A stretch of DNA of 64,000 nucleotides from Promethearchaeia archaeon (GCA_046483985.1 JAWOCD010000090.1:1-64000), one strand, 5' to 3'; numbered from the stretch's first letter, positions 1-64,000 are shown. Program-made: numbers and translations. The notes: generated by a model from the letters alone, not told the origin.

Positions 1-88
1 TTCTTATTTCCCCCCAAATCTATATTTGTGAAAATCCTTGAGGAGAATATAATTGTTAAGCAAGAAAAAAACCTACACTTTTTTAAAA

Positions 89-267
89 AATATTATGGTA
101 AAGTTTCTCACATCTGCTGACCTATCGCATCAACCCTCTTTGAAGGAGGAATCCTTTCTAAAGCAATGGAACGGATTTTCTACGACACACAACCCTAAGA
201 TATGCCCACCAGCTAACGCTTAGTGGACTCGTAGGAATCCCCGTCCTTTAGGGCGGGGAGACTTCAA
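89..267 (+). mobile_element. IS200/IS605-family remnant E1: tnpB C-terminal fragment plus omegaRNA-like right end (family A)
   Basis: Frame from 89 reads NIMVKFLTSADLSHQPSLKEESF..., matching the tnpB tail at 44583-44790. Ends with hairpin GAATCCCCGTCCTTTAGGGCGGGGAG followed by ACTTCAA. 193-267 matches 26175-26249 at 74/75 nt. Confidence 0.85.
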
Positions 268-306
268 TAAAAAATTAATCTTTTAATTTGATATGTATTT
301 ATCTTA

Positions 307-951
307 GTGATTATGATTATTTTTATCCTTGTATTATCGGTTCTCATTCTGAGTCTTATTAGCGTCTTTCTTTATAAAAGAAATCTTATAAAAAACAGAA
401 AATATTATTTTTTAGGATTATGCGGATTGATCATTACTTATTTACTCCTTCCTTTTTACGATCCTTTTCAGTTGCCCGGCTATCTTGCCTCAGTCGTATT
501 GGGAAGGACCTTCCCTTCCTATTTTGGATTTACCGCTGGAATCATTGCTGGAAATTGTGCAATCTATGCTATTCATATTTTTGCAAGTAGTGCTTTAGAG
601 AAACGCAAGAGAGGGCATCTCTTAAAAATTCAATTCATTCGGTCTGGACAATATTCCAAACGGCGACATCCGCTCTATATATCTTCTTATTTTTTGGCAT
701 TGTGCTATGCTGTGGTAATGGGATCAGTCGTACTTGTGATTATTGCTTGTTCTTTCCTTATCCTATTTTATTTTAATGCTAAATACATTGAAAAAAATGT
801 CTTGTTAAAAAAATTCGGTGGCGACTATAATAACTACCAGAAGGAAGTCCGAACCTTGTTTTTTACCAAAGATTTCCTAGTTTTAACCGTGGTTATCCAC
901 ATTTTGTTTCTAATTGGCCTCGTGGGAGTCATTTTTTTCCCTATGCTCTAA
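307..951 (+). CDS. Membrane methyltransferase, ICMT/PEMT-like family
   Basis: Multiple TM segments; G-x-Y-x-x-x-R-H-P-x-Y motif (GQYSKRRHPLY); C-terminal EK..L..KFG..Y..Y. Confidence 0.75.
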   Translation: MIMIIFILVLSVLILSLISVFLYKRNLIKNRKYYFLGLCGLIITYLLLPFYDPFQLPGYLASVVLGRTFPSYFGFTAGIIAGNCAIYAIHIFASSALEKRKRGHLLKIQFIRSGQYSKRRHPLYISSYFLALCYAVVMGSVVLVIIACSFLILFYFNAKYIEKNVLLKKFGGDYNNYQKEVRTLFFTKDFLVLTVVIHILFLIGLVGVIFFPML

Positions 952-1008
952 ATTAATTAGTTATTAATTATATTTTTAAATTTCGGACTTTCTTTTTTAA
1001 ATACAGAA

Positions 1009-1713
1009 ATGACATTTGAGAAATATACATCGAGATATGAAGCGGGAACCCGTTTGGTTAACTTTCTTCATTCAGAAGATATATCGTTATATCAATCTAT
1101 TCAAGAAAATCCACGCGATTATTTTTGTTTTGCCATACCCAATGGAGGTGTCCCCGTAGCTGAAGGTTTTTGTAGTCAATTAGATTTATTTTATGATTTA
1201 ATAATTGTTCGAAAAATCAAAATTCCCAGCAATCCAGAGGCGGGATTCGGCTCTATTGCTACGGACGGAACCATTTTAATTAATAACCCTTTATTGAACC
1301 AATTAAATTTATCAGAACATAAAAAAAAGAGAACGATTGAATTAACCAAGCAAGAGATTCATGAAAGATTAGATTTTTATGATAAAAATCAAGGATACAT
1401 CGAGAATTTGAGTCCTAAGATTAAGAAAAGAGAGATTTTTCTTATTGATGATGGATTAGCATCTGGATTTACTATGAGGGCAGCGATAAAAATGGTCAAA
1501 AAATATGAACCAAATCAAATCTTTATTGTTGTACCAACAGCTCCCCAAAGAACAGTGGAAAAAATTAATCCAAAAGTAAAAAAGATTTTTTGTCCTAACA
1601 TCAAAAATGTGTTCAGATTTGCAGTGGCAAGCGCCTATAAACATTGGTATGATCTCTCTGAATCGGAAGTCTTAGAGATTTTGAATCAATCTGAGCATTA
1701 TCAAAAGGCTTAA
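1009..1713 (+). CDS. Type I phosphoribosyltransferase family protein
   Basis: AIPNGGVPVA, VRKI..P.NPEAGFG and PRPP loop LIDDGLASGFTM. Confidence 0.9.
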   Translation: MTFEKYTSRYEAGTRLVNFLHSEDISLYQSIQENPRDYFCFAIPNGGVPVAEGFCSQLDLFYDLIIVRKIKIPSNPEAGFGSIATDGTILINNPLLNQLNLSEHKKKRTIELTKQEIHERLDFYDKNQGYIENLSPKIKKREIFLIDDGLASGFTMRAAIKMVKKYEPNQIFIVVPTAPQRTVEKINPKVKKIFCPNIKNVFRFAVASAYKHWYDLSESEVLEILNQSEHYQKA

Positions 1714-2031
1714 AAACAAACTAAAATTAGAAGTAGTTTAATTTCAACCCACAAAATGGAAGATAAATAATTGTAATACTTTTTGATTTATCAAGTTAGG
1801 ATCTTAATTTTTCTCAAATTCTTTGTTTTCTTACGCTAAAACAGTTCAATTGGTAAGGAAAAAAAAGCAGACAATATTTGACTGGTTTTAAAATGTTTGA
1901 TTTCGTAAATTTCTAAAATTTGAAAGAAAAAATTCCGATCAACCGAAACAAATAAATTGAACAAATAAAATTATATAATTAGAATTATAATAATTATAAT
2001 ATAATAATTGATATAATAACGTAAAATTGGA

Positions 2032-2856
2032 TTGATCACATTGGTTTCAGAAAAAAAGAAACTGAAAAAAATTATGTCCTTTCTAAGAAAGAGCTTATCC
2101 CAATTAAACGATGATTTAAACGAGACGGTTGAAGGGATTAATTCTTTCTTATCATCATTACAAAAAGCCCAAAAAGATCTTGAATCAACATCAAAAGGGG
2201 TATTAACAGAAAGTACTTCTTCAAAAAAGGTGGTTTCTGCTGGAACTTCTGATACTAAGGCGAAAGCCGCAAATACTTTGTTTAGTTTACTCAGAGGAGG
2301 TAGTGGTGGTGGAGAAGCAGCAAAAAGCTCCGCACCCCAAACTGCATCGGCCAAGGGAGGAGTTCCGAAGAAGAGTGGCCCACCCAGTAAAAGCGGAGGC
2401 CCACCCAGTAAAAGCGGAGGCCCACCCAGTAAAGGGGGTGCTCCCAAAAAGGGAGGAGTTCCGAAGAAGAGTGGCCCACCAAAAAAGCCAAGTGGTGGAG
2501 GCCCACCTAAAGCACCATCTTCTGGTGGGAAAAAAGGGAAAAAGGGAAACTTACCTCCTGCGCCAAAATTACCACCAGGTGGAAAAAAAGGCGGAGGCCC
2601 ACCTAAAGCACCATCTTCTGGTGGGAAAAAAGGTGGAGATGGCGGGGGCGTAGTGAAAAAACCATCATTTGCTAAGAGATCAGGTCCCCCAAAAGCACCT
2701 GGAGCAAAGCCTCCTGGTGGAGGGGGTGGAGATGGAGAAAGTGGTGGTGCACCGGAAAAGGTCGCACCAGAGTCAGGGGGAAGCTTAAACTCGCTAAGAG
2801 ATGAAATGCTTGATGAGCTGGGAAGATTGAGACGTATAATGAGAGGCGAAGAATGA
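2032..2856 (+). CDS. Pro/Gly/Lys-rich low-complexity protein with N-terminal coiled coil and WH2-like helices
   Basis: Helical N-terminus, GGPPK/S repeats, ordered C-terminal helix SLRDEMLDELGRLRRIMRGEE; T-rich tract after the stop. Confidence 0.75.
   Translation: MITLVSEKKKLKKIMSFLRKSLSQLNDDLNETVEGINSFLSSLQKAQKDLESTSKGVLTESTSSKKVVSAGTSDTKAKAANTLFSLLRGGSGGGEAAKSSAPQTASAKGGVPKKSGPPSKSGGPPSKSGGPPSKGGAPKKGGVPKKSGPPKKPSGGGPPKAPSSGGKKGKKGNLPPAPKLPPGGKKGGGPPKAPSSGGKKGGDGGGVVKKPSFAKRSGPPKAPGAKPPGGGGGDGESGGAPEKVAPESGGSLNSLRDEMLDELGRLRRIMRGEE
2377..2433 (+). repeat. Coding tandem repeat, 21-nt unit GGCCCACCCAGTAAAAGCGGA x2.7 (GPPSKSG)
   Basis: Seen directly; further internal duplications encode KGGVPKKSGPP x2 and GGPPKAPSSGGKKG x2. 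Confidence 0.95.
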
Positions 2857-2920
2857 TCCATTGATCTCTTTCATTTTTTAACCAATTCCTTTTATTCTTC
2901 TATTTTAATCTTAATTTTAC

Positions 2921-2962
2921 CACTAGAGTGCGAGGAAGCACCGTCCTTTAGGGCGGTGATGA
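2921..2962 (+). mobile_element. IS200/IS605 left-end remnant E2 (LE family 1)
   Basis: TTTAC|CACTAGAGTGCGAGGAAGCACCGTCCTTTAGGGCGGTGATGA, near-identical to 50055 and 61424. Confidence 0.8.
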
Positions 2963-3196
2963 TTCTGTCTATTCTAATTACCCAATAGACAATTAAACAA
3001 GCATAAATTTTTATTCAGATTGCGGACTCTTTGGTATCGATTGGAGCCAGTCCATAGCCGTAAAAATATGAATTATTATAATTCATATTACAAATGCATT
3101 TTAACATTTAACTAAGATTTCATTGGTTCCAAAAATATTCTTGGAATTGATATGGTATAGGTATTTAAATGGAGAAAATTTAGAATACATAGAAGC

Positions 3197-3946
3197 ATGA
3201 CTTCAGAAAAATTTATTATGTGTGAAGAGAAAAAAATTCCAATCGTGGTTCCCAAACGAATTATGGTCTTTGCTCCACACCCAGATGATGAAATTGTATC
3301 TTGTGGGGGGACAATTTTAAAATATCAAGACTTAGGTTCGGAAATCACAGTGGTTATTGCGACTGCGGGTTTGGGCGGTTATGCGAAGGAAAGAAATAAA
3401 CGATCCATTAAGAAGAAAAGAAAAAAAGAATCCGAGAAGGTAGCGGAAGCTTTAGATTGCGAGTTAATTGAATTGGGATATACAGATATGAAAGTTAATC
3501 GAATAAAAATTTCACGCTTCACCAACTTAATTAGAGACCATCGTCCCCAAGTCATATTTATGCCACATTATTCAGACTTCCATCGAGTCCATCGGAATAT
3601 TTCCTTAATTGTACGAGAAGCCATATATCATTGTGCTACTGGAAAAGCGTATGGTGGACATGAGCGAAATTGGACACCTTTTGGAGTATACTATTATGAG
3701 TCTCCTTCGTGTAAATTTCAATATATTGAGGGCTCAGTATTTGTAGTAGTAAACATTGTAGCATTCTGGGAACGCAAGAAAGAAATCTTTTCCCAGATAT
3801 ATACCTCTCAAAAATCTGTATTAGCCCGGGTAATCGATTGGGCGGAGGATACTGCAATTTTACGGGGAAATGAAATTAATGCACCCTATGGAGAGGCATT
3901 TATTCCCGAAACTACCTATACTCCGCTAAAAATTTTATTATCATAA
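3197..3946 (+). CDS. PIG-L/LmbE family N-acetylglucosaminyl deacetylase
   Basis: APHPDDE motif, GGT, DFHRVH second motif, C-terminal EAF. Confidence 0.9.
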   Translation: MTSEKFIMCEEKKIPIVVPKRIMVFAPHPDDEIVSCGGTILKYQDLGSEITVVIATAGLGGYAKERNKRSIKKKRKKESEKVAEALDCELIELGYTDMKVNRIKISRFTNLIRDHRPQVIFMPHYSDFHRVHRNISLIVREAIYHCATGKAYGGHERNWTPFGVYYYESPSCKFQYIEGSVFVVVNIVAFWERKKEIFSQIYTSQKSVLARVIDWAEDTAILRGNEINAPYGEAFIPETTYTPLKILLS

Positions 3947-4023
3947 ATGTAACATAAACCATATAAAGATTATTTTTTATTAATTCTTATAAACTTCAAG
4001 AAATAACATAAAAATATTAAAAG

Positions 4024-5142
4024 ATGGGAAATCAAACTATTATTTTAGACATCGGTCAGTTTTCCTCAAAAGTGGGGTTTGCAGGGTCAGATAGTCCGAG
4101 TGAAGTCTTTTTCACCTTGCTTGGGAAACCTAAATATCAAAACCTCGATGTGCATTATGGGGGCGGTTCAGATCAAGAAATCTATGTCGGAAATGAGATT
4201 CAATCATTTGGGCTTTATAAATTGTTCCATCCAATCCAAAACGGAAGAATTGATGATTGGAATTTGTTTAAAAAAATCGCGGATTATATTTTCTATGTCT
4301 TACGAGTTGATCCCACATTAGTTAATATCTTATATGCAATCCATCCCTTATTCCCGCAACAAAATTTAGAAAGATTATTTGAACTTTTTCTGGGAGATTA
4401 TCAATGTATGGCATTTTATCCCATCTTAGATTCTATGTTAACACTCTATTCTGGCGGATTCGAAACGGGATTAGTGGTCGAGATAGGTGATAGTGGAACC
4501 CGGATTGTTCCCATCTATGAAGGCTATAAGTTAGAACACGCCATTCGGATAACCAACATTGGAGGCAAGGTGTTAACTCAACGGATGGAAGAGTTACTGG
4601 GGGATATTGGATTTTCCAGCGACTCATCCCTCCGAAGAGAGCTTGTCAGAGCTTTAAAAGAACGAGCCTGCTTTGTTTCTTTAGATTACAAAGAAGACAA
4701 AAAACGAGGTCAAGAATATAAAAAACAGTATTCAATGCCCGATGGGAGCACTCTTATGCTTTCCACTCAGCGATTTGAAGTTCCTGAAGTTTTATTTAAT
4801 CCTAGCCTTATAAATTCCGAAGAACCACCTCTACAAGAAGCCATCATGGATTCGATTGCAGCATGTGATATTGATATTCGTTCTGAATTGTTAAACAACA
4901 TTTTTCTCTCTGGAGGAAGTTCCATGTTCCCGAATATTAAATCTCGAATGTATTTAGAGCTTGAATTAGAACTCGCTCGTCGAGAAAAAAAGGATCAGTC
5001 AGTCAGAATTATCGCGCCAAAAGAACGTACCTTCTCTGTATGGGTAGGAGGTTCAATCCTCGCAATGATTCCGGAATTTTCGGAGAATTGGATTACCCGT
5101 GCTGAATATTACAATGAAGGAATCCCAGAGGATTTGTTATAA
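4024..5142 (+). CDS. Actin-related protein (Asgard actin family, divergent)
   Basis: IILDIG..SKVGFAG, PI.NGRI.DW, TGLVVEIGD, VPIYEGY, LKER.CFV, Y.MPDG, RFEVPEVLFNP, LSGGSSMFP, SVWVGGSILA. Confidence 0.95.
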   Translation: MGNQTIILDIGQFSSKVGFAGSDSPSEVFFTLLGKPKYQNLDVHYGGGSDQEIYVGNEIQSFGLYKLFHPIQNGRIDDWNLFKKIADYIFYVLRVDPTLVNILYAIHPLFPQQNLERLFELFLGDYQCMAFYPILDSMLTLYSGGFETGLVVEIGDSGTRIVPIYEGYKLEHAIRITNIGGKVLTQRMEELLGDIGFSSDSSLRRELVRALKERACFVSLDYKEDKKRGQEYKKQYSMPDGSTLMLSTQRFEVPEVLFNPSLINSEEPPLQEAIMDSIAACDIDIRSELLNNIFLSGGSSMFPNIKSRMYLELELELARREKKDQSVRIIAPKERTFSVWVGGSILAMIPEFSENWITRAEYYNEGIPEDLL

Positions 5143-5155
5143 TACCCTTTTTTAT

Positions 5156-5286
5156 CATTAAAGCCAAAAGAATACCGCCCGTTCAGGGAACATCATTTCG
5201 TGGTGGAGAACCACCCCGTATTACCTTGTGTCTTTATTAAGTATTAGGTAATACGAATCTCACGCCTTCAGGCGGGAGTAGTTTAA
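5156..5286 (+). mobile_element. IS200/IS605-derived MITE/PATE E3 (LE family 2 plus RE family B), ~130 bp
   Basis: TTTAT|CATTAAAGCCAAAAGAATACC... ; stem CGTATTACCT/AGGTAATACG; end GAATCTCACGCCTTCAGGCGGGAGTAGTTTAA. Confidence 0.8.
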
Positions 5287-5385
5287 TTGAACACAATAAT
5301 ACCCAAATATCACTAGCAAATTAATAGTCTGTGGTTTTATTTCTTCATAAAAACTTCATAAAAAGATTAGTTAGGTGGAAACTAT

Positions 5386-5721
5386 ATGGAAAGGTTTCAA
5401 GAAAGTGTATCAAAATCAAAACTCATGAATAAATTTAATACCATTAAATCAATTAAGACACCGCTCAAAAATGATATTTTACAAGCACTTTTAGATGGAA
5501 AATGGCACTCGGAGAAGGAAATTATCCGAATTGCTAAGAAACGTCATAGAGGATACATAGGATCCGTTACGGTGGGTACTATGACCCGATCTCTAAATAG
5601 TATGATGAGAAGCAATTATCTGAAAAAGAAATTTATCGACGGAGAACTCTATTATAAAATTAGCGATAATTATGTAGGTCTTACGAGAGCTGCATATAAT
5701 AAGTATAAATTCTCCCTCTAA
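5386..5721 (+). CDS. Hypothetical protein, probable winged-helix fold
   Basis: Shine-Dalgarno-like AGGTGG upstream; ILQALLDGKWHS...LYYKI pattern. Confidence 0.7.
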   Translation: MERFQESVSKSKLMNKFNTIKSIKTPLKNDILQALLDGKWHSEKEIIRIAKKRHRGYIGSVTVGTMTRSLNSMMRSNYLKKKFIDGELYYKISDNYVGLTRAAYNKYKFSL

Positions 5722-5801
5722 AGAGGAAAGCAGTTAATCTAAAATGATTTCTCTCCTAAATCTTTGTCCCATCTTCTTTTTTCTAAAACCTTCTTTATCC
5801 C

Positions 5802-6302
5802 CTACTGGTCCAAATATTCCTTATTGAGTGAACGCAGTGCCAGTCCATTTAAAATTAAACATAGGAGAATTACATAATAACCCAAGCCCAAACTAGTAAA
5901 AATAGATACGAAGATCTCGTTAAGACTTTCAAGATGAATAGTAATGACTAAGGTGGTATATATTCCCAAGAGAAAGAGTGATAATAGAAGGTTTAATCTG
6001 TATAGTTTTGCCGAATATTTATAGGTGGCTTTGGTTGTGGAGGCCATAATAGAACTTAACCCAATAAAGAATACAAAGAGCCAGAGGAATATTGCGATAA
6101 CATTTTCCGGAAAAGGCGCGGTAATTAAGGTCTTCGCTTCGCTTCCGCCAATTAAATACCCCCAGATATAATGCTCGATATTATCATTTTTAAAAATATA
6201 AAAAACCATTGAAATATCTTCTTCAGGATAAATTGGAATTTGTTGAATAAAGGCTAAGATAAAGGCCAGTATCCCTGCAAAAATACCTGTTTTTCTAGCC
6301 AT
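5802..6302 (-). CDS. Hypothetical 4-TM membrane protein
   Basis: Hydrophobic segments; resembles neighbour (YIWG vs FLWG; GYY vs GFY). Confidence 0.75.
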   Translation of the reverse strand: MARKTGIFAGILAFILAFIQQIPIYPEEDISMVFYIFKNDNIEHYIWGYLIGGSEAKTLITAPFPENVIAIFLWLFVFFIGLSSIMASTTKATYKYSAKLYRLNLLLSLFLLGIYTTLVITIHLESLNEIFVSIFTSLGLGYYVILLCLILNGLALRSLNKEYLDQ

Positions 6303-6325
6303 TTTTAGTAAACCTCTTTTTTTTC

Positions 6326-6859
6326 TTACATTTCATAGGAAATCACTGGGTGTGTATAAATGGCAACTAAGGCAACAATTAAATTCGCCAAAATAATATA
6401 GAATCCGTAATCAATATAATTGAAGATATCAAGATATCCTAATTGGCCGCCCAAGATCTCTTTACTGTATATGGGAATTCCCACCAGTAAAAATATAACG
6501 ATCACAAAGAGACAATAGAAATTTGCTTTTATTAGCTTTTTTCCCGTTTCACTTTCTTTAAGGCAACCAATAAACGATAACAAAATCGCCGCCAACGCCA
6601 AGCAAGAAAGAAACGTGAATGCAAGGTAGTTAATATTAAACCATAAATTGACGGAATTATTAGAAAAGATACCCCACAAGAATATGTCTTGACCCTCAAT
6701 CTTAAAAAGTTGAATGGGGATTTCTAGATGGGAATTAAACCCTAACCACGGATATGTGTCGCTTCCAAAATAGATCCCTAACGGTATGAAGCGTAAAAAT
6801 AAAAGAACCGTGGTGAGAAATGATGAGATAAAACCGAATTTATTCATATAAAAATTCAA
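6326..6859 (-). CDS. Hypothetical 4-TM membrane protein, probable paralog of 5802-6302
   Basis: Same topology and WG / G(F/Y)Y motifs. Confidence 0.75.
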   Translation of the reverse strand: MNFYMNKFGFISSFLTTVLLFLRFIPLGIYFGSDTYPWLGFNSHLEIPIQLFKIEGQDIFLWGIFSNNSVNLWFNINYLAFTFLSCLALAAILLSFIGCLKESETGKKLIKANFYCLFVIVIFLLVGIPIYSKEILGGQLGYLDIFNYIDYGFYIILANLIVALVAIYTHPVISYEM

Positions 6860-6922
6860 ACCAATTATGCTTCGTTATAATATTAATTATGTGATTTCAT
6901 TTTATATTAATTTAAGTTAAGT

Positions 6923-9139
6923 TCACTTCTCTTTCCTTGGAATACAACTGATTTTATCTTTTTCCACAATCTTGTATTCCTTGCAACTGGAGCAAAACCC
7001 TTGCCCCTTGTTATTCTCTTCTAACCCTTTATTCCAACAGAGGGGACACATATAATAGGTAAAGGACTTGTTATTTTTTCGTCTGTAGATTTTAAACACA
7101 TTAAATCCGCATTTGGAGCAGAACGTATGTCTTAGAATGGTGATTTTACCGTATTTGGGAACTGATAAATATGAATTATTTTTTTCAATGCAATCATCAT
7201 CCACACAAGCTAAAAACCGTTTTTTGTTCCGTGTGGTGACCAATTTCATGGCACTCTGATTACAGTAAGGGCATTTAGCGGTTGTTTGGGGGAATTTCTT
7301 ATTTCTTGTTTTTGAACCCCAATTCTGATTGGTTTTTTGAAACTGCTCTGCCTGCTTAACGAATTCATTTTTGTTTTCTCGAAATTTATCAAATAACTTT
7401 AAGAAGGTGTTCTTCACATGTTCGATAACTTGGTCCATTTTTTTCTTCTCTTTTTTTATATCCTCGAGTAGTCCTTCCACATACGCAGTAAAATTAGGTT
7501 TTAGAAAGGGGAGCCATATTTCCTTTAAATTCTCGATCAAAAATACTCCCAATTTTGTCATGTCATAACTCCTTCCTTTTTGATAGATGTATTTTCGCTT
7601 TTGTAAAATCTCTATAATGGTAGGTCTGGTAGATTTCGTTCCTAAATTGTTTTTTTCCATGAGTCTTAATAATGCAGTATCAGAATATCGGGGGGGAGGT
7701 TGTGTTTTCTTTTCTAAAAGTAAAATTTTGTCAATAGGAATTGAATCTGTATTATCCAGGTTGAGGGCTTTATCATATTTTCTGCTCAGAAAGGGGGCGA
7801 TTCCAAGAAAGCCTTTCTCAATCAAACATGTATGACGCGCAATAAAGGGTTCCTTTTCTATCTTCAACTTTATATTCTGATGTAATTCAATAGTGGGAGT
7901 CCCAAAAAGAGCCAAATAATGCCGTGCAATTATATTATAGACTTTCTTTTGAATGGAAGTTTTTAATTTTGAGTTGTTTAATTCAACGCTTTTTAACGGT
8001 GTGATGGGAGGGTGGTCTCCTGCATCTTTTTTTCCTTTAGTTGGAGTGAATTTATTCTTTTGGATTAACTTACTTGAATAGTTGCCCAATTGGGAGTGAG
8101 AACTGAAATTTTTTATACGTTTTTTATGTTCAAAATCGGATTTATACACGTCACTATCGGTTCTGGGATAAGAAATGAGTTTATTTAGGTAGAGTTCTTG
8201 TAAAGCATTCAGAGCATCACTTGCACGGATTTTAAGCTTATTTGTTAAGAGGGATAAAGCTTTTGAGGTATTGAGGGGCTTGGGGGGAGATTTTTTTCTC
8301 TTATTCTGTTTTATATCATGAATATGAGCAAATTTAGCATGCTCAATCTTACAATATATTGTTTTTGCCTTCTTTTTTTGGCTTTTTCTGAAGGAATTTT
8401 CCTTATGATATGCAGCGAAGTCAGTGTTTTGAATCTTGAAAGTTGCCTTTATATTCCAATACGGTTGAGGGACGAACTCATCTCGTGCTTTATATCTTAA
8501 ATAAAATAAATACAAGAGAGATGTTTGAACTCGCCCGATGGATAAAAACTTAACATTTATATTCTTCAGTAAATCTTTAAGTGTAATGGTTAGCTCTCTA
8601 GTGGCGGAGAACCCAATTACAGCGTCAATAATTGCTCTAGCTTCTCCAGTTTCCCCCCAGCTCCATTTTGGCTTTATTTGGTTATTAAATTTACGAACGA
8701 TTTCCCTTTTTTGAAGGGAACTTAACCAAATTTGGGATAAAGAAATATCATTGTTTGCTTTTCGAATGAAGGGAACTGCATCGAATAATCCAATATTGCA
8801 CCCTTCTACATCAGCATCGGTACCGATGATGCAACGATTACATTTTTTTCCATATTCTTTCAAAGCTTTGATATATTGACCAGCATAAGATTTGGGATAC
8901 TTCTTAATTGCATCAGACTTAGTTATAATTTCTCTTGGATCAGAACGTGCCCAGCTTTTAAATTTCTCGGTATTTTTATACTCTAAAATGTGTCCCCGCA
9001 AGGGGATGACAAAGATATCTCGTGATTTAAGATAATATATACTTAGATATTTAGCCTTTTTAATTTTTGTAGGAGTTCCAAGAGCATTTGCAATTGCCTC
9101 TGCAGCTTTCCTTTTTTCGGAAATTATTAAAGTTGCCAT
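6923..9139 (-). CDS. topA: Type IA DNA topoisomerase (topoisomerase III-like) with Cys-rich C-terminus
   Basis: TOPRIM ISEK, GHI, DAD.EG; GRVQT; catalytic SYPRTDS; DAGDHPPITP; LGTKSTR; C-terminal zinc ribbons. Confidence 0.95.
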   Translation of the reverse strand: MATLIISEKRKAAEAIANALGTPTKIKKAKYLSIYYLKSRDIFVIPLRGHILEYKNTEKFKSWARSDPREIITKSDAIKKYPKSYAGQYIKALKEYGKKCNRCIIGTDADVEGCNIGLFDAVPFIRKANNDISLSQIWLSSLQKREIVRKFNNQIKPKWSWGETGEARAIIDAVIGFSATRELTITLKDLLKNINVKFLSIGRVQTSLLYLFYLRYKARDEFVPQPYWNIKATFKIQNTDFAAYHKENSFRKSQKKKAKTIYCKIEHAKFAHIHDIKQNKRKKSPPKPLNTSKALSLLTNKLKIRASDALNALQELYLNKLISYPRTDSDVYKSDFEHKKRIKNFSSHSQLGNYSSKLIQKNKFTPTKGKKDAGDHPPITPLKSVELNNSKLKTSIQKKVYNIIARHYLALFGTPTIELHQNIKLKIEKEPFIARHTCLIEKGFLGIAPFLSRKYDKALNLDNTDSIPIDKILLLEKKTQPPPRYSDTALLRLMEKNNLGTKSTRPTIIEILQKRKYIYQKGRSYDMTKLGVFLIENLKEIWLPFLKPNFTAYVEGLLEDIKKEKKKMDQVIEHVKNTFLKLFDKFRENKNEFVKQAEQFQKTNQNWGSKTRNKKFPQTTAKCPYCNQSAMKLVTTRNKKRFLACVDDDCIEKNNSYLSVPKYGKITILRHTFCSKCGFNVFKIYRRKNNKSFTYYMCPLCWNKGLEENNKGQGFCSSCKEYKIVEKDKISCIPRKEK

Positions 9140-9194
9140 AAGATTAACACTAACTAAAAGAATTCAAGTGTTTTAAATAAAGAAGGTCGCTGAT

Positions 9195-12100
9195 TTATTC
9201 TTTTTTTAAAGGGATCGTAAAAAGAAAAGTCGACCCTTTTCCTCGTCCTTCGGATTCCCCCCAGATTTTCCCCCCATGAGCCTCGACAATCTCCTTGGTA
9301 ATATATAATCCTAATCCAGTACCTTTTTCTTTAGTATAATTTTTTCTTGTTTGTTGAATCGTTGAAAATTTTCTAAAAATTGATTTAATTTCGCTAGGAG
9401 TTAACCCAACTCCGTTATCAGTAATTGAAAGCAAATAATCCTTCCCCCGTTTTTCTGCTGAAATTTCAATTCTCCCCCCTATCTGGGTAAATTTTATGGA
9501 GTTAGAAAATAAATTGGTAAAAACATGCTTTATTCGGAGGGGATCGGCATAAATCTTAGCGTTTTCTGGAACCTCTTTGATGATTTTATGATTTTTCTTC
9601 TTAATTTGAAATGTTAATTCCTCTAGACACTGCTCAATAATTTGGTTAAGGTCCAATTTTGCTTTTTGTAACTCAAGCTTTTCTTCATCGATCTTTAGAA
9701 CATTTAGCATCTGGTCCATTAAAGTCTGAAGGGTTTTTGCATTCCTTAATATTACCTTGAGATCGTTTTTAATTTCTGGATTGAGATCTTCATGTTTCAT
9801 CATAATATATTCAGCATATCCTCCTATACTAATTAAAGGGGTTTTTAGTTGATGAGATGATAGGGTGATAAAATCGCTCTTAACTTTGTCCAACTTGCGC
9901 AGTTCTTTATTTTTTCTTTGTAACTCCTTTGTTCTCTGTTTGACTTTCTGCTCTAACCTCTTATTTAATAATTCTAATTCTTTTTTTGCCACTATTTCAT
10001 CTGTAATGTCTTTGGTATGAACGAGGACCAAATCCGGTGAAATAAATCCATAACTTACTGATAAATATTTATATTCTCCTGTCGTTTTATAATGGTATCT
10101 CATCTCTCTATGAATTATTTCTTTATTGTAAAAGCATGCCTCCAAGTCTTTTACGATGTCTGGTTTGTCGCCATACATTTCCGATGCTTTTATTCCTAAA
10201 TAATCATCAATCTGATTTTCTGTGATATCCACAGCTGCATGGTTGAAGTCAGTTAGAATAAAATCATCTTCTCTTTTTTGCCAAATATATGTGGGGATGG
10301 GGATACCCTTGAATAATCCTTCAAATTTTTCCTTTGATCTTCTGATTTTTTCCTCTGCTTTTCGTTTTTCGGTGATATCATGAATAACCCCCCGTAATCC
10401 AACGACTTTATCATTTTTCACGATAGGTCTTGAATGGATTAATCCATAGAATATTTCGCCGTCCTTCCTTATCATTTTGTATTCATGGGGGTTAGTTTCC
10501 TCTCTGTTCAATATTTTCATTATTGCCTTTTTTGCTTTTTTATGATGCTCTGGTGCGATAACCTCAAAAATATTTATTCCCTTTTCCACATCCTCTTCGG
10601 TGAACCCAAATTTTTTCAAACCCGCGGGATTTAAATAAGTCACAAACGACTGCTTATTCGCTTCATAGATAATGTCGGGTAATAATTCAGTTATATCCTT
10701 GTATTTTCGTTCCGACCGTTTTAAATCTTCTTCCGCTTTTTTTTTTTCAGTAACATCGATTAATGTCACTAAATCCGCCTTTCTTCCCTCATATTGAATT
10801 GTCTTCGAATAATTCTCAAGCCACAAATCTGTTCCGTCTTTTCGAGAACATTGGAATTGATAATGAGTCTCCACATCTTTATCTCCTCTTTGTTTCTTAA
10901 TTGCTTGTTTTTTGACAAACTCTTTATCTTTTGGATGAATTTTATTTAAAAATACAAATTCATCCCAACTGAGTATTTCTTCGATGGAATACCCTAATAT
11001 ATCCGTTATCCCCTTATTTGCATATTTAATAACATTGTCTTGGATGATAAAAATCCCTATCAACGATTGCTCTGTGATGGTTCTGAATTTTTCTTCGGAT
11101 TCTTTTAATTTTCTCTCAGCTACTTTTTGCTCAGAAATATCTCTCAATATGGCAATTATTCTAAAATTTCCATCCTTAAAAAATAGGCTTGCTTTTCCTC
11201 TAATAGGAATATAATGCCCGTCCTTATGCTTTGCTCTATATTCCCACGTAGTTTCACCAGTTATTCTAATCTCCTTCGCGACAATATCCATTGTATTATT
11301 TATATCATCAGGGTGAATATCCGCTAAAGCATTTGTCCCTACTAATTGTTCTGGTTTGAACCCAAACATTTCTTCACCTTTAGGACCAACATAAGTATAG
11401 TTCATGTGAGTGTCGAGTTCGACAACCGTGTCTGGGATGTTATTTAATAAATGAAAATATTTCTTGTTAACTTTTTTTAGTTTAAGATCAACCATCTTTT
11501 GCTCGGTGATATCTGTAATTACTGCAAACATCCCATCGTAATTTCCTTCCTCATCATAAAGTGGTTGGGGAGAAATTATGCCATAGTTGAGCTCCCCATT
11601 TTCTTTAGTCCATTTTATTTCGTACGGCTCAACTTTTCCTTTTTTACTTTTTATATCTTCCAGATGTTCTGAATGATATTCCCTATCTTTTTCCTCCAAT
11701 AACATATTAAACTTGCTATTTATACTCTCTTTTCTTCTTAAATTGAAAATCTTGCAGAATCTATCATTGACATAGGTTATGAATCCCTCTTTATCTTGAA
11801 TAAAAAAACCCTCATTCATCGTTTCAATTAAATTTTTATATCTTTTTCGATTTCTCTCAAGAGATCTTTCTGCTTTTTTTCGTTTTGTGACATCCTCAAA
11901 AGTTGTGAGAATCCCGATAACCTCTTCACTTTTATCAAAAATGGGGATTCTATTAACATCAAGATAAATTATGTTATCTTTGCTCCGTACCCATTTTTCT
12001 ACCTTATGATACTCCGGTTGTTTACTTTCTAACACTTTTCTTTCTCTTTTATTTATTTTTTTTGCCAGGTCTCCGTGCTCGACCAACTCATAAATTGTTT

Positions 12101-12758
12101 TTCCAATTACCTCTCTTGGTTGATTTAATTCGAATAAACGTGAAAAGTTGTTATTACACCCTAAATAAATTAATTCTTTATTTTTCCAAGCGATATATTG
12201 GGGTATATTATCCAAAATGAGTTGGAGCATAGTTTTTAGTTCATCTAACAACTCCAATTTTTCTCGTGGTTGTAATAACTTCCAAAATCTAATCTCTGAG
12301 AGATTTAAGACTAACTCCCTGAACCTTTGCTCATAATTATTACTTTCTTCTGGAAAGGATTTTCTTTCCGTCGAGGATTTTGTGATAACAAGGAGTATAT
12401 TTTTATTATTCTTCTTGTCGAATATCTGTTTTCCCTTTATTTTGAGAGTAATATAGTCCTTTTTAAGTCCTTTCCTTTTAAATTTAACCTCGACTGGATT
12501 TTCTTTATTATGTGCAGAAATTTGAGTAAGAAACGTATTAAATTTATCGAGGTCCAGAGGATTTATGAAATTTTTAATTTTTTTGCCTAACATATCGCCT
12601 TTGCGAAAGCCCGTCAAATTTATGAGGGCCTTCTGGTTAAGGTAGATTATATGGAAATCACTATTTAAGATAAGGATTAAATCATTCAGTTCTTCAAATA
12701 TTTCCCTAAAAAAACTATTGTTTTGAAGATTTGAGAGATAATTAGGAATATCTACCAC
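9195..12758 (-). CDS. Cytoplasmic multi-PAS sensor histidine kinase
   Basis: About 7 PAS/PAC repeats ending in D(I/V)(T/S); H-box SHQLKTPL; NLFSNSIKFT, DNGVG, GTGLGL. Confidence 0.95.
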   Translation of the reverse strand: MVDIPNYLSNLQNNSFFREIFEELNDLILILNSDFHIIYLNQKALINLTGFRKGDMLGKKIKNFINPLDLDKFNTFLTQISAHNKENPVEVKFKRKGLKKDYITLKIKGKQIFDKKNNKNILLVITKSSTERKSFPEESNNYEQRFRELVLNLSEIRFWKLLQPREKLELLDELKTMLQLILDNIPQYIAWKNKELIYLGCNNNFSRLFELNQPREVIGKTIYELVEHGDLAKKINKRERKVLESKQPEYHKVEKWVRSKDNIIYLDVNRIPIFDKSEEVIGILTTFEDVTKRKKAERSLERNRKRYKNLIETMNEGFFIQDKEGFITYVNDRFCKIFNLRRKESINSKFNMLLEEKDREYHSEHLEDIKSKKGKVEPYEIKWTKENGELNYGIISPQPLYDEEGNYDGMFAVITDITEQKMVDLKLKKVNKKYFHLLNNIPDTVVELDTHMNYTYVGPKGEEMFGFKPEQLVGTNALADIHPDDINNTMDIVAKEIRITGETTWEYRAKHKDGHYIPIRGKASLFFKDGNFRIIAILRDISEQKVAERKLKESEEKFRTITEQSLIGIFIIQDNVIKYANKGITDILGYSIEEILSWDEFVFLNKIHPKDKEFVKKQAIKKQRGDKDVETHYQFQCSRKDGTDLWLENYSKTIQYEGRKADLVTLIDVTEKKKAEEDLKRSERKYKDITELLPDIIYEANKQSFVTYLNPAGLKKFGFTEEDVEKGINIFEVIAPEHHKKAKKAIMKILNREETNPHEYKMIRKDGEIFYGLIHSRPIVKNDKVVGLRGVIHDITEKRKAEEKIRRSKEKFEGLFKGIPIPTYIWQKREDDFILTDFNHAAVDITENQIDDYLGIKASEMYGDKPDIVKDLEACFYNKEIIHREMRYHYKTTGEYKYLSVSYGFISPDLVLVHTKDITDEIVAKKELELLNKRLEQKVKQRTKELQRKNKELRKLDKVKSDFITLSSHQLKTPLISIGGYAEYIMMKHEDLNPEIKNDLKVILRNAKTLQTLMDQMLNVLKIDEEKLELQKAKLDLNQIIEQCLEELTFQIKKKNHKIIKEVPENAKIYADPLRIKHVFTNLFSNSIKFTQIGGRIEISAEKRGKDYLLSITDNGVGLTPSEIKSIFRKFSTIQQTRKNYTKEKGTGLGLYITKEIVEAHGGKIWGESEGRGKGSTFLFTIPLKKE

Positions 12759-12767
12759 TTTTATGAT

Positions 12768-14495
12768 CTACCTCGAACATGGTAAGTAAAAATGAAAAGT
12801 TGATCCCTTATATTTCCCTCCAGAATCAGCCCAAATTTCCCCCCCGTGGGCTTCGATAATCCCTTTGGCTATATAGAGCCCTAGTCCACTTCCGTTATTA
12901 AAATTTGGTTTACCAATTGAAAAATTATTAATTGATTCTCGTAATTTAACAAATTTTCCGAAAAGTTTTGAGATTTCCTCGTCAGTTAACCCTATTCCGG
13001 TATCTTTTATCTTGAAGAAACATTTATTATTTTCCAATTTTGCCGATATTTGAATCTTTCCTTCCTCAAGGGTGAATTTAATGGAATTTGAAATTAAGTT
13101 TGAAAAAACTTGACCGATTTTATCTTTATCAATAGGTAACTTTAGATCTTTTTGTATTAGATTATCTACTTTTATGTTCTTTTTATTTATTTGAAATCCA
13201 AGTTCCGATAAGGTTTTACGTACAATTTCATAAATATTTATGTCTTGTATGAAGAGATCCAATTCCATTTGTTGTGAATCTATTTTTATGACATCCAAGA
13301 GTTGTTCTATATATTCTTCTAATCGTTTTACGTTTTTCTTAACTGTGTCTAAATCTTTCCTAATTTCTTGATCTAAATTCTTATATTTGGTTAAAATGTA
13401 CTCAGTATATCCTCCAATAGAAACGAGTGGTGTCTTTAGAGCGTGCGTTGTCATCGAAATGAAGTCGTTTTTAACTTTATCCAACTTGCGCAATTTTTTG
13501 TTTTTTCTTTTTAATTCGATATTTTTTTTCCTCAAAACTTCTTGAGATTCCTGGAGTTTTTTAGTTTTTTCATTTACTCTCATCTCCAAAATTTTGTTCA
13601 TTTTTTTTAACTTTTCCTGGGATTCTTTGATTTTTCTTTCATTTTCGATGGTCCGTGTTATATCATTAAGGCTGATTAAAACTCCCACCTTTTTGTTCTC
13701 CGAATTTTCTAAGGGGATTCGATTGATATCAAACCATCCTTCATAACCATTAGGGAGGGTAAGTTTTTTTTGTTTTTGTCGAATTGGTTTATTTTCTTCA
13801 AAAACACTTCTATCTAATTTTTTGATTTCCTTTAGAGTGTCTTTTGACCAATCAAAATGGTCATCCGTTAGTCCTGAAACTTTTTCAGGAGAATCTAGAT
13901 TTAAAATTTTAGCATATTCGGGGTTACATCCGATGTATTCAAAATCCTCGTCTTTCCATGCAATAAATTGAGGGATATTATCTATAACATATTCGAGCAT
14001 TTCTCTTGCCTTATCCACGGCGGATAAAGCACTTTGTGGAAAGAGGATCTTCCAGAACCTTAACTCTGGAAAGTTTTCCATTAATTCTTCAAATCTCGAT
14101 TCTATATCCTCTTTTTGTTTTTCTATCTTTCTGTATTTTTCAATTTTTCGTCCTATTATTAGTGCTCTTTTATTCCCTCTCTTATCTAAAAACCTTCTTC
14201 CTTTTAATTCAAACCATTGATATGTTTTTTTCTTTTTAAGCCTAATTTCAACAGTTTTCTTTCCGTCTTTAAAAATTCGTTTAATAAGGTTGCTTATTTT
14301 ATTTTGATCTTTTTCGTGTACACTTTCCGAGATATTTTGGCTTATTAATTTCTCTTTTTTAATACCTAAATGTTTCAAATGAGATTCATTTGCATAAAGG
14401 TAGTTCCCAGATTTGTCCGTAATGAGGACTGGATCAGTAAAATACTCAGATATTAAGTGTTCCATATCAAAGTCTATCAGCTGGTTTTTAATCAT
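12768..14495 (-). CDS. PAS sensor histidine kinase
   Basis: Two PAS domains, coiled coil, H-box THALKTPL, NLISNSIKFT, DTGIG, GSGLGL. Confidence 0.95.
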   Translation of the reverse strand: MIKNQLIDFDMEHLISEYFTDPVLITDKSGNYLYANESHLKHLGIKKEKLISQNISESVHEKDQNKISNLIKRIFKDGKKTVEIRLKKKKTYQWFELKGRRFLDKRGNKRALIIGRKIEKYRKIEKQKEDIESRFEELMENFPELRFWKILFPQSALSAVDKAREMLEYVIDNIPQFIAWKDEDFEYIGCNPEYAKILNLDSPEKVSGLTDDHFDWSKDTLKEIKKLDRSVFEENKPIRQKQKKLTLPNGYEGWFDINRIPLENSENKKVGVLISLNDITRTIENERKIKESQEKLKKMNKILEMRVNEKTKKLQESQEVLRKKNIELKRKNKKLRKLDKVKNDFISMTTHALKTPLVSIGGYTEYILTKYKNLDQEIRKDLDTVKKNVKRLEEYIEQLLDVIKIDSQQMELDLFIQDINIYEIVRKTLSELGFQINKKNIKVDNLIQKDLKLPIDKDKIGQVFSNLISNSIKFTLEEGKIQISAKLENNKCFFKIKDTGIGLTDEEISKLFGKFVKLRESINNFSIGKPNFNNGSGLGLYIAKGIIEAHGGEIWADSGGKYKGSTFHFYLPCSR

Positions 14496-14723
14496 TCAAT
14501 CTTCACTAATTTCGGCTGTGTAGTGAGGAAAAATTTAAAGATCTTTCCAATTAGGAAAAAATATTTACACTATTATAAAGTTTAATTTCATTATAATAAA
14601 CTTTTTTTCTTATTTTTTAATTTCATTTATTCCTTCTTTATGATTTTTGTGTACTTACTATATAAAATAATTAACAAACATTATAAATTCTGATTGCATA
14701 ACAAAATTCAAGCTTAACCAGGA

Positions 14724-14888
14724 GTTAAGCCTAATGATAGAACCTTTCTCTGCTCTGAATGTTAATATAAGCAAGATAGAGATGTGGTTGGAAGCATTAA
14801 TATACTTCGTAATTATAGGAAGAAGCAGAACCTTAATTTACGGTTGGAGAACCAACCTATATTGTCTAATGTAATGATCACGCATTAG
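14724..14888 (+). pseudogene. tnpB: tnpB C-terminal remnant (zinc finger half plus RuvC-III)
   Basis: Reads VKPNDRTFLCSEC*YKQDRDVVGSINILRNY...ITH*, matching TnpB F.C..C....DRD...A.NI; premature TAA at 14763. Confidence 0.85.
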
Positions 14889-14927
14889 AGAATATGAATC
14901 TCACGCCTTCAAGCGTGAGTAGTTCAA
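14809..14927 (+). mobile_element. IS200/IS605 right end / omegaRNA-like region E4 (family B)
   Basis: About 95% identical to 16389-16507; ends CTCACGCCTTCAAGCGTGAGTAGTTCAA; TCA at 14924-14926 is the stop of the convergent gene. Confidence 0.85.
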
Positions 14928-16096
14928 TCCTTCAGTCTTGAGGACGCTTTGCAAAAAGGACAGACTTTTTCTCTTGCAAAACTTTTTTTAAGGCAATCAA
15001 CATGGAAATAATTATCGCAAGCGTCACACTTATATACATATACATCTTCAGAATCATCAAACATGATTCCACATTGAGGATGACCGCAAACTGCAGTCAT
15101 GATTTCTCCCGCTTCACTTGCAAATTTAACTTTTTCTATTATGTTAACGTTGTCTGTATCTGTACCTGTTTTTCTTTCTCTATGAATTGAAAGGGGGATT
15201 TTTAGCAAGTAATAACAGAACGGACATCTTAAAACAAGATAATTACCGTTTTGTTCCGATTGTTGTTGCTCGGCCCATTGTATTGCACAATGTAGATGTA
15301 TTGGCTTGAGACAGTTGGGACAAAACCGTCCACATCCATAAAACCCAGTTTCGCAGACCATACATCGTTCTGAATGACAAATAGCGCAAGTTAAATCCTC
15401 AAAATTAATGTTTGCTTTTTGCTTTTCGGTTAAATCTTCGGGCTTTAAGAGTTCGGAGGCGATATCCTTACTCATCTCATCAAGCGTATCCTCTTTGGTG
15501 TCGGAGAAGATATTGGAGATTTTTATTTTCTTTTTGGCGGCTATTTTCTCTATGATGCTTTCATATTCGAGTTCATCTTGAATATAGTAATTATTTCCCC
15601 CGGTAATTTCAACGACTCTTTTAAGGATATTTCCCGAAATAATTCCCTTTCCAAATCTTAAGAAATCTATTATAATTCCCAAATCATTTGCCGCTTTTGC
15701 GAATTTAATAGGATTTGACATCTTAGGATATATATACCCATCGGAGATGACAATAATGCGAAAGAGTTTCTGACCGATTTTTCTTTTTTCACGAATAATG
15801 GATTTTACTGCTTTATCTAATGGAAAGCGCGTTTTACCGATAATCTCTGCCTCTTTATAAATAAAATTCTTAATTGTTTGGTAATCTCTGAAGTATTCTT
15901 TTAGCTCATATGTGACATCGGAATATAAAATCACAGAAAATCGGTCATTTGGATCAACTTTGAGCTTTTTTTCGATTATATCCTTTAAACTTTTTAATTC
16001 CCAGTAAAGACGTCGTTTATCTAAGAGATCTCTTCTGAACGAAGAACGAGAAATATCAATTAAAAATAACGTATCTTCAGATAATTGCTTAGAAAT
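14924..16096 (-). CDS. vWA domain plus two Cys/His zinc-finger (RING-like) domains, TFIIH p44/Ssl1-like; probable ATT start
   Basis: The frame stays open upstream of the called GTG (15934) and encodes EDTLFLIDISRS (MIDAS DxSxS). No ATG/GTG/TTG occurs before the upstream TAA. AGGTG lies 7 nt before ATT at 16096. Also IIVISDG, CAICHS..FCPNC..HLHC..W..CPFC, YKCDAC..FHVDC..CPFC. Confidence 0.85.
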   Translation of the reverse strand: MSKQLSEDTLFLIDISRSSFRRDLLDKRRLYWELKSLKDIIEKKLKVDPNDRFSVILYSDVTYELKEYFRDYQTIKNFIYKEAEIIGKTRFPLDKAVKSIIREKRKIGQKLFRIIVISDGYIYPKMSNPIKFAKAANDLGIIIDFLRFGKGIISGNILKRVVEITGGNNYYIQDELEYESIIEKIAAKKKIKISNIFSDTKEDTLDEMSKDIASELLKPEDLTEKQKANINFEDLTCAICHSERCMVCETGFYGCGRFCPNCLKPIHLHCAIQWAEQQQSEQNGNYLVLRCPFCYYLLKIPLSIHRERKTGTDTDNVNIIEKVKFASEAGEIMTAVCGHPQCGIMFDDSEDVYVYKCDACDNYFHVDCLKKSFAREKVCPFCKASSRLKD

Positions 16097-16212
16097 TACT
16101 AAACACCTAATTTAATATTAATAGATTAAAATTAATGATAAAATTTATTCTTATATGTTTTTTAAATGGTATCATCATTTAGATCAACATAATTTTTTTA
16201 TGTTAATTTTAT

Positions 16213-16507
16213 CATAAAAGCAAAAGGAACCATCATCCTTTAGGATGGAGATGAATTTTGCGTTTAACTCACTAAATATCTTAAGACCATATATTTAAAT
16301 AGGTCGATATCCATATTTTTAAATAGACCAATTTCTAACTTATAATTATACAATGCTTCGGACTAATACCCTAGCATTAGTATAGTGTGTAATTATAGGA
16401 AGAAGCAGAACCTTAATTTAGGGTTGGAGAACCAACCTATATTGTCTAATGTAATGATCACGCATTAGAGAATATGGATCTCACGCCCTTAGGCATGAGT
16501 AGTTCAA
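16213..16507 (+). mobile_element. Internally deleted tnpB element E5 (LE family 2, promoter-like tract, tnpB start and tail, RE family B)
   Basis: TTTAT|CATAAAAGCAAAAGG..CCTTTAGG..TTTTGC left end; TATA-like TATTTAAATA; short ATGCTTCGGACTAAT; 119-bp right end shared with E4 ending GTAGTTCAA. Confidence 0.85.
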
Positions 16508-16560
16508 TATTTAGATATAATGAAAAATAATTTTTATGTTATCATTAGAAGTTTAATATT

Positions 16561-17190
16561 ATGACGGTGGAGCCACGATTTGAGATAACTAACAAAGGAA
16601 GGGTTCGGTGCATTTACCATACACAAAATAATTCAATCCATCGACCGAAATCTAAAAGTAATCTATTGCCCACCCAGTTGGTTGGAGAAGATTTAACCTG
16701 TAAAACATGCGAAAATTATAAAAAGGATGACTGTTATTTCTCAAGAGAAGAATTGGATGAGATAGATCCAGGAAATCTCATCAATCTTCACACACATGTC
16801 TGTAAACTTTGTGGCGAACGAATACATAATATGCATTCCATTGTCTATAAACATTATTATGAAGAGAAATATAGTGTAGACATCCCTCTGATCTGCTGCG
16901 ATTGCTATAAGACTTTAAGCAATTATAACCATGATATAATTACTTCATTATTAAGCAAATCTGTGAAGGAAACTTCCAATTTATTTTTTCTCGCGTGGAT
17001 AATATTTTCAGTCCTCTTTTTTATGGCAATATTTTCAATAAAAAGCTTGCTTGCGTTTGGAGGGTTAATGGTGCTGTTTTTTTCCTTTTCTCTCTGGAGT
17101 TTAAACAAGATCTTAAAAATATTAAAAGGTCTTAAATATTATAAAAAGAATTTTCAAGCTATTAGAAAAGTGGATGCTGAGGATACTTAA
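16561..17190 (+). CDS. Hypothetical Cys-rich protein with two C-terminal TM helices
   Basis: C..H, CKTC..C, CKLC..CCDC clusters followed by two hydrophobic helices. Confidence 0.75.
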   Translation: MTVEPRFEITNKGRVRCIYHTQNNSIHRPKSKSNLLPTQLVGEDLTCKTCENYKKDDCYFSREELDEIDPGNLINLHTHVCKLCGERIHNMHSIVYKHYYEEKYSVDIPLICCDCYKTLSNYNHDIITSLLSKSVKETSNLFFLAWIIFSVLFFMAIFSIKSLLAFGGLMVLFFSFSLWSLNKILKILKGLKYYKKNFQAIRKVDAEDT

Positions 17191-18308
17191 CCGAGTTCCC
17201 CCGCCCATCCCCTCACTGTTTTCCGCATTTTTTCTTGATTTGAAATTATCTCTTGGATTTCCTCCTCATTTTTGGTCTTAAGGTCTCTAAGCTCAGGAAC
17301 AAAGTCATAATAAATCATATGATTCTTACAAATTGGAGAAACTAGACCATCAGGTATGTTTTTGGGGTTTTCGGAAAAATCCGGATAACTAAGTTCCCAA
17401 ATTTCCAAAAAATCAGTAATATCCTTATGATGCTCAAAAATAGGGATTACACCCAAATTATTGGGGGTGGTCACGGCGATATTAGCCCTTCTCAAGGAGT
17501 AACGATTTCCGTTAAAAGAAACAGCAATACCCCCTTCTCTATCTACTCTTTTGAGCATATTAATATCTGTAATTGAATCTCCTAATGCGATCATTTCAGA
17601 TATTGGAACATTTGTCCTTTCCGCAATATCCTCTACTGCCTTTTCCTTTCGCTTCCCTCCACGCACCTCCACATGATTCATAATTTTTATATAATCATTA
17701 GATTCACTTTTCCAGAAATACTCATTTAAATCTTCCAAAACGGTATCTAAGTTCTTGTTGGTGTCAAGATACTTTTGAAAAATCTGATGGATTAATACTT
17801 TAACACTCTTATTGATATCTGAAACTTCATCTTTGAGCTTGCCGATGGGTAATTGGGTACAATAAACATGATCTTGGGGGATATTTAATTCTCCAGTCAC
17901 TGTATAGGCAAATTGTGTATAACTTGTGGAAATTACAAATATCTCCCATTCTTTCTGCAATAACGCCATCAATTCTTGGGATCCCGGTAAGAGACCTAAA
18001 TGATTTTGTGCCAATTCACAAAGCTCTTCTTCACTAAAAGCTGCCACATATAGAGGCGCAAGCAATCGTAAGGTATCTCCAGGTTGATATTCGGGGATAT
18101 TTAATTTATCTTTTATTCCGGGGGTATCTATTAGATAGTCGTCGTAATTAGAAATCATAAAAAAGAACTCTCCCATATCATAATCTGCCAACTTTAAATT
18201 GGGAGCATCTCTCAAGCGCTTTCCCAATTCAGCTGCGAAATCGGTCACTGAAATGGGGCCTTCAAGATCCCAGCAACATATCTTCTTAGTATTCATATAA
18301 ATTTTCAC
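17187..18308 (-). CDS. HAD-superfamily hydrolase (EhaR-like)
   Basis: WDLEGP motif I, ISTSY motif II, GDSITD motif IV, SFNGN; true start probably ATG at 18296. Confidence 0.85.
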   Translation of the reverse strand: MKIYMNTKKICCWDLEGPISVTDFAAELGKRLRDAPNLKLADYDMGEFFFMISNYDDYLIDTPGIKDKLNIPEYQPGDTLRLLAPLYVAAFSEEELCELAQNHLGLLPGSQELMALLQKEWEIFVISTSYTQFAYTVTGELNIPQDHVYCTQLPIGKLKDEVSDINKSVKVLIHQIFQKYLDTNKNLDTVLEDLNEYFWKSESNDYIKIMNHVEVRGGKRKEKAVEDIAERTNVPISEMIALGDSITDINMLKRVDREGGIAVSFNGNRYSLRRANIAVTTPNNLGVIPIFEHHKDITDFLEIWELSYPDFSENPKNIPDGLVSPICKNHMIYYDFVPELRDLKTKNEEEIQEIISNQEKMRKTVRGWAGELG

Positions 18309-18421
18309 AAAACTGATTAAAACTTATATTGAAAGATTCAAAAGCAGTATAATAACTTTCTTATTAACAATTTGTTAATTAAAATTTCTCCGAACTGTGT
18401 GCGCCCTTAGGCTTTTTTTAT

Positions 18422-18723
18422 CATTAAAGGCAAAAGAATACCCCGTCCTTTAGGGTGATGGTGATTTTTGCTCTCATTTTACCCTAAGAACCGAGAGTTC
18501 AGAGTTCGGAATCGAGTTAATCGCAATCAATGTTTCCCATACAGTATCTACTTGTCCAGAGTGTCAATCTAAAGTAAAACCTAAATTTTCTTAAAAAGTA
18601 TAATCAAGTTTATTATCCCTTCGGGGACGATCATTTCGGGGTGAGAACCACGCCGTATTGTCTAATGTGTGTATTAAGCATTAATGCGTATGAAGCTCAT
18701 GCCTTTAAGGGTGAGTAGTTCAA
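18422..18723 (+). mobile_element. Internally deleted tnpB element E6 (LE family 2, tnpB fragment, RE family B)
   Basis: TTTAT|CATTAAAGGCAAAAGAATACCCCGTCCTTTAGGG left end; 18502-18582 reads EFGIELIAINVSHTVSTCPECQSKVKP (TnpB G.....V....TS..CP.C); end GCTCATGCCTTTAAGGGTGAGTAGTTCAA overlaps the HEAT gene stop. Confidence 0.85.
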
Positions 18724-19220
18724 GGGTATTTCTCTTTAAAGATACTTTCAATGGTTTTATCTTTGGTTTTTTCTTTTTCCAATATCTTCTCCCACTCGGG
18801 TTCAATAATGTCAAATGCCTCTTTAGCTAGCTTCTTTAAATCCTCATCAGAAGATCTCAAAAATGGTCCAATATACGGTAACGCGCGTTTGTCTTTCAGA
18901 CGCGTCAATGATTCAATAATATACTTAATCCGGAACTTATCGCCCTTAAATTTGTCTAATTCTTCCTTCAATTTTTCAATTATTCGCATTGTTGCTCGTG
19001 GATCACCTATTCTTCCAAGAGCTTCAATAATACGGTTTACCACCAGGTGATCCTCTTCTTTTCTTAAAGCCTTGCATAGGAGGTTTGTTGCTCTCTTGTC
19101 TTTTAAATATCCCAATTTTCTGGCTGCTTCCGCCCTTTCTTGCCAATCATCATGATGAAATACATTCCTTATTAGCGAATTATACAATTTATTCTGCTTA
19201 TGCCATTCTTCTGGGACCAT
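18720..19220 (-). CDS. HEAT/PBS-lyase repeat protein
   Basis: R.EAARKLG, IIEALGRIGDPRA repeats. Confidence 0.9.
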   Translation of the reverse strand: MVPEEWHKQNKLYNSLIRNVFHHDDWQERAEAARKLGYLKDKRATNLLCKALRKEEDHLVVNRIIEALGRIGDPRATMRIIEKLKEELDKFKGDKFRIKYIIESLTRLKDKRALPYIGPFLRSSDEDLKKLAKEAFDIIEPEWEKILEKEKTKDKTIESIFKEKYP

Positions 19221-19334
19221 ATTTAATTACACGTTTTCTTTTATTTATTCTTCTTCCTTATATTCTATAAAAATCAGAGAAAATAAAGACATGTACTGAA
19301 AGAAAAAATGAAAATATAAATAAAGATTTCTTGG

Positions 19335-20657
19335 CTATTCTTCTAGTAAGGATTCCATGTGGTCCATTCTTTTCTGAAGAAGGCTTCGCGTGCCTACATC
19401 CGATCGGTGGAATAGATTGCCTTCGATGCTTTTTACTCCTTTTTCCGCAATTTCCTCAGCCTTTTCTAAATCTTTGGCGATGCCTAAGATCCCCATGGCA
19501 CGAGAGGTTGTCGTATAAATTTCCTCGTTTTCTCGATATACTGAGGCATAGTAGTATTTTGCGCCAACCTCCTCGAGTCTTTCATAGTCTATTGAAACTA
19601 ATTGATCCGCTTTCGGAGATTTCGGGTATCCCTCCGGAGCTAGGTACTTACATACCGTTGCTTTATGTTCAAAATTAATCTCGTCCGGTAGCTCACCGTT
19701 GATAATTCCCCAACATAATTTAACAAAATTATCTTTTAAGAGAGGCAAGACATTCATGGCTTCGGGATCGCCGAGTCTGACATTAAATTCTATTAATTTG
19801 ATTCCTTTTGCCGTTTTCATAAATTGACCGTAGAGAAAGCCCTTATATTCCACTCCTGTCTCTGCCTTGACTGCAGCAACCACATTTTTCATATCATTTA
19901 GGGCAATTTCTACATCCTCCTCACTAATAAACGGCATTAGATGGTTTTCCATAGAATACGACCCCATTCCCCCCGTATTCGGGCCTTTATCCCCTTCATA
20001 GGCTCGTTTATGGTCTTGGACTATAGGAGTTCCCACCACTTTTTCTCCGTCTACAAAAGTCTGAATCGTGAATTCTTCTCCGTCTATTTTTTCTTCTAAA
20101 AGGAATTGGCTGTCTCTTTGAATTAACTTTTCGCAATACTCCATCATCTCTTCTTTCGAGAAAAGATGATCTCCGTAAACCTTGACGCCTTTCCCCCCTG
20201 TTAATCCATCTGGCTTCACTACTAAATTTTCTTCTCCTACTTTGTCGATATAATCTTCTACTCCATCCAAGGAAGTAAACTTCTTGCTCTTAACATTAGA
20301 TTCAATTTTATACTTTTCCAGAAGATCTCTCATAAAGACTTTTGACCCTTCCAACTGAGCAGCTTCTATTCTGGGTCCTACACAAGGAATCCCCTTTGAT
20401 TCAAGTGCATCTACGATGCCGAGGCATAAAGGTGCTTCGGGCCCGATAACTGCAAAATTAATATTATTTTCTTTTGCAAATTCGATAATATCTTTAAAAT
20501 TATCTTCGGACCCTATTCTTATTTGTCCCTTACTCAGATCGTCAAGTCCTGCATTTTTAAAACTCATATATGCATATAATTCTGCCCCGCTATTGACTAA
20601 GGCTTCTCCTATTGTATGTTCTCGTGCTCCATGTCCCACAACTAAACAATTTACCAT
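19335..20657 (-). CDS. purD: Phosphoribosylamine--glycine ligase
   Basis: VGHGAREH, IGPEAPL, AAQLEGSK, VVKPDGLTGGKGV, QDHKRAYEGDKGPNTGGMG, EFNVRLGDPE. Confidence 0.97.
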   Translation of the reverse strand: MVNCLVVGHGAREHTIGEALVNSGAELYAYMSFKNAGLDDLSKGQIRIGSEDNFKDIIEFAKENNINFAVIGPEAPLCLGIVDALESKGIPCVGPRIEAAQLEGSKVFMRDLLEKYKIESNVKSKKFTSLDGVEDYIDKVGEENLVVKPDGLTGGKGVKVYGDHLFSKEEMMEYCEKLIQRDSQFLLEEKIDGEEFTIQTFVDGEKVVGTPIVQDHKRAYEGDKGPNTGGMGSYSMENHLMPFISEEDVEIALNDMKNVVAAVKAETGVEYKGFLYGQFMKTAKGIKLIEFNVRLGDPEAMNVLPLLKDNFVKLCWGIINGELPDEINFEHKATVCKYLAPEGYPKSPKADQLVSIDYERLEEVGAKYYYASVYRENEEIYTTTSRAMGILGIAKDLEKAEEIAEKGVKSIEGNLFHRSDVGTRSLLQKRMDHMESLLEE

Positions 20658-20901
20658 TTTCTCTCACAGCTTTATTCTCTTTATTTTAAAATATTTTTTT
20701 GAAATTAATAATATTTATGAAAAAAACATTAAAAAATTCCTTATTAATGATTAATTATTCGCCAAAATTAATTTGAATGTAAGAAGAGTTCTACTAAAAA
20801 GAAAAAAGAGAATTAGTGCTCTGGAAATAGAATATATTCCCCCAAACTTTAAATTGCATTTCCTCGAACTATTGCTTTCCTATGTAGATCCAAATCCTTA
20901 A

Positions 20902-21234
20902 TTAATGCTCAATAACAATATTATCTGCGGGAAATCCTTGATTTATCAAGAATTTCTTTAATTTAAATCGATGATCTCCCCGTAATTCTAAACTATTGTT
21001 CCGAATTGTCCCTCCTGAGGCGCATTTCTTTTTTGCTTTGGTTAATAGTTCACCCAAATCAAGATCGGGGGAAACTGAACCGAATTTTACCATTGTAACG
21101 ACCTTTCCCCATTTTCTCCGTGAATTTTTAATTATAATATGCTGTTCTCCCGCATCTAGGCTTTCACAGACGCAGAGTTCTTTCGGAAAACCACATTTAC
21201 TACAAATACCTTTATCGTTAATCTCGTTCTTCAC
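20902..21234 (-). CDS. sui1: Translation initiation factor aIF1 (SUI1)
   Basis: Archaeal CxxCG.PKELC.C N-terminus, RRKWGK.VT, KKKCASGGT, ELRGDHR. Confidence 0.95.
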   Translation of the reverse strand: MKNEINDKGICSKCGFPKELCVCESLDAGEQHIIIKNSRRKWGKVVTMVKFGSVSPDLDLGELLTKAKKKCASGGTIRNNSLELRGDHRFKLKKFLINQGFPADNIVIEH

Positions 21235-21689
21235 GACCTAAGTTTAAATTAAAATTTTTTGATTTATTTCTAAGATAATATAATCAACCTCAAATAAAAA
21301 CCTTTTGTGATTATCATAATAAGTACATAATGTTTCTGTTTTTTCTCATACCTTGTCCAATCAGAACATTTTTGATTTGGTTCTACTTTTATTATAACCT
21401 ATATCGACCGTGGAAAGTATCACTAATAAAAAAAGGTTACCTAAACATTTGACGATATTTCTTATCCTCTTTCCCCGCATATAAGTTTATTACAGAGATT
21501 CTATCCATATGAAGAAAGAGTGTCCACTCTCCGAAATTTCCCAACTCGTGCAAATTATTAGGCTCAATCCAGAGCTAATCGTCCCTAATTTTGATTGCTA
21601 ATCGAATAGAAGCGATATTTTTCTCTTCGGTCATACGGATTCCTTTATATATATAATTATCGTCAGGATCGTGACAGACCGCCGACCTT

Positions 21690-22330
21690 ATTCCCCTCAA
21701 TCTCAAAGAGCTTGCATTGATCTTTAGGAATAGAATCCAACCGAAATTGGGGCTTTTCTTTTTCTCTCTCTGTTGTCGTACGATCTTAATAGAATTTTAT
21801 TTATTAAAATCTAACGAATAATCCGGAGCAAAATCATTCCACTAAATTTGGAAATCGTGGATTTGAGAGGTTTCATAGAATAATCCAGCACTAGAGTGGG
21901 TATATATTTCAGAGAATCAATTGATCAGACTTCCGGAGTGCATAGGGAATTTGAAAAATTTAGAAAAACTTAGAACCCTTCCAGAGTCCATTGAGGATCT
22001 CGAGCATCTCAAAGAGATGGACTTTGCACATAATCAGCTGACAAATCTTCCGAAACCTATTCGAAACTTGACAAATCTTGAACAATTGGATTTAGCTGGT
22101 AATGGAAGCCTTTTCGACTTTCCGCAACAGATATGTGAGCTCCCGAAGCTTAAATATTTTTCTCTTTCCTTTATAAGCATACATAACCTTCCCGAATGCT
22201 TGATACAAATGAATTCTCTCGAGGGAATGGACCTTTCCAAGACATTTGCCCCGTAAAGCTCTGAGGTAGTGGATTTACTTAAAGGATCGGGAGTACGTTT
22301 TCTCATTAATGAGGATCATCTTGAAAAATA
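21690..22330 (+). pseudogene. Degraded leucine-rich-repeat protein gene
   Basis: ORF 21921-22256 has LPECIGNLKNLEKL, LPESIEDLEHLKEMDFAHNQLTNLP LRRs. LRR-like scraps lie upstream (PLNLKEL..) and a frameshifted tail downstream. Boundaries approximate. Confidence 0.6.
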
Positions 22331-22399
22331 AAAATCGGTACTTTTTTTTCTCATATTTTATTAGTTAATATTATAAACTGAAAATAGGATGAACAAGAA

Positions 22400-23593
22400 A
22401 TGGAAAATAAAGATGTAGTAATATGTTATGCGAAGAGAACCGCCATTGGGAAGTTTGGGGGCTCTCTTTTGCCTTATAATTCGGCGAAATTGCTGAGTCT
22501 TTGTATTGAAGATTGTATTGAAGAGACAGGGATTGATCCGGCTATTATCTCTGATATAAAAGGAGGATGCTGTATGGAGCCGCAAGAAGAAATGAATGTT
22601 TCGCGCGTTGCTGCCTTAAAAGCTGGTATTCCCCAAGAAGTACCCGCGATGACCATTAACAGAGTCTGTACCTCTGCAATGGAGGCCGTACGTTCGGGAA
22701 TGGTTGATATTCAAATGGGTTATGCGGATGTCGTATTAGCAGGTGGTACAGAGAGTATGAGTAATGTTTCATATTATATCCCCTCTGCTCGATTCGGAGC
22801 ACGACTAAGAAATAAGCCTATGAAGTGCGGTATAATGGAGGGGCTACATGCGGGCTCAAAATCCTTTGGTGATGGATATATTATGGGTATGACTGCGGAA
22901 TACTGTGCAGATAAATATAACATTACCCGAGAAATGCAAGATAAAGCTGCCCTCGATTCTCATAATAATGCCGAGAAAGCAACCAAAGAGGGGCGATTTG
23001 ACGATGAAATCATTCCGGTAGAGGTTAAATCCAGGAAAAAAACATACACATTTGATGAAGACGAGCACTTTCGAGAGGGACTGACTATGGAAGATTTAGC
23101 TGGATTAAATCCTGCCTTTAAGGAAGGAGGCACAGTTACCGCAGGAAATTCTTCTGGGATCAATGACGGAGCGTGTATGACTCTCCTTACCACTCCCGAA
23201 AGAGCAGAAGAGTTAGGATTAACTCCGTTAGCAAAAATCGAAACAATTTCTGTCGTAGGAAATGATCCGCGTTTCATGGGGATGGGTCCCATGTATAGCG
23301 CTCCCAAAGCACTCGAACAAGCCGATATAACCATTGACGATATCGGCTTAATCGAGATAAACGAAGCCTTTGCCGCTCCATATGTGGCATGTATGGAAGA
23401 ATTAGGTTGGGATTATGAGATAACCAATGTAAATGGTTCTGGAATAGGATTAGGACATCCTGTTGGCTGCACGGGTGCACGAATAATTGTCACTCTTCTT
23501 CAAGAGATGAAAAAGCGCGATGTGAGTTATGGGCTTGCTTCCCTTTGTGGAGGAGGAGGCGTCTCAGAAGCCACTATCATCCAAAATATCTAG
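22400..23593 (+). CDS. Acetyl-CoA C-acyltransferase (thiolase)
   Basis: TINRVCTSAM (catalytic Cys), AGGTESMS, TAGNSSGINDGA, EINEAFA, GHPVGCTG, LCGGGG. Confidence 0.97.
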   Translation: MENKDVVICYAKRTAIGKFGGSLLPYNSAKLLSLCIEDCIEETGIDPAIISDIKGGCCMEPQEEMNVSRVAALKAGIPQEVPAMTINRVCTSAMEAVRSGMVDIQMGYADVVLAGGTESMSNVSYYIPSARFGARLRNKPMKCGIMEGLHAGSKSFGDGYIMGMTAEYCADKYNITREMQDKAALDSHNNAEKATKEGRFDDEIIPVEVKSRKKTYTFDEDEHFREGLTMEDLAGLNPAFKEGGTVTAGNSSGINDGACMTLLTTPERAEELGLTPLAKIETISVVGNDPRFMGMGPMYSAPKALEQADITIDDIGLIEINEAFAAPYVACMEELGWDYEITNVNGSGIGLGHPVGCTGARIIVTLLQEMKKRDVSYGLASLCGGGGVSEATIIQNI

Positions 23594-23812
23594 ACTCTCT
23601 TTTTTCTTTTATTTTTCTCTTTTTTCACTCATTATTTTTTCTTCTTATTGGGAAGAGGATGCTATTTGGCTATTAGGAATTTAAACCCTCAAGAAGATAC
23701 TTAAGCATTTACGTCGTCTCTATCCTAAAAATTTTTTAAGCTTCATTTAAATATAATATTAATACTAGTTATATTATTCAATTAACATAAAAAAAAGATG
23801 GAGTGAAATAGT

Positions 23813-24166
23813 TTGTATCAAATATTACAACTCATAGGGATATTCACGTATATTGCTGTTTTTTCGTTTGTTCTAATTACTGTATTTATATATTCCGATG
23901 AGGAAACCAAACGGATTTCGGCTTCAATCACCATCTTATTACTCTTACTTATGGCAATGGTATTCATTAGGAGTGCCACGCTCCAATTCTTATTATTTAT
24001 CTTTGTTTTACTTGACGCTATCCATCTCATTTTTACACAATTTATACCGCAATTTTATAGCAGAAGCGAATCTATATTATTTATTGAGGTTCCTAAAGAA
24101 ATTTGGGAGCAAACTAAAGTTCAAGATACTATAATTAAACAAAAACAGAGGAAAAATAAAAGGTAA
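23813..24166 (+). CDS. Small membrane protein, possible Mrp/Mbh-type subunit
   Basis: Three TM helices; 4 nt upstream of the 506-aa antiporter-like gene. Confidence 0.6.
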   Translation: MYQILQLIGIFTYIAVFSFVLITVFIYSDEETKRISASITILLLLLMAMVFIRSATLQFLLFIFVLLDAIHLIFTQFIPQFYSRSESILFIEVPKEIWEQTKVQDTIIKQKQRKNKR

Positions 24167-24170
24167 AAAA

Positions 24171-25691
24171 ATGATATCCATTTTATTATTAGCATCATTC
24201 ACGCCGATTTTTATAATTTTAATAGGGATATTGTTATTATTAAATTTAGACGAGCGGGAAAATCGGAATTCACTCTGTACCCTTCTTTTGGGGATATCGC
24301 TATTCCTTAATACTGTGCTGTTAGTTGTTTATTCCCTTTTGGACTTAAACGAACGTTCATTTAACTTAAATTTCGATGCAGGGACGTTGTTTATAATTGA
24401 AATGATTTTATTGTTGGGATTACTCACTGTTGTCTTTTCTAAGAGAGAAATGGTAAACATCGTGAATGAAAAGCAGTTAAACTCGTTCATTCTGCTAATC
24501 ATACTTTCTTTAATTGGAACGGTATTAACGGCAAATATTTTGATTTCCATCACGTGTTTCCTCTTAACCTTATTCTTTATCGGGGTTTTCTTCTATTTCG
24601 GGCAATTTACGAAAGAGTTTGAGTTATTGCGGTGGTACTTCTTGAGTGTGGGATTAAGCGCAGTTTTATTGTTTTTTGCCTCTTTTTTGCTCCTTTTAGA
24701 GGTAAATACTTTAATAGTTACCGAGATTGTCTTTATAGAAATTTCTCCGGTTAGCAACTTTTTCATCACTGCTTTATTTGTGTTTGGGTTCGGGATCCCA
24801 TGTGGATTATTTCCTTTCTTAATCTTTCACTTAAGGAATTATTTTCAAGATTCCTCTTATAGTTCCTTAATTATATACTTTAACTTTCTTTCGACCACGA
24901 TCTTCTTGATATTGAGAGTTTTAAACATTTTTAGCCTAAGCTATTTACCCAATGGGATTTTAATTCTCATTATTTCATCGATTGGTTTAATTGTTTCGCT
25001 TGTCTATGTTGTAACTGAATTATTTACCTCTTTAGACGGAAACACTTTCTCCATTAAAAAAATATTTGGGTATTCCCTATGTTCTGACTTTAATATTGCC
25101 TTACTCTTTATTTCTTACATAACTATCTTAAAATCCATGAATGGATATTCTCTTTATTTGAATATATTACTTTTCTTATTCTTTTCCCTTATTGCCTTAA
25201 AGTCTCTCTTAGTTTTTTCATTTTTTCCAATAATGGTGGAAACATTTGATGACAATTTTAAACTATTAGGAAGTTTAAAAGAGAAATATCCACGATTTTC
25301 TTATTTATTTCCTATAATTGGGTTAATATTTGCCTTACCGATTACTTTTCTTTTCTTGAATAACGTGATGACCGTGTTTTCTCAAAAGCTGATAATTTCC
25401 AATTCTCTATATTCCTTTATTGCCTTTATGATGGTCGGATTTTACATTTTTTATCTTTTGATTCACCTAATTCTTATCTCCATATTATTCGTCCAGATAT
25501 TTTATGGAAATCGTCCTCGATATATTGAAAGAGAATCTCCTATTCAAATTAGATTGGAGCACTATCGTCCAAGTCTTTTGATTTTTCTTATCATAGGCTT
25601 AATTATAACATTAGGGATATTAGAAGTAGTAGGAGTTCAGAAAAATATATTTTACCAAACATTCAAAATCTTTTTTTTGAATATTAATTGA
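24171..25691 (+). CDS. Divergent proton-conducting membrane transporter (MrpD/NuoN/MbhH-like)
   Basis: About 14 TM helices; FDAGTLF, G.PCGLFPF, SIKKIFGYS, LLGSL...YP remnants of the Proton_antipo_M pattern. Confidence 0.65.
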   Translation: MISILLLASFTPIFIILIGILLLLNLDERENRNSLCTLLLGISLFLNTVLLVVYSLLDLNERSFNLNFDAGTLFIIEMILLLGLLTVVFSKREMVNIVNEKQLNSFILLIILSLIGTVLTANILISITCFLLTLFFIGVFFYFGQFTKEFELLRWYFLSVGLSAVLLFFASFLLLLEVNTLIVTEIVFIEISPVSNFFITALFVFGFGIPCGLFPFLIFHLRNYFQDSSYSSLIIYFNFLSTTIFLILRVLNIFSLSYLPNGILILIISSIGLIVSLVYVVTELFTSLDGNTFSIKKIFGYSLCSDFNIALLFISYITILKSMNGYSLYLNILLFLFFSLIALKSLLVFSFFPIMVETFDDNFKLLGSLKEKYPRFSYLFPIIGLIFALPITFLFLNNVMTVFSQKLIISNSLYSFIAFMMVGFYIFYLLIHLILISILFVQIFYGNRPRYIERESPIQIRLEHYRPSLLIFLIIGLIITLGILEVVGVQKNIFYQTFKIFFLNIN

Positions 25692-25755
25692 AATTAAAAA
25701 TAAACAAATATTACCAACACATAATATGAAAACGGTAATGGTGTGATTTAATCAA

Positions 25756-26154
25756 ATGGAAGCTATTCTGAATAAAATCTATGATTTAATTGAGATTCTC
25801 ACAAAGAGTGATCCAGCTATCTATAGAGTTATTTTATATGACAGCGATGGCAACGAGATTTACCAATATGCCAAGACTTGGAACAAAATGAAAAAATACA
25901 GGACCGTTGGGGCCATGATAAGCCAGATATTCAAAAATGCGGATAAATTTTTTGGATTCTTGAAACATAATTTTTATGATAAATTTACATTTCAATGGTA
26001 TTTTGAAAATACAAAAATTATTGCTGCAGACTCTCAATATGGGTTCATAGCTTTGCTCTGTGAAAATGATGTTGACCTAGGTTTCGTCAAAAAGGTGTTA
26101 CTCCAAAGAGTACTTCCTATGTATCAAAAGATTATGAAACCTATTACTGAATAA
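25756..26154 (+). CDS. Roadblock/LAMTOR (LC7)-fold protein
   Basis: 132 aa; VILYDSDG..I, helix, beta-rich core, ALLCE.DVDLGFVK (roadblock ..LG.. C-terminal helix). Confidence 0.7.
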   Translation: MEAILNKIYDLIEILTKSDPAIYRVILYDSDGNEIYQYAKTWNKMKKYRTVGAMISQIFKNADKFFGFLKHNFYDKFTFQWYFENTKIIAADSQYGFIALLCENDVDLGFVKKVLLQRVLPMYQKIMKPITE

Positions 26155-26169
26155 AAAGCGATTTTTTAC

Positions 26170-26249
26170 CTAAGCCCTAAGATATGCCCACCAGCTAACG
26201 CTTAGTGGACTCGTAGGAATCCCCGTCCTTTAGGGTGGGGAGACTTCAA
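26170..26249 (+). mobile_element. Minimal IS200/IS605 right-end/omegaRNA-like element E7 (family A), ~80 bp
   Basis: 74/75 identity with 193-267; preceded by TTTAC; TCA at 26246-26248 is the stop of the GTPase gene. Confidence 0.85.
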
Positions 26250-27745
26250 TTATTTCTTTTTTCATGTTTAATGAATCTATCCGCGGCTATTTTGATATCC
26301 TCAAATGATAAAGGTCTATCCAAGTTTTCTTGCAATTCCTCTATAAATTGCTGACATAAATCAATTTCCAACTGGGCGTCTTTAAGTTTTAACACTTTTT
26401 GTAAAGCAACAGAGAGATTCTGTTCACTTTTAAGACTTTCAATACGCTCTGCCTTGCTTTTTTTCGTTTGTGGAGATTTCTTGGTTGTTGGAATGTTAAA
26501 CTTTATATCATTTTTAGTCAGCTTTTTTTTGTCTTGTTTACCTTTCTTTTTTGGTTTGGATTTCGGTAATTTTTGCTTTATTTTCGGTTTTTTCGGTTTT
26601 AATTTTTTGTTTTGAGGTCCTTTTTGTTTTCCCTTGGTACTTGGAAGGGCTTTAACTTTAATTTTGCCAGAAAACTTTTTTTGGTCGGGAGCGGAAAATT
26701 TTTTCTTTCGCTTCAAATCTTTCTCAAGTTCTATTTGTTGCTCTCTGCGCTTTTTAAGTTTTCCTAATTTGTTTTCAAATTGGTTAAGTAACGCAAAATT
26801 TTGATACTCATTGGAAATCTTAATAAGTTCTTTATATTTCTGTATAGCTCTCTTCAAATTATCGTTCTCTTCCAGATCTTTAGCCTCTTTCTTTAAATCT
26901 TTAAAATTCTCGGGTAATTGCTCCTTGAATTTTAGTGCGTTCCGAATATGATTAATAAGAGTTTCTTTCGCATTTGGAGAATCGAGGGAGAACGGTTGTA
27001 TTTCCTTAATCTTTAACTGATTTTTGATTTGCCTTATGATGTCATTGTCTGTTAAATCCCTTTTATTTGCTAAGATCAACAGTCTTGAATATTTCCCATC
27101 TTTTTTGGTAAGATTAAGTAAATTGTTTAGGACTTTTAAGTTGTAATTTGAAGCGTCAAAAATGAAAATAATTAAATCTGCACCGCTAATATGTTTTGAC
27201 CATAATAAGGAAAAATTATCATCCAATTGAAAATCCCATACTTCAAAACTGAGTTTATCGATTGTGATGGGACTTTTAACAGCGAAATTCATAATAGATT
27301 TTTGCTTTTCTGATTTAAGAAGGTGAAAAAGAGTTGTTCTCCCCCCATCTTTTGGACCCATAATCGCAATTTTGGAAAGCAAGGATTGTTGTTTCTCATA
27401 TAAGAACTCTATAAACTCCTCCCTTTCTTGTTGGGATTCATTGATGGTTTCAGGGATTGGAAAGCTAATTTTAAACTTTTTTATCGTTTCTGTAATAATT
27501 TCTTGGAGATAATTAAGTTTATCTACTGAATCGGCAACAAATACAAAATAAAGAGAACCTTTTCCTTGATGGTATATCATATGATCCGATATTGGTTGTT
27601 TGAAGGTCTTTCCGGGGGTGGGCAATTCGAGATAATTTTGCAGCATATTCTTCATTTCCTTTATCTTTTCCATCCCCAATCCTTTTGCGAGGGTACAATT
27701 GAAGATAATCTCTTTGTTATGAAATATAATTAGTTGCCGAAACAT
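26246..27745 (-). CDS. Longin-like domain fused to degenerate Arf/Rab-like small GTPase, helical and Lys-rich C-terminus
   Basis: N-terminal MFRQLIIF...LYFVFVAD longin pattern; G1 GPKDGGRTT, G3 WDFQL, ADLIIFIFDAS, G4 ANKRD. Confidence 0.8.
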   Translation of the reverse strand: MFRQLIIFHNKEIIFNCTLAKGLGMEKIKEMKNMLQNYLELPTPGKTFKQPISDHMIYHQGKGSLYFVFVADSVDKLNYLQEIITETIKKFKISFPIPETINESQQEREEFIEFLYEKQQSLLSKIAIMGPKDGGRTTLFHLLKSEKQKSIMNFAVKSPITIDKLSFEVWDFQLDDNFSLLWSKHISGADLIIFIFDASNYNLKVLNNLLNLTKKDGKYSRLLILANKRDLTDNDIIRQIKNQLKIKEIQPFSLDSPNAKETLINHIRNALKFKEQLPENFKDLKKEAKDLEENDNLKRAIQKYKELIKISNEYQNFALLNQFENKLGKLKKRREQQIELEKDLKRKKKFSAPDQKKFSGKIKVKALPSTKGKQKGPQNKKLKPKKPKIKQKLPKSKPKKKGKQDKKKLTKNDIKFNIPTTKKSPQTKKSKAERIESLKSEQNLSVALQKVLKLKDAQLEIDLCQQFIEELQENLDRPLSFEDIKIAADRFIKHEKRNN

Positions 27746-27926
27746 CTTTTCTTTATTAATCCTATTTTTCCAACGTTATTGTAATATATTAATCATAGAA
27801 TTGATTAATAATTTTTTCACATTCTCAACTTCTAAGAAATTATTAAAATTAATTTTAAGAATTAATAATCAATATAAATAATAACGAGATTTATTTGTAA
27901 TCAATAGAGAAATACTAAAAGAAAAG

Positions 27927-28934
27927 ATGCCAATCGAACCAGAGCATATTTTAAAATTTCTGAATGATTCGACGAAGGAGAAAAGAAATTCGGAGTTGCT
28001 GAATTTATTGATTACCCGAATTAATAAGCTCTGTTTTGAGGAATGCCAAATAGATAGAATTGCTTGTACCCTCACTCCAATGTGTACCAGACGGTTTTTA
28101 CTCAAACTTCGTATTATTAATGGATTGGACTTCAACGATCTTCCTAAATTCTGTTACAAGGTACATAAAAACACAGTTTTACGTGATTTTGAAGAAAAAA
28201 CGGTTATCTATAAACCTTTTGATAGTTATTTATACCTAATTGATTTTCTCGATATTTTTTTTCATGCTGAATATCGAAAACTAAATAAATATATTTCCTT
28301 CAAGAATTGGGATGAAGCTTTCAAATTATTTGAAGAGAAAATCCAGAAAACTGGTGCGTTTAACTATTATTTATCAGAAAATAAGAATTTTCTTATTTTC
28401 CACTATGAAGAAAAACTTCATATTATTTTTGTGGAAAAAGATTATGTTTTAACCAATGCTAGGAGGGATAAAATTGCCAGTTTAGAATTACTAAAGGGGA
28501 TTTTTAATCTATTCTCAAAGTTATATTTTCCTGATGTAAAGGTGAAACAAAAATCGAATGGTTATATTACTCTTAAAACAATTATTCCTAAGGACATTAT
28601 TTCGAGAATTGCTCCTCCCGATGAGATTAAGGAGGATTCCGAAGAAGATGAATATTTTCATAATGTTTTTTATACGGATATAGAAGAATTAATGTATTTT
28701 TGTCAACGGATACGGTTAAAAATTGATAGGAACGAAAATTTGGAAATAAAATTATATTTAGGGCTATTGACTAATAATCATAGTGAGCATAATAAACAAG
28801 TACCTTTAAGATATCGAGATATATATAAGATAAGAGATTTTTTAGAAAAATTATACAACAAATTCTATATAATTTGGTTAGATTCGTATCCTTTAAATGT
28901 CGAAGAAGAGGAAGGTGAAATATTAAATGAATGA
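27927..28934 (+). CDS. Conserved hypothetical protein with N-terminal Cys cluster
   Basis: 335-aa ORF; CFEEC..ACTLTPMC..FC; overlaps the next gene. Confidence 0.8.
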   Translation: MPIEPEHILKFLNDSTKEKRNSELLNLLITRINKLCFEECQIDRIACTLTPMCTRRFLLKLRIINGLDFNDLPKFCYKVHKNTVLRDFEEKTVIYKPFDSYLYLIDFLDIFFHAEYRKLNKYISFKNWDEAFKLFEEKIQKTGAFNYYLSENKNFLIFHYEEKLHIIFVEKDYVLTNARRDKIASLELLKGIFNLFSKLYFPDVKVKQKSNGYITLKTIIPKDIISRIAPPDEIKEDSEEDEYFHNVFYTDIEELMYFCQRIRLKIDRNENLEIKLYLGLLTNNHSEHNKQVPLRYRDIYKIRDFLEKLYNKFYIIWLDSYPLNVEEEEGEILNE

Positions 28935-29937
28935 AATAGATCCAGAAGAGACTAAATTCCTAAAGAATATTAAAGATATAATTGAACAAGGAAGGATGGA
29001 TGAAGCTGTTAGACAGATTGGAAATTACTTAAATCAAGCAGATGAGGATTATATCGAAAAATTGGAGGAAATTATAGAGCGTGTTTCTGCAGTTCATGGT
29101 GGGACTACAGTAATTCGATTTCTCATAGAGAATTTAATTATTGATATCCCATCATTGCTCGAGAATCTCTCAAAGAGAGACCAATTACTTAGATATTCAT
29201 TTCTCTTATTACTAAAGAAAATGTGTGAGAAAGAGAGCGATTTGTTTCTCCCCTATAGTGAAGAGCTTTTGAATTCAGAAGACCCAAATGTACGAGAAGC
29301 AATTCTGCAACTTATAATTTTTATAGCTAATGGTCCTGAAAAGATCGGGCGGGAAGCTTTAGTACGGCAAATTGCAGAAACTTTAAATGATTCGAAAGAA
29401 TATGTGGTAGAAAAGGCAGTCCAAGCTCTTAAAGCGATCGGGAAAGAATCTCCTTCCATGGTTACTAAAAAACTTAGTGAATATATAAAGGAGTTTCCGG
29501 AGATGGAAAAAAACGAGCAACTAAAAGAGAGAATAGATAACATCCTAAAGTCCATTGTTTCTGTAGAAAAATTAGATGAGATTGTTGAAGAAGAACTAGA
29601 AAAAGAGGAAAAAGAAGCACTGGGGAAACCAAAAGAAGAAAAACTAAAAAAGAAAGATTTAGAATTGAAAGAAAAGAAGTTTGAACTTGAAGAGAAAGAA
29701 AAACAATTAGAAGAGAAAAAAATTCAGGAAAAAGAAGAGACTTTAAAACAAAAAGAAGAATTACTTGAGAAAGAGAAAGCCCTACAAAAGGTCGAGTTGG
29801 AGCTTCAGAAGAAAGGTCTTGAAGATAAGCAAAAAGAAATCATGGATAAAGAGGCAAAAAGAGTTGAGGGACGTCTTAAAACCATCAAAGCCGAAGAAAA
29901 TACAAAAAAAGAACCCTCTGAAGGAAAAAAGGAATAA
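28927..29937 (+). CDS. HEAT/ARM-repeat protein with C-terminal charged coiled coil
   Basis: LLNSEDPNVREA, LNDSKEYVVEKAVQAL; E/K-rich tail. Confidence 0.85.
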   Translation: MNEIDPEETKFLKNIKDIIEQGRMDEAVRQIGNYLNQADEDYIEKLEEIIERVSAVHGGTTVIRFLIENLIIDIPSLLENLSKRDQLLRYSFLLLLKKMCEKESDLFLPYSEELLNSEDPNVREAILQLIIFIANGPEKIGREALVRQIAETLNDSKEYVVEKAVQALKAIGKESPSMVTKKLSEYIKEFPEMEKNEQLKERIDNILKSIVSVEKLDEIVEEELEKEEKEALGKPKEEKLKKKDLELKEKKFELEEKEKQLEEKKIQEKEETLKQKEELLEKEKALQKVELELQKKGLEDKQKEIMDKEAKRVEGRLKTIKAEENTKKEPSEGKKE

Positions 29938-29945
29938 TTTGAAAA

Positions 29946-30932
29946 TTAAATTGGTTTTTCATGCAACCGATTTACAAGATCTCTCACATCTTTGACCTTA
30001 ATGCTCTCAGAGGGAAGATTGACTTGCACCTCTTTTGCGAGGTTGTAAGCAGTTTCAATATATTTTAGATCCTCTAACATTTCAATTATCTGGATTTTGT
30101 AATCTATATCTTCTAATTGCTTTTCATATTCCAATAATTTCTTTTTTATCAGTTCTTTAATTTCCTTTGCCTTTTCTGCACTTTTGACTTTTTTAACTAA
30201 CTGCGTGAAGGAATTCATGATATTATATAGTTCTGATTTAGGATATTGGTCAATGTTTTCTAGCACTTTTTGAGTATATATTTTCGCTTTTTCATAGCGC
30301 TTAGATTTAAGACTAATCTCAACCAATTCAAGTAAGGATAACTCGTACAAGAATTTACTTTTAATATTGGGAACTACTTTTTCATAAAGCCATTCAATTA
30401 AGTTCGGTTGATCAAATTTTTCTATGATATCGACTAAAAATTTGATAACCGCAAAATATAACTTCGCGTTTTCAGTTTTTGTAGAACTTAGGAACGAAAT
30501 CAAGGCATATTTTACTCTCCCCATAGCATCCTCTAAATTAACAGGTGTTTTAGAAAACTTTTCGAATGCAGACTCCAATATTGGTTTTACCTTTTCTTGA
30601 GATTCAAACTCATAAACAAAATATTGACTGAAATTGGGTTGAGGACCCGATTTTCCAGAAGACTTTTTCGACTTTTTTTTCTTTGTGGATTTTTTTTTGG
30701 TCTTTTTCTTCTTTTTGATCTTCTTTTTTAATTTTTCGCTCTCTTCTTCGGATAATATCTCTAAAATGATCTTTTCTTGAGATTGTGGGACAACTAGACG
30801 AAAGTAATAATCTTTATCTTCAGTAAATAGTTCATCCCGAAGTTCTTTCGGAATTGTGACGCCGCCCGTAGCTGTTTTTTTCACAATTTTCTCGTAATAT
30901 ACCTCTTCCTTAGATTTATCCTTTTCAGACAT
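29946..30932 (-). CDS. AbrB/MazE-type DNA-binding domain plus Lys-rich linker plus alpha-solenoid
   Basis: TGGVTIPKELRDEL AbrB signature; helical repeat C-terminus. Confidence 0.75.
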   Translation of the reverse strand: MSEKDKSKEEVYYEKIVKKTATGGVTIPKELRDELFTEDKDYYFRLVVPQSQEKIILEILSEEESEKLKKKIKKKKKTKKKSTKKKKSKKSSGKSGPQPNFSQYFVYEFESQEKVKPILESAFEKFSKTPVNLEDAMGRVKYALISFLSSTKTENAKLYFAVIKFLVDIIEKFDQPNLIEWLYEKVVPNIKSKFLYELSLLELVEISLKSKRYEKAKIYTQKVLENIDQYPKSELYNIMNSFTQLVKKVKSAEKAKEIKELIKKKLLEYEKQLEDIDYKIQIIEMLEDLKYIETAYNLAKEVQVNLPSESIKVKDVRDLVNRLHEKPI

Positions 30933-31006
30933 AATAAATCCAATTCTTTCTACCTTTTATTGATTTCCTTAAAACTAACTAGTCTCTTTGGATTATTAAA
31001 CGATTT

Positions 31007-31615
31007 TTATCCGGTTATATTGACTATTTCGCTTCCACGAACGTGGAAATCTTCGTCTATATATGAAAGTAGGGCATGTCCTTCATGCCTATATACAAGA
31101 GGAACAGGATATGATTCCGCATTTCTAATCATGCTTTTTCTTATATATATTTTAACTCTCTTATTGCAACCCCTGCAACGAACATTAATGGGTTTGATGA
31201 GATCCAACTTATCCAAATTTTTTATAGTGTTTTCAACTTTTTCTTTAAAGGGTTTAAAAATGTTGGTGGAAACATTATCATAGGAAAAAATTACATCAAT
31301 ATCAAACATTTCTACAAATTGCTCATCTAAATATTCAAGAATGGCTTCCATTATTTGGAATTGTAGTTTAGAATCGCTTCCCGCACTTAAATAAATCTTT
31401 CCTTTCCGAGTGTAGGTAATCTTCATGTTACCTTTATCAATATGATTAAAAATATTTTCAGTAGCGTTTTCTTTGACGATATTAAGATCTAAAAAATAAC
31501 TCCGAAAAGATCGAGGGGGTTTCCATTCAAACAGTTGGAAATCTTCGGTGCTAATATTGATAAATTTGAGATTATCCTCTACATTCTTAGTTAAGGATTC
31601 TACCATGATTGTCAT
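31007..31615 (-). CDS. Hypothetical protein (longin-like N-terminus; C-terminal CxxC...H..H domain)
   Basis: CRGC...YPVPLVYRHEGHALLSYID..F.VRG. Confidence 0.75.
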   Translation of the reverse strand: MTIMVESLTKNVEDNLKFINISTEDFQLFEWKPPRSFRSYFLDLNIVKENATENIFNHIDKGNMKITYTRKGKIYLSAGSDSKLQFQIMEAILEYLDEQFVEMFDIDVIFSYDNVSTNIFKPFKEKVENTIKNLDKLDLIKPINVRCRGCNKRVKIYIRKSMIRNAESYPVPLVYRHEGHALLSYIDEDFHVRGSEIVNITG

Positions 31616-31731
31616 TTTTATCCCTTAAATTCTGGAATTATCTTTATTTTATAAAATATTGATTGTATTACTTATGATATTACTTATTTAATATAATTTA
31701 TGATATCCAGCAATATATCTCTTTCTCTTAT

Positions 31732-33057
<1,326 letters not shown>

Positions 33058-33165
33058 TTAAATTTTTTTGAAATTTTTATATTTTTTTAGGATTTACTAA
33101 ACCTATAAAAAATACAGTAAAAATAAAGATCCTTTACATAAAAATTTTAAAAAAAGTAAATAAAA

Positions 33166-33537
33166 TTGATTTTCGGAGCCGCGGCACTGCACTATTATCT
33201 CTTTGACACCTTGATCCTTGCCTTTGTCGTTGGCGCGCTTATCCTCATCGGATTTACGCTCTGCTATCACGACCTTTTTTATCGGTTGGACCATTTCTTG
33301 ACCTTTGCATCCCGAGGGATAGATCACGTTGACCCTTTCCAGCAGATTCTCTTTTGGCAAGATTAGAAACGCTTGGACACGCTGTATTATCTGAACCCGG
33401 CCGGATGTAGCCGATAAGGTGCTCAGCGGGGCATTCAAGACCAATTTTCACCACTATCAGATTAACCGTCTTGAACACAACGAACTGGTGGGGGCGTTCA
33501 GCACGTTTGTCACGGCGCGGCAATTCGGGGATTCGTG
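33166..33537 (+). pseudogene. GC-rich decayed foreign gene fragment (membrane protein)
   Basis: GC visibly higher than the flanks; + frame with GC-ending codons interrupted by TAG at 33364 and a frameshift. Confidence 0.4.
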
Positions 33538-33637
33538 AACCTCGGCACACTGGACAGTTCGCACAATATATTAAAATTTTAGTGTTGGCATACGGTTCTA
33601 CGGTTCTATTTTTTCCTTTATAGATTCAATCTTATCA

Positions 33638-34606
33638 TTACTCTCTCTCATCAAAATCGCAGAATATGTAATTTTTAGGCGGTTTTATCGGATCGCCAGT
33701 TATAGAATCTGTCGAATAACTCGCTTCTAATTGATGTGCCGAAGAATAGTTGATCATTTCGTCAATATAATACAAAGATCTCATTTCGATTTTTCCGTCA
33801 GATCTTTTGGTTTTTAGTGTAAGAACAAAACCTTCGGCGTTGTTTATTGCATTGTTCAATAAATAATTGAATTTTATATACTCAGAATCTGGATTAAAAT
33901 CGCCTCGAGAGGAAGATTCAAAGGAATAACTCTTTCTGATATCGGGATTTTTTATATCTTTTAAATGAAACGACCATTTTTCAATTATGGAGTTATCGTA
34001 TTCAATTATAATAAGTATTTCGCTATTTTCATTGTAATTGGTTATTATTTTGATAATTTCGTTTCTTACATTCGACCGATCAATTTCGTGTAAATTTCCG
34101 CTAAATGAATGGCTTGTATACGCATCGCAGATGTTTACTTCCTTTATCTCATTAAATAATTTCCAATTATCAGCATCGAGTAGGTCGTAAATAGCATCCA
34201 TTTCTTCGTCAAAGTCTTCATCTCCGTATTTTTTTTGTAATAATGATATATAATACTTGGTATAAACCCAAGTAAAAAAGATCGGATAATCATCTTCAAT
34301 AATGTTAAGAATTGAATCGTGATGAAGTCCGTAACCACTTTGATGTGTCGGGCTATCATTTCCAGAATACTCTTCTAAGAAATCACCTATTGTATTGTAG
34401 AGACTTAAAAGAAAATGATCGGAAATTTTAACGAGACTACCAGAGTGGTCGTAAGGTGGATCGTGGTCGTGGGTTATAACATATTTTGGATTTTTTTCAA
34501 GCACTTCGCAAATTTTTTCCAAAATTTCCATTTTAAATTGATTATGAATGTCTTCCGTTATTTTATTTTCATCGATAAATTGTTGCAAATCTATGTCAGT
34601 GTCCAT
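33638..34606 (-). CDS. Hypothetical acidic protein (accessory)
   Basis: 322-aa open frame, no recognised motif. Confidence 0.65.
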   Translation of the reverse strand: MDTDIDLQQFIDENKITEDIHNQFKMEILEKICEVLEKNPKYVITHDHDPPYDHSGSLVKISDHFLLSLYNTIGDFLEEYSGNDSPTHQSGYGLHHDSILNIIEDDYPIFFTWVYTKYYISLLQKKYGDEDFDEEMDAIYDLLDADNWKLFNEIKEVNICDAYTSHSFSGNLHEIDRSNVRNEIIKIITNYNENSEILIIIEYDNSIIEKWSFHLKDIKNPDIRKSYSFESSSRGDFNPDSEYIKFNYLLNNAINNAEGFVLTLKTKRSDGKIEMRSLYYIDEMINYSSAHQLEASYSTDSITGDPIKPPKNYIFCDFDERE

Positions 34607-35011
34607 TTTTGTGACTCAAAAAATAATATTTTATTCGAAATCTTTCCTTAAATCTGTTGTTCTATACAAATTATGTCCCACTTCAATTGGTATAATCGAA
34701 CTCAGAATTATTTTTTCCTTAAATAAAATGCCGTTTTCTTTACCATTTTGGTAATTTTCTTATAAACTCTATAATTTCTTCTTTAAACTTAAAAGTCATA
34801 TCTTCTCATTATCTATATAATTTTTCTACCTTTTATAATTTCTTACCTAATCTTCAAGATGATCGAGGATAGGGGGATAATCAATTTCTGGAACGGATTC
34901 CACGACGATTCTTACTTATAATTCTGAGGAATTCTTTAAGATTTAGAATAGATCATTATCATTATAATTGCTATAGAATTGATTATTTTCTGCTGGGTAA
35001 TACCTCTTTAA

Positions 35012-35034
35012 CGATCTGCGAAAGAAGTCTTCAA
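35012..35034 (+). mobile_element. 23-bp IS200/IS605 footprint E8 (LE family 3 tip fused to TTCAA right-end tip)
   Basis: TTTAA|CGATCTGCGAAAGAAGTCTTCAA; compare TTTAA|CGATCTGCCAAAGAATTCCCC at 47975. Confidence 0.55.
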
Positions 35035-35174
35035 TATCTTCTTTAGCTCATTTTTATTTCCTTTGAAGATTTGATTTTATTGCAGTTATTTTTGTTAAAA
35101 GTGAATGGCCATTCATTAGATTAATAAACGATTTTCCATTTTTCTATTATAAAAATATTAGCTCTCTCAAAATA

Positions 35175-35969
35175 ATGAGTGTAAAAAAGAATATTTCAGA
35201 GAAGTTGAATCGACTCTATAATTACCTAATTGATCCAAAAGTGACAAGGCGTAATATAATTTTTATATCAATATTTTTCCCAATAATGCTAATAATTGGT
35301 TATGTCGTAGCACTCTCCTTTGGAGGATCTGAAATACCTCCTGGAGCTTATAACATAATAGATAATTATATAAGCGACATGGGTTCTCATCGATATACCC
35401 CGATTCCCAAATTTCTTGATGATAGTGTCATGATAACAGCCATCTTATTAGTTCCACCATCCTTCTATATTAAGCATATCATTGATTTGAAATCAGAACA
35501 ATTAGAATCTTTAAACGTGCCAAAAAGTTATTCCACCATTGTATTAATAATGATGCTTATCGGATTGTTTGGTATTTTTAGTTCAGGTTTTATATCTGAA
35601 GATGTGGCAATTAGTTTATATCCGGTAACTACAAGTGCATTCGATTTACATGATATCCTTTCCACTGTCCAGTTTATTGGGCTTGCTAGTGCTGGTTTTT
35701 TTATTGGGATTATCTTAGTGCGTTATCCATCAGGGATTCTTGAATTAGGTGCTTACGAAAATAAGTCAAAAATAATCCCAATTTTACTGGGAATAATCAT
35801 GATTTTTCTCACACCAATACTTACTATCTTTTATTTGATAGAATTGCCCCCATCAGCCCCATTCTGGGAATGGATGTTGTTTTTCTCCCTTTTTGGATGG
35901 ATTTTAGCCATTGGAATAATAGTTCTCCATCAAATTAAAAAAGAAGAGCTAAAACAAGAGAAGAAGTAG
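35175..35969 (+). CDS. DUF998/Frag1-like membrane protein
   Basis: Y....NYISDMG, HD, P.WEW, six TM helices. Confidence 0.75.
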   Translation: MSVKKNISEKLNRLYNYLIDPKVTRRNIIFISIFFPIMLIIGYVVALSFGGSEIPPGAYNIIDNYISDMGSHRYTPIPKFLDDSVMITAILLVPPSFYIKHIIDLKSEQLESLNVPKSYSTIVLIMMLIGLFGIFSSGFISEDVAISLYPVTTSAFDLHDILSTVQFIGLASAGFFIGIILVRYPSGILELGAYENKSKIIPILLGIIMIFLTPILTIFYLIELPPSAPFWEWMLFFSLFGWILAIGIIVLHQIKKEELKQEKK

Positions 35970-36099
35970 TAAATCCAGATAGGCTTCTTATTATTATTGC
36001 GAAAATTTTTTATCTTACGTTTTCTTCTCTCATTTTTTTTTTTTTCATCTATAAAATTCAACAGAATTTGAAGTTAAGTATAGTAGGGGCTGAAATAAG

Positions 36100-36440
36100 T
36101 CAAGAAGAATTCAAGCCTTACATGCCAAAGGAAGATAGCGATGATCTGCTCCTTATGGCGCTGGTCCATGAAGACACACGACTTGTCCGTGAGGGTTCCC
36201 TCGAAATTTCCCACCAGATACTCGCTGTCTTTGACAAAATTCTTGACATCTTCGGAAACGCGCACGTCACGCCCCTTCAGTTCCATGATGTCGCCGAAAA
36301 ACGTGATGCGGCATATTTTCGAGGCGAGGGTGTTGAGCGTATGCGATTTGGGGAGAGGGCTGATGCGGCCGGGATTTTTCGCCGAGACCCCGTGTAGAAA
36401 CCGGTAATACCAGATAAGGACGCAGAATTTTTATTCATTA
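36100..36440 (-). pseudogene. CapA/PGA_cap family metallophosphoesterase fragment
   Basis: Minus strand reads ITFFGDIMELKGRDV...DSEYLVGNFEGTLT (CapA GD.M...N.E motif); GC-rich, truncated and frameshifted. Confidence 0.6.
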
Positions 36441-36707
36441 TCTTTTCCTCTCTTCCTTTAAATTTATTCAACATTTTTCTAATTATGAATCAATAATTTT
36501 TGGAAATTATCACAGAATCCTTGATTTCCTTTGAATACTTGTTCACGCGGATTCAAGGTTAAACTGAAAACGATAACTCCAAACTTTATTTTTCATTTTT
36601 AAAAGAGACATTCCAAATAACTAATGATTTTTATATTAGTATTTTCTTTTAAGACCTAGATATTTTCTTATTAATTACTTACTTAATCTGTCTCAGAATG
36701 TGAAATT

Positions 36708-37673
36708 ATGCCACTATTGAAAAAATCAACATTGATGGTTGATTTATCGCACAATGAAATGTTGGATTTTGAAGATGGCGAATTTTCAGAGTTCTATACA
36801 TTAATAAAAGGGTTAAACCTTCACATAAAAAAAAATGAATCATCCCCTCTTACAAGCGAGATTTTGAGCAAGGTCGATATTTTACTTATTGCAAATCCAA
36901 TAAATGAATATTTCTCGAAAAAAGAAGTAAAAACGATCATCGATTTTGTTAGAACAGGCGGCCGTTTATTCATTACCAGTGAATATGGTTCTGATTTTCT
37001 CCAAAAAACCAATCTCAATGATATCACTAAAAAGCATTTCGGAATCTATTTTGAGAAAAATCTTTTGAAAGAAAATAATAATGAAAATGAAAATTGTTCC
37101 AGTATTTTGAACATCCGTCAATTTGAAGAAAATGAGGTCACTAAGAACCTTAGGCAAATCCGATTTGGCGGAGTCTGCTCTCTGCTTTTGGACAAAAACG
37201 CAAAACCATTGATATATGCAAACGGTTCGACCTGGGCTGAATTCTATCGGGAAAGCATGGAAAAATGGGAAAAGGAAGAAGATAATTCGGAACCTTACGT
37301 AATTGCGGCTTATACGGAATACGGAAAGGGAAAAGTTATCACCTTGGGAGATATTGATATTTTAAGCGACATACCCAATATTGGCATCACCACCTTAGAT
37401 AATAAGACGCTTATTCAAAACATTTTTGCTTGGTTAATGGAACCAAACGATGATAAAGATGCAATTTTCTGGACCTTAAATCAGATGGGTGATATCCAAA
37501 ACCAGATGAAATTAATGAATCAAAAAATTCTAAATCTTATTGAATCCATTTCGTTTCTGGAAGATAGAGTGAGCCATTTAGAACAAAAATATGCTCTTTT
37601 AGCCGATAAGGTCTCTCGGCAAGAAAATAAAAAAGAAACAAAGCAAAACAAAAATTTTACCCTCGTAAAATAA
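36708..37673 (+). CDS. GIFT (GldG/IFT52, DUF4350-like) domain protein with C-terminal coiled coil
   Basis: VDLSHNE, LT.E.L..VDILLIANP...FS..E...I.DFV..GGRL, TNLN, GKVITLGD, DN...IQNIFAWL. Confidence 0.8.
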   Translation: MPLLKKSTLMVDLSHNEMLDFEDGEFSEFYTLIKGLNLHIKKNESSPLTSEILSKVDILLIANPINEYFSKKEVKTIIDFVRTGGRLFITSEYGSDFLQKTNLNDITKKHFGIYFEKNLLKENNNENENCSSILNIRQFEENEVTKNLRQIRFGGVCSLLLDKNAKPLIYANGSTWAEFYRESMEKWEKEEDNSEPYVIAAYTEYGKGKVITLGDIDILSDIPNIGITTLDNKTLIQNIFAWLMEPNDDKDAIFWTLNQMGDIQNQMKLMNQKILNLIESISFLEDRVSHLEQKYALLADKVSRQENKKETKQNKNFTLVK

Positions 37674-37745
37674 GATAGAAATCTATTGAATTAGTCATTC
37701 AGTGTCCAAAATTAAATAAAAGATAAATTTTGAATATAAATTAGG

Positions 37746-38975
37746 TTATATGAGGGGTTCTTGGTCTTCCTCTAGTTTTACTTCAACTAAGTTATAATCT
37801 CGTGAGCCTAATCCGATCTTTTCGGCAGCTTCTAATTGAAACTCCCATCTATTTGTAGATTTCCCATCTCGATTCAGGTCAATTTCTTTAGTTTCTGGAT
37901 CAACGCGGGGGATATAAGAAAACCAGTCATTTTTTTCGGTCTTAGATAGACCTTCAATTTCACCCAATATGGAATGCGGATTCATATAAGAGAGATGAGT
38001 TAAATCAATACATGCTTGATCCAGAGCAACTGGGTCTTTGGAAGTTAATACTCCGATATCCGATACAAAGGGAATATCGGAACCGCCCGAGCAATCGCAT
38101 TGATAGGTGATATCTATTGCGTAGTTTATATAAAAGATATTCTCGTTACCGAAGTATTCAACAACCCCCATAGCATTATCGACCATTTGCTCTATGAATT
38201 CTTTATAGGGAGATGTGTTAATCTTTATGGCATCATTATCACACACTGAAGCGCACATGTAGCAATACCCGCATTCTTTCTCATCTCTATGTATCTCTCC
38301 TGATTTATCCCTCTCAATTGCGCCAGTGGGACAAATCTCGATACATTTATTGCAATTGGGAACGCATTTTTTGAAATCAAAAATAAATTCTTTACCATTA
38401 TGAGCTTGGACTTTTCCGCCCTTTGAAACACAGCCGATACCCAAGTTTTTTATTGCTCCTCCGAAGCCCGCATTGGAATGCCCTTTAAAGTGAGATGCTA
38501 AGATCATCCCTTGAAATTCTCTTAACCTTCCTGCAACCAAGACCTCATCAAAATGCTTCCCGTCCACTGGTTGTATTTCGTAATCTATCCCATCTACTCC
38601 ATCTAACATAAATATATCCGCTTCCATAGTTTTTTTGGTAAACCCATGTTTTAATGCAACCTTTAGATATTCCTCTTCATTTGCCCTTCCTCCGTATTCA
38701 CCTTTGGCGCCGGGAACCCCCCAGCCGCATGATTCTGTAACTGCGGGGGTAGATTTTAACTCTTTTACGTAATCGCTTAAAAATCTTATATAACTTGGTC
38801 GTAAATAGCGGGTGTTCTCTTCCGCTCCGAAATGGGTCTTGATTACAACCTTGTCCGAGGGCCCTATTGCTTCTTCAATTCCAATCCTTTTCAAACCATA
38901 AAGCGCCTTAAATTTAGACATACTCTGGTTATGGGTGTATGTTCTTGATGGAAAATAATATACTTTTGGTTTCAT
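37746..38975 (-). CDS. DUF362 protein with 2x[4Fe-4S] ferredoxin insert
   Basis: VVIKTHFG, SHFKGH, GGAIKNLGIG, CxxxCxxCxxxCP, CxxCxxCxxxC, CDC, DPVALDQA. Confidence 0.9.
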   Translation of the reverse strand: MKPKVYYFPSRTYTHNQSMSKFKALYGLKRIGIEEAIGPSDKVVIKTHFGAEENTRYLRPSYIRFLSDYVKELKSTPAVTESCGWGVPGAKGEYGGRANEEEYLKVALKHGFTKKTMEADIFMLDGVDGIDYEIQPVDGKHFDEVLVAGRLREFQGMILASHFKGHSNAGFGGAIKNLGIGCVSKGGKVQAHNGKEFIFDFKKCVPNCNKCIEICPTGAIERDKSGEIHRDEKECGYCYMCASVCDNDAIKINTSPYKEFIEQMVDNAMGVVEYFGNENIFYINYAIDITYQCDCSGGSDIPFVSDIGVLTSKDPVALDQACIDLTHLSYMNPHSILGEIEGLSKTEKNDWFSYIPRVDPETKEIDLNRDGKSTNRWEFQLEAAEKIGLGSRDYNLVEVKLEEDQEPLI

Positions 38976-39162
38976 AGACTTGTATCTCGCATTTTATTTA
39001 ATCTTTTTTATAATTTAATCTTAAATAATTATGACAATTATTTAGAGATTATTTTTATAGAATCTAAATTTTTTTCTTAAATGGTAAATTGAACCGATTA
39101 TTCTTAAAATTTAAATAAAGTACACTACTCTTTATATTAAAGAAGTAATCATATGAAAAAAC

Positions 39163-39399
39163 GTGGTGAGTAAACTGGCGAGATGTCCAGAATGTGCGGG
39201 TAAAATGAAATATGAATCTAGTATCAAGCAGATGGTTTGTCAAAGTTGTGGTTTGAGTCTTTCCCGATATGAACTTGAACAATATTGGAAAAAAATTAAA
39301 AACCAAAACTTTGAAGACGAAAGCGAAAAAAAGAAAAAACGAAGAAAGGACTGGCTTGATTGGTATTCAAAAAGTAAGGAAGATAAGAAAAATATTTAA
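39163..39399 (+). CDS. Small zinc-ribbon protein
   Basis: CPECAG...CQSCG. Confidence 0.8.
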   Translation: MVSKLARCPECAGKMKYESSIKQMVCQSCGLSLSRYELEQYWKKIKNQNFEDESEKKKKRRKDWLDWYSKSKEDKKNI

Positions 39400-39417
39400 T
39401 CTCTTTAAAATTTGTTA

Positions 39418-40605
39418 TTAGAATTTTCTTTCAAAAAGTTCTTGAAGATATTCCATTAATTTTTTGGCAGGGATATCCAATAATGTGATTTTTAGATGCC
39501 GTCCGCGTTTGTTTTCATCGATTCTTACTGTTTTTGTGGCAATAACTTTTAATTCTCTCAGTTGTCTCATATATTTTCTAAAACTCATTTTCACATGGGC
39601 TCTTTTCCCATAAGATTCACATATTGCCTGGTAATTTTCATAGGCATCGTCAACTAAGGTATATGGTTCTTCTTGATTAATAAATGACCGCGCAATGCCA
39701 GCTAAGGCAAAAAGTTCGTGATCCTTCAGTTGATCGATAATATCTCCCCGAAAGGTGGGATAAACTTCATTTGATGCTTCACGGACAATGTCTGCGTTTA
39801 TCCAGTTTAATCCCTCTTTATCCGCATACAACCCGCTTTTACGGAGGATCTCGATCCCATGCCGCATGTTCTTATGCTCGACAACGATCTGAGAGACCAT
39901 TTCGAGAATCTCTTCTGAAAACACGTCTTCTTTAAAGGCAACATCACTTCGATATTTTAAAATTTTAAAGGCTTGTTCAAAATTATATGGCTCTAATTTA
40001 ATCTTTTCATTAATGCGACTGAGAATTTTTTCATTCTCTATACGCATCCAATCTTGTCCTCTTGAGATGAGAATTATGGAGATTTTTGCATTTTGATGCC
40101 CGAAAGTTTCTGCGATATTTAATATAGCCAAAACATCATCTGGCTTTAACATATGAACTTCATCGATAATCAGCATCATATATCCGTTCTCACGATTGAG
40201 TTTTGCAAGAATTTGTTTTAAAGCCTCATCATCGGAAAATCCCCTCCCAGATCCATAATTGTGCTTGGCAAGTAATTCTCTAATGATTTTGCTCTTACTT
40301 CTAAAATTAATACAGTCAAAATATTCCACAAAGAAGTTTGGGTTATGTTCTATGGCAATATTTCTGAAATTCCTCCCAAAATACCTAACTGTAACGGTTT
40401 TTCCAGTACCTCCTCGTCCGAGGACCAATAAATTTATCGCTGGCTGTTCCTCTTCTTCCAAAATTCTTTTAAAATTAAATATCAATGTATTTAATTCTTC
40501 ATCGCGACAAAGTAATTTTTCTGGAACATAACTTAAATCTAATGAACTGGCTTTTCGAAAAACGGATTTGGTGTTAAAACGGGCTTTAAATTCGTCTTCA
40601 TCCAT
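39418..40605 (-). CDS. cdc6: Orc1/Cdc6 family AAA+ replication initiator
   Basis: L...YVPEKL..RDEE, Walker A GRGGTGKT, Walker B IIDEVH, ILSRI, PY...., C-terminal winged helix with RGR. Confidence 0.93.
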   Translation of the reverse strand: MDEDEFKARFNTKSVFRKASSLDLSYVPEKLLCRDEELNTLIFNFKRILEEEEQPAINLLVLGRGGTGKTVTVRYFGRNFRNIAIEHNPNFFVEYFDCINFRSKSKIIRELLAKHNYGSGRGFSDDEALKQILAKLNRENGYMMLIIDEVHMLKPDDVLAILNIAETFGHQNAKISIILISRGQDWMRIENEKILSRINEKIKLEPYNFEQAFKILKYRSDVAFKEDVFSEEILEMVSQIVVEHKNMRHGIEILRKSGLYADKEGLNWINADIVREASNEVYPTFRGDIIDQLKDHELFALAGIARSFINQEEPYTLVDDAYENYQAICESYGKRAHVKMSFRKYMRQLRELKVIATKTVRIDENKRGRHLKITLLDIPAKKLMEYLQELFERKF

Positions 40606-40720
40606 ATTTATTCTAAAGCTCTATATTGTAATTTTAAATAAATTAACCTCTATTAAAGATAATATGTTCTGAGTTAAATTTCTTTATATTCATCCTTATC
40701 TTGTGAAAAAATAATCTTGA

Positions 40721-41863
40721 TTAGATCTGGTAATTTCTAATTGCTTCAACCATGGCAAGGATGTTATCTGGTGGCTGGTCTAAAAGGAAATTGGTAGCAC
40801 CTGGAATATAACCGTGCGGTCCGAGAGCATCAAGGGATTCTGCGATGGATTCCTTGACTTCTTCTGGCGTCGCGTATTTCAGTAGGTTACTGTCGTCAAT
40901 CGTCCCAACCAGCGCGATATCTTCTCCATATTTACGTTTTAATGCTGGAAGATCATTATTAAAAGGCTTAAGTGATTCTATTCCGTCAATTCCAATTTCC
41001 ACAAATTCTCCGAATAATTCACCAACATTTCCACAAGAATGCAATAAGAATTTTGCCCCCGCTTCATGAGCGATTTGTACATGCTTTACCAATGTGGGTT
41101 TGACTAATTCACGCCACATTTCCATGCTCATTTGCAATCCCGAGTTATATCCATAATCATCCCCCACCATTATCACTTTCGGTTTGGCATATTTTACTAG
41201 TTTTTTCATTCCGTCAAGGGCAAAATTACTGTAAAAGTCTACAATCTCATGAAGAAACTCGCGGTCTTTTCGCCAAAACTTAGCAATGTTAGCATAACCA
41301 ATCCCGAAATGTAAATTCTCCCATGGCCCTGTGAGTCCCACTGAGACAACGAGGTTATATTTTTCTTCACAGACTTCAATGATTTTTCCATACCGTTTAA
41401 ATTCTTTTTTAGAATAGTGTATGTCCTTTTCCATGTACTCTTGAATCTGTTCTTTAGTGGTAAGTCCTGGCTTTAAATACCACCAATGGGGAATGGGCAT
41501 TTTTTCCTCCTCATTTGGAGGTGTATATGAGGAGAGCCGGTTGGCAACTTTAAATCTCCCTCCATGCATCTGACCCGGTTCGTTATAATCATCCAACCAA
41601 GTCATTTGTCCAAGACTGGTAATCCATGTAAGATCAATTCCCAGTTTCACGGAGAGGGGAATATTCACTGGGCATAACCAAGGGAGGTCGTCTTTTTTAT
41701 ATTGAGTAAACTCTTCGTAGGTAAAGCCGATTTCTGCATAAAATCGCTCCATAAAATCCCAATCTCCCCCAAGACAAAATGTAGGCACTTGTTCTGGGAT
41801 CTTGCATTCTAGTGCATCCTGGACAATATCCCATGCATCATAGTCTTTTGTTATATTGCACAT
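40721..41863 (-). CDS. Uroporphyrinogen decarboxylase (MtaA/CmuA-like) family protein
   Basis: GDDYG, LHSCG, GIDGI, G.IAL.G.ID, P.NI.AM; start placed at ATG 41863 overlapping the upstream gene's stop. Confidence 0.85.
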   Translation of the reverse strand: MCNITKDYDAWDIVQDALECKIPEQVPTFCLGGDWDFMERFYAEIGFTYEEFTQYKKDDLPWLCPVNIPLSVKLGIDLTWITSLGQMTWLDDYNEPGQMHGGRFKVANRLSSYTPPNEEEKMPIPHWWYLKPGLTTKEQIQEYMEKDIHYSKKEFKRYGKIIEVCEEKYNLVVSVGLTGPWENLHFGIGYANIAKFWRKDREFLHEIVDFYSNFALDGMKKLVKYAKPKVIMVGDDYGYNSGLQMSMEMWRELVKPTLVKHVQIAHEAGAKFLLHSCGNVGELFGEFVEIGIDGIESLKPFNNDLPALKRKYGEDIALVGTIDDSNLLKYATPEEVKESIAESLDALGPHGYIPGATNFLLDQPPDNILAMVEAIRNYQI

Positions 41864-42237
41864 TTCAGCAACACTCTCCCGAATTTTAGTAAGGACCATA
41901 ATCCCTTTAATTTTATCACCCTCTTTCTCGTGATGATATTCCATAAGGCACGAAGAATGGGATGTTTTGCATTGATTAAGTTAATTACATATTTTAAATC
42001 TCCAATAATTGCGCCATCATAGTCTAAATTCTCGTATTCAGTCACTGAAACGATTTCAAAGTCCCCTTTCAGTCCATCAAGAATTATTAAAGCGCCGGGC
42101 TCATAGTCATTAAAAAACATTAAAATCTTCAAGGAATCTATGTTTACCTCCTCTAAAATTCGCTCAAAAAAACCCATGGCTTTTGTTTGCCAGAGAACGG
42201 AATAGATTAAGGCGGGAATATTTTCGAGATCTTCCAT
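41851..42237 (-). CDS. Hypothetical protein, possibly SCP2-like
   Basis: 128 aa; ends I...R.IKLKG...LLKF as in SCP2 folds. Confidence 0.65.
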   Translation of the reverse strand: MEDLENIPALIYSVLWQTKAMGFFERILEEVNIDSLKILMFFNDYEPGALIILDGLKGDFEIVSVTEYENLDYDGAIIGDLKYVINLINAKHPILRALWNIITRKRVIKLKGLWSLLKFGRVLLKCAI

Positions 42238-42309
42238 AATTACACTAATATTAGTGCTTTGAATATAAAAAATTACCCATGAAATTGAATTTTTAAAAAG
42301 ATGAGATAA

Positions 42310-43245
42310 TTAATTTTCTGAGATTTTGAAAGAATTGAGGGGATGCAATTCCGTGTACGAGGCCTTTAATTGCGTAATATCATTCTTAGCATAAATTCTG
42401 GTGGTTGTAGGACTTGAATGTCCTAATATATCTTGAAGTTCGCTAATATCCATACCGGACCTTCGTAAATGCGTTGCCCCTGTATGCCGGAAAATATGCG
42501 GAGTAATGATTTTTGATTCTGAAAACCCGCATTTTTTCTTTATCGTTTTTATATCTTTCTGCACCACACGAGGGGTGAGTTGTTCATTCTGGGTATTGAC
42601 AATGAGATAATCCTCATCTTTGACAAACAGTCTATCTTCGAGATAATCCTTGATAACTTTAAGGGTGATTGTATCAACGGGGACAATTCGTTCTTTATTT
42701 CCCTTTCCGCGCAATCTTAGAGTGCCCTCCTCAAAGTTGACATCCTTGACCTTCAAGTTACATAATTCGCTGACTCGCGCCATGGATGCATACAACAATC
42801 TAACTATAACATAGTATCGTTTACGTTTTTTTGAGGAAAAATTAGTTTTATCTTGCGTGGTTTCAAAAATCTGTTTTATTTCAGAAATTTCCAGATATTT
42901 GGGGAGTTGTTCCTCTTCCCGAATGGTAGGTGTATGGATTGCTTTCATGGGATTTTTACTCGTTAGAAATTCGTTTACATTTAAAAAGTTGAAAAAGGAA
43001 CGAAGAGTTGCGATCTTTCGAGCAATCCCTTTTTTGGAATAACCCCGATCATTTAATTTTTTTAAAAATAAGCGGATTTTTCTTCGAATAAATGGCGATT
43101 CGAGGTTAATCTCGCCCACGGCCGAAAAAAACATATCTAAATCGTATTGGTAGGCTTGGATTGTAGATTTGGCGCATCCTTCTTCTACCTCCTTTGCGAT
43201 CAAGAAGTCATCCACAAACTCTGAAAACCTATAATCTCCCATCAT
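42310..43245 (-). CDS. xerA: XerA/XerC-type tyrosine recombinase
   Basis: T..AY..DL, RKIATLRSFF, RVSEL, GKGNKER, TPHIFRH, LQDILGHSS..TTRIY. Confidence 0.92.
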   Translation of the reverse strand: MMGDYRFSEFVDDFLIAKEVEEGCAKSTIQAYQYDLDMFFSAVGEINLESPFIRRKIRLFLKKLNDRGYSKKGIARKIATLRSFFNFLNVNEFLTSKNPMKAIHTPTIREEEQLPKYLEISEIKQIFETTQDKTNFSSKKRKRYYVIVRLLYASMARVSELCNLKVKDVNFEEGTLRLRGKGNKERIVPVDTITLKVIKDYLEDRLFVKDEDYLIVNTQNEQLTPRVVQKDIKTIKKKCGFSESKIITPHIFRHTGATHLRRSGMDISELQDILGHSSPTTTRIYAKNDITQLKASYTELHPLNSFKISEN

Positions 43246-43327
43246 TAAGTATAATGATCGAAACCCTCATAAATAGAAAAAATATGCGGGTAATATGTGG
43301 TAATAGGTAAATAATAGGTGTTAAAAC

Positions 43328-44293
43328 TTACTTGTCTCCTTTTTCTTTCTGTTCCTTTTTTTTCTCACCAGAGCGTAAATACTTATTCACGTTGATACCC
43401 GCTCTCGCGCCTTCCGCTACTGCGAATACAACTTGGAATAATCCGCCAGTTACGTCTCCGGCGGCATACACTCCTTGAATATTGGTTTCTTGTTCTTTAT
43501 TCACTTTAATATTCTGATTTTCGTCCAATAAAATTCCTCCGTTTTTAAAAATCTTGTTAGACGGGACATGAGAAAAAATGAACAAGGCATCCAAATCAAC
43601 CTCATTTTTTTCTTCCGTATTTACATTTTTTGTAACAATTTTTTCGAGCGTATCCTCTTCATTAGAGACAGTCTCCACGATTTCAGTATTATCGATTATC
43701 GGAATGTTCTCTTCTATTAATTCTTCCTTCTTTTCAGGTAATTCCTCAACAGATTGTTGTGTTATAACATTTACATGGCATCCCATTTGGTTAAGAACTA
43801 GCGCATCTTCTAGGAGTTCGTTATCATCTCCGTATAAAAATACATCTTTCTCCTTGTACAAGGGTCCATCGCAGAGCGCACAGTAAGAAACGCCGTATCC
43901 CACTAAATTACTTTCTCCTTTTATTAGTTCCTTGCGTTGTCCCATACCCGTTGCGATAATTAATGCGTCCGCTGTAATATTGGTAGAGCGTGTGGAGACC
44001 ATATTCTTACCTAACCCCGTCATGAGGGAGATTACATCGCCTTCCATAATGTTTACAGAATCATAACTTTCAGCATGTGCTAAAAATTTATTCAGTAATA
44101 CCTCTCCCCCGATATCTGGTTCTCCGGGCCAATTGCTAATTTCTTTTGCTCGGACTAAGCTTGATTTTTGTTTTCCTTGTAATACAAGGGTATCTCGATT
44201 GGCTCGTCCGCAATAAATGGCAGCGGTTAAACCCGCTGGCCCTGCGCCGATGATTAGTACTTCACATTTATATTCTTCCATTTCAATAACCAT
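43328..44293 (-). CDS. trxB: Thioredoxin reductase
   Basis: IIGAGPAGLTAA, GVSYCALCDG, TN..GVYAAGDV; NADPH-binding GxGxxA degenerate (GDDNEL). Confidence 0.88.
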   Translation of the reverse strand: MVIEMEEYKCEVLIIGAGPAGLTAAIYCGRANRDTLVLQGKQKSSLVRAKEISNWPGEPDIGGEVLLNKFLAHAESYDSVNIMEGDVISLMTGLGKNMVSTRSTNITADALIIATGMGQRKELIKGESNLVGYGVSYCALCDGPLYKEKDVFLYGDDNELLEDALVLNQMGCHVNVITQQSVEELPEKKEELIEENIPIIDNTEIVETVSNEEDTLEKIVTKNVNTEEKNEVDLDALFIFSHVPSNKIFKNGGILLDENQNIKVNKEQETNIQGVYAAGDVTGGLFQVVFAVAEGARAGINVNKYLRSGEKKKEQKEKGDK

Positions 44294-44582
44294 AATTTTG
44301 AGTCTGTATTATTAATTCTTTTTTTCTCAGAAATTAAAAGAGTTACATGAATATGTGCTTTTTCTTGCATGAGTTAAAATTAACATTAGTCAAATTCCTA
44401 TGTTGAAATTATTCAATTATCCTATTTAGGTTTTTACAAATTAGAATAGATATTATCATCTTCAAAAAATCGTACAACATATTATATGTTTCGGATAATA
44501 GAAGATTATATTATCTTTTACAAAATATCGAAATAGATAACATCTGCGTAATATAACTTAACTTGCTACGGAAAGAAAATAA

Positions 44583-44790
44583 TTGAAGCCTCCCCCAAAG
44601 GAAGGGGATTCCTCAGTCCACTAACCTCTCGCTGATGGCTACATCTTAGGCCTGTGTGTCGTGAAAAACTCTCTCCAGCTATCCAGAAAGGATCCCTCTT
44701 TCAAAGAGAGTTGATGCGAGAAACCAGCAGACGTAAGAAACTTGACCAAGATGTTAACGGCTGAATTCAAGTCCCGGACTTCCTTCGCTC
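44583..44790 (-). mobile_element. IS200/IS605 remnant E9: tnpB tail plus omegaRNA-like right end (family A)
   Basis: Minus strand reads RDLNSAVNILVKFLTSAGFSHQLSLKEGSF (RuvC-III); ends GGAATCCCCTTCCTTTGGGGGAGGCTTCAA; homologous to 89-267. Confidence 0.85.
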
Positions 44791-44845
44791 TAAATTAAAA
44801 AAAGAAAAAGTTCATTAGTGTTCCTTCTGGAAAGCTAAACTGATC

Positions 44846-46048
44846 TTAGACCAAGTGGTTTGTCGTTTTTTTCCGTGTTGTCAGCAAGATCGCGGAGATA
44901 ACAAGTATTGAGCTATGTATCATCAAAATATTATAACCAGAAATTTCGAAGCCGTTTTCTCCATTCTCATCTTCCTCTTTTTTTTCACAGACATTATCGT
45001 CAATATCATTTCCTTCGCATAAATCTTCTTCAATACATCCGTCTTCATTGTATCTTAAAGTATTCCCAGTAACTGTATTGTAATTACTATACAGCGTCAA
45101 AGATATCCCGTATCCCGTATTCTCGTTTGCGGTATTATCCGTAATTGTATTGTCGCTACTATTTCCCAATAAGATCCCGTCTCCTTCATTCTTATTCACG
45201 GTATTATCCGTAATTGTATTGTTGTCACACTCTCCCAAGAAGATCCCATCTGCTGTATTCTCATTCGCGGTATTCTTATTTAAGTTATTATTATGGGATT
45301 CGGCAAATATAAATCCATTAGTATTGTTATTAGCAGTATTCTCCGTTAACTCATTATTCTCGGATTTCGAAAGGGAAAAACCCCATTCACCATTATTCGT
45401 TGCTGTATTGTCATCTAATACATTATCGGTCGATTTTTCGATGCTGAACCCTACACCCTCATTATCGCTAAGGAACTCATTATTATCATCAGCGATATTA
45501 CTCCTCAAGGTATTATTCGTGGAATTCGTAACCATAAAACCGCCAGCGTTTTCCTCAGCGAAGTTACCCGTTAAATTGTTGTTCTCGGAATCCTCAACCC
45601 GGAATCCAAAACCATTCTCATTGGCATTATTGTTTCTCAATTCTCCGTTTGTTACATTATCTAAATGAAATCCACTAACCTCCGATGAAACCACAGAGGT
45701 CACGGTCACATTTTCGATCACGAAATAGTCGTCCGTGTGCTCTATTTTAATTCCGTAGTCTCCAGATGACGCATTAATTCTTAAATCGCTAATAAAATAG
45801 GGATCACCAGCAGTCCCACTTCCATTCGTCCACTCGCTAAAATTACCCTTGATATGAATTGGGTCGTCATTAAAATCCTCTGCTGCCGTCATTAAATCTC
45901 CGTTTGTAACGGTTCTGGTATCCGCCCTCGTTTTCAAATTATCGGAGCTGTTGGACACATTCAAAAGTAATAAGGATCCTCCAAATAACAGGCATATTAC
46001 CAACGCGGCTAATGTTAAAGTAGAGAGAAACGTTCTCTTCTTATTCAT
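44846..46048 (-). CDS. Secreted NosD/CASH right-handed beta-helix protein with Loki-CTERM-like anchor
   Basis: Signal peptide, G.GT..DPY.I, repeats GI.L..S.NN.I..NT..., C-terminal ISGYN + TM + RKK. Confidence 0.9.
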   Translation of the reverse strand: MNKKRTFLSTLTLAALVICLLFGGSLLLLNVSNSSDNLKTRADTRTVTNGDLMTAAEDFNDDPIHIKGNFSEWTNGSGTAGDPYFISDLRINASSGDYGIKIEHTDDYFVIENVTVTSVVSSEVSGFHLDNVTNGELRNNNANENGFGFRVEDSENNNLTGNFAEENAGGFMVTNSTNNTLRSNIADDNNEFLSDNEGVGFSIEKSTDNVLDDNTATNNGEWGFSLSKSENNELTENTANNNTNGFIFAESHNNNLNKNTANENTADGIFLGECDNNTITDNTVNKNEGDGILLGNSSDNTITDNTANENTGYGISLTLYSNYNTVTGNTLRYNEDGCIEEDLCEGNDIDDNVCEKKEEDENGENGFEISGYNILMIHSSILVISAILLTTRKKTTNHLV

Positions 46049-46394
46049 TTTTTTACATATTGTTAAATTTTTAAATTGTTATTAGATAAATTTGTCTACT
46101 ATAATTTTTGTTATCCCTTAAACTTTTCAAATCATATAATCTGTTGATCTTCATATTTGAGCATATTTAATTACCCTAAAGGCTTCTTATAATAAAGATC
46201 CTTTAGAGAGGTCTATGATTGAACAGAGAATTTTTAAAAAATTTTTGTGATCTAGAAACGTCTAATCGATTCCTTGCCTTGAGACATCAAAAAATATTCT
46301 TTGTCTTTTTTCTCTCTAACCAAAACATTTTTCAATTAAGAATGCGAATAGGCTCTTTCTTAACCCATAAAATGGTAAAGATAATTAGCATGGA

Positions 46395-46467
46395 TTAGCC
46401 ATCGGTGGTAGTAATTGCGTAGCAGTTGCGAATGAGAAGCCACTGCTTTTAAGCGGCGGTAGTTTAC
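46395..46467 (+). mobile_element. IS200/IS605 right-end remnant E10 (family C)
   Basis: GAAGCCACTGCTTTTAAGCGGCGGTAGTTTAC hairpin end; TTA at 46464-46466 is the stop of the convergent gene; left boundary uncertain. Confidence 0.7.
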
Positions 46468-46742
46468 TGTTCTTTTGATTTCTCAGAATCAAAAAACAAG
46501 CATTTTTTCATGTTAAATTCGATATCTCTTAATTTTCGCTTTATCTCTGTAGGGTTGTAATCCTTTTCAAGGAGATCTATGATCCCGTCTTTTAATCCTT
46601 CCAAATTATCCAAAGCGCATTTATACATGATATCTTCTTCCTCGAATTTCATAGTAAGGATTTCGTAAATCCCGTTTAAACCATCTCTGATGCGCTCATA
46701 ATACTCCCAAGCCTTTTCCATATCTTCAGACATTATTTCCAT
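46464..46742 (-). CDS. Small helical hypothetical protein
   Basis: 92-aa ORF with normal composition. Confidence 0.75.
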   Translation of the reverse strand: MEIMSEDMEKAWEYYERIRDGLNGIYEILTMKFEEEDIMYKCALDNLEGLKDGIIDLLEKDYNPTEIKRKLRDIEFNMKKCLFFDSEKSKEQ

Positions 46743-47100
46743 TTAAATAAAGCCGATAATAATATTTATTTATTTCCATAATGACTCATTAATATTTTTG
46801 AGTTTTTCCTTATGAAATTCGATTTAAAACAATATTTTTTACGAATTTTTGGAAATTTTTTATGATATGATATTATCCTCATATATAGAAACCTTCGTAA
46901 AACATAGATTTCACGATCTTTCGTATATTCTACGATAATACCCGCATCTTATATATTCTTCCTGACTATACATCAATGGAAAAAATATGATATTCCAAGA
47001 TCCACGTTCTCTTAGATATATATAAGGTAAAAGTATGATGATATAAGGAAAAAACTGAGAGTAAATCTGGTTTGTAATTAAAAAACAAAAAGAAGAGCGT

Positions 47101-47427
47101 TCAGTGATTAAAATATTTTTTAGACTTCTCAATTTCTGCAAGGATCTCTTCTTTTGGTTGGTCCGGAGGATGAATATTTTCTTTTTGAACATATTCCATC
47201 ATTTCGTATAATGATACTTTTGCTTGTGAAGCTGCTTCTTGTAAGCTTACCACTCCCTTTTTGTATAATTTGGCCATCTGTTTTATATCGTACTCTTTCA
47301 ATTTCTGTAAAATAAATTTTCTTACAAGCGCAGCCCGATCAAGACTTTCTTTTTCTGCTATCTTTTCTAATTTTTCTGCATCTGCCTCATCTAATCTTGT
47401 ACTTATTGTTTTACCCATTTTTATCAC
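47101..47427 (-). CDS. UPF0175-family antitoxin (RHH plus HTH)
   Basis: TISTRLD...LE.IA...DRAALVR; LY..G.VSL..AA..A.VS..EM. Confidence 0.85.
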   Translation of the reverse strand: MIKMGKTISTRLDEADAEKLEKIAEKESLDRAALVRKFILQKLKEYDIKQMAKLYKKGVVSLQEAASQAKVSLYEMMEYVQKENIHPPDQPKEEILAEIEKSKKYFNH

Positions 47428-47917
47428 TTCTTTTTGAAATTAATTCTAAAAAGACCGAGATTCTATTAGCTGAAGTACCATTAACTTGCTTTAATTCATC
47501 TAAGATGCGAATGAATCTTTTCTTCTTAATATTGTTCAGTAAAAATTGGTTATAAAAAAACGTATCCAATTCCATGAAGGCAATATTTTGATTTTCAAAT
47601 TTTCTATTTGCTCTTACATCTGAACTAATACACATTCCTTCCTTTTTTGCCAATATATAACAGCTTGTTTCACCGGGATCTCTAAACTTATCTAAACTTG
47701 ATGTTATATCTATGGGGATTATCGGTATTTGATTGTTTTCAATTAAAGTCTTGGCAGTATAAGCATCGGGATAATTATTTTCAATACCGTCCTCAACAAC
47801 TTCTTTGTATACATTATTATCAATAACTACATCTTGATTTATTAGTTCCATAAAAAGTGGGAATATGTCCGTTTTTACCAAGTAAATAAGAGCATTTGCA
47901 TCTAATATGAATCTCAT
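47411..47917 (-). CDS. PIN-domain (DUF3368/VapC-like) toxin
   Basis: ILDANALI, VY.EV, DPGE, SSD..A. Confidence 0.85.
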   Translation of the reverse strand: MRFILDANALIYLVKTDIFPLFMELINQDVVIDNNVYKEVVEDGIENNYPDAYTAKTLIENNQIPIIPIDITSSLDKFRDPGETSCYILAKKEGMCISSDVRANRKFENQNIAFMELDTFFYNQFLLNNIKKKRFIRILDELKQVNGTSANRISVFLELISKRSDKNG

Positions 47918-47924
47918 CTAATGG

Positions 47925-47967
47925 TTATATACAAATGATCTTTTATAAATTTAACTTGTATACAAAT
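47925..47967. promoter_or_regulatory. Probable toxin-antitoxin operator: two TT(G/A)TATACAA palindromes flanking a TATA box
   Basis: TTATATACAA at 47925, TTGTATACAA (perfect palindrome) at 47956, TTTATAAA between them. Confidence 0.55.
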
Positions 47968-47979
47968 AAAAGTTTTTAA

Positions 47980-48027
47980 CGATCTGCCAAAGAATTCCCC
48001 ATCCCTTTAGGTTGGGGTGAATTTCGT
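47980..48027 (+). mobile_element. IS200/IS605 left-end remnant E11 (LE family 3)
   Basis: TTTAA|CGATCTGCCAAAGAATTCCCCATCCCTTTAGGTTGGGGTGAATTTCG. Confidence 0.7.
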
Positions 48028-48133
48028 ATATTATACAAACATTTTTATATTTGGGTCGCTCATTTTTAAATTCTTAACCATTTATAATTATGTAAAATAT
48101 GTAAAATAAGAAAAAAAAAGGAGTATTAACAGA

Positions 48134-49180
48134 ATGAGCCAATATACCAATAAAATAATGGACATAAAGGATGCGGTCAAGAAATTTGTGAAAGCCGGCG
48201 AAATGCTGGTCACATGTAATTTCTTACACGGAAATCCTTATGCTATAGTCCATGAAATTATTCGACGGGGTGTAAAAGACCTTACGGTAACTTCTTGTTC
48301 TTCCATTGAGGAAATGGACTTACTACTTTCGGGGGGTTGTCTCTCCAAGATCATTACCTCCTACTATCATCGCGCGGGAGGGAGAAGATATAAGCGGGAA
48401 TTAGATAGAACTCTTTATGAGGATGAAATTGAAATTGAAGACTATTCCAACTTTACTATGGTTTCGATGTTTATGGCGGGAGCGTTGGGCTACGATTTCA
48501 TGCCAGTGATGAAATCTGTCAAACATTCAGATATTTATAAAGTAAGGACCTTCCGTAACGAGAAGAAAATGAAGACGATTAAAAGTCCATTCACCGGAGA
48601 AGAAACAGTGGTGGTTCCGGCCTTAAATCCGGACGTGGCAATTGTCCATGTACAAAGGGCAGATAAATACGGGAATGCCCAATACTGGGGGAGCGAAGGG
48701 ACGTTAAAATGGTCAGCACTTTCTGCTAAGAAGATCATTGTGTCATGCGAAGAGATCGTTTCCCACGAAAAGATCAAACGATCTCCCTTTCTCACGGTAA
48801 TTCCGGCTTTTAGAACCAGTGCGGTCTGTGAAATTCCGTGGGGTGGGCATCCGAGTCCCATGGCGGGTTATTATAACACAGACATCACATTTCGCTCACT
48901 CTATTTTGGACAAGCCCTGTCGGGCATTGCAAATGAGAAGTGGCTCGAGGAATGGGTTTATGAACGCGAAGATAGAGAAGATTACATTGATCATTATATC
49001 CAGCGATTCGGCAAAGAACCGCTTAATGTCCTAAAAGTTAATGAATTTATGTCAGATCAAATCAATATGGGCTATAAGAAAAAATATTGGCAAGACGGGT
49101 TCTGTCATAAAATCGGACAGACCAGAGAATCCTATAAAGAGAAAACAGAAGAAAAGGGGGAGTTGGAAATACCAGAATGA
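48134..49180 (+). CDS. CoA-transferase subunit A (GctA-like)
   Basis: P.A.VHEIIR.G.KDL, AGALG..FMP, PALNPDVAIVHVQRADKYGN, P.G.HP. Confidence 0.92.
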   Translation: MSQYTNKIMDIKDAVKKFVKAGEMLVTCNFLHGNPYAIVHEIIRRGVKDLTVTSCSSIEEMDLLLSGGCLSKIITSYYHRAGGRRYKRELDRTLYEDEIEIEDYSNFTMVSMFMAGALGYDFMPVMKSVKHSDIYKVRTFRNEKKMKTIKSPFTGEETVVVPALNPDVAIVHVQRADKYGNAQYWGSEGTLKWSALSAKKIIVSCEEIVSHEKIKRSPFLTVIPAFRTSAVCEIPWGGHPSPMAGYYNTDITFRSLYFGQALSGIANEKWLEEWVYEREDREDYIDHYIQRFGKEPLNVLKVNEFMSDQINMGYKKKYWQDGFCHKIGQTRESYKEKTEEKGELEIPE

Positions 49181-50019
49181 AGTATAGAAGAGTAGAGCTT
49201 TTAGCGCTCACGGCAAGTAAAGAAATTAAGGATGAGGAAATTTGTATCATCGGACAAGGAATCCCGATGGCGGCGGGTGCCCTTGCAAAGAAGTACCATG
49301 CCCCGAATGCCACCATATTAACGGAAGCGGGGATGGTAGACATCGATATCTTTCAAAATTTAGAAGATATTGCCGATCCAGGCAGTACCAAGGGGTTTTC
49401 CTACAGTATAGACTTGTTTGAGGTATTTACCACTATTGTAAACAGAGGGTTTGCTGACGTCTGCATGTTGGGCGCCGCTCAACTGGATAAATACGGAAAT
49501 ATTAACAGTACAGTGGTGGGAGATTACAATATTACCTCCCGGCGAGATATTCGTCTTGCGGGTTCTGGCGGTGCCAATGAGTTTGCTGGTCATTGTAACC
49601 GTACCGTGATTACGAAAGTGGGAGGAAAATTTGTGGAGGAATTGGATTATATGACCTCTCCAGGCTGGTTAACGGGCGGCAATGCTCGAGGAGAGGCCGG
49701 ACTACCAGGGGGGCCATCGTCAGTGATTACAAAGCAAGGCGTCTTCCGGTTTGAAGATGATTCCAAAGAGATGTATTTGGATGCCCTTTATCCGGATACG
49801 AGCGTCGTTGATGTTAAAAAAAAGGTTCCGTGGGAGCTAAAGACGGCAGAGGATCTTGGAAAGGAGATTCAAAAGATACCTCATCCTAAAAAGGACGATC
49901 TTCAATTTATTAGGGAGTTTGAACCGTTCCTTGGGATTGGCGGTCATAATGGTCGGCTATATCAAGCACAAGTCCTTCCGGTCTATTATGAACGCGGTGA
50001 ATCGGTAGACCACTCTTAA
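49177..50019 (+). CDS. CoA-transferase subunit B (GctB-like)
   Basis: GQGIP, HAPN...LTEAG, LGAAQLDKYGNINST, RLAGSGGA, FVEELDY.TSPG. Confidence 0.92.
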   Translation: MKYRRVELLALTASKEIKDEEICIIGQGIPMAAGALAKKYHAPNATILTEAGMVDIDIFQNLEDIADPGSTKGFSYSIDLFEVFTTIVNRGFADVCMLGAAQLDKYGNINSTVVGDYNITSRRDIRLAGSGGANEFAGHCNRTVITKVGGKFVEELDYMTSPGWLTGGNARGEAGLPGGPSSVITKQGVFRFEDDSKEMYLDALYPDTSVVDVKKKVPWELKTAEDLGKEIQKIPHPKKDDLQFIREFEPFLGIGGHNGRLYQAQVLPVYYERGESVDHS

Positions 50020-50054
50020 TAACATCAATTTTTTCTCTTTTCTTTTAATTTTAC

Positions 50055-50148
50055 CACTAGAGTGCGAGAAAGCACCGTCCTTTAGGATGTTAGGTCAGCA
50101 ATTCTCGATGAATTACGAATCTCACGCCTTTAGGCTTGAGTAGTTCAA
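50055..50148 (+). mobile_element. IS200/IS605-derived MITE E12 (LE family 1 plus B-like RE), 94 bp
   Basis: TTTAC|CACTAGAGTGCGAGAAAGCACCGTCCTTTAGG...GAATCTCACGCCTTTAGGCTTGAGTAGTTCAA. Confidence 0.85.
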
Positions 50149-50659
50149 AAGCACAAACTATATTTTTTTTATCAAATTTTTCTATATGTGAGAATTAATG
50201 GTTAAGAAGGCTCAAAAAGAAAATGATCAAGAAAAAGAAGAGGATGATGTTGAGCAGAAATTGGATGTTTTATGGGAAAACTGGACATCTCGGAGGCGTT
50301 GCGAAAGAACTCACATTCCAGAATTCGTAAGAAATAAGAATAAAGAAAACAAATAAAGAAAACTACTCCGTGACTTGAGATATTAATTTGTCGGACTTTT
50401 GATTTTAAAAAAATGTATCTTATGATCTTCGGTTTTTGAAAATACATATTATTCTTTTCAATTTTTAGAAAGTCATAATATATCGTTTAATTTGTGGAAT
50501 GATATATTATCTTGAGAGAATCACGTTCTAATTTAAGAAAAATATGTTATGTTATTCTATTGTTCGAAAAAGTCAGTATAAAAGAAATAAAAATATTTTT
50601 TTTAAAAATAAGAGCCTATTTTTCATATAAAATGAACTGAAGTTGCCTTGAACGTCAGT

Positions 50660-50850
50660 TAGACTTCTGTTCCAACTTCTATACTCAAGATCAGAAAGAG
50701 ATGCTTCTGTAATTGTTGCAACCACATCTTCTCCTGTATCTAGGACTTTTAAATTAACCGTTGCTCCCCGGTGAAAGATTTCTTCTATCTCTCCGTGCAT
50801 CGTATTTCTTCCGCTTGATTTTAAGGGTTCTTTTGACACGATAATATCTG
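50660..50850 (-). pseudogene. Orphan TOBE-domain tail of a molybdate/tungstate ABC ATPase
   Basis: DIIVSKEPLKSSGRN...G.I.EI...G..V......G....A.IT..S..DL; no ATPase domain upstream. Confidence 0.6.
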
Positions 50851-51269
50851 TCTCAGATTTATCGAAAGCCGTAATATGATCTTCGAATAATCTTAAGCCG
50901 TATCATTCTCTTCTATTTTTCAAAAAAGATATTATAAAGATTCAGGAAGGAAATCCACATTAACCTTAATATTTTAGTCCCTCTCTTAAAGTTTATTCGG
51001 AAATAACCGTAAGTAAGGATTCTTATTCGGTTTTACCCTGTATTTTCGAATGATTTTTGCTTTTTCCTAAAAAAGGCATAAATTCTCTTAAAATTTCTTA
51101 AAAATAAGTAGGAGGATGCGATGATTCTAATAAATCTTCAATATCTTTTGTAGGATTTCCTACATGCGCTTTTATTAGTCTTTTTCTAAATAAATCAATA
51201 AGCTTTAAAAGAATTAGGAAATAATAAAAAATGTAATTATAATTTAATTTAAAAAAAGAGATTTTAAAA

Positions 51270-53423
51270 ATGTTTGAAAACTTAATGTTATTATTTCCAC
51301 TGGGTGCTGGTATACTTTCAATTGCATTAGCACTCTACTTCGCAAAAATCGTAATGGATGAGGACCCTGGAAATGAGAAAATGCAAGAGATAAGTGGCTA
51401 CATTGAATCTGGTTCTAAAACCTTTATTAAAGTTCAATATAAAGTTCTTACTCTTTTTGTTATAGGGCTTTCTATTGTAGTTTTATTATTATTTGAACCC
51501 GGGAAATTAAGTATCGCGCCTATGCTTTCATACCTTTTTGGATGTGCAGGCTCTATGTTAGCAGGATGGTTAGGAATGCTTGTTGGTGTCAAAGCCAATA
51601 CGAGAGCAGCTCAAGGATGCACGGTAAGTGCTAAAAAAGGCTTCGACATATCGTTTTTTGGAGGTTCCGTGATGGGACTTTCTGTAACGGGAGTTGCATT
51701 AATCGGTGTATCTCTGATTTATTGGGTTCTAGAACCGCAAGTAGGGTATTTAGACGCCACTAAAGCAGTATTGGGATTTAGTTTTGGCGCTAGTTCTATT
51801 GCTCTATTTATGAAATGCGGTGGGGGAATTTACACAAAGACAGCTGATGTAGGTGCTGATTTAGTAGGGAAAGCAGAGTATGATCTACCCGAAGATGACC
51901 CACGAAATCCTGCAGCCATTGCAGATAACGTTGGGGATAATGTTGGCGATATTGCCGGCATGGGCAGCGATTTATTTGATAGTTATGTTGCCGCAATTCT
52001 GGGATCAATGCTGTTAGCTGCAGTAGGAGGGTTCTTAGCTAATATCCTTCATCCTGGAACTGATGTACGGTTTTTTGTAATACTGCCTGTTTTATTGAAT
52101 GCATTTGGCTTATTTTCATCTGTATTAGGGATTTTCTTTATTAAACAATGGAAAACCGGCGATCCAAGTAAATTACTAAACTTTGGAACGTATTTTGCAA
52201 CCTTTTGCTTTGCTGGGCTTGCGGCTCTTTGTGTTCTTATTATGTCTCTCTTTATCAATCCAGCGGATATGCCGCTATTGTGGTCACTTTGGTTATGTGC
52301 CGTTATTGGATTACTAAGCGGTATAATCATCGGGTTAACTTCAGATTATTATACGCGTGAAGATAAAAAGCCAACACAGAATATAGCACATGCGGCTGAA
52401 GAAGGTGATGCAGTAGTTATCTTAAGCGGGTTTTCATATGGTTTAATTAGTGTGTTACCTCCGGCGATCGGGATTGTCGTAGCTACGGCTATTGCTTATA
52501 TTTTACCTTATCTTATCGCAGGGGGATCATTTATTGCTGGTGTATATGGTGTATCAATTGCAGGAACGGGGATGTTGGCGATTGTGGGTACCATTGTTTC
52601 TAATGATGCATATGGTCCAATTTGCGATAATGCTCGGGGTATAGCAGAACAAGGAGGATTGGATGAAGAGATTATTAGAATTGCTGACAGTCTTGATATG
52701 GCTGGAAATACGGCAAAAGCGATTACTAAAGGTTATGCCATCGGTGCAGCAAATCTTACTGTGTTAGCTTTGCTTTTTTCATTCTCCCAAGATGCTGGAA
52801 ATGCTCTTGATTTTATTGGCCTAGTTCCTAATGTTAACTTATTGACAATTAGTGTATTAATTGGTGCATTTTTAGGAGTAGTAGCTCCGGCATTATTCTC
52901 AGCAGTATTAATACTTGCAGTACAGAGAAATGCTGCTAAAATGGTCGATGAGATCAGGAGACAATTTGAGGAGGAACCAGGTATTCTCAAAGGAGAGGTG
53001 GCTGCAGACTTTAATAAGTGTATCGACATTGCAACAAAGGGATCCCTAAAGGAACTCATTATTCCGAGTATTATATCGATCGTAATGCCATTCTTAGTTG
53101 GAATTATTCTTGGTGTTGCAGCGCTTGCATCGTTTTTAGCGGGAGCAATTCTCTCTGGATTTGTATTTGGCATAATGATGAGTAATTCGGGCGGTGCATG
53201 GGATAATGCTAAAAAATGGATTGAAGATGGAAATTTAGGAGGGAAGGGTACACCAGCTCATAAAGCATCCATTACCGGAGATACAGTCGGAGATCCCTTT
53301 AAAGACACAGCGGGCCCATCCATTAACACACTTTTGGTGGTTATGTCCTTGACGGCATCGATATTCATTGCATTTTTCCTTGGAATTAATGGCGGAGCAG
53401 GTTTAATTGGCGCCCTATTATAA
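51270..53423 (+). CDS. hppA: Membrane-bound ion-translocating pyrophosphatase, predicted K+-independent H+-PPase
   Basis: GGGIYTKTADVGADLVGK.E..LPEDDPRNPA.IADNVGDNVGD, DAYGPI.DNA, GNTAKAITKG, GGAWDNAKK, GDTVGDPFKDT. Confidence 0.97.
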   Translation: MFENLMLLFPLGAGILSIALALYFAKIVMDEDPGNEKMQEISGYIESGSKTFIKVQYKVLTLFVIGLSIVVLLLFEPGKLSIAPMLSYLFGCAGSMLAGWLGMLVGVKANTRAAQGCTVSAKKGFDISFFGGSVMGLSVTGVALIGVSLIYWVLEPQVGYLDATKAVLGFSFGASSIALFMKCGGGIYTKTADVGADLVGKAEYDLPEDDPRNPAAIADNVGDNVGDIAGMGSDLFDSYVAAILGSMLLAAVGGFLANILHPGTDVRFFVILPVLLNAFGLFSSVLGIFFIKQWKTGDPSKLLNFGTYFATFCFAGLAALCVLIMSLFINPADMPLLWSLWLCAVIGLLSGIIIGLTSDYYTREDKKPTQNIAHAAEEGDAVVILSGFSYGLISVLPPAIGIVVATAIAYILPYLIAGGSFIAGVYGVSIAGTGMLAIVGTIVSNDAYGPICDNARGIAEQGGLDEEIIRIADSLDMAGNTAKAITKGYAIGAANLTVLALLFSFSQDAGNALDFIGLVPNVNLLTISVLIGAFLGVVAPALFSAVLILAVQRNAAKMVDEIRRQFEEEPGILKGEVAADFNKCIDIATKGSLKELIIPSIISIVMPFLVGIILGVAALASFLAGAILSGFVFGIMMSNSGGAWDNAKKWIEDGNLGGKGTPAHKASITGDTVGDPFKDTAGPSINTLLVVMSLTASIFIAFFLGINGGAGLIGALL

Positions 53424-53538
53424 ATAATTGAAAATAGTTCAAATTTTACAAAACGTAATAAACTTTTTTTTATTTTTTTATAACATTTTGTTACATTCCC
53501 GATATAGAATCTGAAAGTAATTATATTATAAAAGAATA

Positions 53539-53868
53539 TGACGGTTGAGATTTATACCCGCCCTTCTGTCTTACTTACGTCACCATAAGCAAGTGGAGCA
53601 TCCAACTAAGCGGCCTACCTAAAGCTCGTTCCAAGTTCTCATAGCTTTCATTTGGCCTTGCACCAAGGTCTCAATTCGTTCCAACCATTCCTTCTTGCGA
53701 TTTCCTTGGCTTATTTCCAAATCATTAATTTCTGCAAAAAGGCGGTGCCGTTTCTATTATTGAGACATGGTTCTCACCATAGTAACTTCCGTTACTTCTT
53801 GCTTGGAAATTGTGGGGCGAGGTTCCTCAGCGAAATTTTTCGCCGTTGGCTCCAAATCTCACACGTCA
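53539..53868 (-). ncRNA. rnpB: RNase P RNA (archaeal type)
   Basis: Minus strand: CR-I GAGGAACCUCGCCC, AGAAAC, UGGAAC, GGUGCAAGGCCAAAU, CCGCUUAG, CR-V ACAGAAGGGCGGGUAU. P4 ACC[U]CGCCC pairs with GGGCGGGU. P1 UGACGUGUGAGAUUU pairs with AAAUCUCAACCGUCA. Confidence 0.9.
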
Positions 53869-53889
53869 ATAATTTAAAGGAAATTGCAC

Positions 53890-53897
53890 TATTTAAA
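53890..53897 (-). promoter_or_regulatory. TATA box of rnpB (TTTAAATA)
   Basis: Lies 22-29 nt upstream of the predicted RNase P RNA 5' end. Confidence 0.6.
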
Positions 53898-53931
53898 CTC
53901 TTGGGTTAGAAACTCTAAGGGTTTAAACAGT

Positions 53932-54138
53932 TTAACTTCCTTGGACTAAATCAGCAAAATAGGAAAAACTTCTATTATAAGTTGCTTCAGCATCTTCGCT
54001 TATCTTTGCAAACGCACACCCTGGAAGTTCATTTCTTCCCAGATGGTATTCTATACATTCGCAACACTTTCCGCGTCTGCTGCATGAGTACGTACACGAA
54101 CATCCATCCTTTCTTTCATCTTGATTACATTCGGCCAT
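53932..54138 (-). CDS. Small Cys-rich protein (DUF6485-like)
   Basis: C.CTY.CSRRGKCCEC..YH....ELPGC...AEATYNRS. Confidence 0.8.
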   Translation of the reverse strand: MAECNQDERKDGCSCTYSCSRRGKCCECIEYHLGRNELPGCAFAKISEDAEATYNRSFSYFADLVQGS

Positions 54139-54234
54139 ATTTGATCAATTTAGTTTATTATTTCTATTTTACTAAATAAAATCTTTTATACCTAAAAAAG
54201 GCTTCAAGGCTAAAGATCTTTATTTGCCAACAAA

Positions 54235-55356
54235 TTACATCAAAAGTTGTAAGAACGATTTATTCCCGATTTTATGTCTTTCCTTGAAATCTTTATTTCC
54301 CACTTTTTCCAGTTTAATGGCGTTATTAGGGCAATTTGCTGCACATATGCCGCACCCAATGCAAAATTCTTCTTTTATATACATATGTTCGTCGGATTTA
54401 TCCTCTTTTTCGGGCCAGTGATGATAAATTGCGTGCATTGGACATTTATTTAGACAAATCTTGCAGTTGGTGCAGAGATCATCGTTAAATTGCGGTTTGA
54501 AATTACTCGGAACGGTCGCCGTTGTCTTATGCTCTTTCCCGGAAATTAACGTTCCGCAATGGCAACTACAACAATTGCAAATGATTAGAGAAGATTCAAG
54601 ACTAGAATCTGCAACACAATTATGTACCAATCCCGCTTCCTCTGTTTTCTTGATAAACTCAATTGCCTCATCCTTAGTCATACTTTTTCCGCCTGCATCA
54701 ATTATGGATTTGGCAACAATCCCCGTTAGAAAACATCCTAATTCTGACGAAGCCACTTCGCAAGGATCTCCGGTGAGTTCTCCGATTAGCCGACACTGGC
54801 AAGGGACCGTTGTGAAATATTCGTTTTCTTCGATAATCTCTTCAATTAGTTCATAGGACAATACATGATTTTCCACATCTAATGTTTCATCCACCTTTAT
54901 TAATTTTTCTTTTGCATCGAGCGGTAACCGCGGTCGGAATAATTTAAAGTCAGTCTCAATATAAAAGCTAGGCAGAAAATTTTGAAAGAGAAAGCGGTAG
55001 ATTTCCGCAACTTTTTTAAGATTCTCTTCCGTGTCATTCCGTCGGATAAAATATTGTTCAAAAATACCGGGAACTAAGGGGAGAAGCGTATATTTTGAAC
55101 CGATTTTTGTGATGGTCTTCTTTCGCAGCGGTTTTTTGAGCACTTTTTTGAGTTTATCTCTTTCCAATCCCGTTCTCTTCATTAATTCCTTTAAACTGGT
55201 TGGTTTATCACAACTATTGAATTGGGAGAGGACGTTTGCCTCCTCTTCATTCCAAAAGAGTTTCAGTAATTGAAAGACTTTTGGATGTTTTGGGGCATAT
55301 AGTTTTCCTAACTTAAGTTTTTGACGAATTTGTTCATAATAATCTGTTTCTACCAT
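54235..55356 (-). CDS. 4Fe-4S dicluster protein with N-terminal wHTH-like domain
   Basis: C.CR, E.GLVH, ICNCCSCHC, two CxxCxxCxxxCP; start placed at ATG 55356. Confidence 0.88.
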   Translation of the reverse strand: MVETDYYEQIRQKLKLGKLYAPKHPKVFQLLKLFWNEEEANVLSQFNSCDKPTSLKELMKRTGLERDKLKKVLKKPLRKKTITKIGSKYTLLPLVPGIFEQYFIRRNDTEENLKKVAEIYRFLFQNFLPSFYIETDFKLFRPRLPLDAKEKLIKVDETLDVENHVLSYELIEEIIEENEYFTTVPCQCRLIGELTGDPCEVASSELGCFLTGIVAKSIIDAGGKSMTKDEAIEFIKKTEEAGLVHNCVADSSLESSLIICNCCSCHCGTLISGKEHKTTATVPSNFKPQFNDDLCTNCKICLNKCPMHAIYHHWPEKEDKSDEHMYIKEEFCIGCGICAANCPNNAIKLEKVGNKDFKERHKIGNKSFLQLLM

Positions 55357-55500
55357 GAATGAAGAGAAAAGCGCGTGATTTAAATAATTTTTGATCGGTG
55401 GACCATTGCATAATTGCAATTATTTTTGATGATTCTTTATTATATTTATGGTAGGTTACAAACTTAGTTTAAGTTTGTAAAATAATAAAGAAAATAATAT

Positions 55501-56538
55501 TTGAGAGAGATAAACTTGCAAAAAGAAATCATTAAAAAATCAAAGTTATTGGACAAAGAGGGAAAATTAAAACAGAAAGGATGGGCAAGGGAATTACTAT
55601 TAGATTATAATCGAGAGGAGATTGCGGCAAGTTGGTTACGTATCAAAGAATGGGATTATTATGCTGTGCTGAGTCCTAATTACGGAATTACTTTTACGGT
55701 CACTGATTTAGGCTATATTGGGTTGATCACGGTGGTTTGGTTAGATTTTCAAGAAAAGGATTATATTCAAGAGGAGGAGATGGTCTTTTTGCCCCGCGGC
55801 AATTTTGATCTCCCCGAATCTTCGAAAGTGGGAAATATTGAACTTCATAAGAAAGGGATTGACTTGGAATTTATCAGAGAACGGGAAAAGCGTGTGCTTA
55901 AAGTTGATTTTCCCGCCTTCAAGGATGAAAAAGGTCTAAAAGCGGAATTGGAACTTGAACAGGATCCACGTGCGGATTCAATGGTTATTGTTTCTGATTG
56001 GAAAGAAAAACCGACCCGATTTTATTACAATCAAAAGATTAATTGTATGCCATGTCTCGGAAAGGTGCAGATTGGGGATAATTCATATGAATTTGAGAAA
56101 GACTCGAGTTTTGGCGTCTTGGATTGGGGGAGGGGCGTGTGGACCTATAAAAATACTTGGTATTGGGGATCTGCGTCTACAAAGATTAACGATACGCTCA
56201 TAGGTTGGAATTTAGGTTATGGATTTAGTGATAGAAGTAAGGCTACGGAAAATGCCATTTTTTATAATGGGAAAGCACATAAATTAGATAAGGTTACCTT
56301 TCGTTTTGATGAGAACGCCTTGCTAAAACCGTGGGAAATTACAAGCAACGATGACAGATTTGGAATGGAATTTACCCCTCTTTTTGACCGGAATTCTCAG
56401 TTCAATCTACTAATCTTAAAAAGCATTCAGCATCAAGTTTTTGGATACTATTCGGGTTATTTTGTGCTTGATAATGGAGAGAAGGTAGAGGTAGACAACA
56501 TTTTGGGGTTTGCCGAGAAAGTATATAATAAATGGTGA
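55501..56538 (+). CDS. DUF2804 family protein
   Basis: GWAR, KEWDYY, FYYNQKINC, LDWGRGVW, W.W, QHQVFG, GFAE...N.W. Confidence 0.88.
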   Translation: MREINLQKEIIKKSKLLDKEGKLKQKGWARELLLDYNREEIAASWLRIKEWDYYAVLSPNYGITFTVTDLGYIGLITVVWLDFQEKDYIQEEEMVFLPRGNFDLPESSKVGNIELHKKGIDLEFIREREKRVLKVDFPAFKDEKGLKAELELEQDPRADSMVIVSDWKEKPTRFYYNQKINCMPCLGKVQIGDNSYEFEKDSSFGVLDWGRGVWTYKNTWYWGSASTKINDTLIGWNLGYGFSDRSKATENAIFYNGKAHKLDKVTFRFDENALLKPWEITSNDDRFGMEFTPLFDRNSQFNLLILKSIQHQVFGYYSGYFVLDNGEKVEVDNILGFAEKVYNKW

Positions 56539-56583
56539 AGCAAAAATAAGCATTTTGGAAAAATTAAGGAAGAAATTTTATGA

Positions 56584-56700
56584 CTATTCAACGATAGTGA
56601 ATGTTCCATCGGTCGCCCCACATTCTGGACATTCCATCCCCTCTTCTGGGAGTCCGTCATATTCGAATATAGCTTCGCATTTATCACATTTTAATTTCAT
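56584..56700 (-). CDS. 38-aa rubredoxin-like/CPxCG zinc-finger microprotein (not in ORF track)
   Basis: MKLKCDKCEAIFEYDGLPEEGMECPECGATDGTFTIVE*; ATG start with purine-rich upstream sequence. Confidence 0.85.
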   Translation of the reverse strand: MKLKCDKCEAIFEYDGLPEEGMECPECGATDGTFTIVE

Positions 56701-56925
56701 TTTACTATCCAACTCTTTTTAAAATATTCAATATCCCTTTAAGACAAATAACAATAAACAAGATAAAAATTAAAATTTTTGGAATACCTTAATCATCCTA
56801 CCCATATTTAAATAGGTATTCATAAATAAAGAAAAGTAAAAGAGATATGGGAATAACTATACCTCATTGCTTTTAAACCAAATTTTGTATATATTAATTA
56901 CAATATTTAAGAGGTAAAAAAAAGT

Positions 56926-57606
56926 ATGAAGAAATTGTCAAAAGTACTCTTTGCGGGATTGGTGATTCTTTCGTTCTTCATGATGTTCGGCAATTCATTT
57001 GTAGTGGCTGCAGAGGATACTCAGGATGTCAATGGTGATAATGTTCAGAAAAATATTCAAGCAAATGAGTCCGTTCAATTTCGATTTCGCGAGAGAACAC
57101 AGATTCGAATAAGAACGAATGCCACTATGTCCGCTAATATTGATTGTGATGCACGACAAATTGGAAATAAAGACTTCGAGATAGATGTTGATTCGGAGAA
57201 GGATCTCGAGATGAACATGACTGCTAGAGAAGAGCAAGAAGAACTTGGGTTACAAAAAGGAAATTCCTACCAGATGAGAAATCGGAATCGATATCAATAT
57301 CAAGAAGGATTTGCCGTAAATATTTCAACGAACAGTACTGACGGGCTCAACGCAAAATTGAAACTCGAAAAAACGGAAGAGAATCAAAACTCAAAGTGGG
57401 CATACTATGATGAATCCGAACAAGAATGGGTAACGGTGGACACAACCGAAGAAGATGGATACTTGGTTGCAGAAACAGATCATTTCTCAACGTGGACTTT
57501 GCTTACTCCAGAAGATAATACATTGATCTATATCGGGATTGGGATTGGAGCCGCAGCCGCCGTGATCTTAGGCATTACGTATGTCATCATGAAGAGAAGG
57601 AAATAA
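56926..57606 (+). CDS. Secreted, C-terminally anchored surface protein with juxtamembrane HFS motif
   Basis: Signal peptide; WAYYDE...W...; ETDHFSTW; TM helix plus KRRK. Confidence 0.85.
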   Translation: MKKLSKVLFAGLVILSFFMMFGNSFVVAAEDTQDVNGDNVQKNIQANESVQFRFRERTQIRIRTNATMSANIDCDARQIGNKDFEIDVDSEKDLEMNMTAREEQEELGLQKGNSYQMRNRNRYQYQEGFAVNISTNSTDGLNAKLKLEKTEENQNSKWAYYDESEQEWVTVDTTEEDGYLVAETDHFSTWTLLTPEDNTLIYIGIGIGAAAAVILGITYVIMKRRK

Positions 57607-57687
57607 TTATTTTTTTTTAATAACCAAGTTTTTATTTTTTTATTTTATTTAACACTTACATTATCGATCTGTTATACTTAATTTGCT

Positions 57688-58950
57688 ATGGAAAAAACCA
57701 TCTCAGAACTTCGGAAAAGAAACATCATTTGTATTTTTACTATCTTATTACTTATTTTTGAATTTACTTTTTTGATGAGCCTTGTATTGGCAAGGGAAGA
57801 AGAAGTATCTGGCTATTCCAAAGAAGATACGATTCATTCTAATGAGAATGTCTTATATCGATTCTCCAATGATATCAACTTAGGAATGACTTCAGATGTA
57901 CATACAGAAGTAGATATCACGTATGAAAAGTCTATCCAAAATCGTCATGCCTCGATAATGATTCGAAATAATGAAACCGGCTCGAGTAATGATTCTCTCG
58001 CTTTAGATATTGACAATCGGGAATCAATGAAAGAAGGTTATGGATTTTCTAAGGCTCCTGACGCTCCTAAAAACAATAGAAAGCAATTTAGATACAGATA
58101 TAACTCCATTTTTCGCCTTACTTCAAACAGTTCTATTAATAAATTTACCTTCCGCTTCGAAAAAAATAGTCAATACGGCTTAGAGGCGGATAAAGGATAC
58201 ACTATAGCCGTATTTACAGAGGGGGGGGATTCATGGGAATCAATCTCAACGGAAGAGATTTCTGAGAATTCTACTACCTATTTGGAAGCCAGCTTTACAG
58301 ATATATCTTCAGACACCCAATATTATTTTACCGTATACGAAGAGGAGCAAGGAATATTTGGGTGGATATGGCCCCTTATTATTATTGGCATCATTGGATT
58401 GGTGGGATTGGTATTAATTCTTTCCAAAAAGGAATATATCCAAATTTTGAAACGTCGAACTACTCCAGTAGATAAGGGGTCACATAGATTATCGTTGGAA
58501 GAAGTGTTAGAAAATGAAAACCGCAGCACGATTATTGATTTAATTTTGGAAAATCCGGGAGTACATTTTAACGAACTCCTCAGAGAAACCGAACTTTCGC
58601 CGGGCAATTTAGTGTGGCATTTAGATATTCTAGAGAAATATGAAATCATTGGAAAAAAACATATCTCGAATTACGTAGTCTATTTTCCCTATTACCAGAA
58701 GAACCCTATTTCTAATTTGGATTTGAAATTGAGGAAAAGTGAATTAACCCTAAAAGTGTTGGAATTAATTGAAGAAAAACCAGGTCTATGGAATAATAAA
58801 ATGGCCGATATCTTCGATGTAGATCATAAGACCACGAAATACCACCTTGATAAACTCATGGAACTTAACTTAATTTTTGCGGAAAAAGATGGCCGAAAGA
58901 AAAAATATTATCCCAATTTGGAAAACGAATATTTCAATAATTCGGATTAA
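57688..58950 (+). CDS. Transmembrane one-component regulator: extracellular domain, TM, two winged HTH domains
   Basis: Signal peptide, TM WIWPLIIIG..., VLENENRS.I...I..NPG.HFNEL......G.L.WHL..L, second HTH YHL.KL. Confidence 0.88.
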   Translation: MEKTISELRKRNIICIFTILLLIFEFTFLMSLVLAREEEVSGYSKEDTIHSNENVLYRFSNDINLGMTSDVHTEVDITYEKSIQNRHASIMIRNNETGSSNDSLALDIDNRESMKEGYGFSKAPDAPKNNRKQFRYRYNSIFRLTSNSSINKFTFRFEKNSQYGLEADKGYTIAVFTEGGDSWESISTEEISENSTTYLEASFTDISSDTQYYFTVYEEEQGIFGWIWPLIIIGIIGLVGLVLILSKKEYIQILKRRTTPVDKGSHRLSLEEVLENENRSTIIDLILENPGVHFNELLRETELSPGNLVWHLDILEKYEIIGKKHISNYVVYFPYYQKNPISNLDLKLRKSELTLKVLELIEEKPGLWNNKMADIFDVDHKTTKYHLDKLMELNLIFAEKDGRKKKYYPNLENEYFNNSD

Positions 58951-59803
58951 GGATCTTAATCTCAGGAGCTTCATCTTCATATAAAAGTTCAATATCTTCT
59001 CGACTTAATTTTATATCAGCTGCCTCTGCATTGTCCTTAACGTGATTTAAATGAAAAGCTTTAGGGATAGTAATGACGTTTTCATGATTAATAAGCCATG
59101 CGATTGCGATTTGTTGGATGGTGGCATTATATTTGGATGCTAATGTATCAAGTTTTTTCCTTAACTCTTCGCTTAAGTCAGTATATCCGCTATGCCCCAG
59201 AGGACTGTAGGCGGTCATAGTGATATTGTGTTCTTGATAATAGGGAAGTGATTTATACATATGTTTTTGCTTGGTAAAGCTCGCATTGAGTTGATTGTTG
59301 ACTAGTTCCTCCTTTTTTAGAGCAGATTGGGCTTTTTTGAATTTTTTTATAGAAAAATTACTGACGCCGATATATCTCGTTTTTCCCTCATTAACTAATT
59401 CTTCTAATACCTTCATCTGTTTCGTGATGGAAACTAAAAAGTTGGGCCAATGAATCAAATATAAGTCGAAATATTTTATCCCCAATCGTTCGAGACTCTT
59501 TTCTGCGGCTTTTTTCATACCATGGTGAAAAATATGCATGGGAAATAATTTACTCGTTATAAATAGATTCTCTCTTCCATATTCTTCGATAATCTCGCCT
59601 ACTACCTTTTCAGCTTTTCCTAACCCATACATTTCTGCCGTGTCAATATGAGTCATTCCCAATTCAATCCCCTTCCGCAAGGAATCTTTCCATTGCTCGT
59701 AATATTCGTTATCCTTAAAAAATCGCTTTATCCCCCATGTTCCTTGTCCAAGAATGGGAATCTTCTCTCCCGTTTTTCCTAATTCCACATTTTTTATTGT
59801 CAT
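58934..59803 (-). CDS. Aldo/keto reductase
   Basis: LGQGTW, IDTAEMYG, FITSK, DLYLIHWP, YIGVSNF, AYSPL, IPKA. Confidence 0.95.
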   Translation of the reverse strand: MTIKNVELGKTGEKIPILGQGTWGIKRFFKDNEYYEQWKDSLRKGIELGMTHIDTAEMYGLGKAEKVVGEIIEEYGRENLFITSKLFPMHIFHHGMKKAAEKSLERLGIKYFDLYLIHWPNFLVSITKQMKVLEELVNEGKTRYIGVSNFSIKKFKKAQSALKKEELVNNQLNASFTKQKHMYKSLPYYQEHNITMTAYSPLGHSGYTDLSEELRKKLDTLASKYNATIQQIAIAWLINHENVITIPKAFHLNHVKDNAEAADIKLSREDIELLYEDEAPEIKILNPNY

Positions 59804-59989
59804 ATTACTATTTGATTTATTTACGCTTTTAAGTATTCTTTTTAGATATTATTAATAATTTTCTTTCATGAAGTTTTAAACCTAAAGACTTCAATTTGAG
59901 CCATAGCAAGGAAATTATCTTGGTTATTATTTTGCGATAATTTTTTTCGATCTAAGTAACCCCAATCTTCCCGAATATTAGGGAAATTA

Positions 59990-61288
59990 TTATCCCATGA
60001 AAAAGATAAGAACAAACAAAAATCCTATTATGCAAAGCATATTTATTAGTGTCATTAAAAACCCGACAACCAACAACCTTCGATAATTTAAATTTTTTAC
60101 ATGTGATTTTTCAGCAATTTCAAGCGTTGCCATATGAGCAATTGCCCCTTGCGGAATCAAGTTCCCTCCTATATGAATTCCAAAAAGAAATATAAAGAAA
60201 AGCGGATTTGCTGGCAGTCCCTCCGATATTAACGTATCTATAATCGGCAGAAAAATTAAGGTAGTTGGTGTGTTTGAAACAAAGGCAGACATTATGCTTA
60301 TGATGAAGAATAAAAGGATATACAACAAAATAGGTTCTAGCTTTCCAAAAGCGAACTGTTGGAATATATCTTTAAACCCCGCCTCTAAAAGACAGCCGAT
60401 TATAATATATAATGATATAAGGAAAAATAATATTTCCCAATCTACATCTTTTAACATATCACTCAAAGATTCTCCTGTATATCTCTTGTTTAAATATACG
60501 AGGACTAACGATCCAATTCCCGCCGTCAGATATAACAAGGGCAGAAATAAGAATAGGATGATGATAATCAAGATTGCAACAGTATTTAAGTAAAACATTT
60601 TTTTATTTTTTATCAAGACCTCGGAATCTATTAAATCTAACATAAATTCTTTCTGTTGAGGTTCTATGCTCGGTTCTTTACTAAGCAAAAATTTATCTAA
60701 TAAAAACATCATTAAAAAAAGTAGGATAAAAGAAAAAATCCAAAGATATTTGATAAAAAATGAAGTATCCAATCCGTAATAAGTTGAGATGATAATATTT
60801 TCACTACTTCCAAACGGAGTTAGTATAGACCCAATTTTAACCCCTAGTGTCATTCCAATTAAATATGTGCCCGCATTTACTTTTAAGTGACGACAAAGAC
60901 GAATAATGACTGGTGCTAATATAAGAATTACCACCACATCACTTACAATTCCTGCTAATAAGGCGGTTAAGAGCATTAACAAAAAAAAGAAATATCTGAC
61001 TTTTCCCCTAACGATTTGGAATAATCTTACCGCCAGAAATTCTAAGATATTGGACTCGACTGCGATTTCTGTTATTAAACTCATACTTAATATGATTATG
61101 ATTGCTTGCCATTCGACATGACCAATAAACACGTCTAGATCTATCCCAAGAACCAAGCCAGTGATGGTCGCAGCAATAAACGCACCTAATAAGGAGATTA
61201 AAACAAAATCTACTCCTTCCATTGCGTAAGAGGCTAAAATAATCCCAAAAATAATAAATATGATAATTATAAGGGGGATATTCATCAT
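59990..61288 (-). CDS. ArsB/NhaD/SLC13 (ion transporter superfamily) permease
   Basis: GS.LTPFG...NII, VDWE.LFF, SAFVSNTP, GGNL.P.G. Confidence 0.88.
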   Translation of the reverse strand: MMNIPLIIIIFIIFGIILASYAMEGVDFVLISLLGAFIAATITGLVLGIDLDVFIGHVEWQAIIIILSMSLITEIAVESNILEFLAVRLFQIVRGKVRYFFFLLMLLTALLAGIVSDVVVILILAPVIIRLCRHLKVNAGTYLIGMTLGVKIGSILTPFGSSENIIISTYYGLDTSFFIKYLWIFSFILLFLMMFLLDKFLLSKEPSIEPQQKEFMLDLIDSEVLIKNKKMFYLNTVAILIIIILFLFLPLLYLTAGIGSLVLVYLNKRYTGESLSDMLKDVDWEILFFLISLYIIIGCLLEAGFKDIFQQFAFGKLEPILLYILLFFIISIMSAFVSNTPTTLIFLPIIDTLISEGLPANPLFFIFLFGIHIGGNLIPQGAIAHMATLEIAEKSHVKNLNYRRLLVVGFLMTLINMLCIIGFLFVLIFFMG

Positions 61289-61423
61289 AGTTCGGCAAGG
61301 AATTGACTGTTTTAAGTATCTTTTATTAAAAATTATTAATAATTTTTTTTAAACAAATTTCTTGATATTCAAGGGTTGATAAATTTTCTTCGTTAAATTT
61401 TCCTCGCCTATGGAATTTTTTAC

Positions 61424-61472
61424 CACTAGAGTGCGAGAAAGTACCGTCCTTTAGGGCGGTGATGAGTCGCAC
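61424..61472 (+). mobile_element. IS200/IS605 left-end remnant E13 (LE family 1)
   Basis: TTTAC|CACTAGA GTGCGA..ACCGTCCT TT AGGGCGGT..TCGCAC nested hairpin. Confidence 0.85.
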
Positions 61473-61583
61473 ATATCTTTATGAATAATAGTGACTATTA
61501 TTTAGGTATTAAACAAGGACATTATCATTATTAAATTATCTTGATTCAATTAAACAAAAATTCCCATAGGATATCTAAAACAA

Positions 61584-62123
61584 TTAGTCAAAATAAGAGG
61601 AGATCTCTTGAAAAATATTATCGAAATGATCTCTATTTAATTTATAATATTTTAGGTGAGAAAGAGCAAGCAGATCATCCTTAACTGGATGATTTAATGT
61701 TTTTCCGATAGTGGCAATAATTTTCTGATTGGTGCGGAAACTAGTTTTTATAAAATCTTGAAAGAGCTTAGAATATAGTTCCATCTTTCCGATTTCATCT
61801 ATAACGAGTAGGAACTTCTCACTATTTTCTTTTTCTTCTTTGAGCTGTGGGAATAAATTCTCTTTGAGATATTCATTAAAGTTTTCTACATATACATTAT
61901 AACTTCCCAATTTAAACTCACTTTGGGGGCCTTTTTTATGTGCTAATAGGATCCTTTCTTGGGTTTTAAGATCCTTAACATCAAAACCCTCTCGTTTCCC
62001 ATTCATTCTTATCTCTGGTGTTAAAAAGCCCCTTAGTATATATTCTTTTTGCAAGTCCTCAATTAGTTTGCTTATTAAAGTAGATTTTCCAGAACGAGGG
62101 GGGCCTGTGATTAAAATTTTCAT
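61584..62123 (-). CDS. Nucleoside-triphosphatase (THEP1/NTPase_1 family)
   Basis: ITGPPRSGKST, GF.T.E.R..G.R.GF, VIDEIGKMEL. Confidence 0.93.
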   Translation of the reverse strand: MKILITGPPRSGKSTLISKLIEDLQKEYILRGFLTPEIRMNGKREGFDVKDLKTQERILLAHKKGPQSEFKLGSYNVYVENFNEYLKENLFPQLKEEKENSEKFLLVIDEIGKMELYSKLFQDFIKTSFRTNQKIIATIGKTLNHPVKDDLLALSHLKYYKLNRDHFDNIFQEISSYFD

Positions 62124-62223
62124 GATAAATCTCGTTTAAATATAGACATTTAAATTTGATGAATTCTCATTATTCAATATATATTAAATATAATAATATT
62201 AAAATTATTTGAGTTGATAATGT

Positions 62224-63063
62224 ATGAGTCGTACTCATTCTGAAGGAGAATTTGAAGGAGAAAAAGGGTTAGACATTTATTATCAATTTTGGCTCCCAGA
62301 GAGTCCGAAAGCAATAGTGCAAATTGTCCACGGATTTGGGGAGCATTCTGCTCGCTATGAAAATGTCATCGAAAAATTACTTCCCAGAGGATTCGCCATA
62401 TATGCAGACGATCATCGCGGCCATGGGAAGTCCGAAGGAGTGACAAACTATGTAGATTCATTTGATCTATATGTGGAGGATGAAAGAATACTTTACGGGA
62501 TTATCCGAGAAAATCATCCGGATCTTCCGATATTTATGTTGGGCCATTCTATGGGATCGGGGATTGCTATGTATTTTACAAAAAGGTATGAAGATCTCCT
62601 AAAAGGGTTAATCCTTTCGGGAACTGGAACGTCAACCGGAGGGGAAGTAAGCGGGTTTCTGAAGTTTATGTCGAAAATACTCTCAGTACTTGCAAAGAAA
62701 TTAACCATAGATCCAAAATTGGATCCCGAGACTTTAAGCCATGATCCAAATGTAGTAAAAGCCTATAAAGAAGACCCTCTGGTTCATCATGATGTAATCA
62801 CCGCAAGGTTAGGGTATGAGATGATAAAATATTTTGGTAAGGCTCCCGAGGTCGTGAAAGATTTGAAACTCCCCATTCTTGTGCAGCGAGGAACCGCTGA
62901 TGAGGCTATGGGGGGCTTTAATGCCTTAAAACAAGCCTTCACCACCAATGACTTAACAATCCACGAATATGAAGGCCTCTATCACGAAATATATAATGAA
63001 GTGAAAGAGGATCGAGAAAAAGTTATTAATGATTTGTTAGAATGGATAGAAAACCATGTCTAA
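62224..63063 (+). CDS. Alpha/beta hydrolase (lysophospholipase/monoacylglycerol lipase)
   Basis: VHGFGEH..RY, DHRGHGKS, GHSMG, HEIYNE. Confidence 0.93.
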   Translation: MSRTHSEGEFEGEKGLDIYYQFWLPESPKAIVQIVHGFGEHSARYENVIEKLLPRGFAIYADDHRGHGKSEGVTNYVDSFDLYVEDERILYGIIRENHPDLPIFMLGHSMGSGIAMYFTKRYEDLLKGLILSGTGTSTGGEVSGFLKFMSKILSVLAKKLTIDPKLDPETLSHDPNVVKAYKEDPLVHHDVITARLGYEMIKYFGKAPEVVKDLKLPILVQRGTADEAMGGFNALKQAFTTNDLTIHEYEGLYHEIYNEVKEDREKVINDLLEWIENHV

Positions 63064-63130
63064 CATCTAATTTATATTATATTAAATTTTTTTCTTTATT
63101 TTTAGAAACATAACAATTCTCTTAGACGGT

Positions 63131-63544
63131 TTATATCTGTGCCATTAAATCTTTGATTGAAAACGGTTTTTCGAGGAATGAATTAGCGCCCTTTTTCATT
63201 GCATCCTTTTTTGATTTATACTCCCCACTAATATAGATGACTTTATCCTTATATCCTATACGCCTTAACTCGATTAAGGTTTCTAATCCATCTTTAAAAG
63301 GCATCCTGTGATCTATAATGATAACCGATGGTTTCTCTCCAATCTTTTTGTATTGGTTAATCGCTTCTATTCCGTTCTTTGCCGTGGCTGTAACTCTAAA
63401 ATTTCGCATTTTTAAGATTTTTTCATATAATCTTACCAGTTCTTCATCATCTTCTACAATCATAACTGTTTTATTTCTATGGTCTGGAGAGCGATCAACG
63501 GGGGATGGCTGATGGTTAACATCCGAATGATTTAATTTGTTCAT
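63131..63544 (-). CDS. Stand-alone response regulator receiver
   Basis: IVEDD, IIDHRMP..DG, ISG, GA..FLEKPF. Confidence 0.9.
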   Translation of the reverse strand: MNKLNHSDVNHQPSPVDRSPDHRNKTVMIVEDDEELVRLYEKILKMRNFRVTATAKNGIEAINQYKKIGEKPSVIIIDHRMPFKDGLETLIELRRIGYKDKVIYISGEYKSKKDAMKKGANSFLEKPFSIKDLMAQI

Positions 63545-63664
63545 TTTTTACTAATCAGATACTTGCGATTTTTAAAGCTAAAATATTGTTCTCAACAGAT
63601 AGAAAGGATTGTGGATATATAAGAAAGATGATTTTGTAAATTTTTATATCGTCTATCACGAACA

Positions 63665-63700
63665 AAATAAAAAACCGTCTTGCCATAGCAAGGCAGTTTT
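63665..63700 (-). terminator. Hairpin plus U-tract, intrinsic-terminator-like
   Basis: Minus strand AAAACTGCCTTGC-TATG-GCAAGACGGTTTTTTATTTT. Confidence 0.45.
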
Positions 63701-63800
63701 CAGACGCCAAACCATGAATTTCACATTCGGAGTCAAGAAAGTGGAAAAGATTTTAAACGATGAAAAAATAACCGGACTAATTTTGTAAGATTCAACAATT

Positions 63801-63998
63801 TACTCTTCGGGGTTCACGATTTGAACCTTAAGCGGTTCATTATTTAGTTTTTTTATATAGGTGGTCAAATTGTTCAAGAGCGGTTTTAATTCGGTCAATA
63901 ATTCCGACCAATATGCTCTTTCCACCATTTCTTCCTCGACTATCACCTTCTTTTTTCGAGCTCTCGTTGTTTCCGTGGTATGTGATCTCTGTTCTGTA
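63801..63998 (-). CDS. 3' end of a gene running off the window edge (hypothetical)
   Basis: Open frame YRTEITYHG...ILTELKPLLNNLTTYIKKLNNEPLKVQIVNPEE*. Confidence 0.4.
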
Positions 63999-64000
63999 CC

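Follow-up and report, generated by a model that had tools for sequence, protein, structure and literature searches.

The 64-kb stretch analysed here in full (the window) comes from an AT-rich archaeon, probably one of the Promethearchaeota (Asgard archaea), and the dispersed remnants that it carries are very probably the non-autonomous and fragmentary descendants of several tnpB-bearing insertion sequences of the IS200/IS605 (IS608-like) type, now decaying neutrally. As ordinary products of PATE-like decay they belong to a known kind of element and represent no new kind of system.

The whole window holds 12 elements and one doubtful one: four miniatures with both a left end (LE) and a right end (RE), four lone right ends, three lone left ends and a 23-nt relic. 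A blastn depth profile of the window against the genome gave 12 repeat intervals, all 12 outside genes as the sequence-only reading had held, and end-anchored searches together with two covariance models (R1 and R2) concur with this census. The earlier count of 13 remnants was not confirmed. A possible 13th is a very degenerate RE-like stretch at 46364–46467 (+; GAAT, hairpin, TAGTTTAC), a weak candidate with only 22.4 bits in R1 (E 0.02) and no blast repeat depth; a motif match at 41801, which lies within a gene and lacks a hairpin, was rejected as a chance match. All three left-end families that had been proposed (CACTAGAGTGCGAG, CATTAAAG.CAAAAG and CGATCTGC.AAAG) were found. The first motif has three exact matches in the window against 0.09 expected; as bare motifs the other two are not above chance, and their exact matches grow into alignments with dozens of genome copies. 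The three right-end families also proved real, namely RE-A (...GAGACTTCAA), RE-B-alpha and RE-B-beta (...GAGTAGTTCAA), with the RE-B lineage accounting for five of the eight right ends in the window, and the CCTTTAGG-type hairpin common to left and right ends was confirmed by sequence. As had been stated, the window contains no intact tnpA or tnpB, the sole trace being a Zn-ribbon remnant at 14727–14804. When Rfam curated covariance models were run against the window (gathering threshold or E ≤ 1), only archaeal RNase P matched.

One claim that did not hold is that retention favours the right end, overlapping the tnpB 3' end, over all other parts: eight RE and eight LE termini (the relic counted) occur in the window. 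Genome-wide, coverage along the parent element is U-shaped (LE 42x, RE 53x, middle 1x) and RE termini number 106 against 104–188 LE termini; the covariance models count 40 RE-A and 65 RE-B copies. At least one RE variant (that of an L1-type 224-nt MITE) escaped the end census, whose counts are therefore lower bounds.

The ends follow clear rules. Each of about 100 left ends lies 3' of TTTAC, TTTAT or TTTAA in otherwise unrelated flanks, and the base at the foot of the left hairpin (G, A or T) complements the final base of the target, giving the guide/target pairs AAAG/TTAC, AATA/TTAT and AAGT/TTAA. At right ends GAAT precedes every hairpin and pairs with TCAA, the element terminus being TTCAA. 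Subterminal imperfect palindromes occur at both ends in all families (right-end hairpins CCCCGTCC-TTTA-GGGCGGGG and CTCACGCC-TTTA-GGCGTGAG; left-end example CACCGTCC-TTTA-GGGCGGTG), with no terminal inverted repeats, and an empty site on contig C115 (TTTAA followed by CCTTCTAAG) corresponds to a filled site on contig C94 (...TTCAA followed by CCTTCTAAG). The elements thus obey IS608-type end rules, with a target that is not duplicated and a tetranucleotide beside each hairpin. Neighbouring elements are co-oriented in 84 of 121 pairs (p = 2e-5), the expectation for replication-coupled single-strand insertion (PMC5027513). IS608 of Helicobacter pylori (PMC3201880, PMC5027513) likewise has co-oriented tnpA and tnpB, a TTAC-type target without duplication, subterminal imperfect palindromes, guides AAAG and GAAT 5' of the hairpins, a TCAA right end and an orientation bias tied to replication (PMC5027513); here, in contrast, there are three targets (TTAC, TTAT and TTAA), each with a fitting guide base, and a TnpB of the E-to-G rearranged RuvC-II class.

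That TnpB belongs to the cognate transposon of the RE-A remnants. A genome search for matching tnpB genes recovered this element (IS-A; C97:1-1760; LE3, tnpA, tnpB, RE-A), inside which many contigs break, whereas for RE-B it returned only tnpB fragments. TnpB-A is full length, and its 'rearranged RuvC-II' class is predicted to be active (PMC10691335). No intact B-type tnpB was found in the 97%-complete assembly; a relative (G015) carries one beside the same RE-B scaffold. Fifteen matches to PF01797 were obtained, and those that can be placed adjoin L3 left ends. The HUH motif and catalytic tyrosine of tnpA are recognisable, all six resolved copies carry stops, frameshifts or deletions, and the remaining copies are cut by contig ends. 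The draft assembly is fragmented into 128 contigs, so that an intact tnpA or B-type tnpB could hide in collapsed repeats.

Within the window, the IS-A lineage includes a lone right end at 83–267 (+; TTCAA terminus at 263–267), which holds the last ~41 tnpB codons (stop at ~209–211; tblastn 100% identity to TnpB residues 388–409) and, at ~122–267, the whole omega-RNA scaffold at ≥98% identity (R2 166 bits over 92–267). It is separated from the contig start by 88 nt, and window bases 1–88 are not IS-A, being identical to the end of contig C126 and to C31:2575-2662. Only the final 75 nt remain of a second RE-A right end (26175–26249, +; R2 46 bits), the scaffold of which is incomplete because helix 3 has lost its 5' strand and helices 1–2 are absent; its terminal TCA forms the TGA stop of an ORF at 26246–27745. 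A diverged (~84%) RE-A-type right end at 44583–44776 (−) retains a tnpB 3' remnant (tblastn 83% to residues 381–409; R2 111 bits), with damage to helix 3 and the terminal hairpin. The corresponding left end (family L3) stands alone at 47980–48054 (+; target TTTAA at 47975–47979), is the same LE as that on C97 and is kept until just short of the tnpA start. In the 23-nt relic (35012–35034, +; target TTTAA directly 5') the first 18 nt of an L3 left end join straight to TTCAA, the hairpin having been deleted. Single-hairpin LE3/RE-A hybrids of 45–48 nt occur at C2:21263-21308, C2:46943-46987 and C74:25373-25418.

The RE-B lineage includes a lone RE-B-alpha right end at 14720–14927 (+; R1 116 bits) with a tnpB C-terminal remnant (Zn ribbon and DRD motif; PF07282 at 14727–14804, B-type TnpB by tblastn at 14724–14879), the terminal TCA of which is the TGA stop of a convergent ORF (14924–15934). 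Three miniatures join L2-type left ends to RE-B scaffolds: a 131-nt element at 5156–5286 (+; target TTTAT) with an L2 left end and an RE-B-beta-like scaffold, its terminus mutated to TTTAA (R1 91.5 bits over 5192–5286); a 295-nt MITE-alpha at 16213–16507 (+; target TTTAT) with an L2b left end, a TATA-like AT-rich stretch, an RE-B-alpha scaffold and a 24-nt internal duplication in this copy (R1 112 bits); and a 302-nt element at 18422–18723 (+) with an L2 left end and an RE-B-beta right end (R1 73 bits), the terminal TCA of which again supplies the TGA stop of a convergent ORF (18720–19220). Family L1 contributes two lone left ends, at 2921–2967 (+; target TTTAC at 2916–2920; guide AAAG/GAAG; hairpin CACCGTCC-TTTA-GGGCGGTG) and 61424–61508 (+; target TTTAC; adjoining TTTAT-type AT-rich box), and a 94-nt LE+RE miniature at 50055–50148 (+; target TTTAC; R1 36 bits), a deletion derivative of a ~224-nt L1-type MITE family.

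The proposal that these are PATE-like MITEs therefore applies to the four both-ended elements, none of which has an ORF, and not to the seven one-ended remnants and the relic. MITE-alpha (~270–295 nt) exists as nine both-ended copies at different loci with the same internal architecture, the one at 16213–16507 among them, and the ~224-nt L1-type family has at least 10 copies. Column conservation in MITE-alpha is 0.89–0.94 at the two ends and 0.50–0.83 in the interior, which fits selection for transposability and is also compatible with an RNA function; an AT-rich TATA-like box is kept between LE and scaffold in the MITE families.

The right ends do correspond to omega-RNA regions, as the sequence-only reading supposed: those of intact relatives overlap the tnpB 3' end and run to TTCAA or TTCAC, and a scaffold ending at the transposon boundary lies at the tnpB 3'/right end on C97, at ten TnpB loci from other Asgard assemblies and at the B-type tnpB of G015. 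The RE-A scaffold is ~146 nt long with five helices; across 11 loci, 89.5% of cells are paired, 16 of 30 pairs have changed on both sides, and the covariation score of these 11 sequences was reached by none of 500 shuffles. On this covariation, the RE-A scaffold qualifies as a genuine, conserved omega-RNA. The covariance models of the right ends that had been called for were built (R1 and R2) and agree with the window census; R2 gives only ~10 bits on RE-B and L1-type miniatures, whose scaffold differs from RE-A. Stems were said to vary while keeping their pairing, which is true between subfamilies (pair 29-68 changes from A-U to G-C and pair 37-62 from U-A to C-G), but within a family they break at approximately the neutral rate. 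For 30 RE-B copies from this genome RNAalifold gave no consensus; the fold is present and within-genome covariation is weak (four pairs; 89.7% paired cells against 88.3% in shuffled alignments). Pair-keeping substitutions amount to 0.32 against 0.275 expected in RE-B-alpha and 0.37 against 0.34 in RE-B-beta, so that substitution in RE-B copies is close to neutral as far as the stems are concerned. For RE-A remnants this test has no power, because they are 97–100% identical to the master copy.

We suggest that the parent elements would have moved as single strands via a Y1 HUH TnpA, inserting 3' of TTTA+N and ending at TTCAA, with the tetranucleotide beside the left hairpin setting the last target base. 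The genes tnpA and tnpB may then have been lost through internal deletions, often between the similar hairpins of the two ends or at short microhomologies; deletion junctions show overlaps of 0–6 nt or fall inside a hairpin. Both-ended copies would be PATE-like MITEs that TnpA could mobilise in trans, some of them apparently amplified as units, and one-ended copies would be dead remnants, the whole set probably lacking a present function. Right ends carry an omega-RNA scaffold only because it is part of every tnpB right end, and the remnants persist owing to their small size, their position between genes and the frequency with which they restore the stop codon of the neighbouring gene.

Use of PATE omega-RNAs in trans has been proposed before (PMC10055086, PMC4615843), and the sequence-only reading saw in the remnants a dispersed repertoire of stand-alone trans guides. 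In the model of Meers et al. (PMC10055086), both-ended miniatures, and perhaps lone right ends with a complete scaffold, would yield omega-RNAs loaded by the TnpB of another element, which would cut the site left empty by excision, or else cut a sister or variant chromosome, with the result that the gene-less element is retained or copied. Several observations lean this way: the covariation of the RE-A scaffold, the complete scaffold at 83–267, which the resident, full-length TnpB-A of a class predicted active (PMC10691335) could in principle load, the TATA-like box of the MITE families, the flank of the C94 remnant, which exactly matches the TTTAA-adjacent empty site at C115, and the expression of PATE-derived RNAs in Halobacterium (PMC4615843). 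However, lone right ends are not excisable and homing is therefore useless to them; the assembly offers no intact cognate tnpB for the RE-B and L1-type miniatures, whose scaffold is unlike RE-A; RE-B copies decay neutrally; and all six resolved tnpA copies are broken. In an in-silico scan of 105 flank 'guides' against TAM-adjacent sites elsewhere, the mismatch histogram equalled that of shuffled controls. The refuting tests that the sequence-only reading had itself set out thus lent the repertoire no support. We consider this use in trans unlikely, and equally doubt that TnpB-A still loads transcripts of the copy at 83–267 and of the promoter-bearing miniatures as a working guide set. If it did, guides supplied in trans would skew how gene-less elements are inherited at polymorphic sites, C94/C115 being an example, and the archaeal lineage closest to eukaryotes would offer a natural and testable instance of PATE action in trans.

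A host role for the guides is already disfavoured and, in our estimation, extremely improbable. Here the remnants would feed a nuclease-dead TnpB derivative that represses host genes, as do the TldR proteins (PMC10705468), nuclease-dead TnpB-like repressors that provide the sole known TnpB-family guides regulating host genes; several remnants do lie 40–100 nt upstream of co-oriented genes (267 before 307; 16507 before 16561). Yet the genome search found no full-length version of the dead derivative postulated by the sequence-only reading, other TnpB matches being fragments of at most ~190 residues, nor, in contrast to TldR, a conserved guide–target pair or an immobilised locus. The flanks have no second TAM-adjacent match beyond chance, substitutions are neutral with respect to stems, and remnants take no consistent position relative to genes, three of eight overlapping convergent stop codons. 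It is also very improbable that these are REP/REPIN-like hairpin units, maintained by the host and spread by a domesticated, single-copy RAYT-type Y1 transposase instead of arising by IS decay. Single-hairpin units of ~45–65 nt (L1 left ends, LE/RE hybrids) at high copy number and a 54-nt tandem array at C125/C127 are reminiscent of such a system, but the placeable Y1 matches, all broken or cut, adjoin IS-A left ends, and a separate RAYT-like gene was not observed. There is also a continuous series from the units to longer IS fragments with tnpB remnants, and the inverted doublet arrangement is absent.

Decay from tnpB-bearing insertion sequences, in turn, has close parallels. PATEs of Haloquadratum walsbyi and other haloarchaea (PMC3119063) likewise join the left end of an IS200/IS605 element to a right end, with no gene between them, in an archaeal host, retaining the right-end hairpin and tnpB-3'-overlapping region, and truncated tnpB remnants there keep the RNA region (PMC3119063, PMC4615843); in Halobacterium salinarum a PATE-derived RNA, VNG_R0052, is expressed, as are tnpB 3' sotRNAs (PMC4615843). 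The present elements differ in belonging to an Asgard-type phylum, in their unrelated sequence, and in that several lineages live side by side, many remnants have one end only and there is evidence that they decay neutrally. The ISGst/PATE-like elements of Geobacillus stearothermophilus (PMC10055086) also comprise tnpB families that share TnpA-type ends with few tnpA genes, their gene-less derivatives 'often encode omega-RNAs' with TnpB needed in trans, and the TAM/TEM logic is shared; in that species experiments demonstrated the expression of omega-RNA and the activity of TnpA and TnpB (PMC10055086), whereas here all resolved tnpA copies are broken and two lineages have no intact tnpB.

The attractive idea of a guide-RNA repertoire made up of such remnants is here given a worked test with a negative outcome, since none of the sequence analyses appears to support it. 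The analysis also describes a Promethearchaeota-type genome in which several TnpB/IS200-IS605 lineages co-reside with hundreds of gene-less derivatives under clean IS608-type end rules. For an Asgard clade of TnpB proteins with the rearranged RuvC-II, it defines an omega-RNA scaffold of ~146 nt and five helices that could help in mining for compact RNA-guided nucleases.

The window is C85:1–64000 in a 4.06-Mb draft genome of 128 contigs with ~34% G+C. When it was searched by blastn against the full genome, the depth of matches resolved 12 repeat intervals, all between genes, the classes of which were assigned by end-anchored searches and two covariance models. Four are gene-less miniatures with both ends (5156–5286, 16213–16507, 18422–18723, 50055–50148), four are lone right ends (83–267, 14720–14927, 26175–26249 and, on the minus strand, 44583–44776), three are lone left ends (2921–2967, 47980–48054, 61424–61508), and one is a 23-nt relic (35012–35034) in which 18 nt of left end are fused straight to TTCAA. 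The sequence-only reading had counted 13 remnants; twelve elements stand, whereas a motif match at 41801–41814 (minus strand) is due to chance, lying within a gene and lacking a hairpin, and a possible thirteenth element at 46364–46467 is weak (22 bits with a covariance model). It was correct that the 64-kb window holds no intact tnpA or tnpB. Pairings of left and right ends more than ~600 nt apart (e.g. C126:20879–22311) enclose ordinary host genes and were not accepted as elements, and a sigma-70 promoter/terminator scan was set aside as not applicable to an archaeal host. Among the Rfam covariance models, which include none for the scaffold of the RE-A right-end family, archaeal RNase P (53542–53865) alone matched the window, both at the gathering threshold and at E ≤ 1; this RNA marks the host as an archaeon.

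Eleven of the 12 window elements lie on the plus strand, and genome-wide 84 of 121 neighbouring element pairs share an orientation (p = 2e-5, with the two ends of one long element possibly counted separately); this bias fits the replication-coupled insertion into the lagging-strand template described for IS200/IS605 elements (PMC5027513). The sequence of positions 1–88 recurs unchanged at the end of contig C126 and inside the short contig C31 (2575–2662), and the RE-A copies downstream of this shared stretch differ by one base, which indicates an assembly branch, with one junction present either in two copies or in two strain variants. Short tandem or interspersed direct repeats of 32–44 nt at 2353–2684 (GGxGGAGGCCCACCTAAAGCACCATCTTCTGGTGGGAAAAAAGG) fall within overlapping ORFs at 1971–2861 (minus) and 2032–2856 (plus) and suggest a low-complexity repeat protein.

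The element cognate to RE-A is IS608-like (IS-A) and occupies C97:1–1760 (minus strand), where an L3-family left end, tnpA, tnpB and the start of RE-A follow one another; the C-terminus of this TnpB is identical to window positions 89–154. Many contigs break off within IS-A, implying that the assembler merged several full-length copies of almost the same sequence. A genome-wide check for intact tnpB and tnpA, proposed with the sequence-only reading, succeeded in part: RE-A has a full-length TnpB, whereas RE-B, the family of five of the eight window right ends, is left with tnpB fragments of at most ~190 residues, and all six readable copies of tnpA are disrupted. In a relative's genome (G015), an intact 416-residue tnpB overlaps the RE-B scaffold and ends at TAGTTCAA, and RE-B-like scaffolds occur in three of 30 relatives searched.

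The RE-A-associated protein, TnpB-A (C97:3–1229), is the only full-length TnpB in the genome and can be aligned to ISDra2 TnpB over its full length. In 17 aligned family members (C97 plus 16 homologues) an invariant glycine (IIVGDLN) stands in place of the canonical RuvC-II glutamate, and D347/E348 (IDES), also invariant in the family alignment, could be the substitute acid. Alternative glutamate use has been predicted for a TnpB class with a ‘rearranged RuvC-II, E to G’ (PMC10691335), which the TnpB-A family matches, and we infer that TnpB-A is probably an active enzyme. Its homologues number more than 1000 at E ≤ 1e-10, mostly in Promethearchaeota-type assemblies, the closest being from Promethearchaeota/Lokiarchaeota, which indirectly suggests an Asgard host, and in 10 of 10 homologous loci fetched tnpB occurs without tnpA. 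No dead TnpB derivative was found in the genome; the best PF07282 match, which lies on C33 and was considered as a dead full-length TnpB, proved to be a 102-residue C-terminal fragment.

We aligned the last 170 nt of ten TnpB loci from other assemblies (58–85% protein identity) with two window copies of RE-A. The alignment yields a five-helix structure at about window positions 135–258, with 89.5% paired compared with 35–52% when partners are slid; both sides have changed in 16 of 30 pairs, and the score was not attained in any of 500 shuffles. Such pairing and covariation across loci establish the RE-A right end as a genuine structured RNA, one of the kind that constitutes the omega-RNA in studied TnpB systems. 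The scaffold is complete in the copy at 83–267, lacks helices 1 and 2 and half of helix 3 at 26175–26249, and is damaged at 44583–44776.

Whether stems are maintained among copies is a separate matter, and RE-A copies, at 97–100% identity, are too alike for a test of stem neutrality. For RE-B, RNAalifold gave no consensus structure from 30 copies, and three helices were therefore entered by hand; 89.7% of cells pair, against 88.3% after partner shuffling, and changes on both sides occur in only four pairs. The earlier claim that stems vary while keeping pairing holds between the consensuses of the alpha and beta subfamilies, where six of seven differing pairs remain paired, a sign of earlier selection on the autonomous parents. 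It does not hold within subfamilies, where substitution is close to neutral with respect to the stems: the fraction of substitutions at paired positions that keep pairing is 0.32 in alpha, where the observed mutation spectrum predicts 0.275, and 0.37 in beta, where it predicts 0.34, with 64 and 24 pair-breaking substitutions, respectively. Nor is the right end the part most often kept, as had been proposed. The coverage profile of IS-A has the shape of a U (42x in the first 50 nt, 50–53x in the last 50 nt, 1x in the middle), with a similar fall-off from both ends, and the window holds eight ends of each kind. Genome-wide there are 106 right ends, a census without the right end of the L1-type miniature, and 104–188 left ends, the lower figure lacking the L2b family and the higher, from a looser search, perhaps including cross-family hairpin matches.

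The termini follow a consistent set of rules. TTTAC, TTTAT or TTTAA precedes ~100 left ends genome-wide in otherwise unrelated flanks; the tetranucleotide at the foot of the left-end hairpin is AAAG, AATA or AAGT, respectively, so that its last base is the Watson–Crick complement of the base that closes the target. In every right end GAAT lies 5' of the hairpin, and the terminus is TTCAA. In IS608, the cleavage sites are recognized through short motifs on the 5' side of the palindrome foot (PMC3201880), and the end rules here are the IS608 scheme. Element boundaries are fixed by an empty site on C115, TTTAA followed directly by CCTTCTAAG, and a filled site on C94, where GACTTCAA adjoins CCTTCTAAG. 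These loci (C94:109–276, filled by an RE-A remnant, and C115:109100–109230) share ~100 nt of near-identical flank, are either paralogous or a population polymorphism, and provide the sole case of a remnant's would-be guide with a TAM-adjacent match.

At nine of the 106 right ends, a convergent ORF of at least 100 codons takes its TGA stop from the TCA of TTCAA (in the window at 14924–14927, 18720–18723 and 26246–26249), against a rate of 0.7% for TCA sites taken at random. Within the target TTTAN lies the complement of TAA, in the same register as that of TGA in TTCAA; an element that inserts at the stop codon of a gene therefore restores the stop, almost without a scar. In six RE-B copies (window 5282–5286, C107:54798, C59:4875, C73:3993, C45:36298 and a C16:2237-type copy) the terminus has mutated to TTTAA, identical to the IS-A target and TAM. 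A guide loaded from such a copy would meet a TAM beside its own flank, and the persistence of these copies fits the lack of an active cognate nuclease for the RE-B lineage.

Thirteen internal-deletion junctions in IS-A copies have overlaps of 0–6 nt or fall inside the left and right hairpins, which resemble each other; junctions of this second kind leave 45–48-nt single-hairpin hybrids. Some derivatives were amplified after deletion, since one is shared by two loci (C68 and C76), the ~270–295-nt MITE-alpha family has nine both-ended copies with a common interior, and an L1-type family of ~224 nt has at least 10; this amplification of gene-less derivatives would presumably have used TnpA in trans. 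MITE-alpha ends are more conserved than the interior, as expected for transposability, which does not discriminate for RNA function. At C127:1–170 and C125:1–110, a tandem array of at least three to four copies of a 54-nt unit (the start of an L1 left end, one hairpin, the RE-A tail AGACTTCA and GGGGTTAC) links an RE-A remnant to an L1 left end, and apparently arose by unequal recombination between adjoining right and left hairpins.

The sequence-only reading further envisaged the remnants as a dispersed repertoire of guide RNAs used in trans by TnpB or a dead derivative, itself an already existing hypothesis. The 16 nt following 105 right ends were scanned against all 84,211 sites adjacent to TTTA[ACT] and gave a mismatch histogram of 7/3/28/356, where shuffled guides gave 0/2.2/30/314; the exact matches are self-hits at TTTAA-ending copies and the C94/C115 pair, beyond which TAM-adjacent targets show no excess. 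Targets like those of shuffled controls, near-neutral RE-B stems, the lack of a dead TnpB and the even retention of the two ends all speak against such a repertoire, and we consider it improbable that even the scaffold-complete copies are used in trans by TnpB-A.

The proposal of PATE-like MITEs is borne out by the four both-ended miniatures in the window and by MITE-alpha; together with one-ended IS remnants, these are already-known kinds of element. PATEs were defined in Haloquadratum (PMC3119063), and from Halobacterium come descriptions of an RNA derived from a PATE and of a tnpB remnant of 120 bp that has a 3' RNA (PMC4615843). Compared with the haloarchaeal PATEs, the host lineage here is new and the evidence favours decay, which it points to as the fate of these remnants.

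Follow-up and report, generated by a model that had tools for sequence, protein, structure and literature searches.

In the IS608 element of Helicobacter pylori, the Y1 HUH transposase TnpA carries out 'peel and paste' single-strand transposition, in which the left site and target TTAC goes with the guide AAAG and the right site is TCAA (PMC3201880). The elements described here, found in a 64-kb stretch of DNA (the window) and across the genome of an Asgard-type archaeon, resemble IS608 in having an imperfect subterminal hairpin at each end, in integrating without target duplication on the 3' side of a T-rich motif of four or five bases, and in the TTAC/AAAG and TCAA/GAAT pairs. Because the same guide/site pairs are present, the antisense-stop property (G-TAA to T-TGA) is inherent to IS608-type ends; we found no paper that notes this stop-codon consequence. 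The archaeal elements differ from IS608 in their five-base target, TTTAN, with an N specific to each family, in a right cleavage site that lies 8–9 nt from the hairpin instead of 10 nt, and in that most copies are 47–430-bp mini-elements without tnpA or tnpB, in an Asgard archaeon.

The PATEs of Haloquadratum walsbyi, non-autonomous IS200/IS605 derivatives, are likewise short and transposase-free, with palindromes near their termini, neither terminal inverted repeats nor target duplication, and many copies per archaeal genome (PMC3119063). Overlap with host stops is absent from that description, whereas 10% of the right ends mapped here supply a host stop. Free-standing IS605 end stem-loops also lie at the 3' ends of lipoprotein genes on Borrelia plasmids, where the IS-homologous segment covers the last 8 nt of the coding region including the stop (PMC2775950). 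That segment, however, is a left end on the gene's own strand and was read as linkage or recombination, with neither a target-versus-tip stop swap nor a genome-wide occupancy test (PMC2775950). IStrons, chimeras of a group I intron with IS200/IS605 or IS607 (PMC4227781, 10.1101/2023.11.20.567912), resemble the present case in that an IS200/IS605-type insertion into or at genes is rendered harmless to the host, but they do so by RNA self-splicing, whereas here the DNA tip would restore the end of the reading frame, solely at stop-codon sites. The 5'-TTTAA left-end motif and TAM of the Sulfolobus islandicus IS200/IS605 element with SisTnpB1 is the left-end motif of the tnpB-bearing family B in our genome, although no stop-codon relation was reported there (10.1101/2023.03.06.531077).

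We mapped 97 left and 176 right ends genome-wide, all with subterminal imperfect palindromes and without terminal inverted repeats. Hairpins recurred on the left (e.g., CACCGTCC-TTT-AGGGCGGTG) and on the right (e.g., CTCACGCC-TTT-AGGCGTGAG), and the right tail, TAGTTCAA or AGACTTCAA, ran 8–9 nt beyond the hairpin. The 97 left ends were preceded by TTTAC, TTTAT or TTTAA depending on the family, with 85–100% conservation per position. Sequence covariation across seven end types (AAAG/TTAC; AATA and AAAA/TTAT; AAGT/TTAA; GAAT/TCAA twice; GAAG/TTAC) indicated that the last guide base complements the last base of the cleavage site, and, as IS608 also shows (PMC3201880), the fifth target base varied together with the guide base on the 5' side of the hairpin. 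Given this left-end motif and guide covariation, the element boundaries of the original prediction are right. No target-site duplication was observed: in 30 paired elements, the right flank bore no relation to the left. A T followed the right end in 39 of 43 family-B copies, so the target rule is as yet only partly understood.

The genome contains 15 matches to Y1 TnpA (PF01797) and 26 to TnpB (PF07282), many of the copies broken; contig C97 carries tnpA together with a 409-aa tnpB, and the distance from the tnpB Zn-ribbon to the family-B right end downstream is about 170 nt. Near-identical dispersed copies (98–100% identity) give indirect evidence of mobility; no excision joints were found among sequencing reads. 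Within the 64-kb window, the elements are 80–430-bp non-autonomous mini-elements or stubs (Table 1) and no intact tnpB or tnpA was found, which corrects the earlier label 'TnpB elements'. We regard the elements as probable non-autonomous derivatives of IS608-like IS200/IS605 elements.

Table 1. Element copies in the 64-kb window and the four genes whose stop codons lie in element right ends
Feature	Coordinates	Strand	Details
TnpB C-terminal relic (89–154) and family-B right end (to 267)	89–267	+	
131-bp mini-element	5156–5286	+	after TTTAT 5151–5155; starts 13 nt past actin stop; ends TAGTTTAA
E4, decayed: TnpB Zn-ribbon relic (14727–14804) and family-A right end (14836–14927)	14727–14927	+	guide GAAT; hairpin CTCACGCC/GGCGTGAG; tail TAGTTCAA
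336-aa gene, weak C-terminal RING/Zn-ribbon match	14924–15934	-	TGA 14924–14926 and wobble base 14927 of last codon GAT are element bases
E5, complete 295-bp mini-element	16213–16507	+	after TTTAT 16208–16212; control copy, no stop overlap
E6, complete 302-bp mini-element	18422–18723	+	after TTTAT 18417–18421; terminates in TAGTTCAA
HEAT-repeat gene, 166 aa	18720–19220	-	present end TAC CCT TGA; with E6 excised in silico TAC CCA TAA, protein unaltered
E7, family-B right-end stub, ~80 nt	26170–26249	+	guide GAAT; hairpin CCCCGTCC/GGGTGGGG; tail AGACTTCAA
Arf-like (longin-type) GTPase gene, 499 aa	26246–27745	-	end AAT AAT TGA, TGA from E7
E10, right-end-like module	46425–46467	+	guide GAAG; imperfect hairpin CCACTGC/GCGGCGG; tail TAGTTTAC
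92-aa conserved gene	46464–46742	-	end CAG TAA; TTTAC tail contains TAA
94-bp mini-element, type-3 left end fused to family-A right end	50055–50148	+	after TTTAC

Four convergent genes in the window (stops at 14924, 18720, 26246 and 46464) end within an IS200/IS605 right end: each stop codon falls in the terminal five bases of the element, the tail being TTCAA in three and TTTAC in one. The right ends ...GAGTAGTTCAA (to 14927 and again to 18723) and ...GGGGAGACTTCAA (to 26249) contain TCA at 14924–14926, 18720–18722 and 26246–26248, which is the TGA of the minus-strand 336-aa, HEAT-repeat and GTPase genes, respectively; in ...GGCGGTAGTTTAC, ending at 46467, TTA at 46464–46466 provides the 92-aa gene with its TAA. 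All four elements contribute their final base as the wobble position of the last sense codon. The claim that every window right end facing a convergent gene's 3' end overlaps its stop exactly was thus verified in the sequence for each of the four, and it holds because the remaining right ends (267, 5286, 16507 and 50148) face no nearby convergent gene. E5, for example, has no stop overlap because its right end faces the start of a co-directional gene 54 nt away.

The four copies are not equally clear as elements. E7 occupies a 91-nt gap separating two convergent genes, and TTTAC at 26165–26169 could possibly, if doubtfully, be its old left junction. A left end was sought for E4 and none was recognised; E10 is a single-copy right-end-like hairpin with no identifiable left end and is the least certain of the four. 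All four ORFs are real genes, as judged by Pfam or by orthologs in 13–26 relatives. The one at 14924 had been called a vWA-Zn gene; Pfam (E ≤ 0.001) gave only a weak RING/Zn-ribbon match there and did not confirm the vWA domain.

In silico excision covered the six elements that overlap a stop and still have a left junction that can be recognised. Each excision yielded an in-frame TAA and the protein was identical in five, a partly circular result since the TTTAN target puts TAA in frame by construction; for E7, whose reconstruction is tentative, the last residue changed from K to N. The predicted synonymous change from CCA-TAA to CCT-TGA agreed with the excision of E6, and is so confirmed, in silico, for E6 alone, which has the sole unambiguous left end among the four window cases. 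The pre-insertion sites of E4 and E10 could not be reconstructed, their left ends not being identifiable. No natural empty allele was found by exact-protein look-ups, in a metagenome scan or among sequencing reads; the nearest genomes belong to other genera. Ortholog stops were mostly TAA, in genomes 40–65% identical at the protein level.

Across the 4.06-Mb genome (35% GC), 18 of the 176 related right ends terminated a convergent ORF (80 codons or longer) with a stop of their own, which is 10% of all right ends and 22% of those facing a gene 3' end; the four out of four in the window is therefore not a general rule. Other Asgard MAGs contributed 51 right ends, of which three were further cases of this type. 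The proposed check of right ends against TTTAN sites showed that 11.8% of non-genic insertions overlapped a stop versus 3.6% expected from all non-genic TTTAN sites (3.3-fold, P = 1e-5), an enrichment inflated by crude gene calls (ORFs of at least 80 aa), which let 'intergenic' take in small genes and RNAs. Occupancy was 2.2% for stop-overlapping TTTAN sites, 1.9% for sites 1–10 nt past a stop, 1.5% at 10–20 nt, about 0.4% beyond 100 nt from a stop, and 0.03% for intragenic sites, 76-fold below stop sites (odds ratio 76, P = 9e-25). Stop sites were not preferred over TTTAN 1–20 nt past stops (Fisher, odds ratio 1.3, P = 0.49), and the age profile of stop-type copies was that of intergenic copies. 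Given these matching occupancies, the stop swap would make insertions act like neutral 3'-flank insertions. The last codon was Pro (CCT) in 3 of the 18 stop-type genes versus about 1% expected, a post-hoc excess that simple neutrality does not explain.

The opposite strand of the target reads N'-TAA-A, the commonest stop context in the genome, and that of the right tip T-TGA-A. The Y1 TnpA encoded in the genome presumably mobilises the mini-elements in trans, and they would integrate into single-stranded DNA directly 3' of TTTAN, with N set by the guide tetranucleotide beside the left hairpin; the terminus TTCAA includes the TCAA right cleavage site. If a convergent gene has its stop at the target, the original TAA would move to the far, left-end side and the tip would place TGA in frame, so that the wobble base alone of the last codon turns T. 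The protein would be unaltered with the TTTAA-targeting family, and with other families the change would be silent or limited to the final residue. Such insertions would be about as harmless as those just past the gene and would therefore persist, while intragenic ones are purged; once a tip supplies the stop, that end would be kept and the rest of the element free to decay. We accordingly favor the explanation, at a probability of about 0.8 for the whole, descent from IS608-like elements included, that these elements sometimes replace a convergent gene's TAA with TGA from the right tip and leave the gene intact, with survivor bias and no need for targeting. The stop replacement inferred in the original prediction is supported by the target motif, the lack of truncation and the enrichment at stops, and none of the refuting tests set out there went against it.

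A very different reading, that the elements cut off real C-termini or that chance ORFs are closed by a tip with stops in all frames, draws on the antisense right end having stops in three frames within 0, 5–8 and 15–20 codons, and on six to nine other genes that extend 5–17 codons into an element in another frame (e.g., KTEIK* to KTEIEVSPP*). For cases with a tip-supplied in-frame stop it is already largely refuted, and overall we consider it very improbable. Homologs of all four window ORFs exist in 13–26 relatives, and in alignments of 9–12 orthologs for each, the C-termini differed in position from those of the window proteins by no more than about 3 residues. Outside the window there are 14 stop-type ORFs, of which 13 were scanned against Pfam and 11 gave domain matches (thymidylate kinase, M24 peptidase, Dam methylase, AMP-binding ligase and response regulator among them); where the last domain lay near the C-terminus, its match ran to the profile end. 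The check for longer ORFs in relatives thus opposes truncation.

Active targeting, in which the transposase or single-stranded DNA at gene 3' ends steers elements to stops and mimicry is an evolved strategy, would fit the 3.3-fold excess at stops, the steady drop in occupancy with distance from convergent stops, and the hint of a further sequence preference in the Pro codons. We judge it unlikely, since occupancy at stops does not exceed that of TTTAN sites 1–20 nt downstream, the left-end side is similarly crowded at the 3' ends of co-directional genes, where there is no stop mimicry, a young high-copy burst in another MAG has only 2 of about 40 ends of the stop type, near the null rate, and IS608 chemistry dictates TTAC and TCAA in unrelated hosts (PMC3201880). 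The first two of these observations also uphold the original caveat of survivor bias. Still less probable is a host benefit, in which stop-type copies are domesticated and keep the hairpin of the right end behind the stop because it serves the gene, for instance by stabilising or terminating the transcript at its 3' end or through antisense or omega-RNA regulation. Several stop-type copies are bare stubs of 24–120 nt that have lost the remainder of the element (C32-87746, C116-33352 and E7), and in tnpB elements the right end codes for a guide RNA, which here would be antisense to the gene 3' end (PMC8612924). Intergenic copies, however, are stubs just as often (the median matched length is 79 nt in the stop type and 71 nt in the rest), one copy (C96-50659), its TGA mutated away, simply relies on a backup TAA five codons further along, and no Rfam family matched the element ends. 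Under the favored survivor-bias reading, the stop-codon pattern looks like a by-product of target motif and selection rather than stop-codon homing.

The stop swap reveals no new transposition mechanism; it is a consequence of known transposon chemistry that apparently has gone undescribed. There is a slim chance that antisense stop mimicry has shaped IS608-type ends rather than merely permitting them, with N-TAA-A (target) and T-TGA-A (tip) as a matched pair. If so, elements in compact AT-rich genomes would colonise stops even where the gene is essential, with the tip fixed in the gene, and would leave a lasting population of guide-RNA-capable stubs antisense to gene 3' ends. The finding is relevant to the dating of element remnants and to annotation, as gene callers and repeat maskers will conflict at such loci and repeat masking deletes the stop. 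A further implication concerns the targets of TnpB guide RNAs, since the guide would be antisense to the final codons of the gene. The result is a sequence-level rule for how abundant transposons are tolerated at the ends of housekeeping genes, including those for thymidylate kinase, M24 peptidase, GTPase and AMP-binding ligase, and it should hold for every IS608-like element whose targets are TTAC-type and whose tips are TCAA.

Reading of the window sequence showed that all four stop overlaps of the original prediction are present. The right ends at 14927 (E4, facing a 'vWA-Zn' gene) and 18723 (E6, HEAT gene) terminate in ...TAGTTCAA, that at 26249 (E7, Arf-like GTPase gene) in ...AGACTTCAA, and that at 46467 (E10, a 92-aa gene) in ...TAGTTTAC. 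In each case, the stop of the minus-strand ORF is the reverse complement of element positions -4 to -2, and the final base of the element is the wobble base of the last codon. The right-end 28-mer gave four matches at ≤3 mismatches against 0 expected, a highly non-random result. The left end was unrecognisable for E4 and E10 and doubtful for E7, and E10 is single-copy.

The host genome (4.06 Mb, 128 contigs, 35% GC), of which the window is the initial 64 kb of contig C85, contributes to the window genes for actin, the Arf-like GTPase and archaeal RNase P RNA, as identified with Pfam and Rfam. RNase P RNA was the sole Rfam match at the gathering threshold, and no family matched the right ends. 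Pfam detected neither an intact tnpA nor an intact tnpB in the window, whose large ORFs are ordinary genes. Of TnpB, the window retains only short C-terminal relics, and the 'TnpB elements' of the original prediction are thus stubs and short derivatives that are non-autonomous. The genome as a whole has matches to Y1 transposase and to TnpB, including a tnpA and 409-aa tnpB pair on contig C97; about 170 nt separate the TnpB zinc ribbon from the family-B right end.

Using seeds from the window, we searched the genome for right ends by BLAST and nhmmer and obtained 176 ends in three related families: A, GAAT-CTCACGCC-TTT-AGGCGTGAG-TAGTTCAA; B, GAAT-CCCCGTCC-TTT-AGGGCGGGG-AGACTTCAA; and C, GAAT-CCAYCGCCC-TTT-AGGGCGTGG-TAGTTCAA. 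A hairpin-based tail census was over-strict and was discarded, and a tail-plus-ORF screen brought out family C. Left ends (97 mapped, in four types) follow TTTAC, TTTAT or TTTAA, and conservation at each of motif positions 1-4 is 85-100%. The four bases 5' of the hairpin covaried with the cleavage site (AAAG/TTAC, AATA or AAAA/TTAT, AAGT/TTAA, GAAT/TCAA; GAAG pairs with TTAC in E10). IS608 is known to use these pairs: its guide AAAG reads TTAC, which is both left cleavage site and target, and its right cleavage site is TCAA (PMC3201880). This covariation fixed the predicted element boundaries in place; together with the IS608 rule, it ruled out a TTTA target, which would move the element start back by one base (the cut follows TTTAN), and a family-B end at TTCAAT (the cut follows TCAA). 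Paired elements measured 47-470 bp or about 1.4-2.4 kb, and no target duplication was seen. As far as sequence can tell, these elements carry all the defining features of IS200/IS605.

The geometry of target and tip suggests how a stop could be exchanged. On the opposite strand, the target TTTAN reads N'-TAA-A and the tip TTCAA reads T-TGA-A, so that insertion 3' of a target at a convergent gene's stop would replace TAA with an in-frame TGA and leave T as the last wobble base. TAA makes up 68% of stops in this genome, and among 3,494 crude gene calls no four-base context is commoner than TAA-A (984 calls). A left junction could be recognised for six stop-overlapping elements, and removing these in silico restored an in-frame TAA, although this reconstruction is partly circular. 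The implied changes were CCA-TAA to CCT-TGA for three genes (one is the HEAT gene, for which this had been predicted), ACA to ACT in one gene, an unchanged TAT in another and, tentatively, a last residue K to N for E7.

Because the reconstruction is partly circular, we sought independent evidence on truncation. In 9-12 genomes from the same family but other genera, orthologs (40-67% identity) ended within about three residues of all four window proteins, which argues against shortened ORFs. Outside the window, a Pfam scan of 13 of the 14 stop-overlapped ORFs found domains in 11, and where the last domain lay near the C-terminus it was matched to the profile end. The stop-overlapped genes outside the window include those for a radical-SAM/CofH enzyme, thymidylate kinase, D12 methylase, VanZ, phosphoribosyltransferase, response regulator, M24 peptidase, AMP-binding ligase, MFS transporter and GHMP kinase. 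Exact-protein look-up of the GTPase and HEAT proteins returned no strain lacking the elements, and a metagenome scan with the GTPase returned one relative only (39% identity). Roughly one in five sampled words occurs in one freshwater-sediment sequencing run. Contigs from three sequencing runs were short, low-depth and, where long, 100% identical, with no joint across any element, so these runs are uninformative on empty alleles. None of these searches yielded a natural empty allele.

Genome-wide, 18 of the 176 right ends (10%) provide a convergent ORF of ≥80 codons with its stop, counted on crude gene calls. The predicted 4 of 4 is correct within the window, since its remaining right ends face co-directional genes or long gaps, but the genome-wide figure is just 22% of 81 convergent-facing ends and the window is a local extreme. 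We then expressed occupancy relative to all TTTA[A/C/T] sites in the genome. Stop-overlapping sites were occupied at 2.2% (18/807), compared with 1.9%, 1.5% and 0.8% at 1-10, 10-20 and 20-50 nt past a convergent stop, about 0.4% beyond 100 nt, and 0.03% (18/60,245) for intragenic sites. Occupancy was thus 76-fold higher at stop than at intragenic sites (p=9e-25), and in the enrichment check against TTTAN sites, stop sites were over-represented 3.3-fold among all non-genic sites (p=1e-5).

This enrichment could reflect dedicated targeting of stops or survival after insertion. Stop sites and sites just past the stop did not differ distinguishably in occupancy (odds ratio 1.3, p=0.49), and this comparison gave no evidence of dedicated targeting. 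Left ends likewise crowd no more than 50 nt from the 3' end of a co-directional gene (0.8-0.9% occupancy), where stop mimicry is not involved. These results bear out the survivor-bias caveat raised with the original prediction, as stop occupancy is indistinguishable from that just past the stop and is far above the intragenic level. The data fit quasi-random TTTAN insertion followed by selection, with intragenic insertions purged and the stop swap making stop sites behave as neutral. Stop replacement, proposed with this hedge, is supported by the frame, the ortholog and Pfam C-termini, and the occupancy. Stop-type and other copies shared one divergence and length profile; a greater age of stop-type copies was unsupported (Mann-Whitney p=0.92).

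Upstream of genes, left and right ends alike are depleted in the last 20 nt ahead of a start codon. For right ends that face a co-directional gene, the distribution peaks 50-100 nt upstream of the start (30/81; occupancy 1.1% versus 0.2-0.4% closer). Many elements therefore lie just outside promoters.

In six genes of ≥200 codons, the last 5-17 codons derive from an antisense right end in another frame (tail-type; for example, ...KTEIK* to ...KTEIEVSPP*). They include genes for ornithine/aspartate carbamoyltransferase, LPG-synthase-like, ceramidase-like and methyltransferase proteins. In contrast to stop-type copies, these mostly involve 98-99% identical, young, tnpB-bearing family-B copies, and tail-altering insertions are young and probably transient.

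Locations of selected features (C numbers are contigs of the window's own genome)
Feature	Location	Strand	Remarks
Actin gene and following mini-element	window 4024-5286		Pfam Actin, E=3e-86; 131-bp mini-element 13 nt past the actin stop, after TTTAT
Archaeal RNase P RNA	window 53542-53865	minus	RF00373, 141 bits
TnpB C-terminal relic	window 89-154		short
TnpB C-terminal relic	window 14727-14804		short
TnpB C-terminal relic	window 44690-44776		short
47-nt 'micro-element'	C45:44461-44507	minus	after TTTAT; also C45:82027, C107:60606
Tail-type gene	C9:8275
Tail-type gene	C57:19197
Tail-type gene	C68:3336
Tail-type gene	C87:64907
Tail-type gene	C74:119863
Tail-type gene	C116:27396

Several further features were observed at element tips. 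In 39 of 43 family-B ends (e.g. window 267, 26249), T is the first base past ...GACTTCAA; where this T is present, NAT is always the last codon in stop-type family-B insertions. Families A and C have no such bias. The effective family-B target may be TTTAA^T, or some other constraint may apply. Proline is the last codon (CCT, inferred from CCA) in 3 of 18 stop-type cases (window 18723-18725, C24:18842, C45:44461), whose 413 counterparts ending NNA-TAA-A in the genome include only 4 with CCA; this excess is unexplained (post-hoc binomial p about 5e-5 for the first 8 family-A cases, about 4e-4 for 15 cases). The 'micro-element' comprises one hairpin between the left-end start (CATAGACGGCAAAAGAAAAC) and the right-end tail (TAGTTCAA); it has at least 3 identical copies plus variants, and one copy supplies a response-regulator gene's stop. 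C125 (1-120) and C127 (1-170) carry head-to-tail arrays of 54-bp period, each unit a left-end start fused to the hairpin and tail of family B, with TTCAG as the last bases and then GGGTTAC; these contig-end arrays resemble mini-elements in tandem or copies of junctions. At C32:87746-87769, two convergent stops lie just 24 nt apart and the stretch is a right-end stub (half hairpin plus TAGTTCAA), an extreme retained tip that gives a VanZ-like gene its TGA. At C96:50659-50777, a tandem pair of right ends lies between convergent genes. In the distal one, TTCAA has become TTGAA, and the hydrolase ORF therefore continues for 5 codons and stops at a backup TAA within the loop of the hairpin; the proximal end begins immediately past the neighbouring gene's TGA.

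Family C repeated the stop-type rate of families A and B (6 of 60 ends). MAGs labelled Promethearchaeota and Helarchaeota also carry related right ends; together with the actin, Arf-like GTPase and RNase P RNA genes of the window, this marks the host as an Asgard-type archaeon. Scanning species-representative genomes for the pattern turned up 51 additional right ends, mostly from a recent burst in one archaeal MAG; three were stop-type, one of them at a 527-codon glycosyl hydrolase, and five to seven were tail-type. The family-A right end gave 9 foreign ends and 0 stop-type in 40 family genomes, a sample too small to interpret.

In the full-text literature searched, no account was found of IS200/IS605 ends exchanging one stop for another. 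The nearest parallels are IS605 stem-loops in Borrelia that overlap the final 8 nt of lipoprotein genes (PMC2775950), PATEs, which occur in Haloquadratum (PMC3119063), IStrons, where splicing makes insertion harmless (PMC4227781), and an archaeal TnpB with a TTTAA TAM (10.1101/2023.03.06.531077). The stop swap looks like a neat side effect of IS608-type chemistry acting in a compact genome that is rich in AT.
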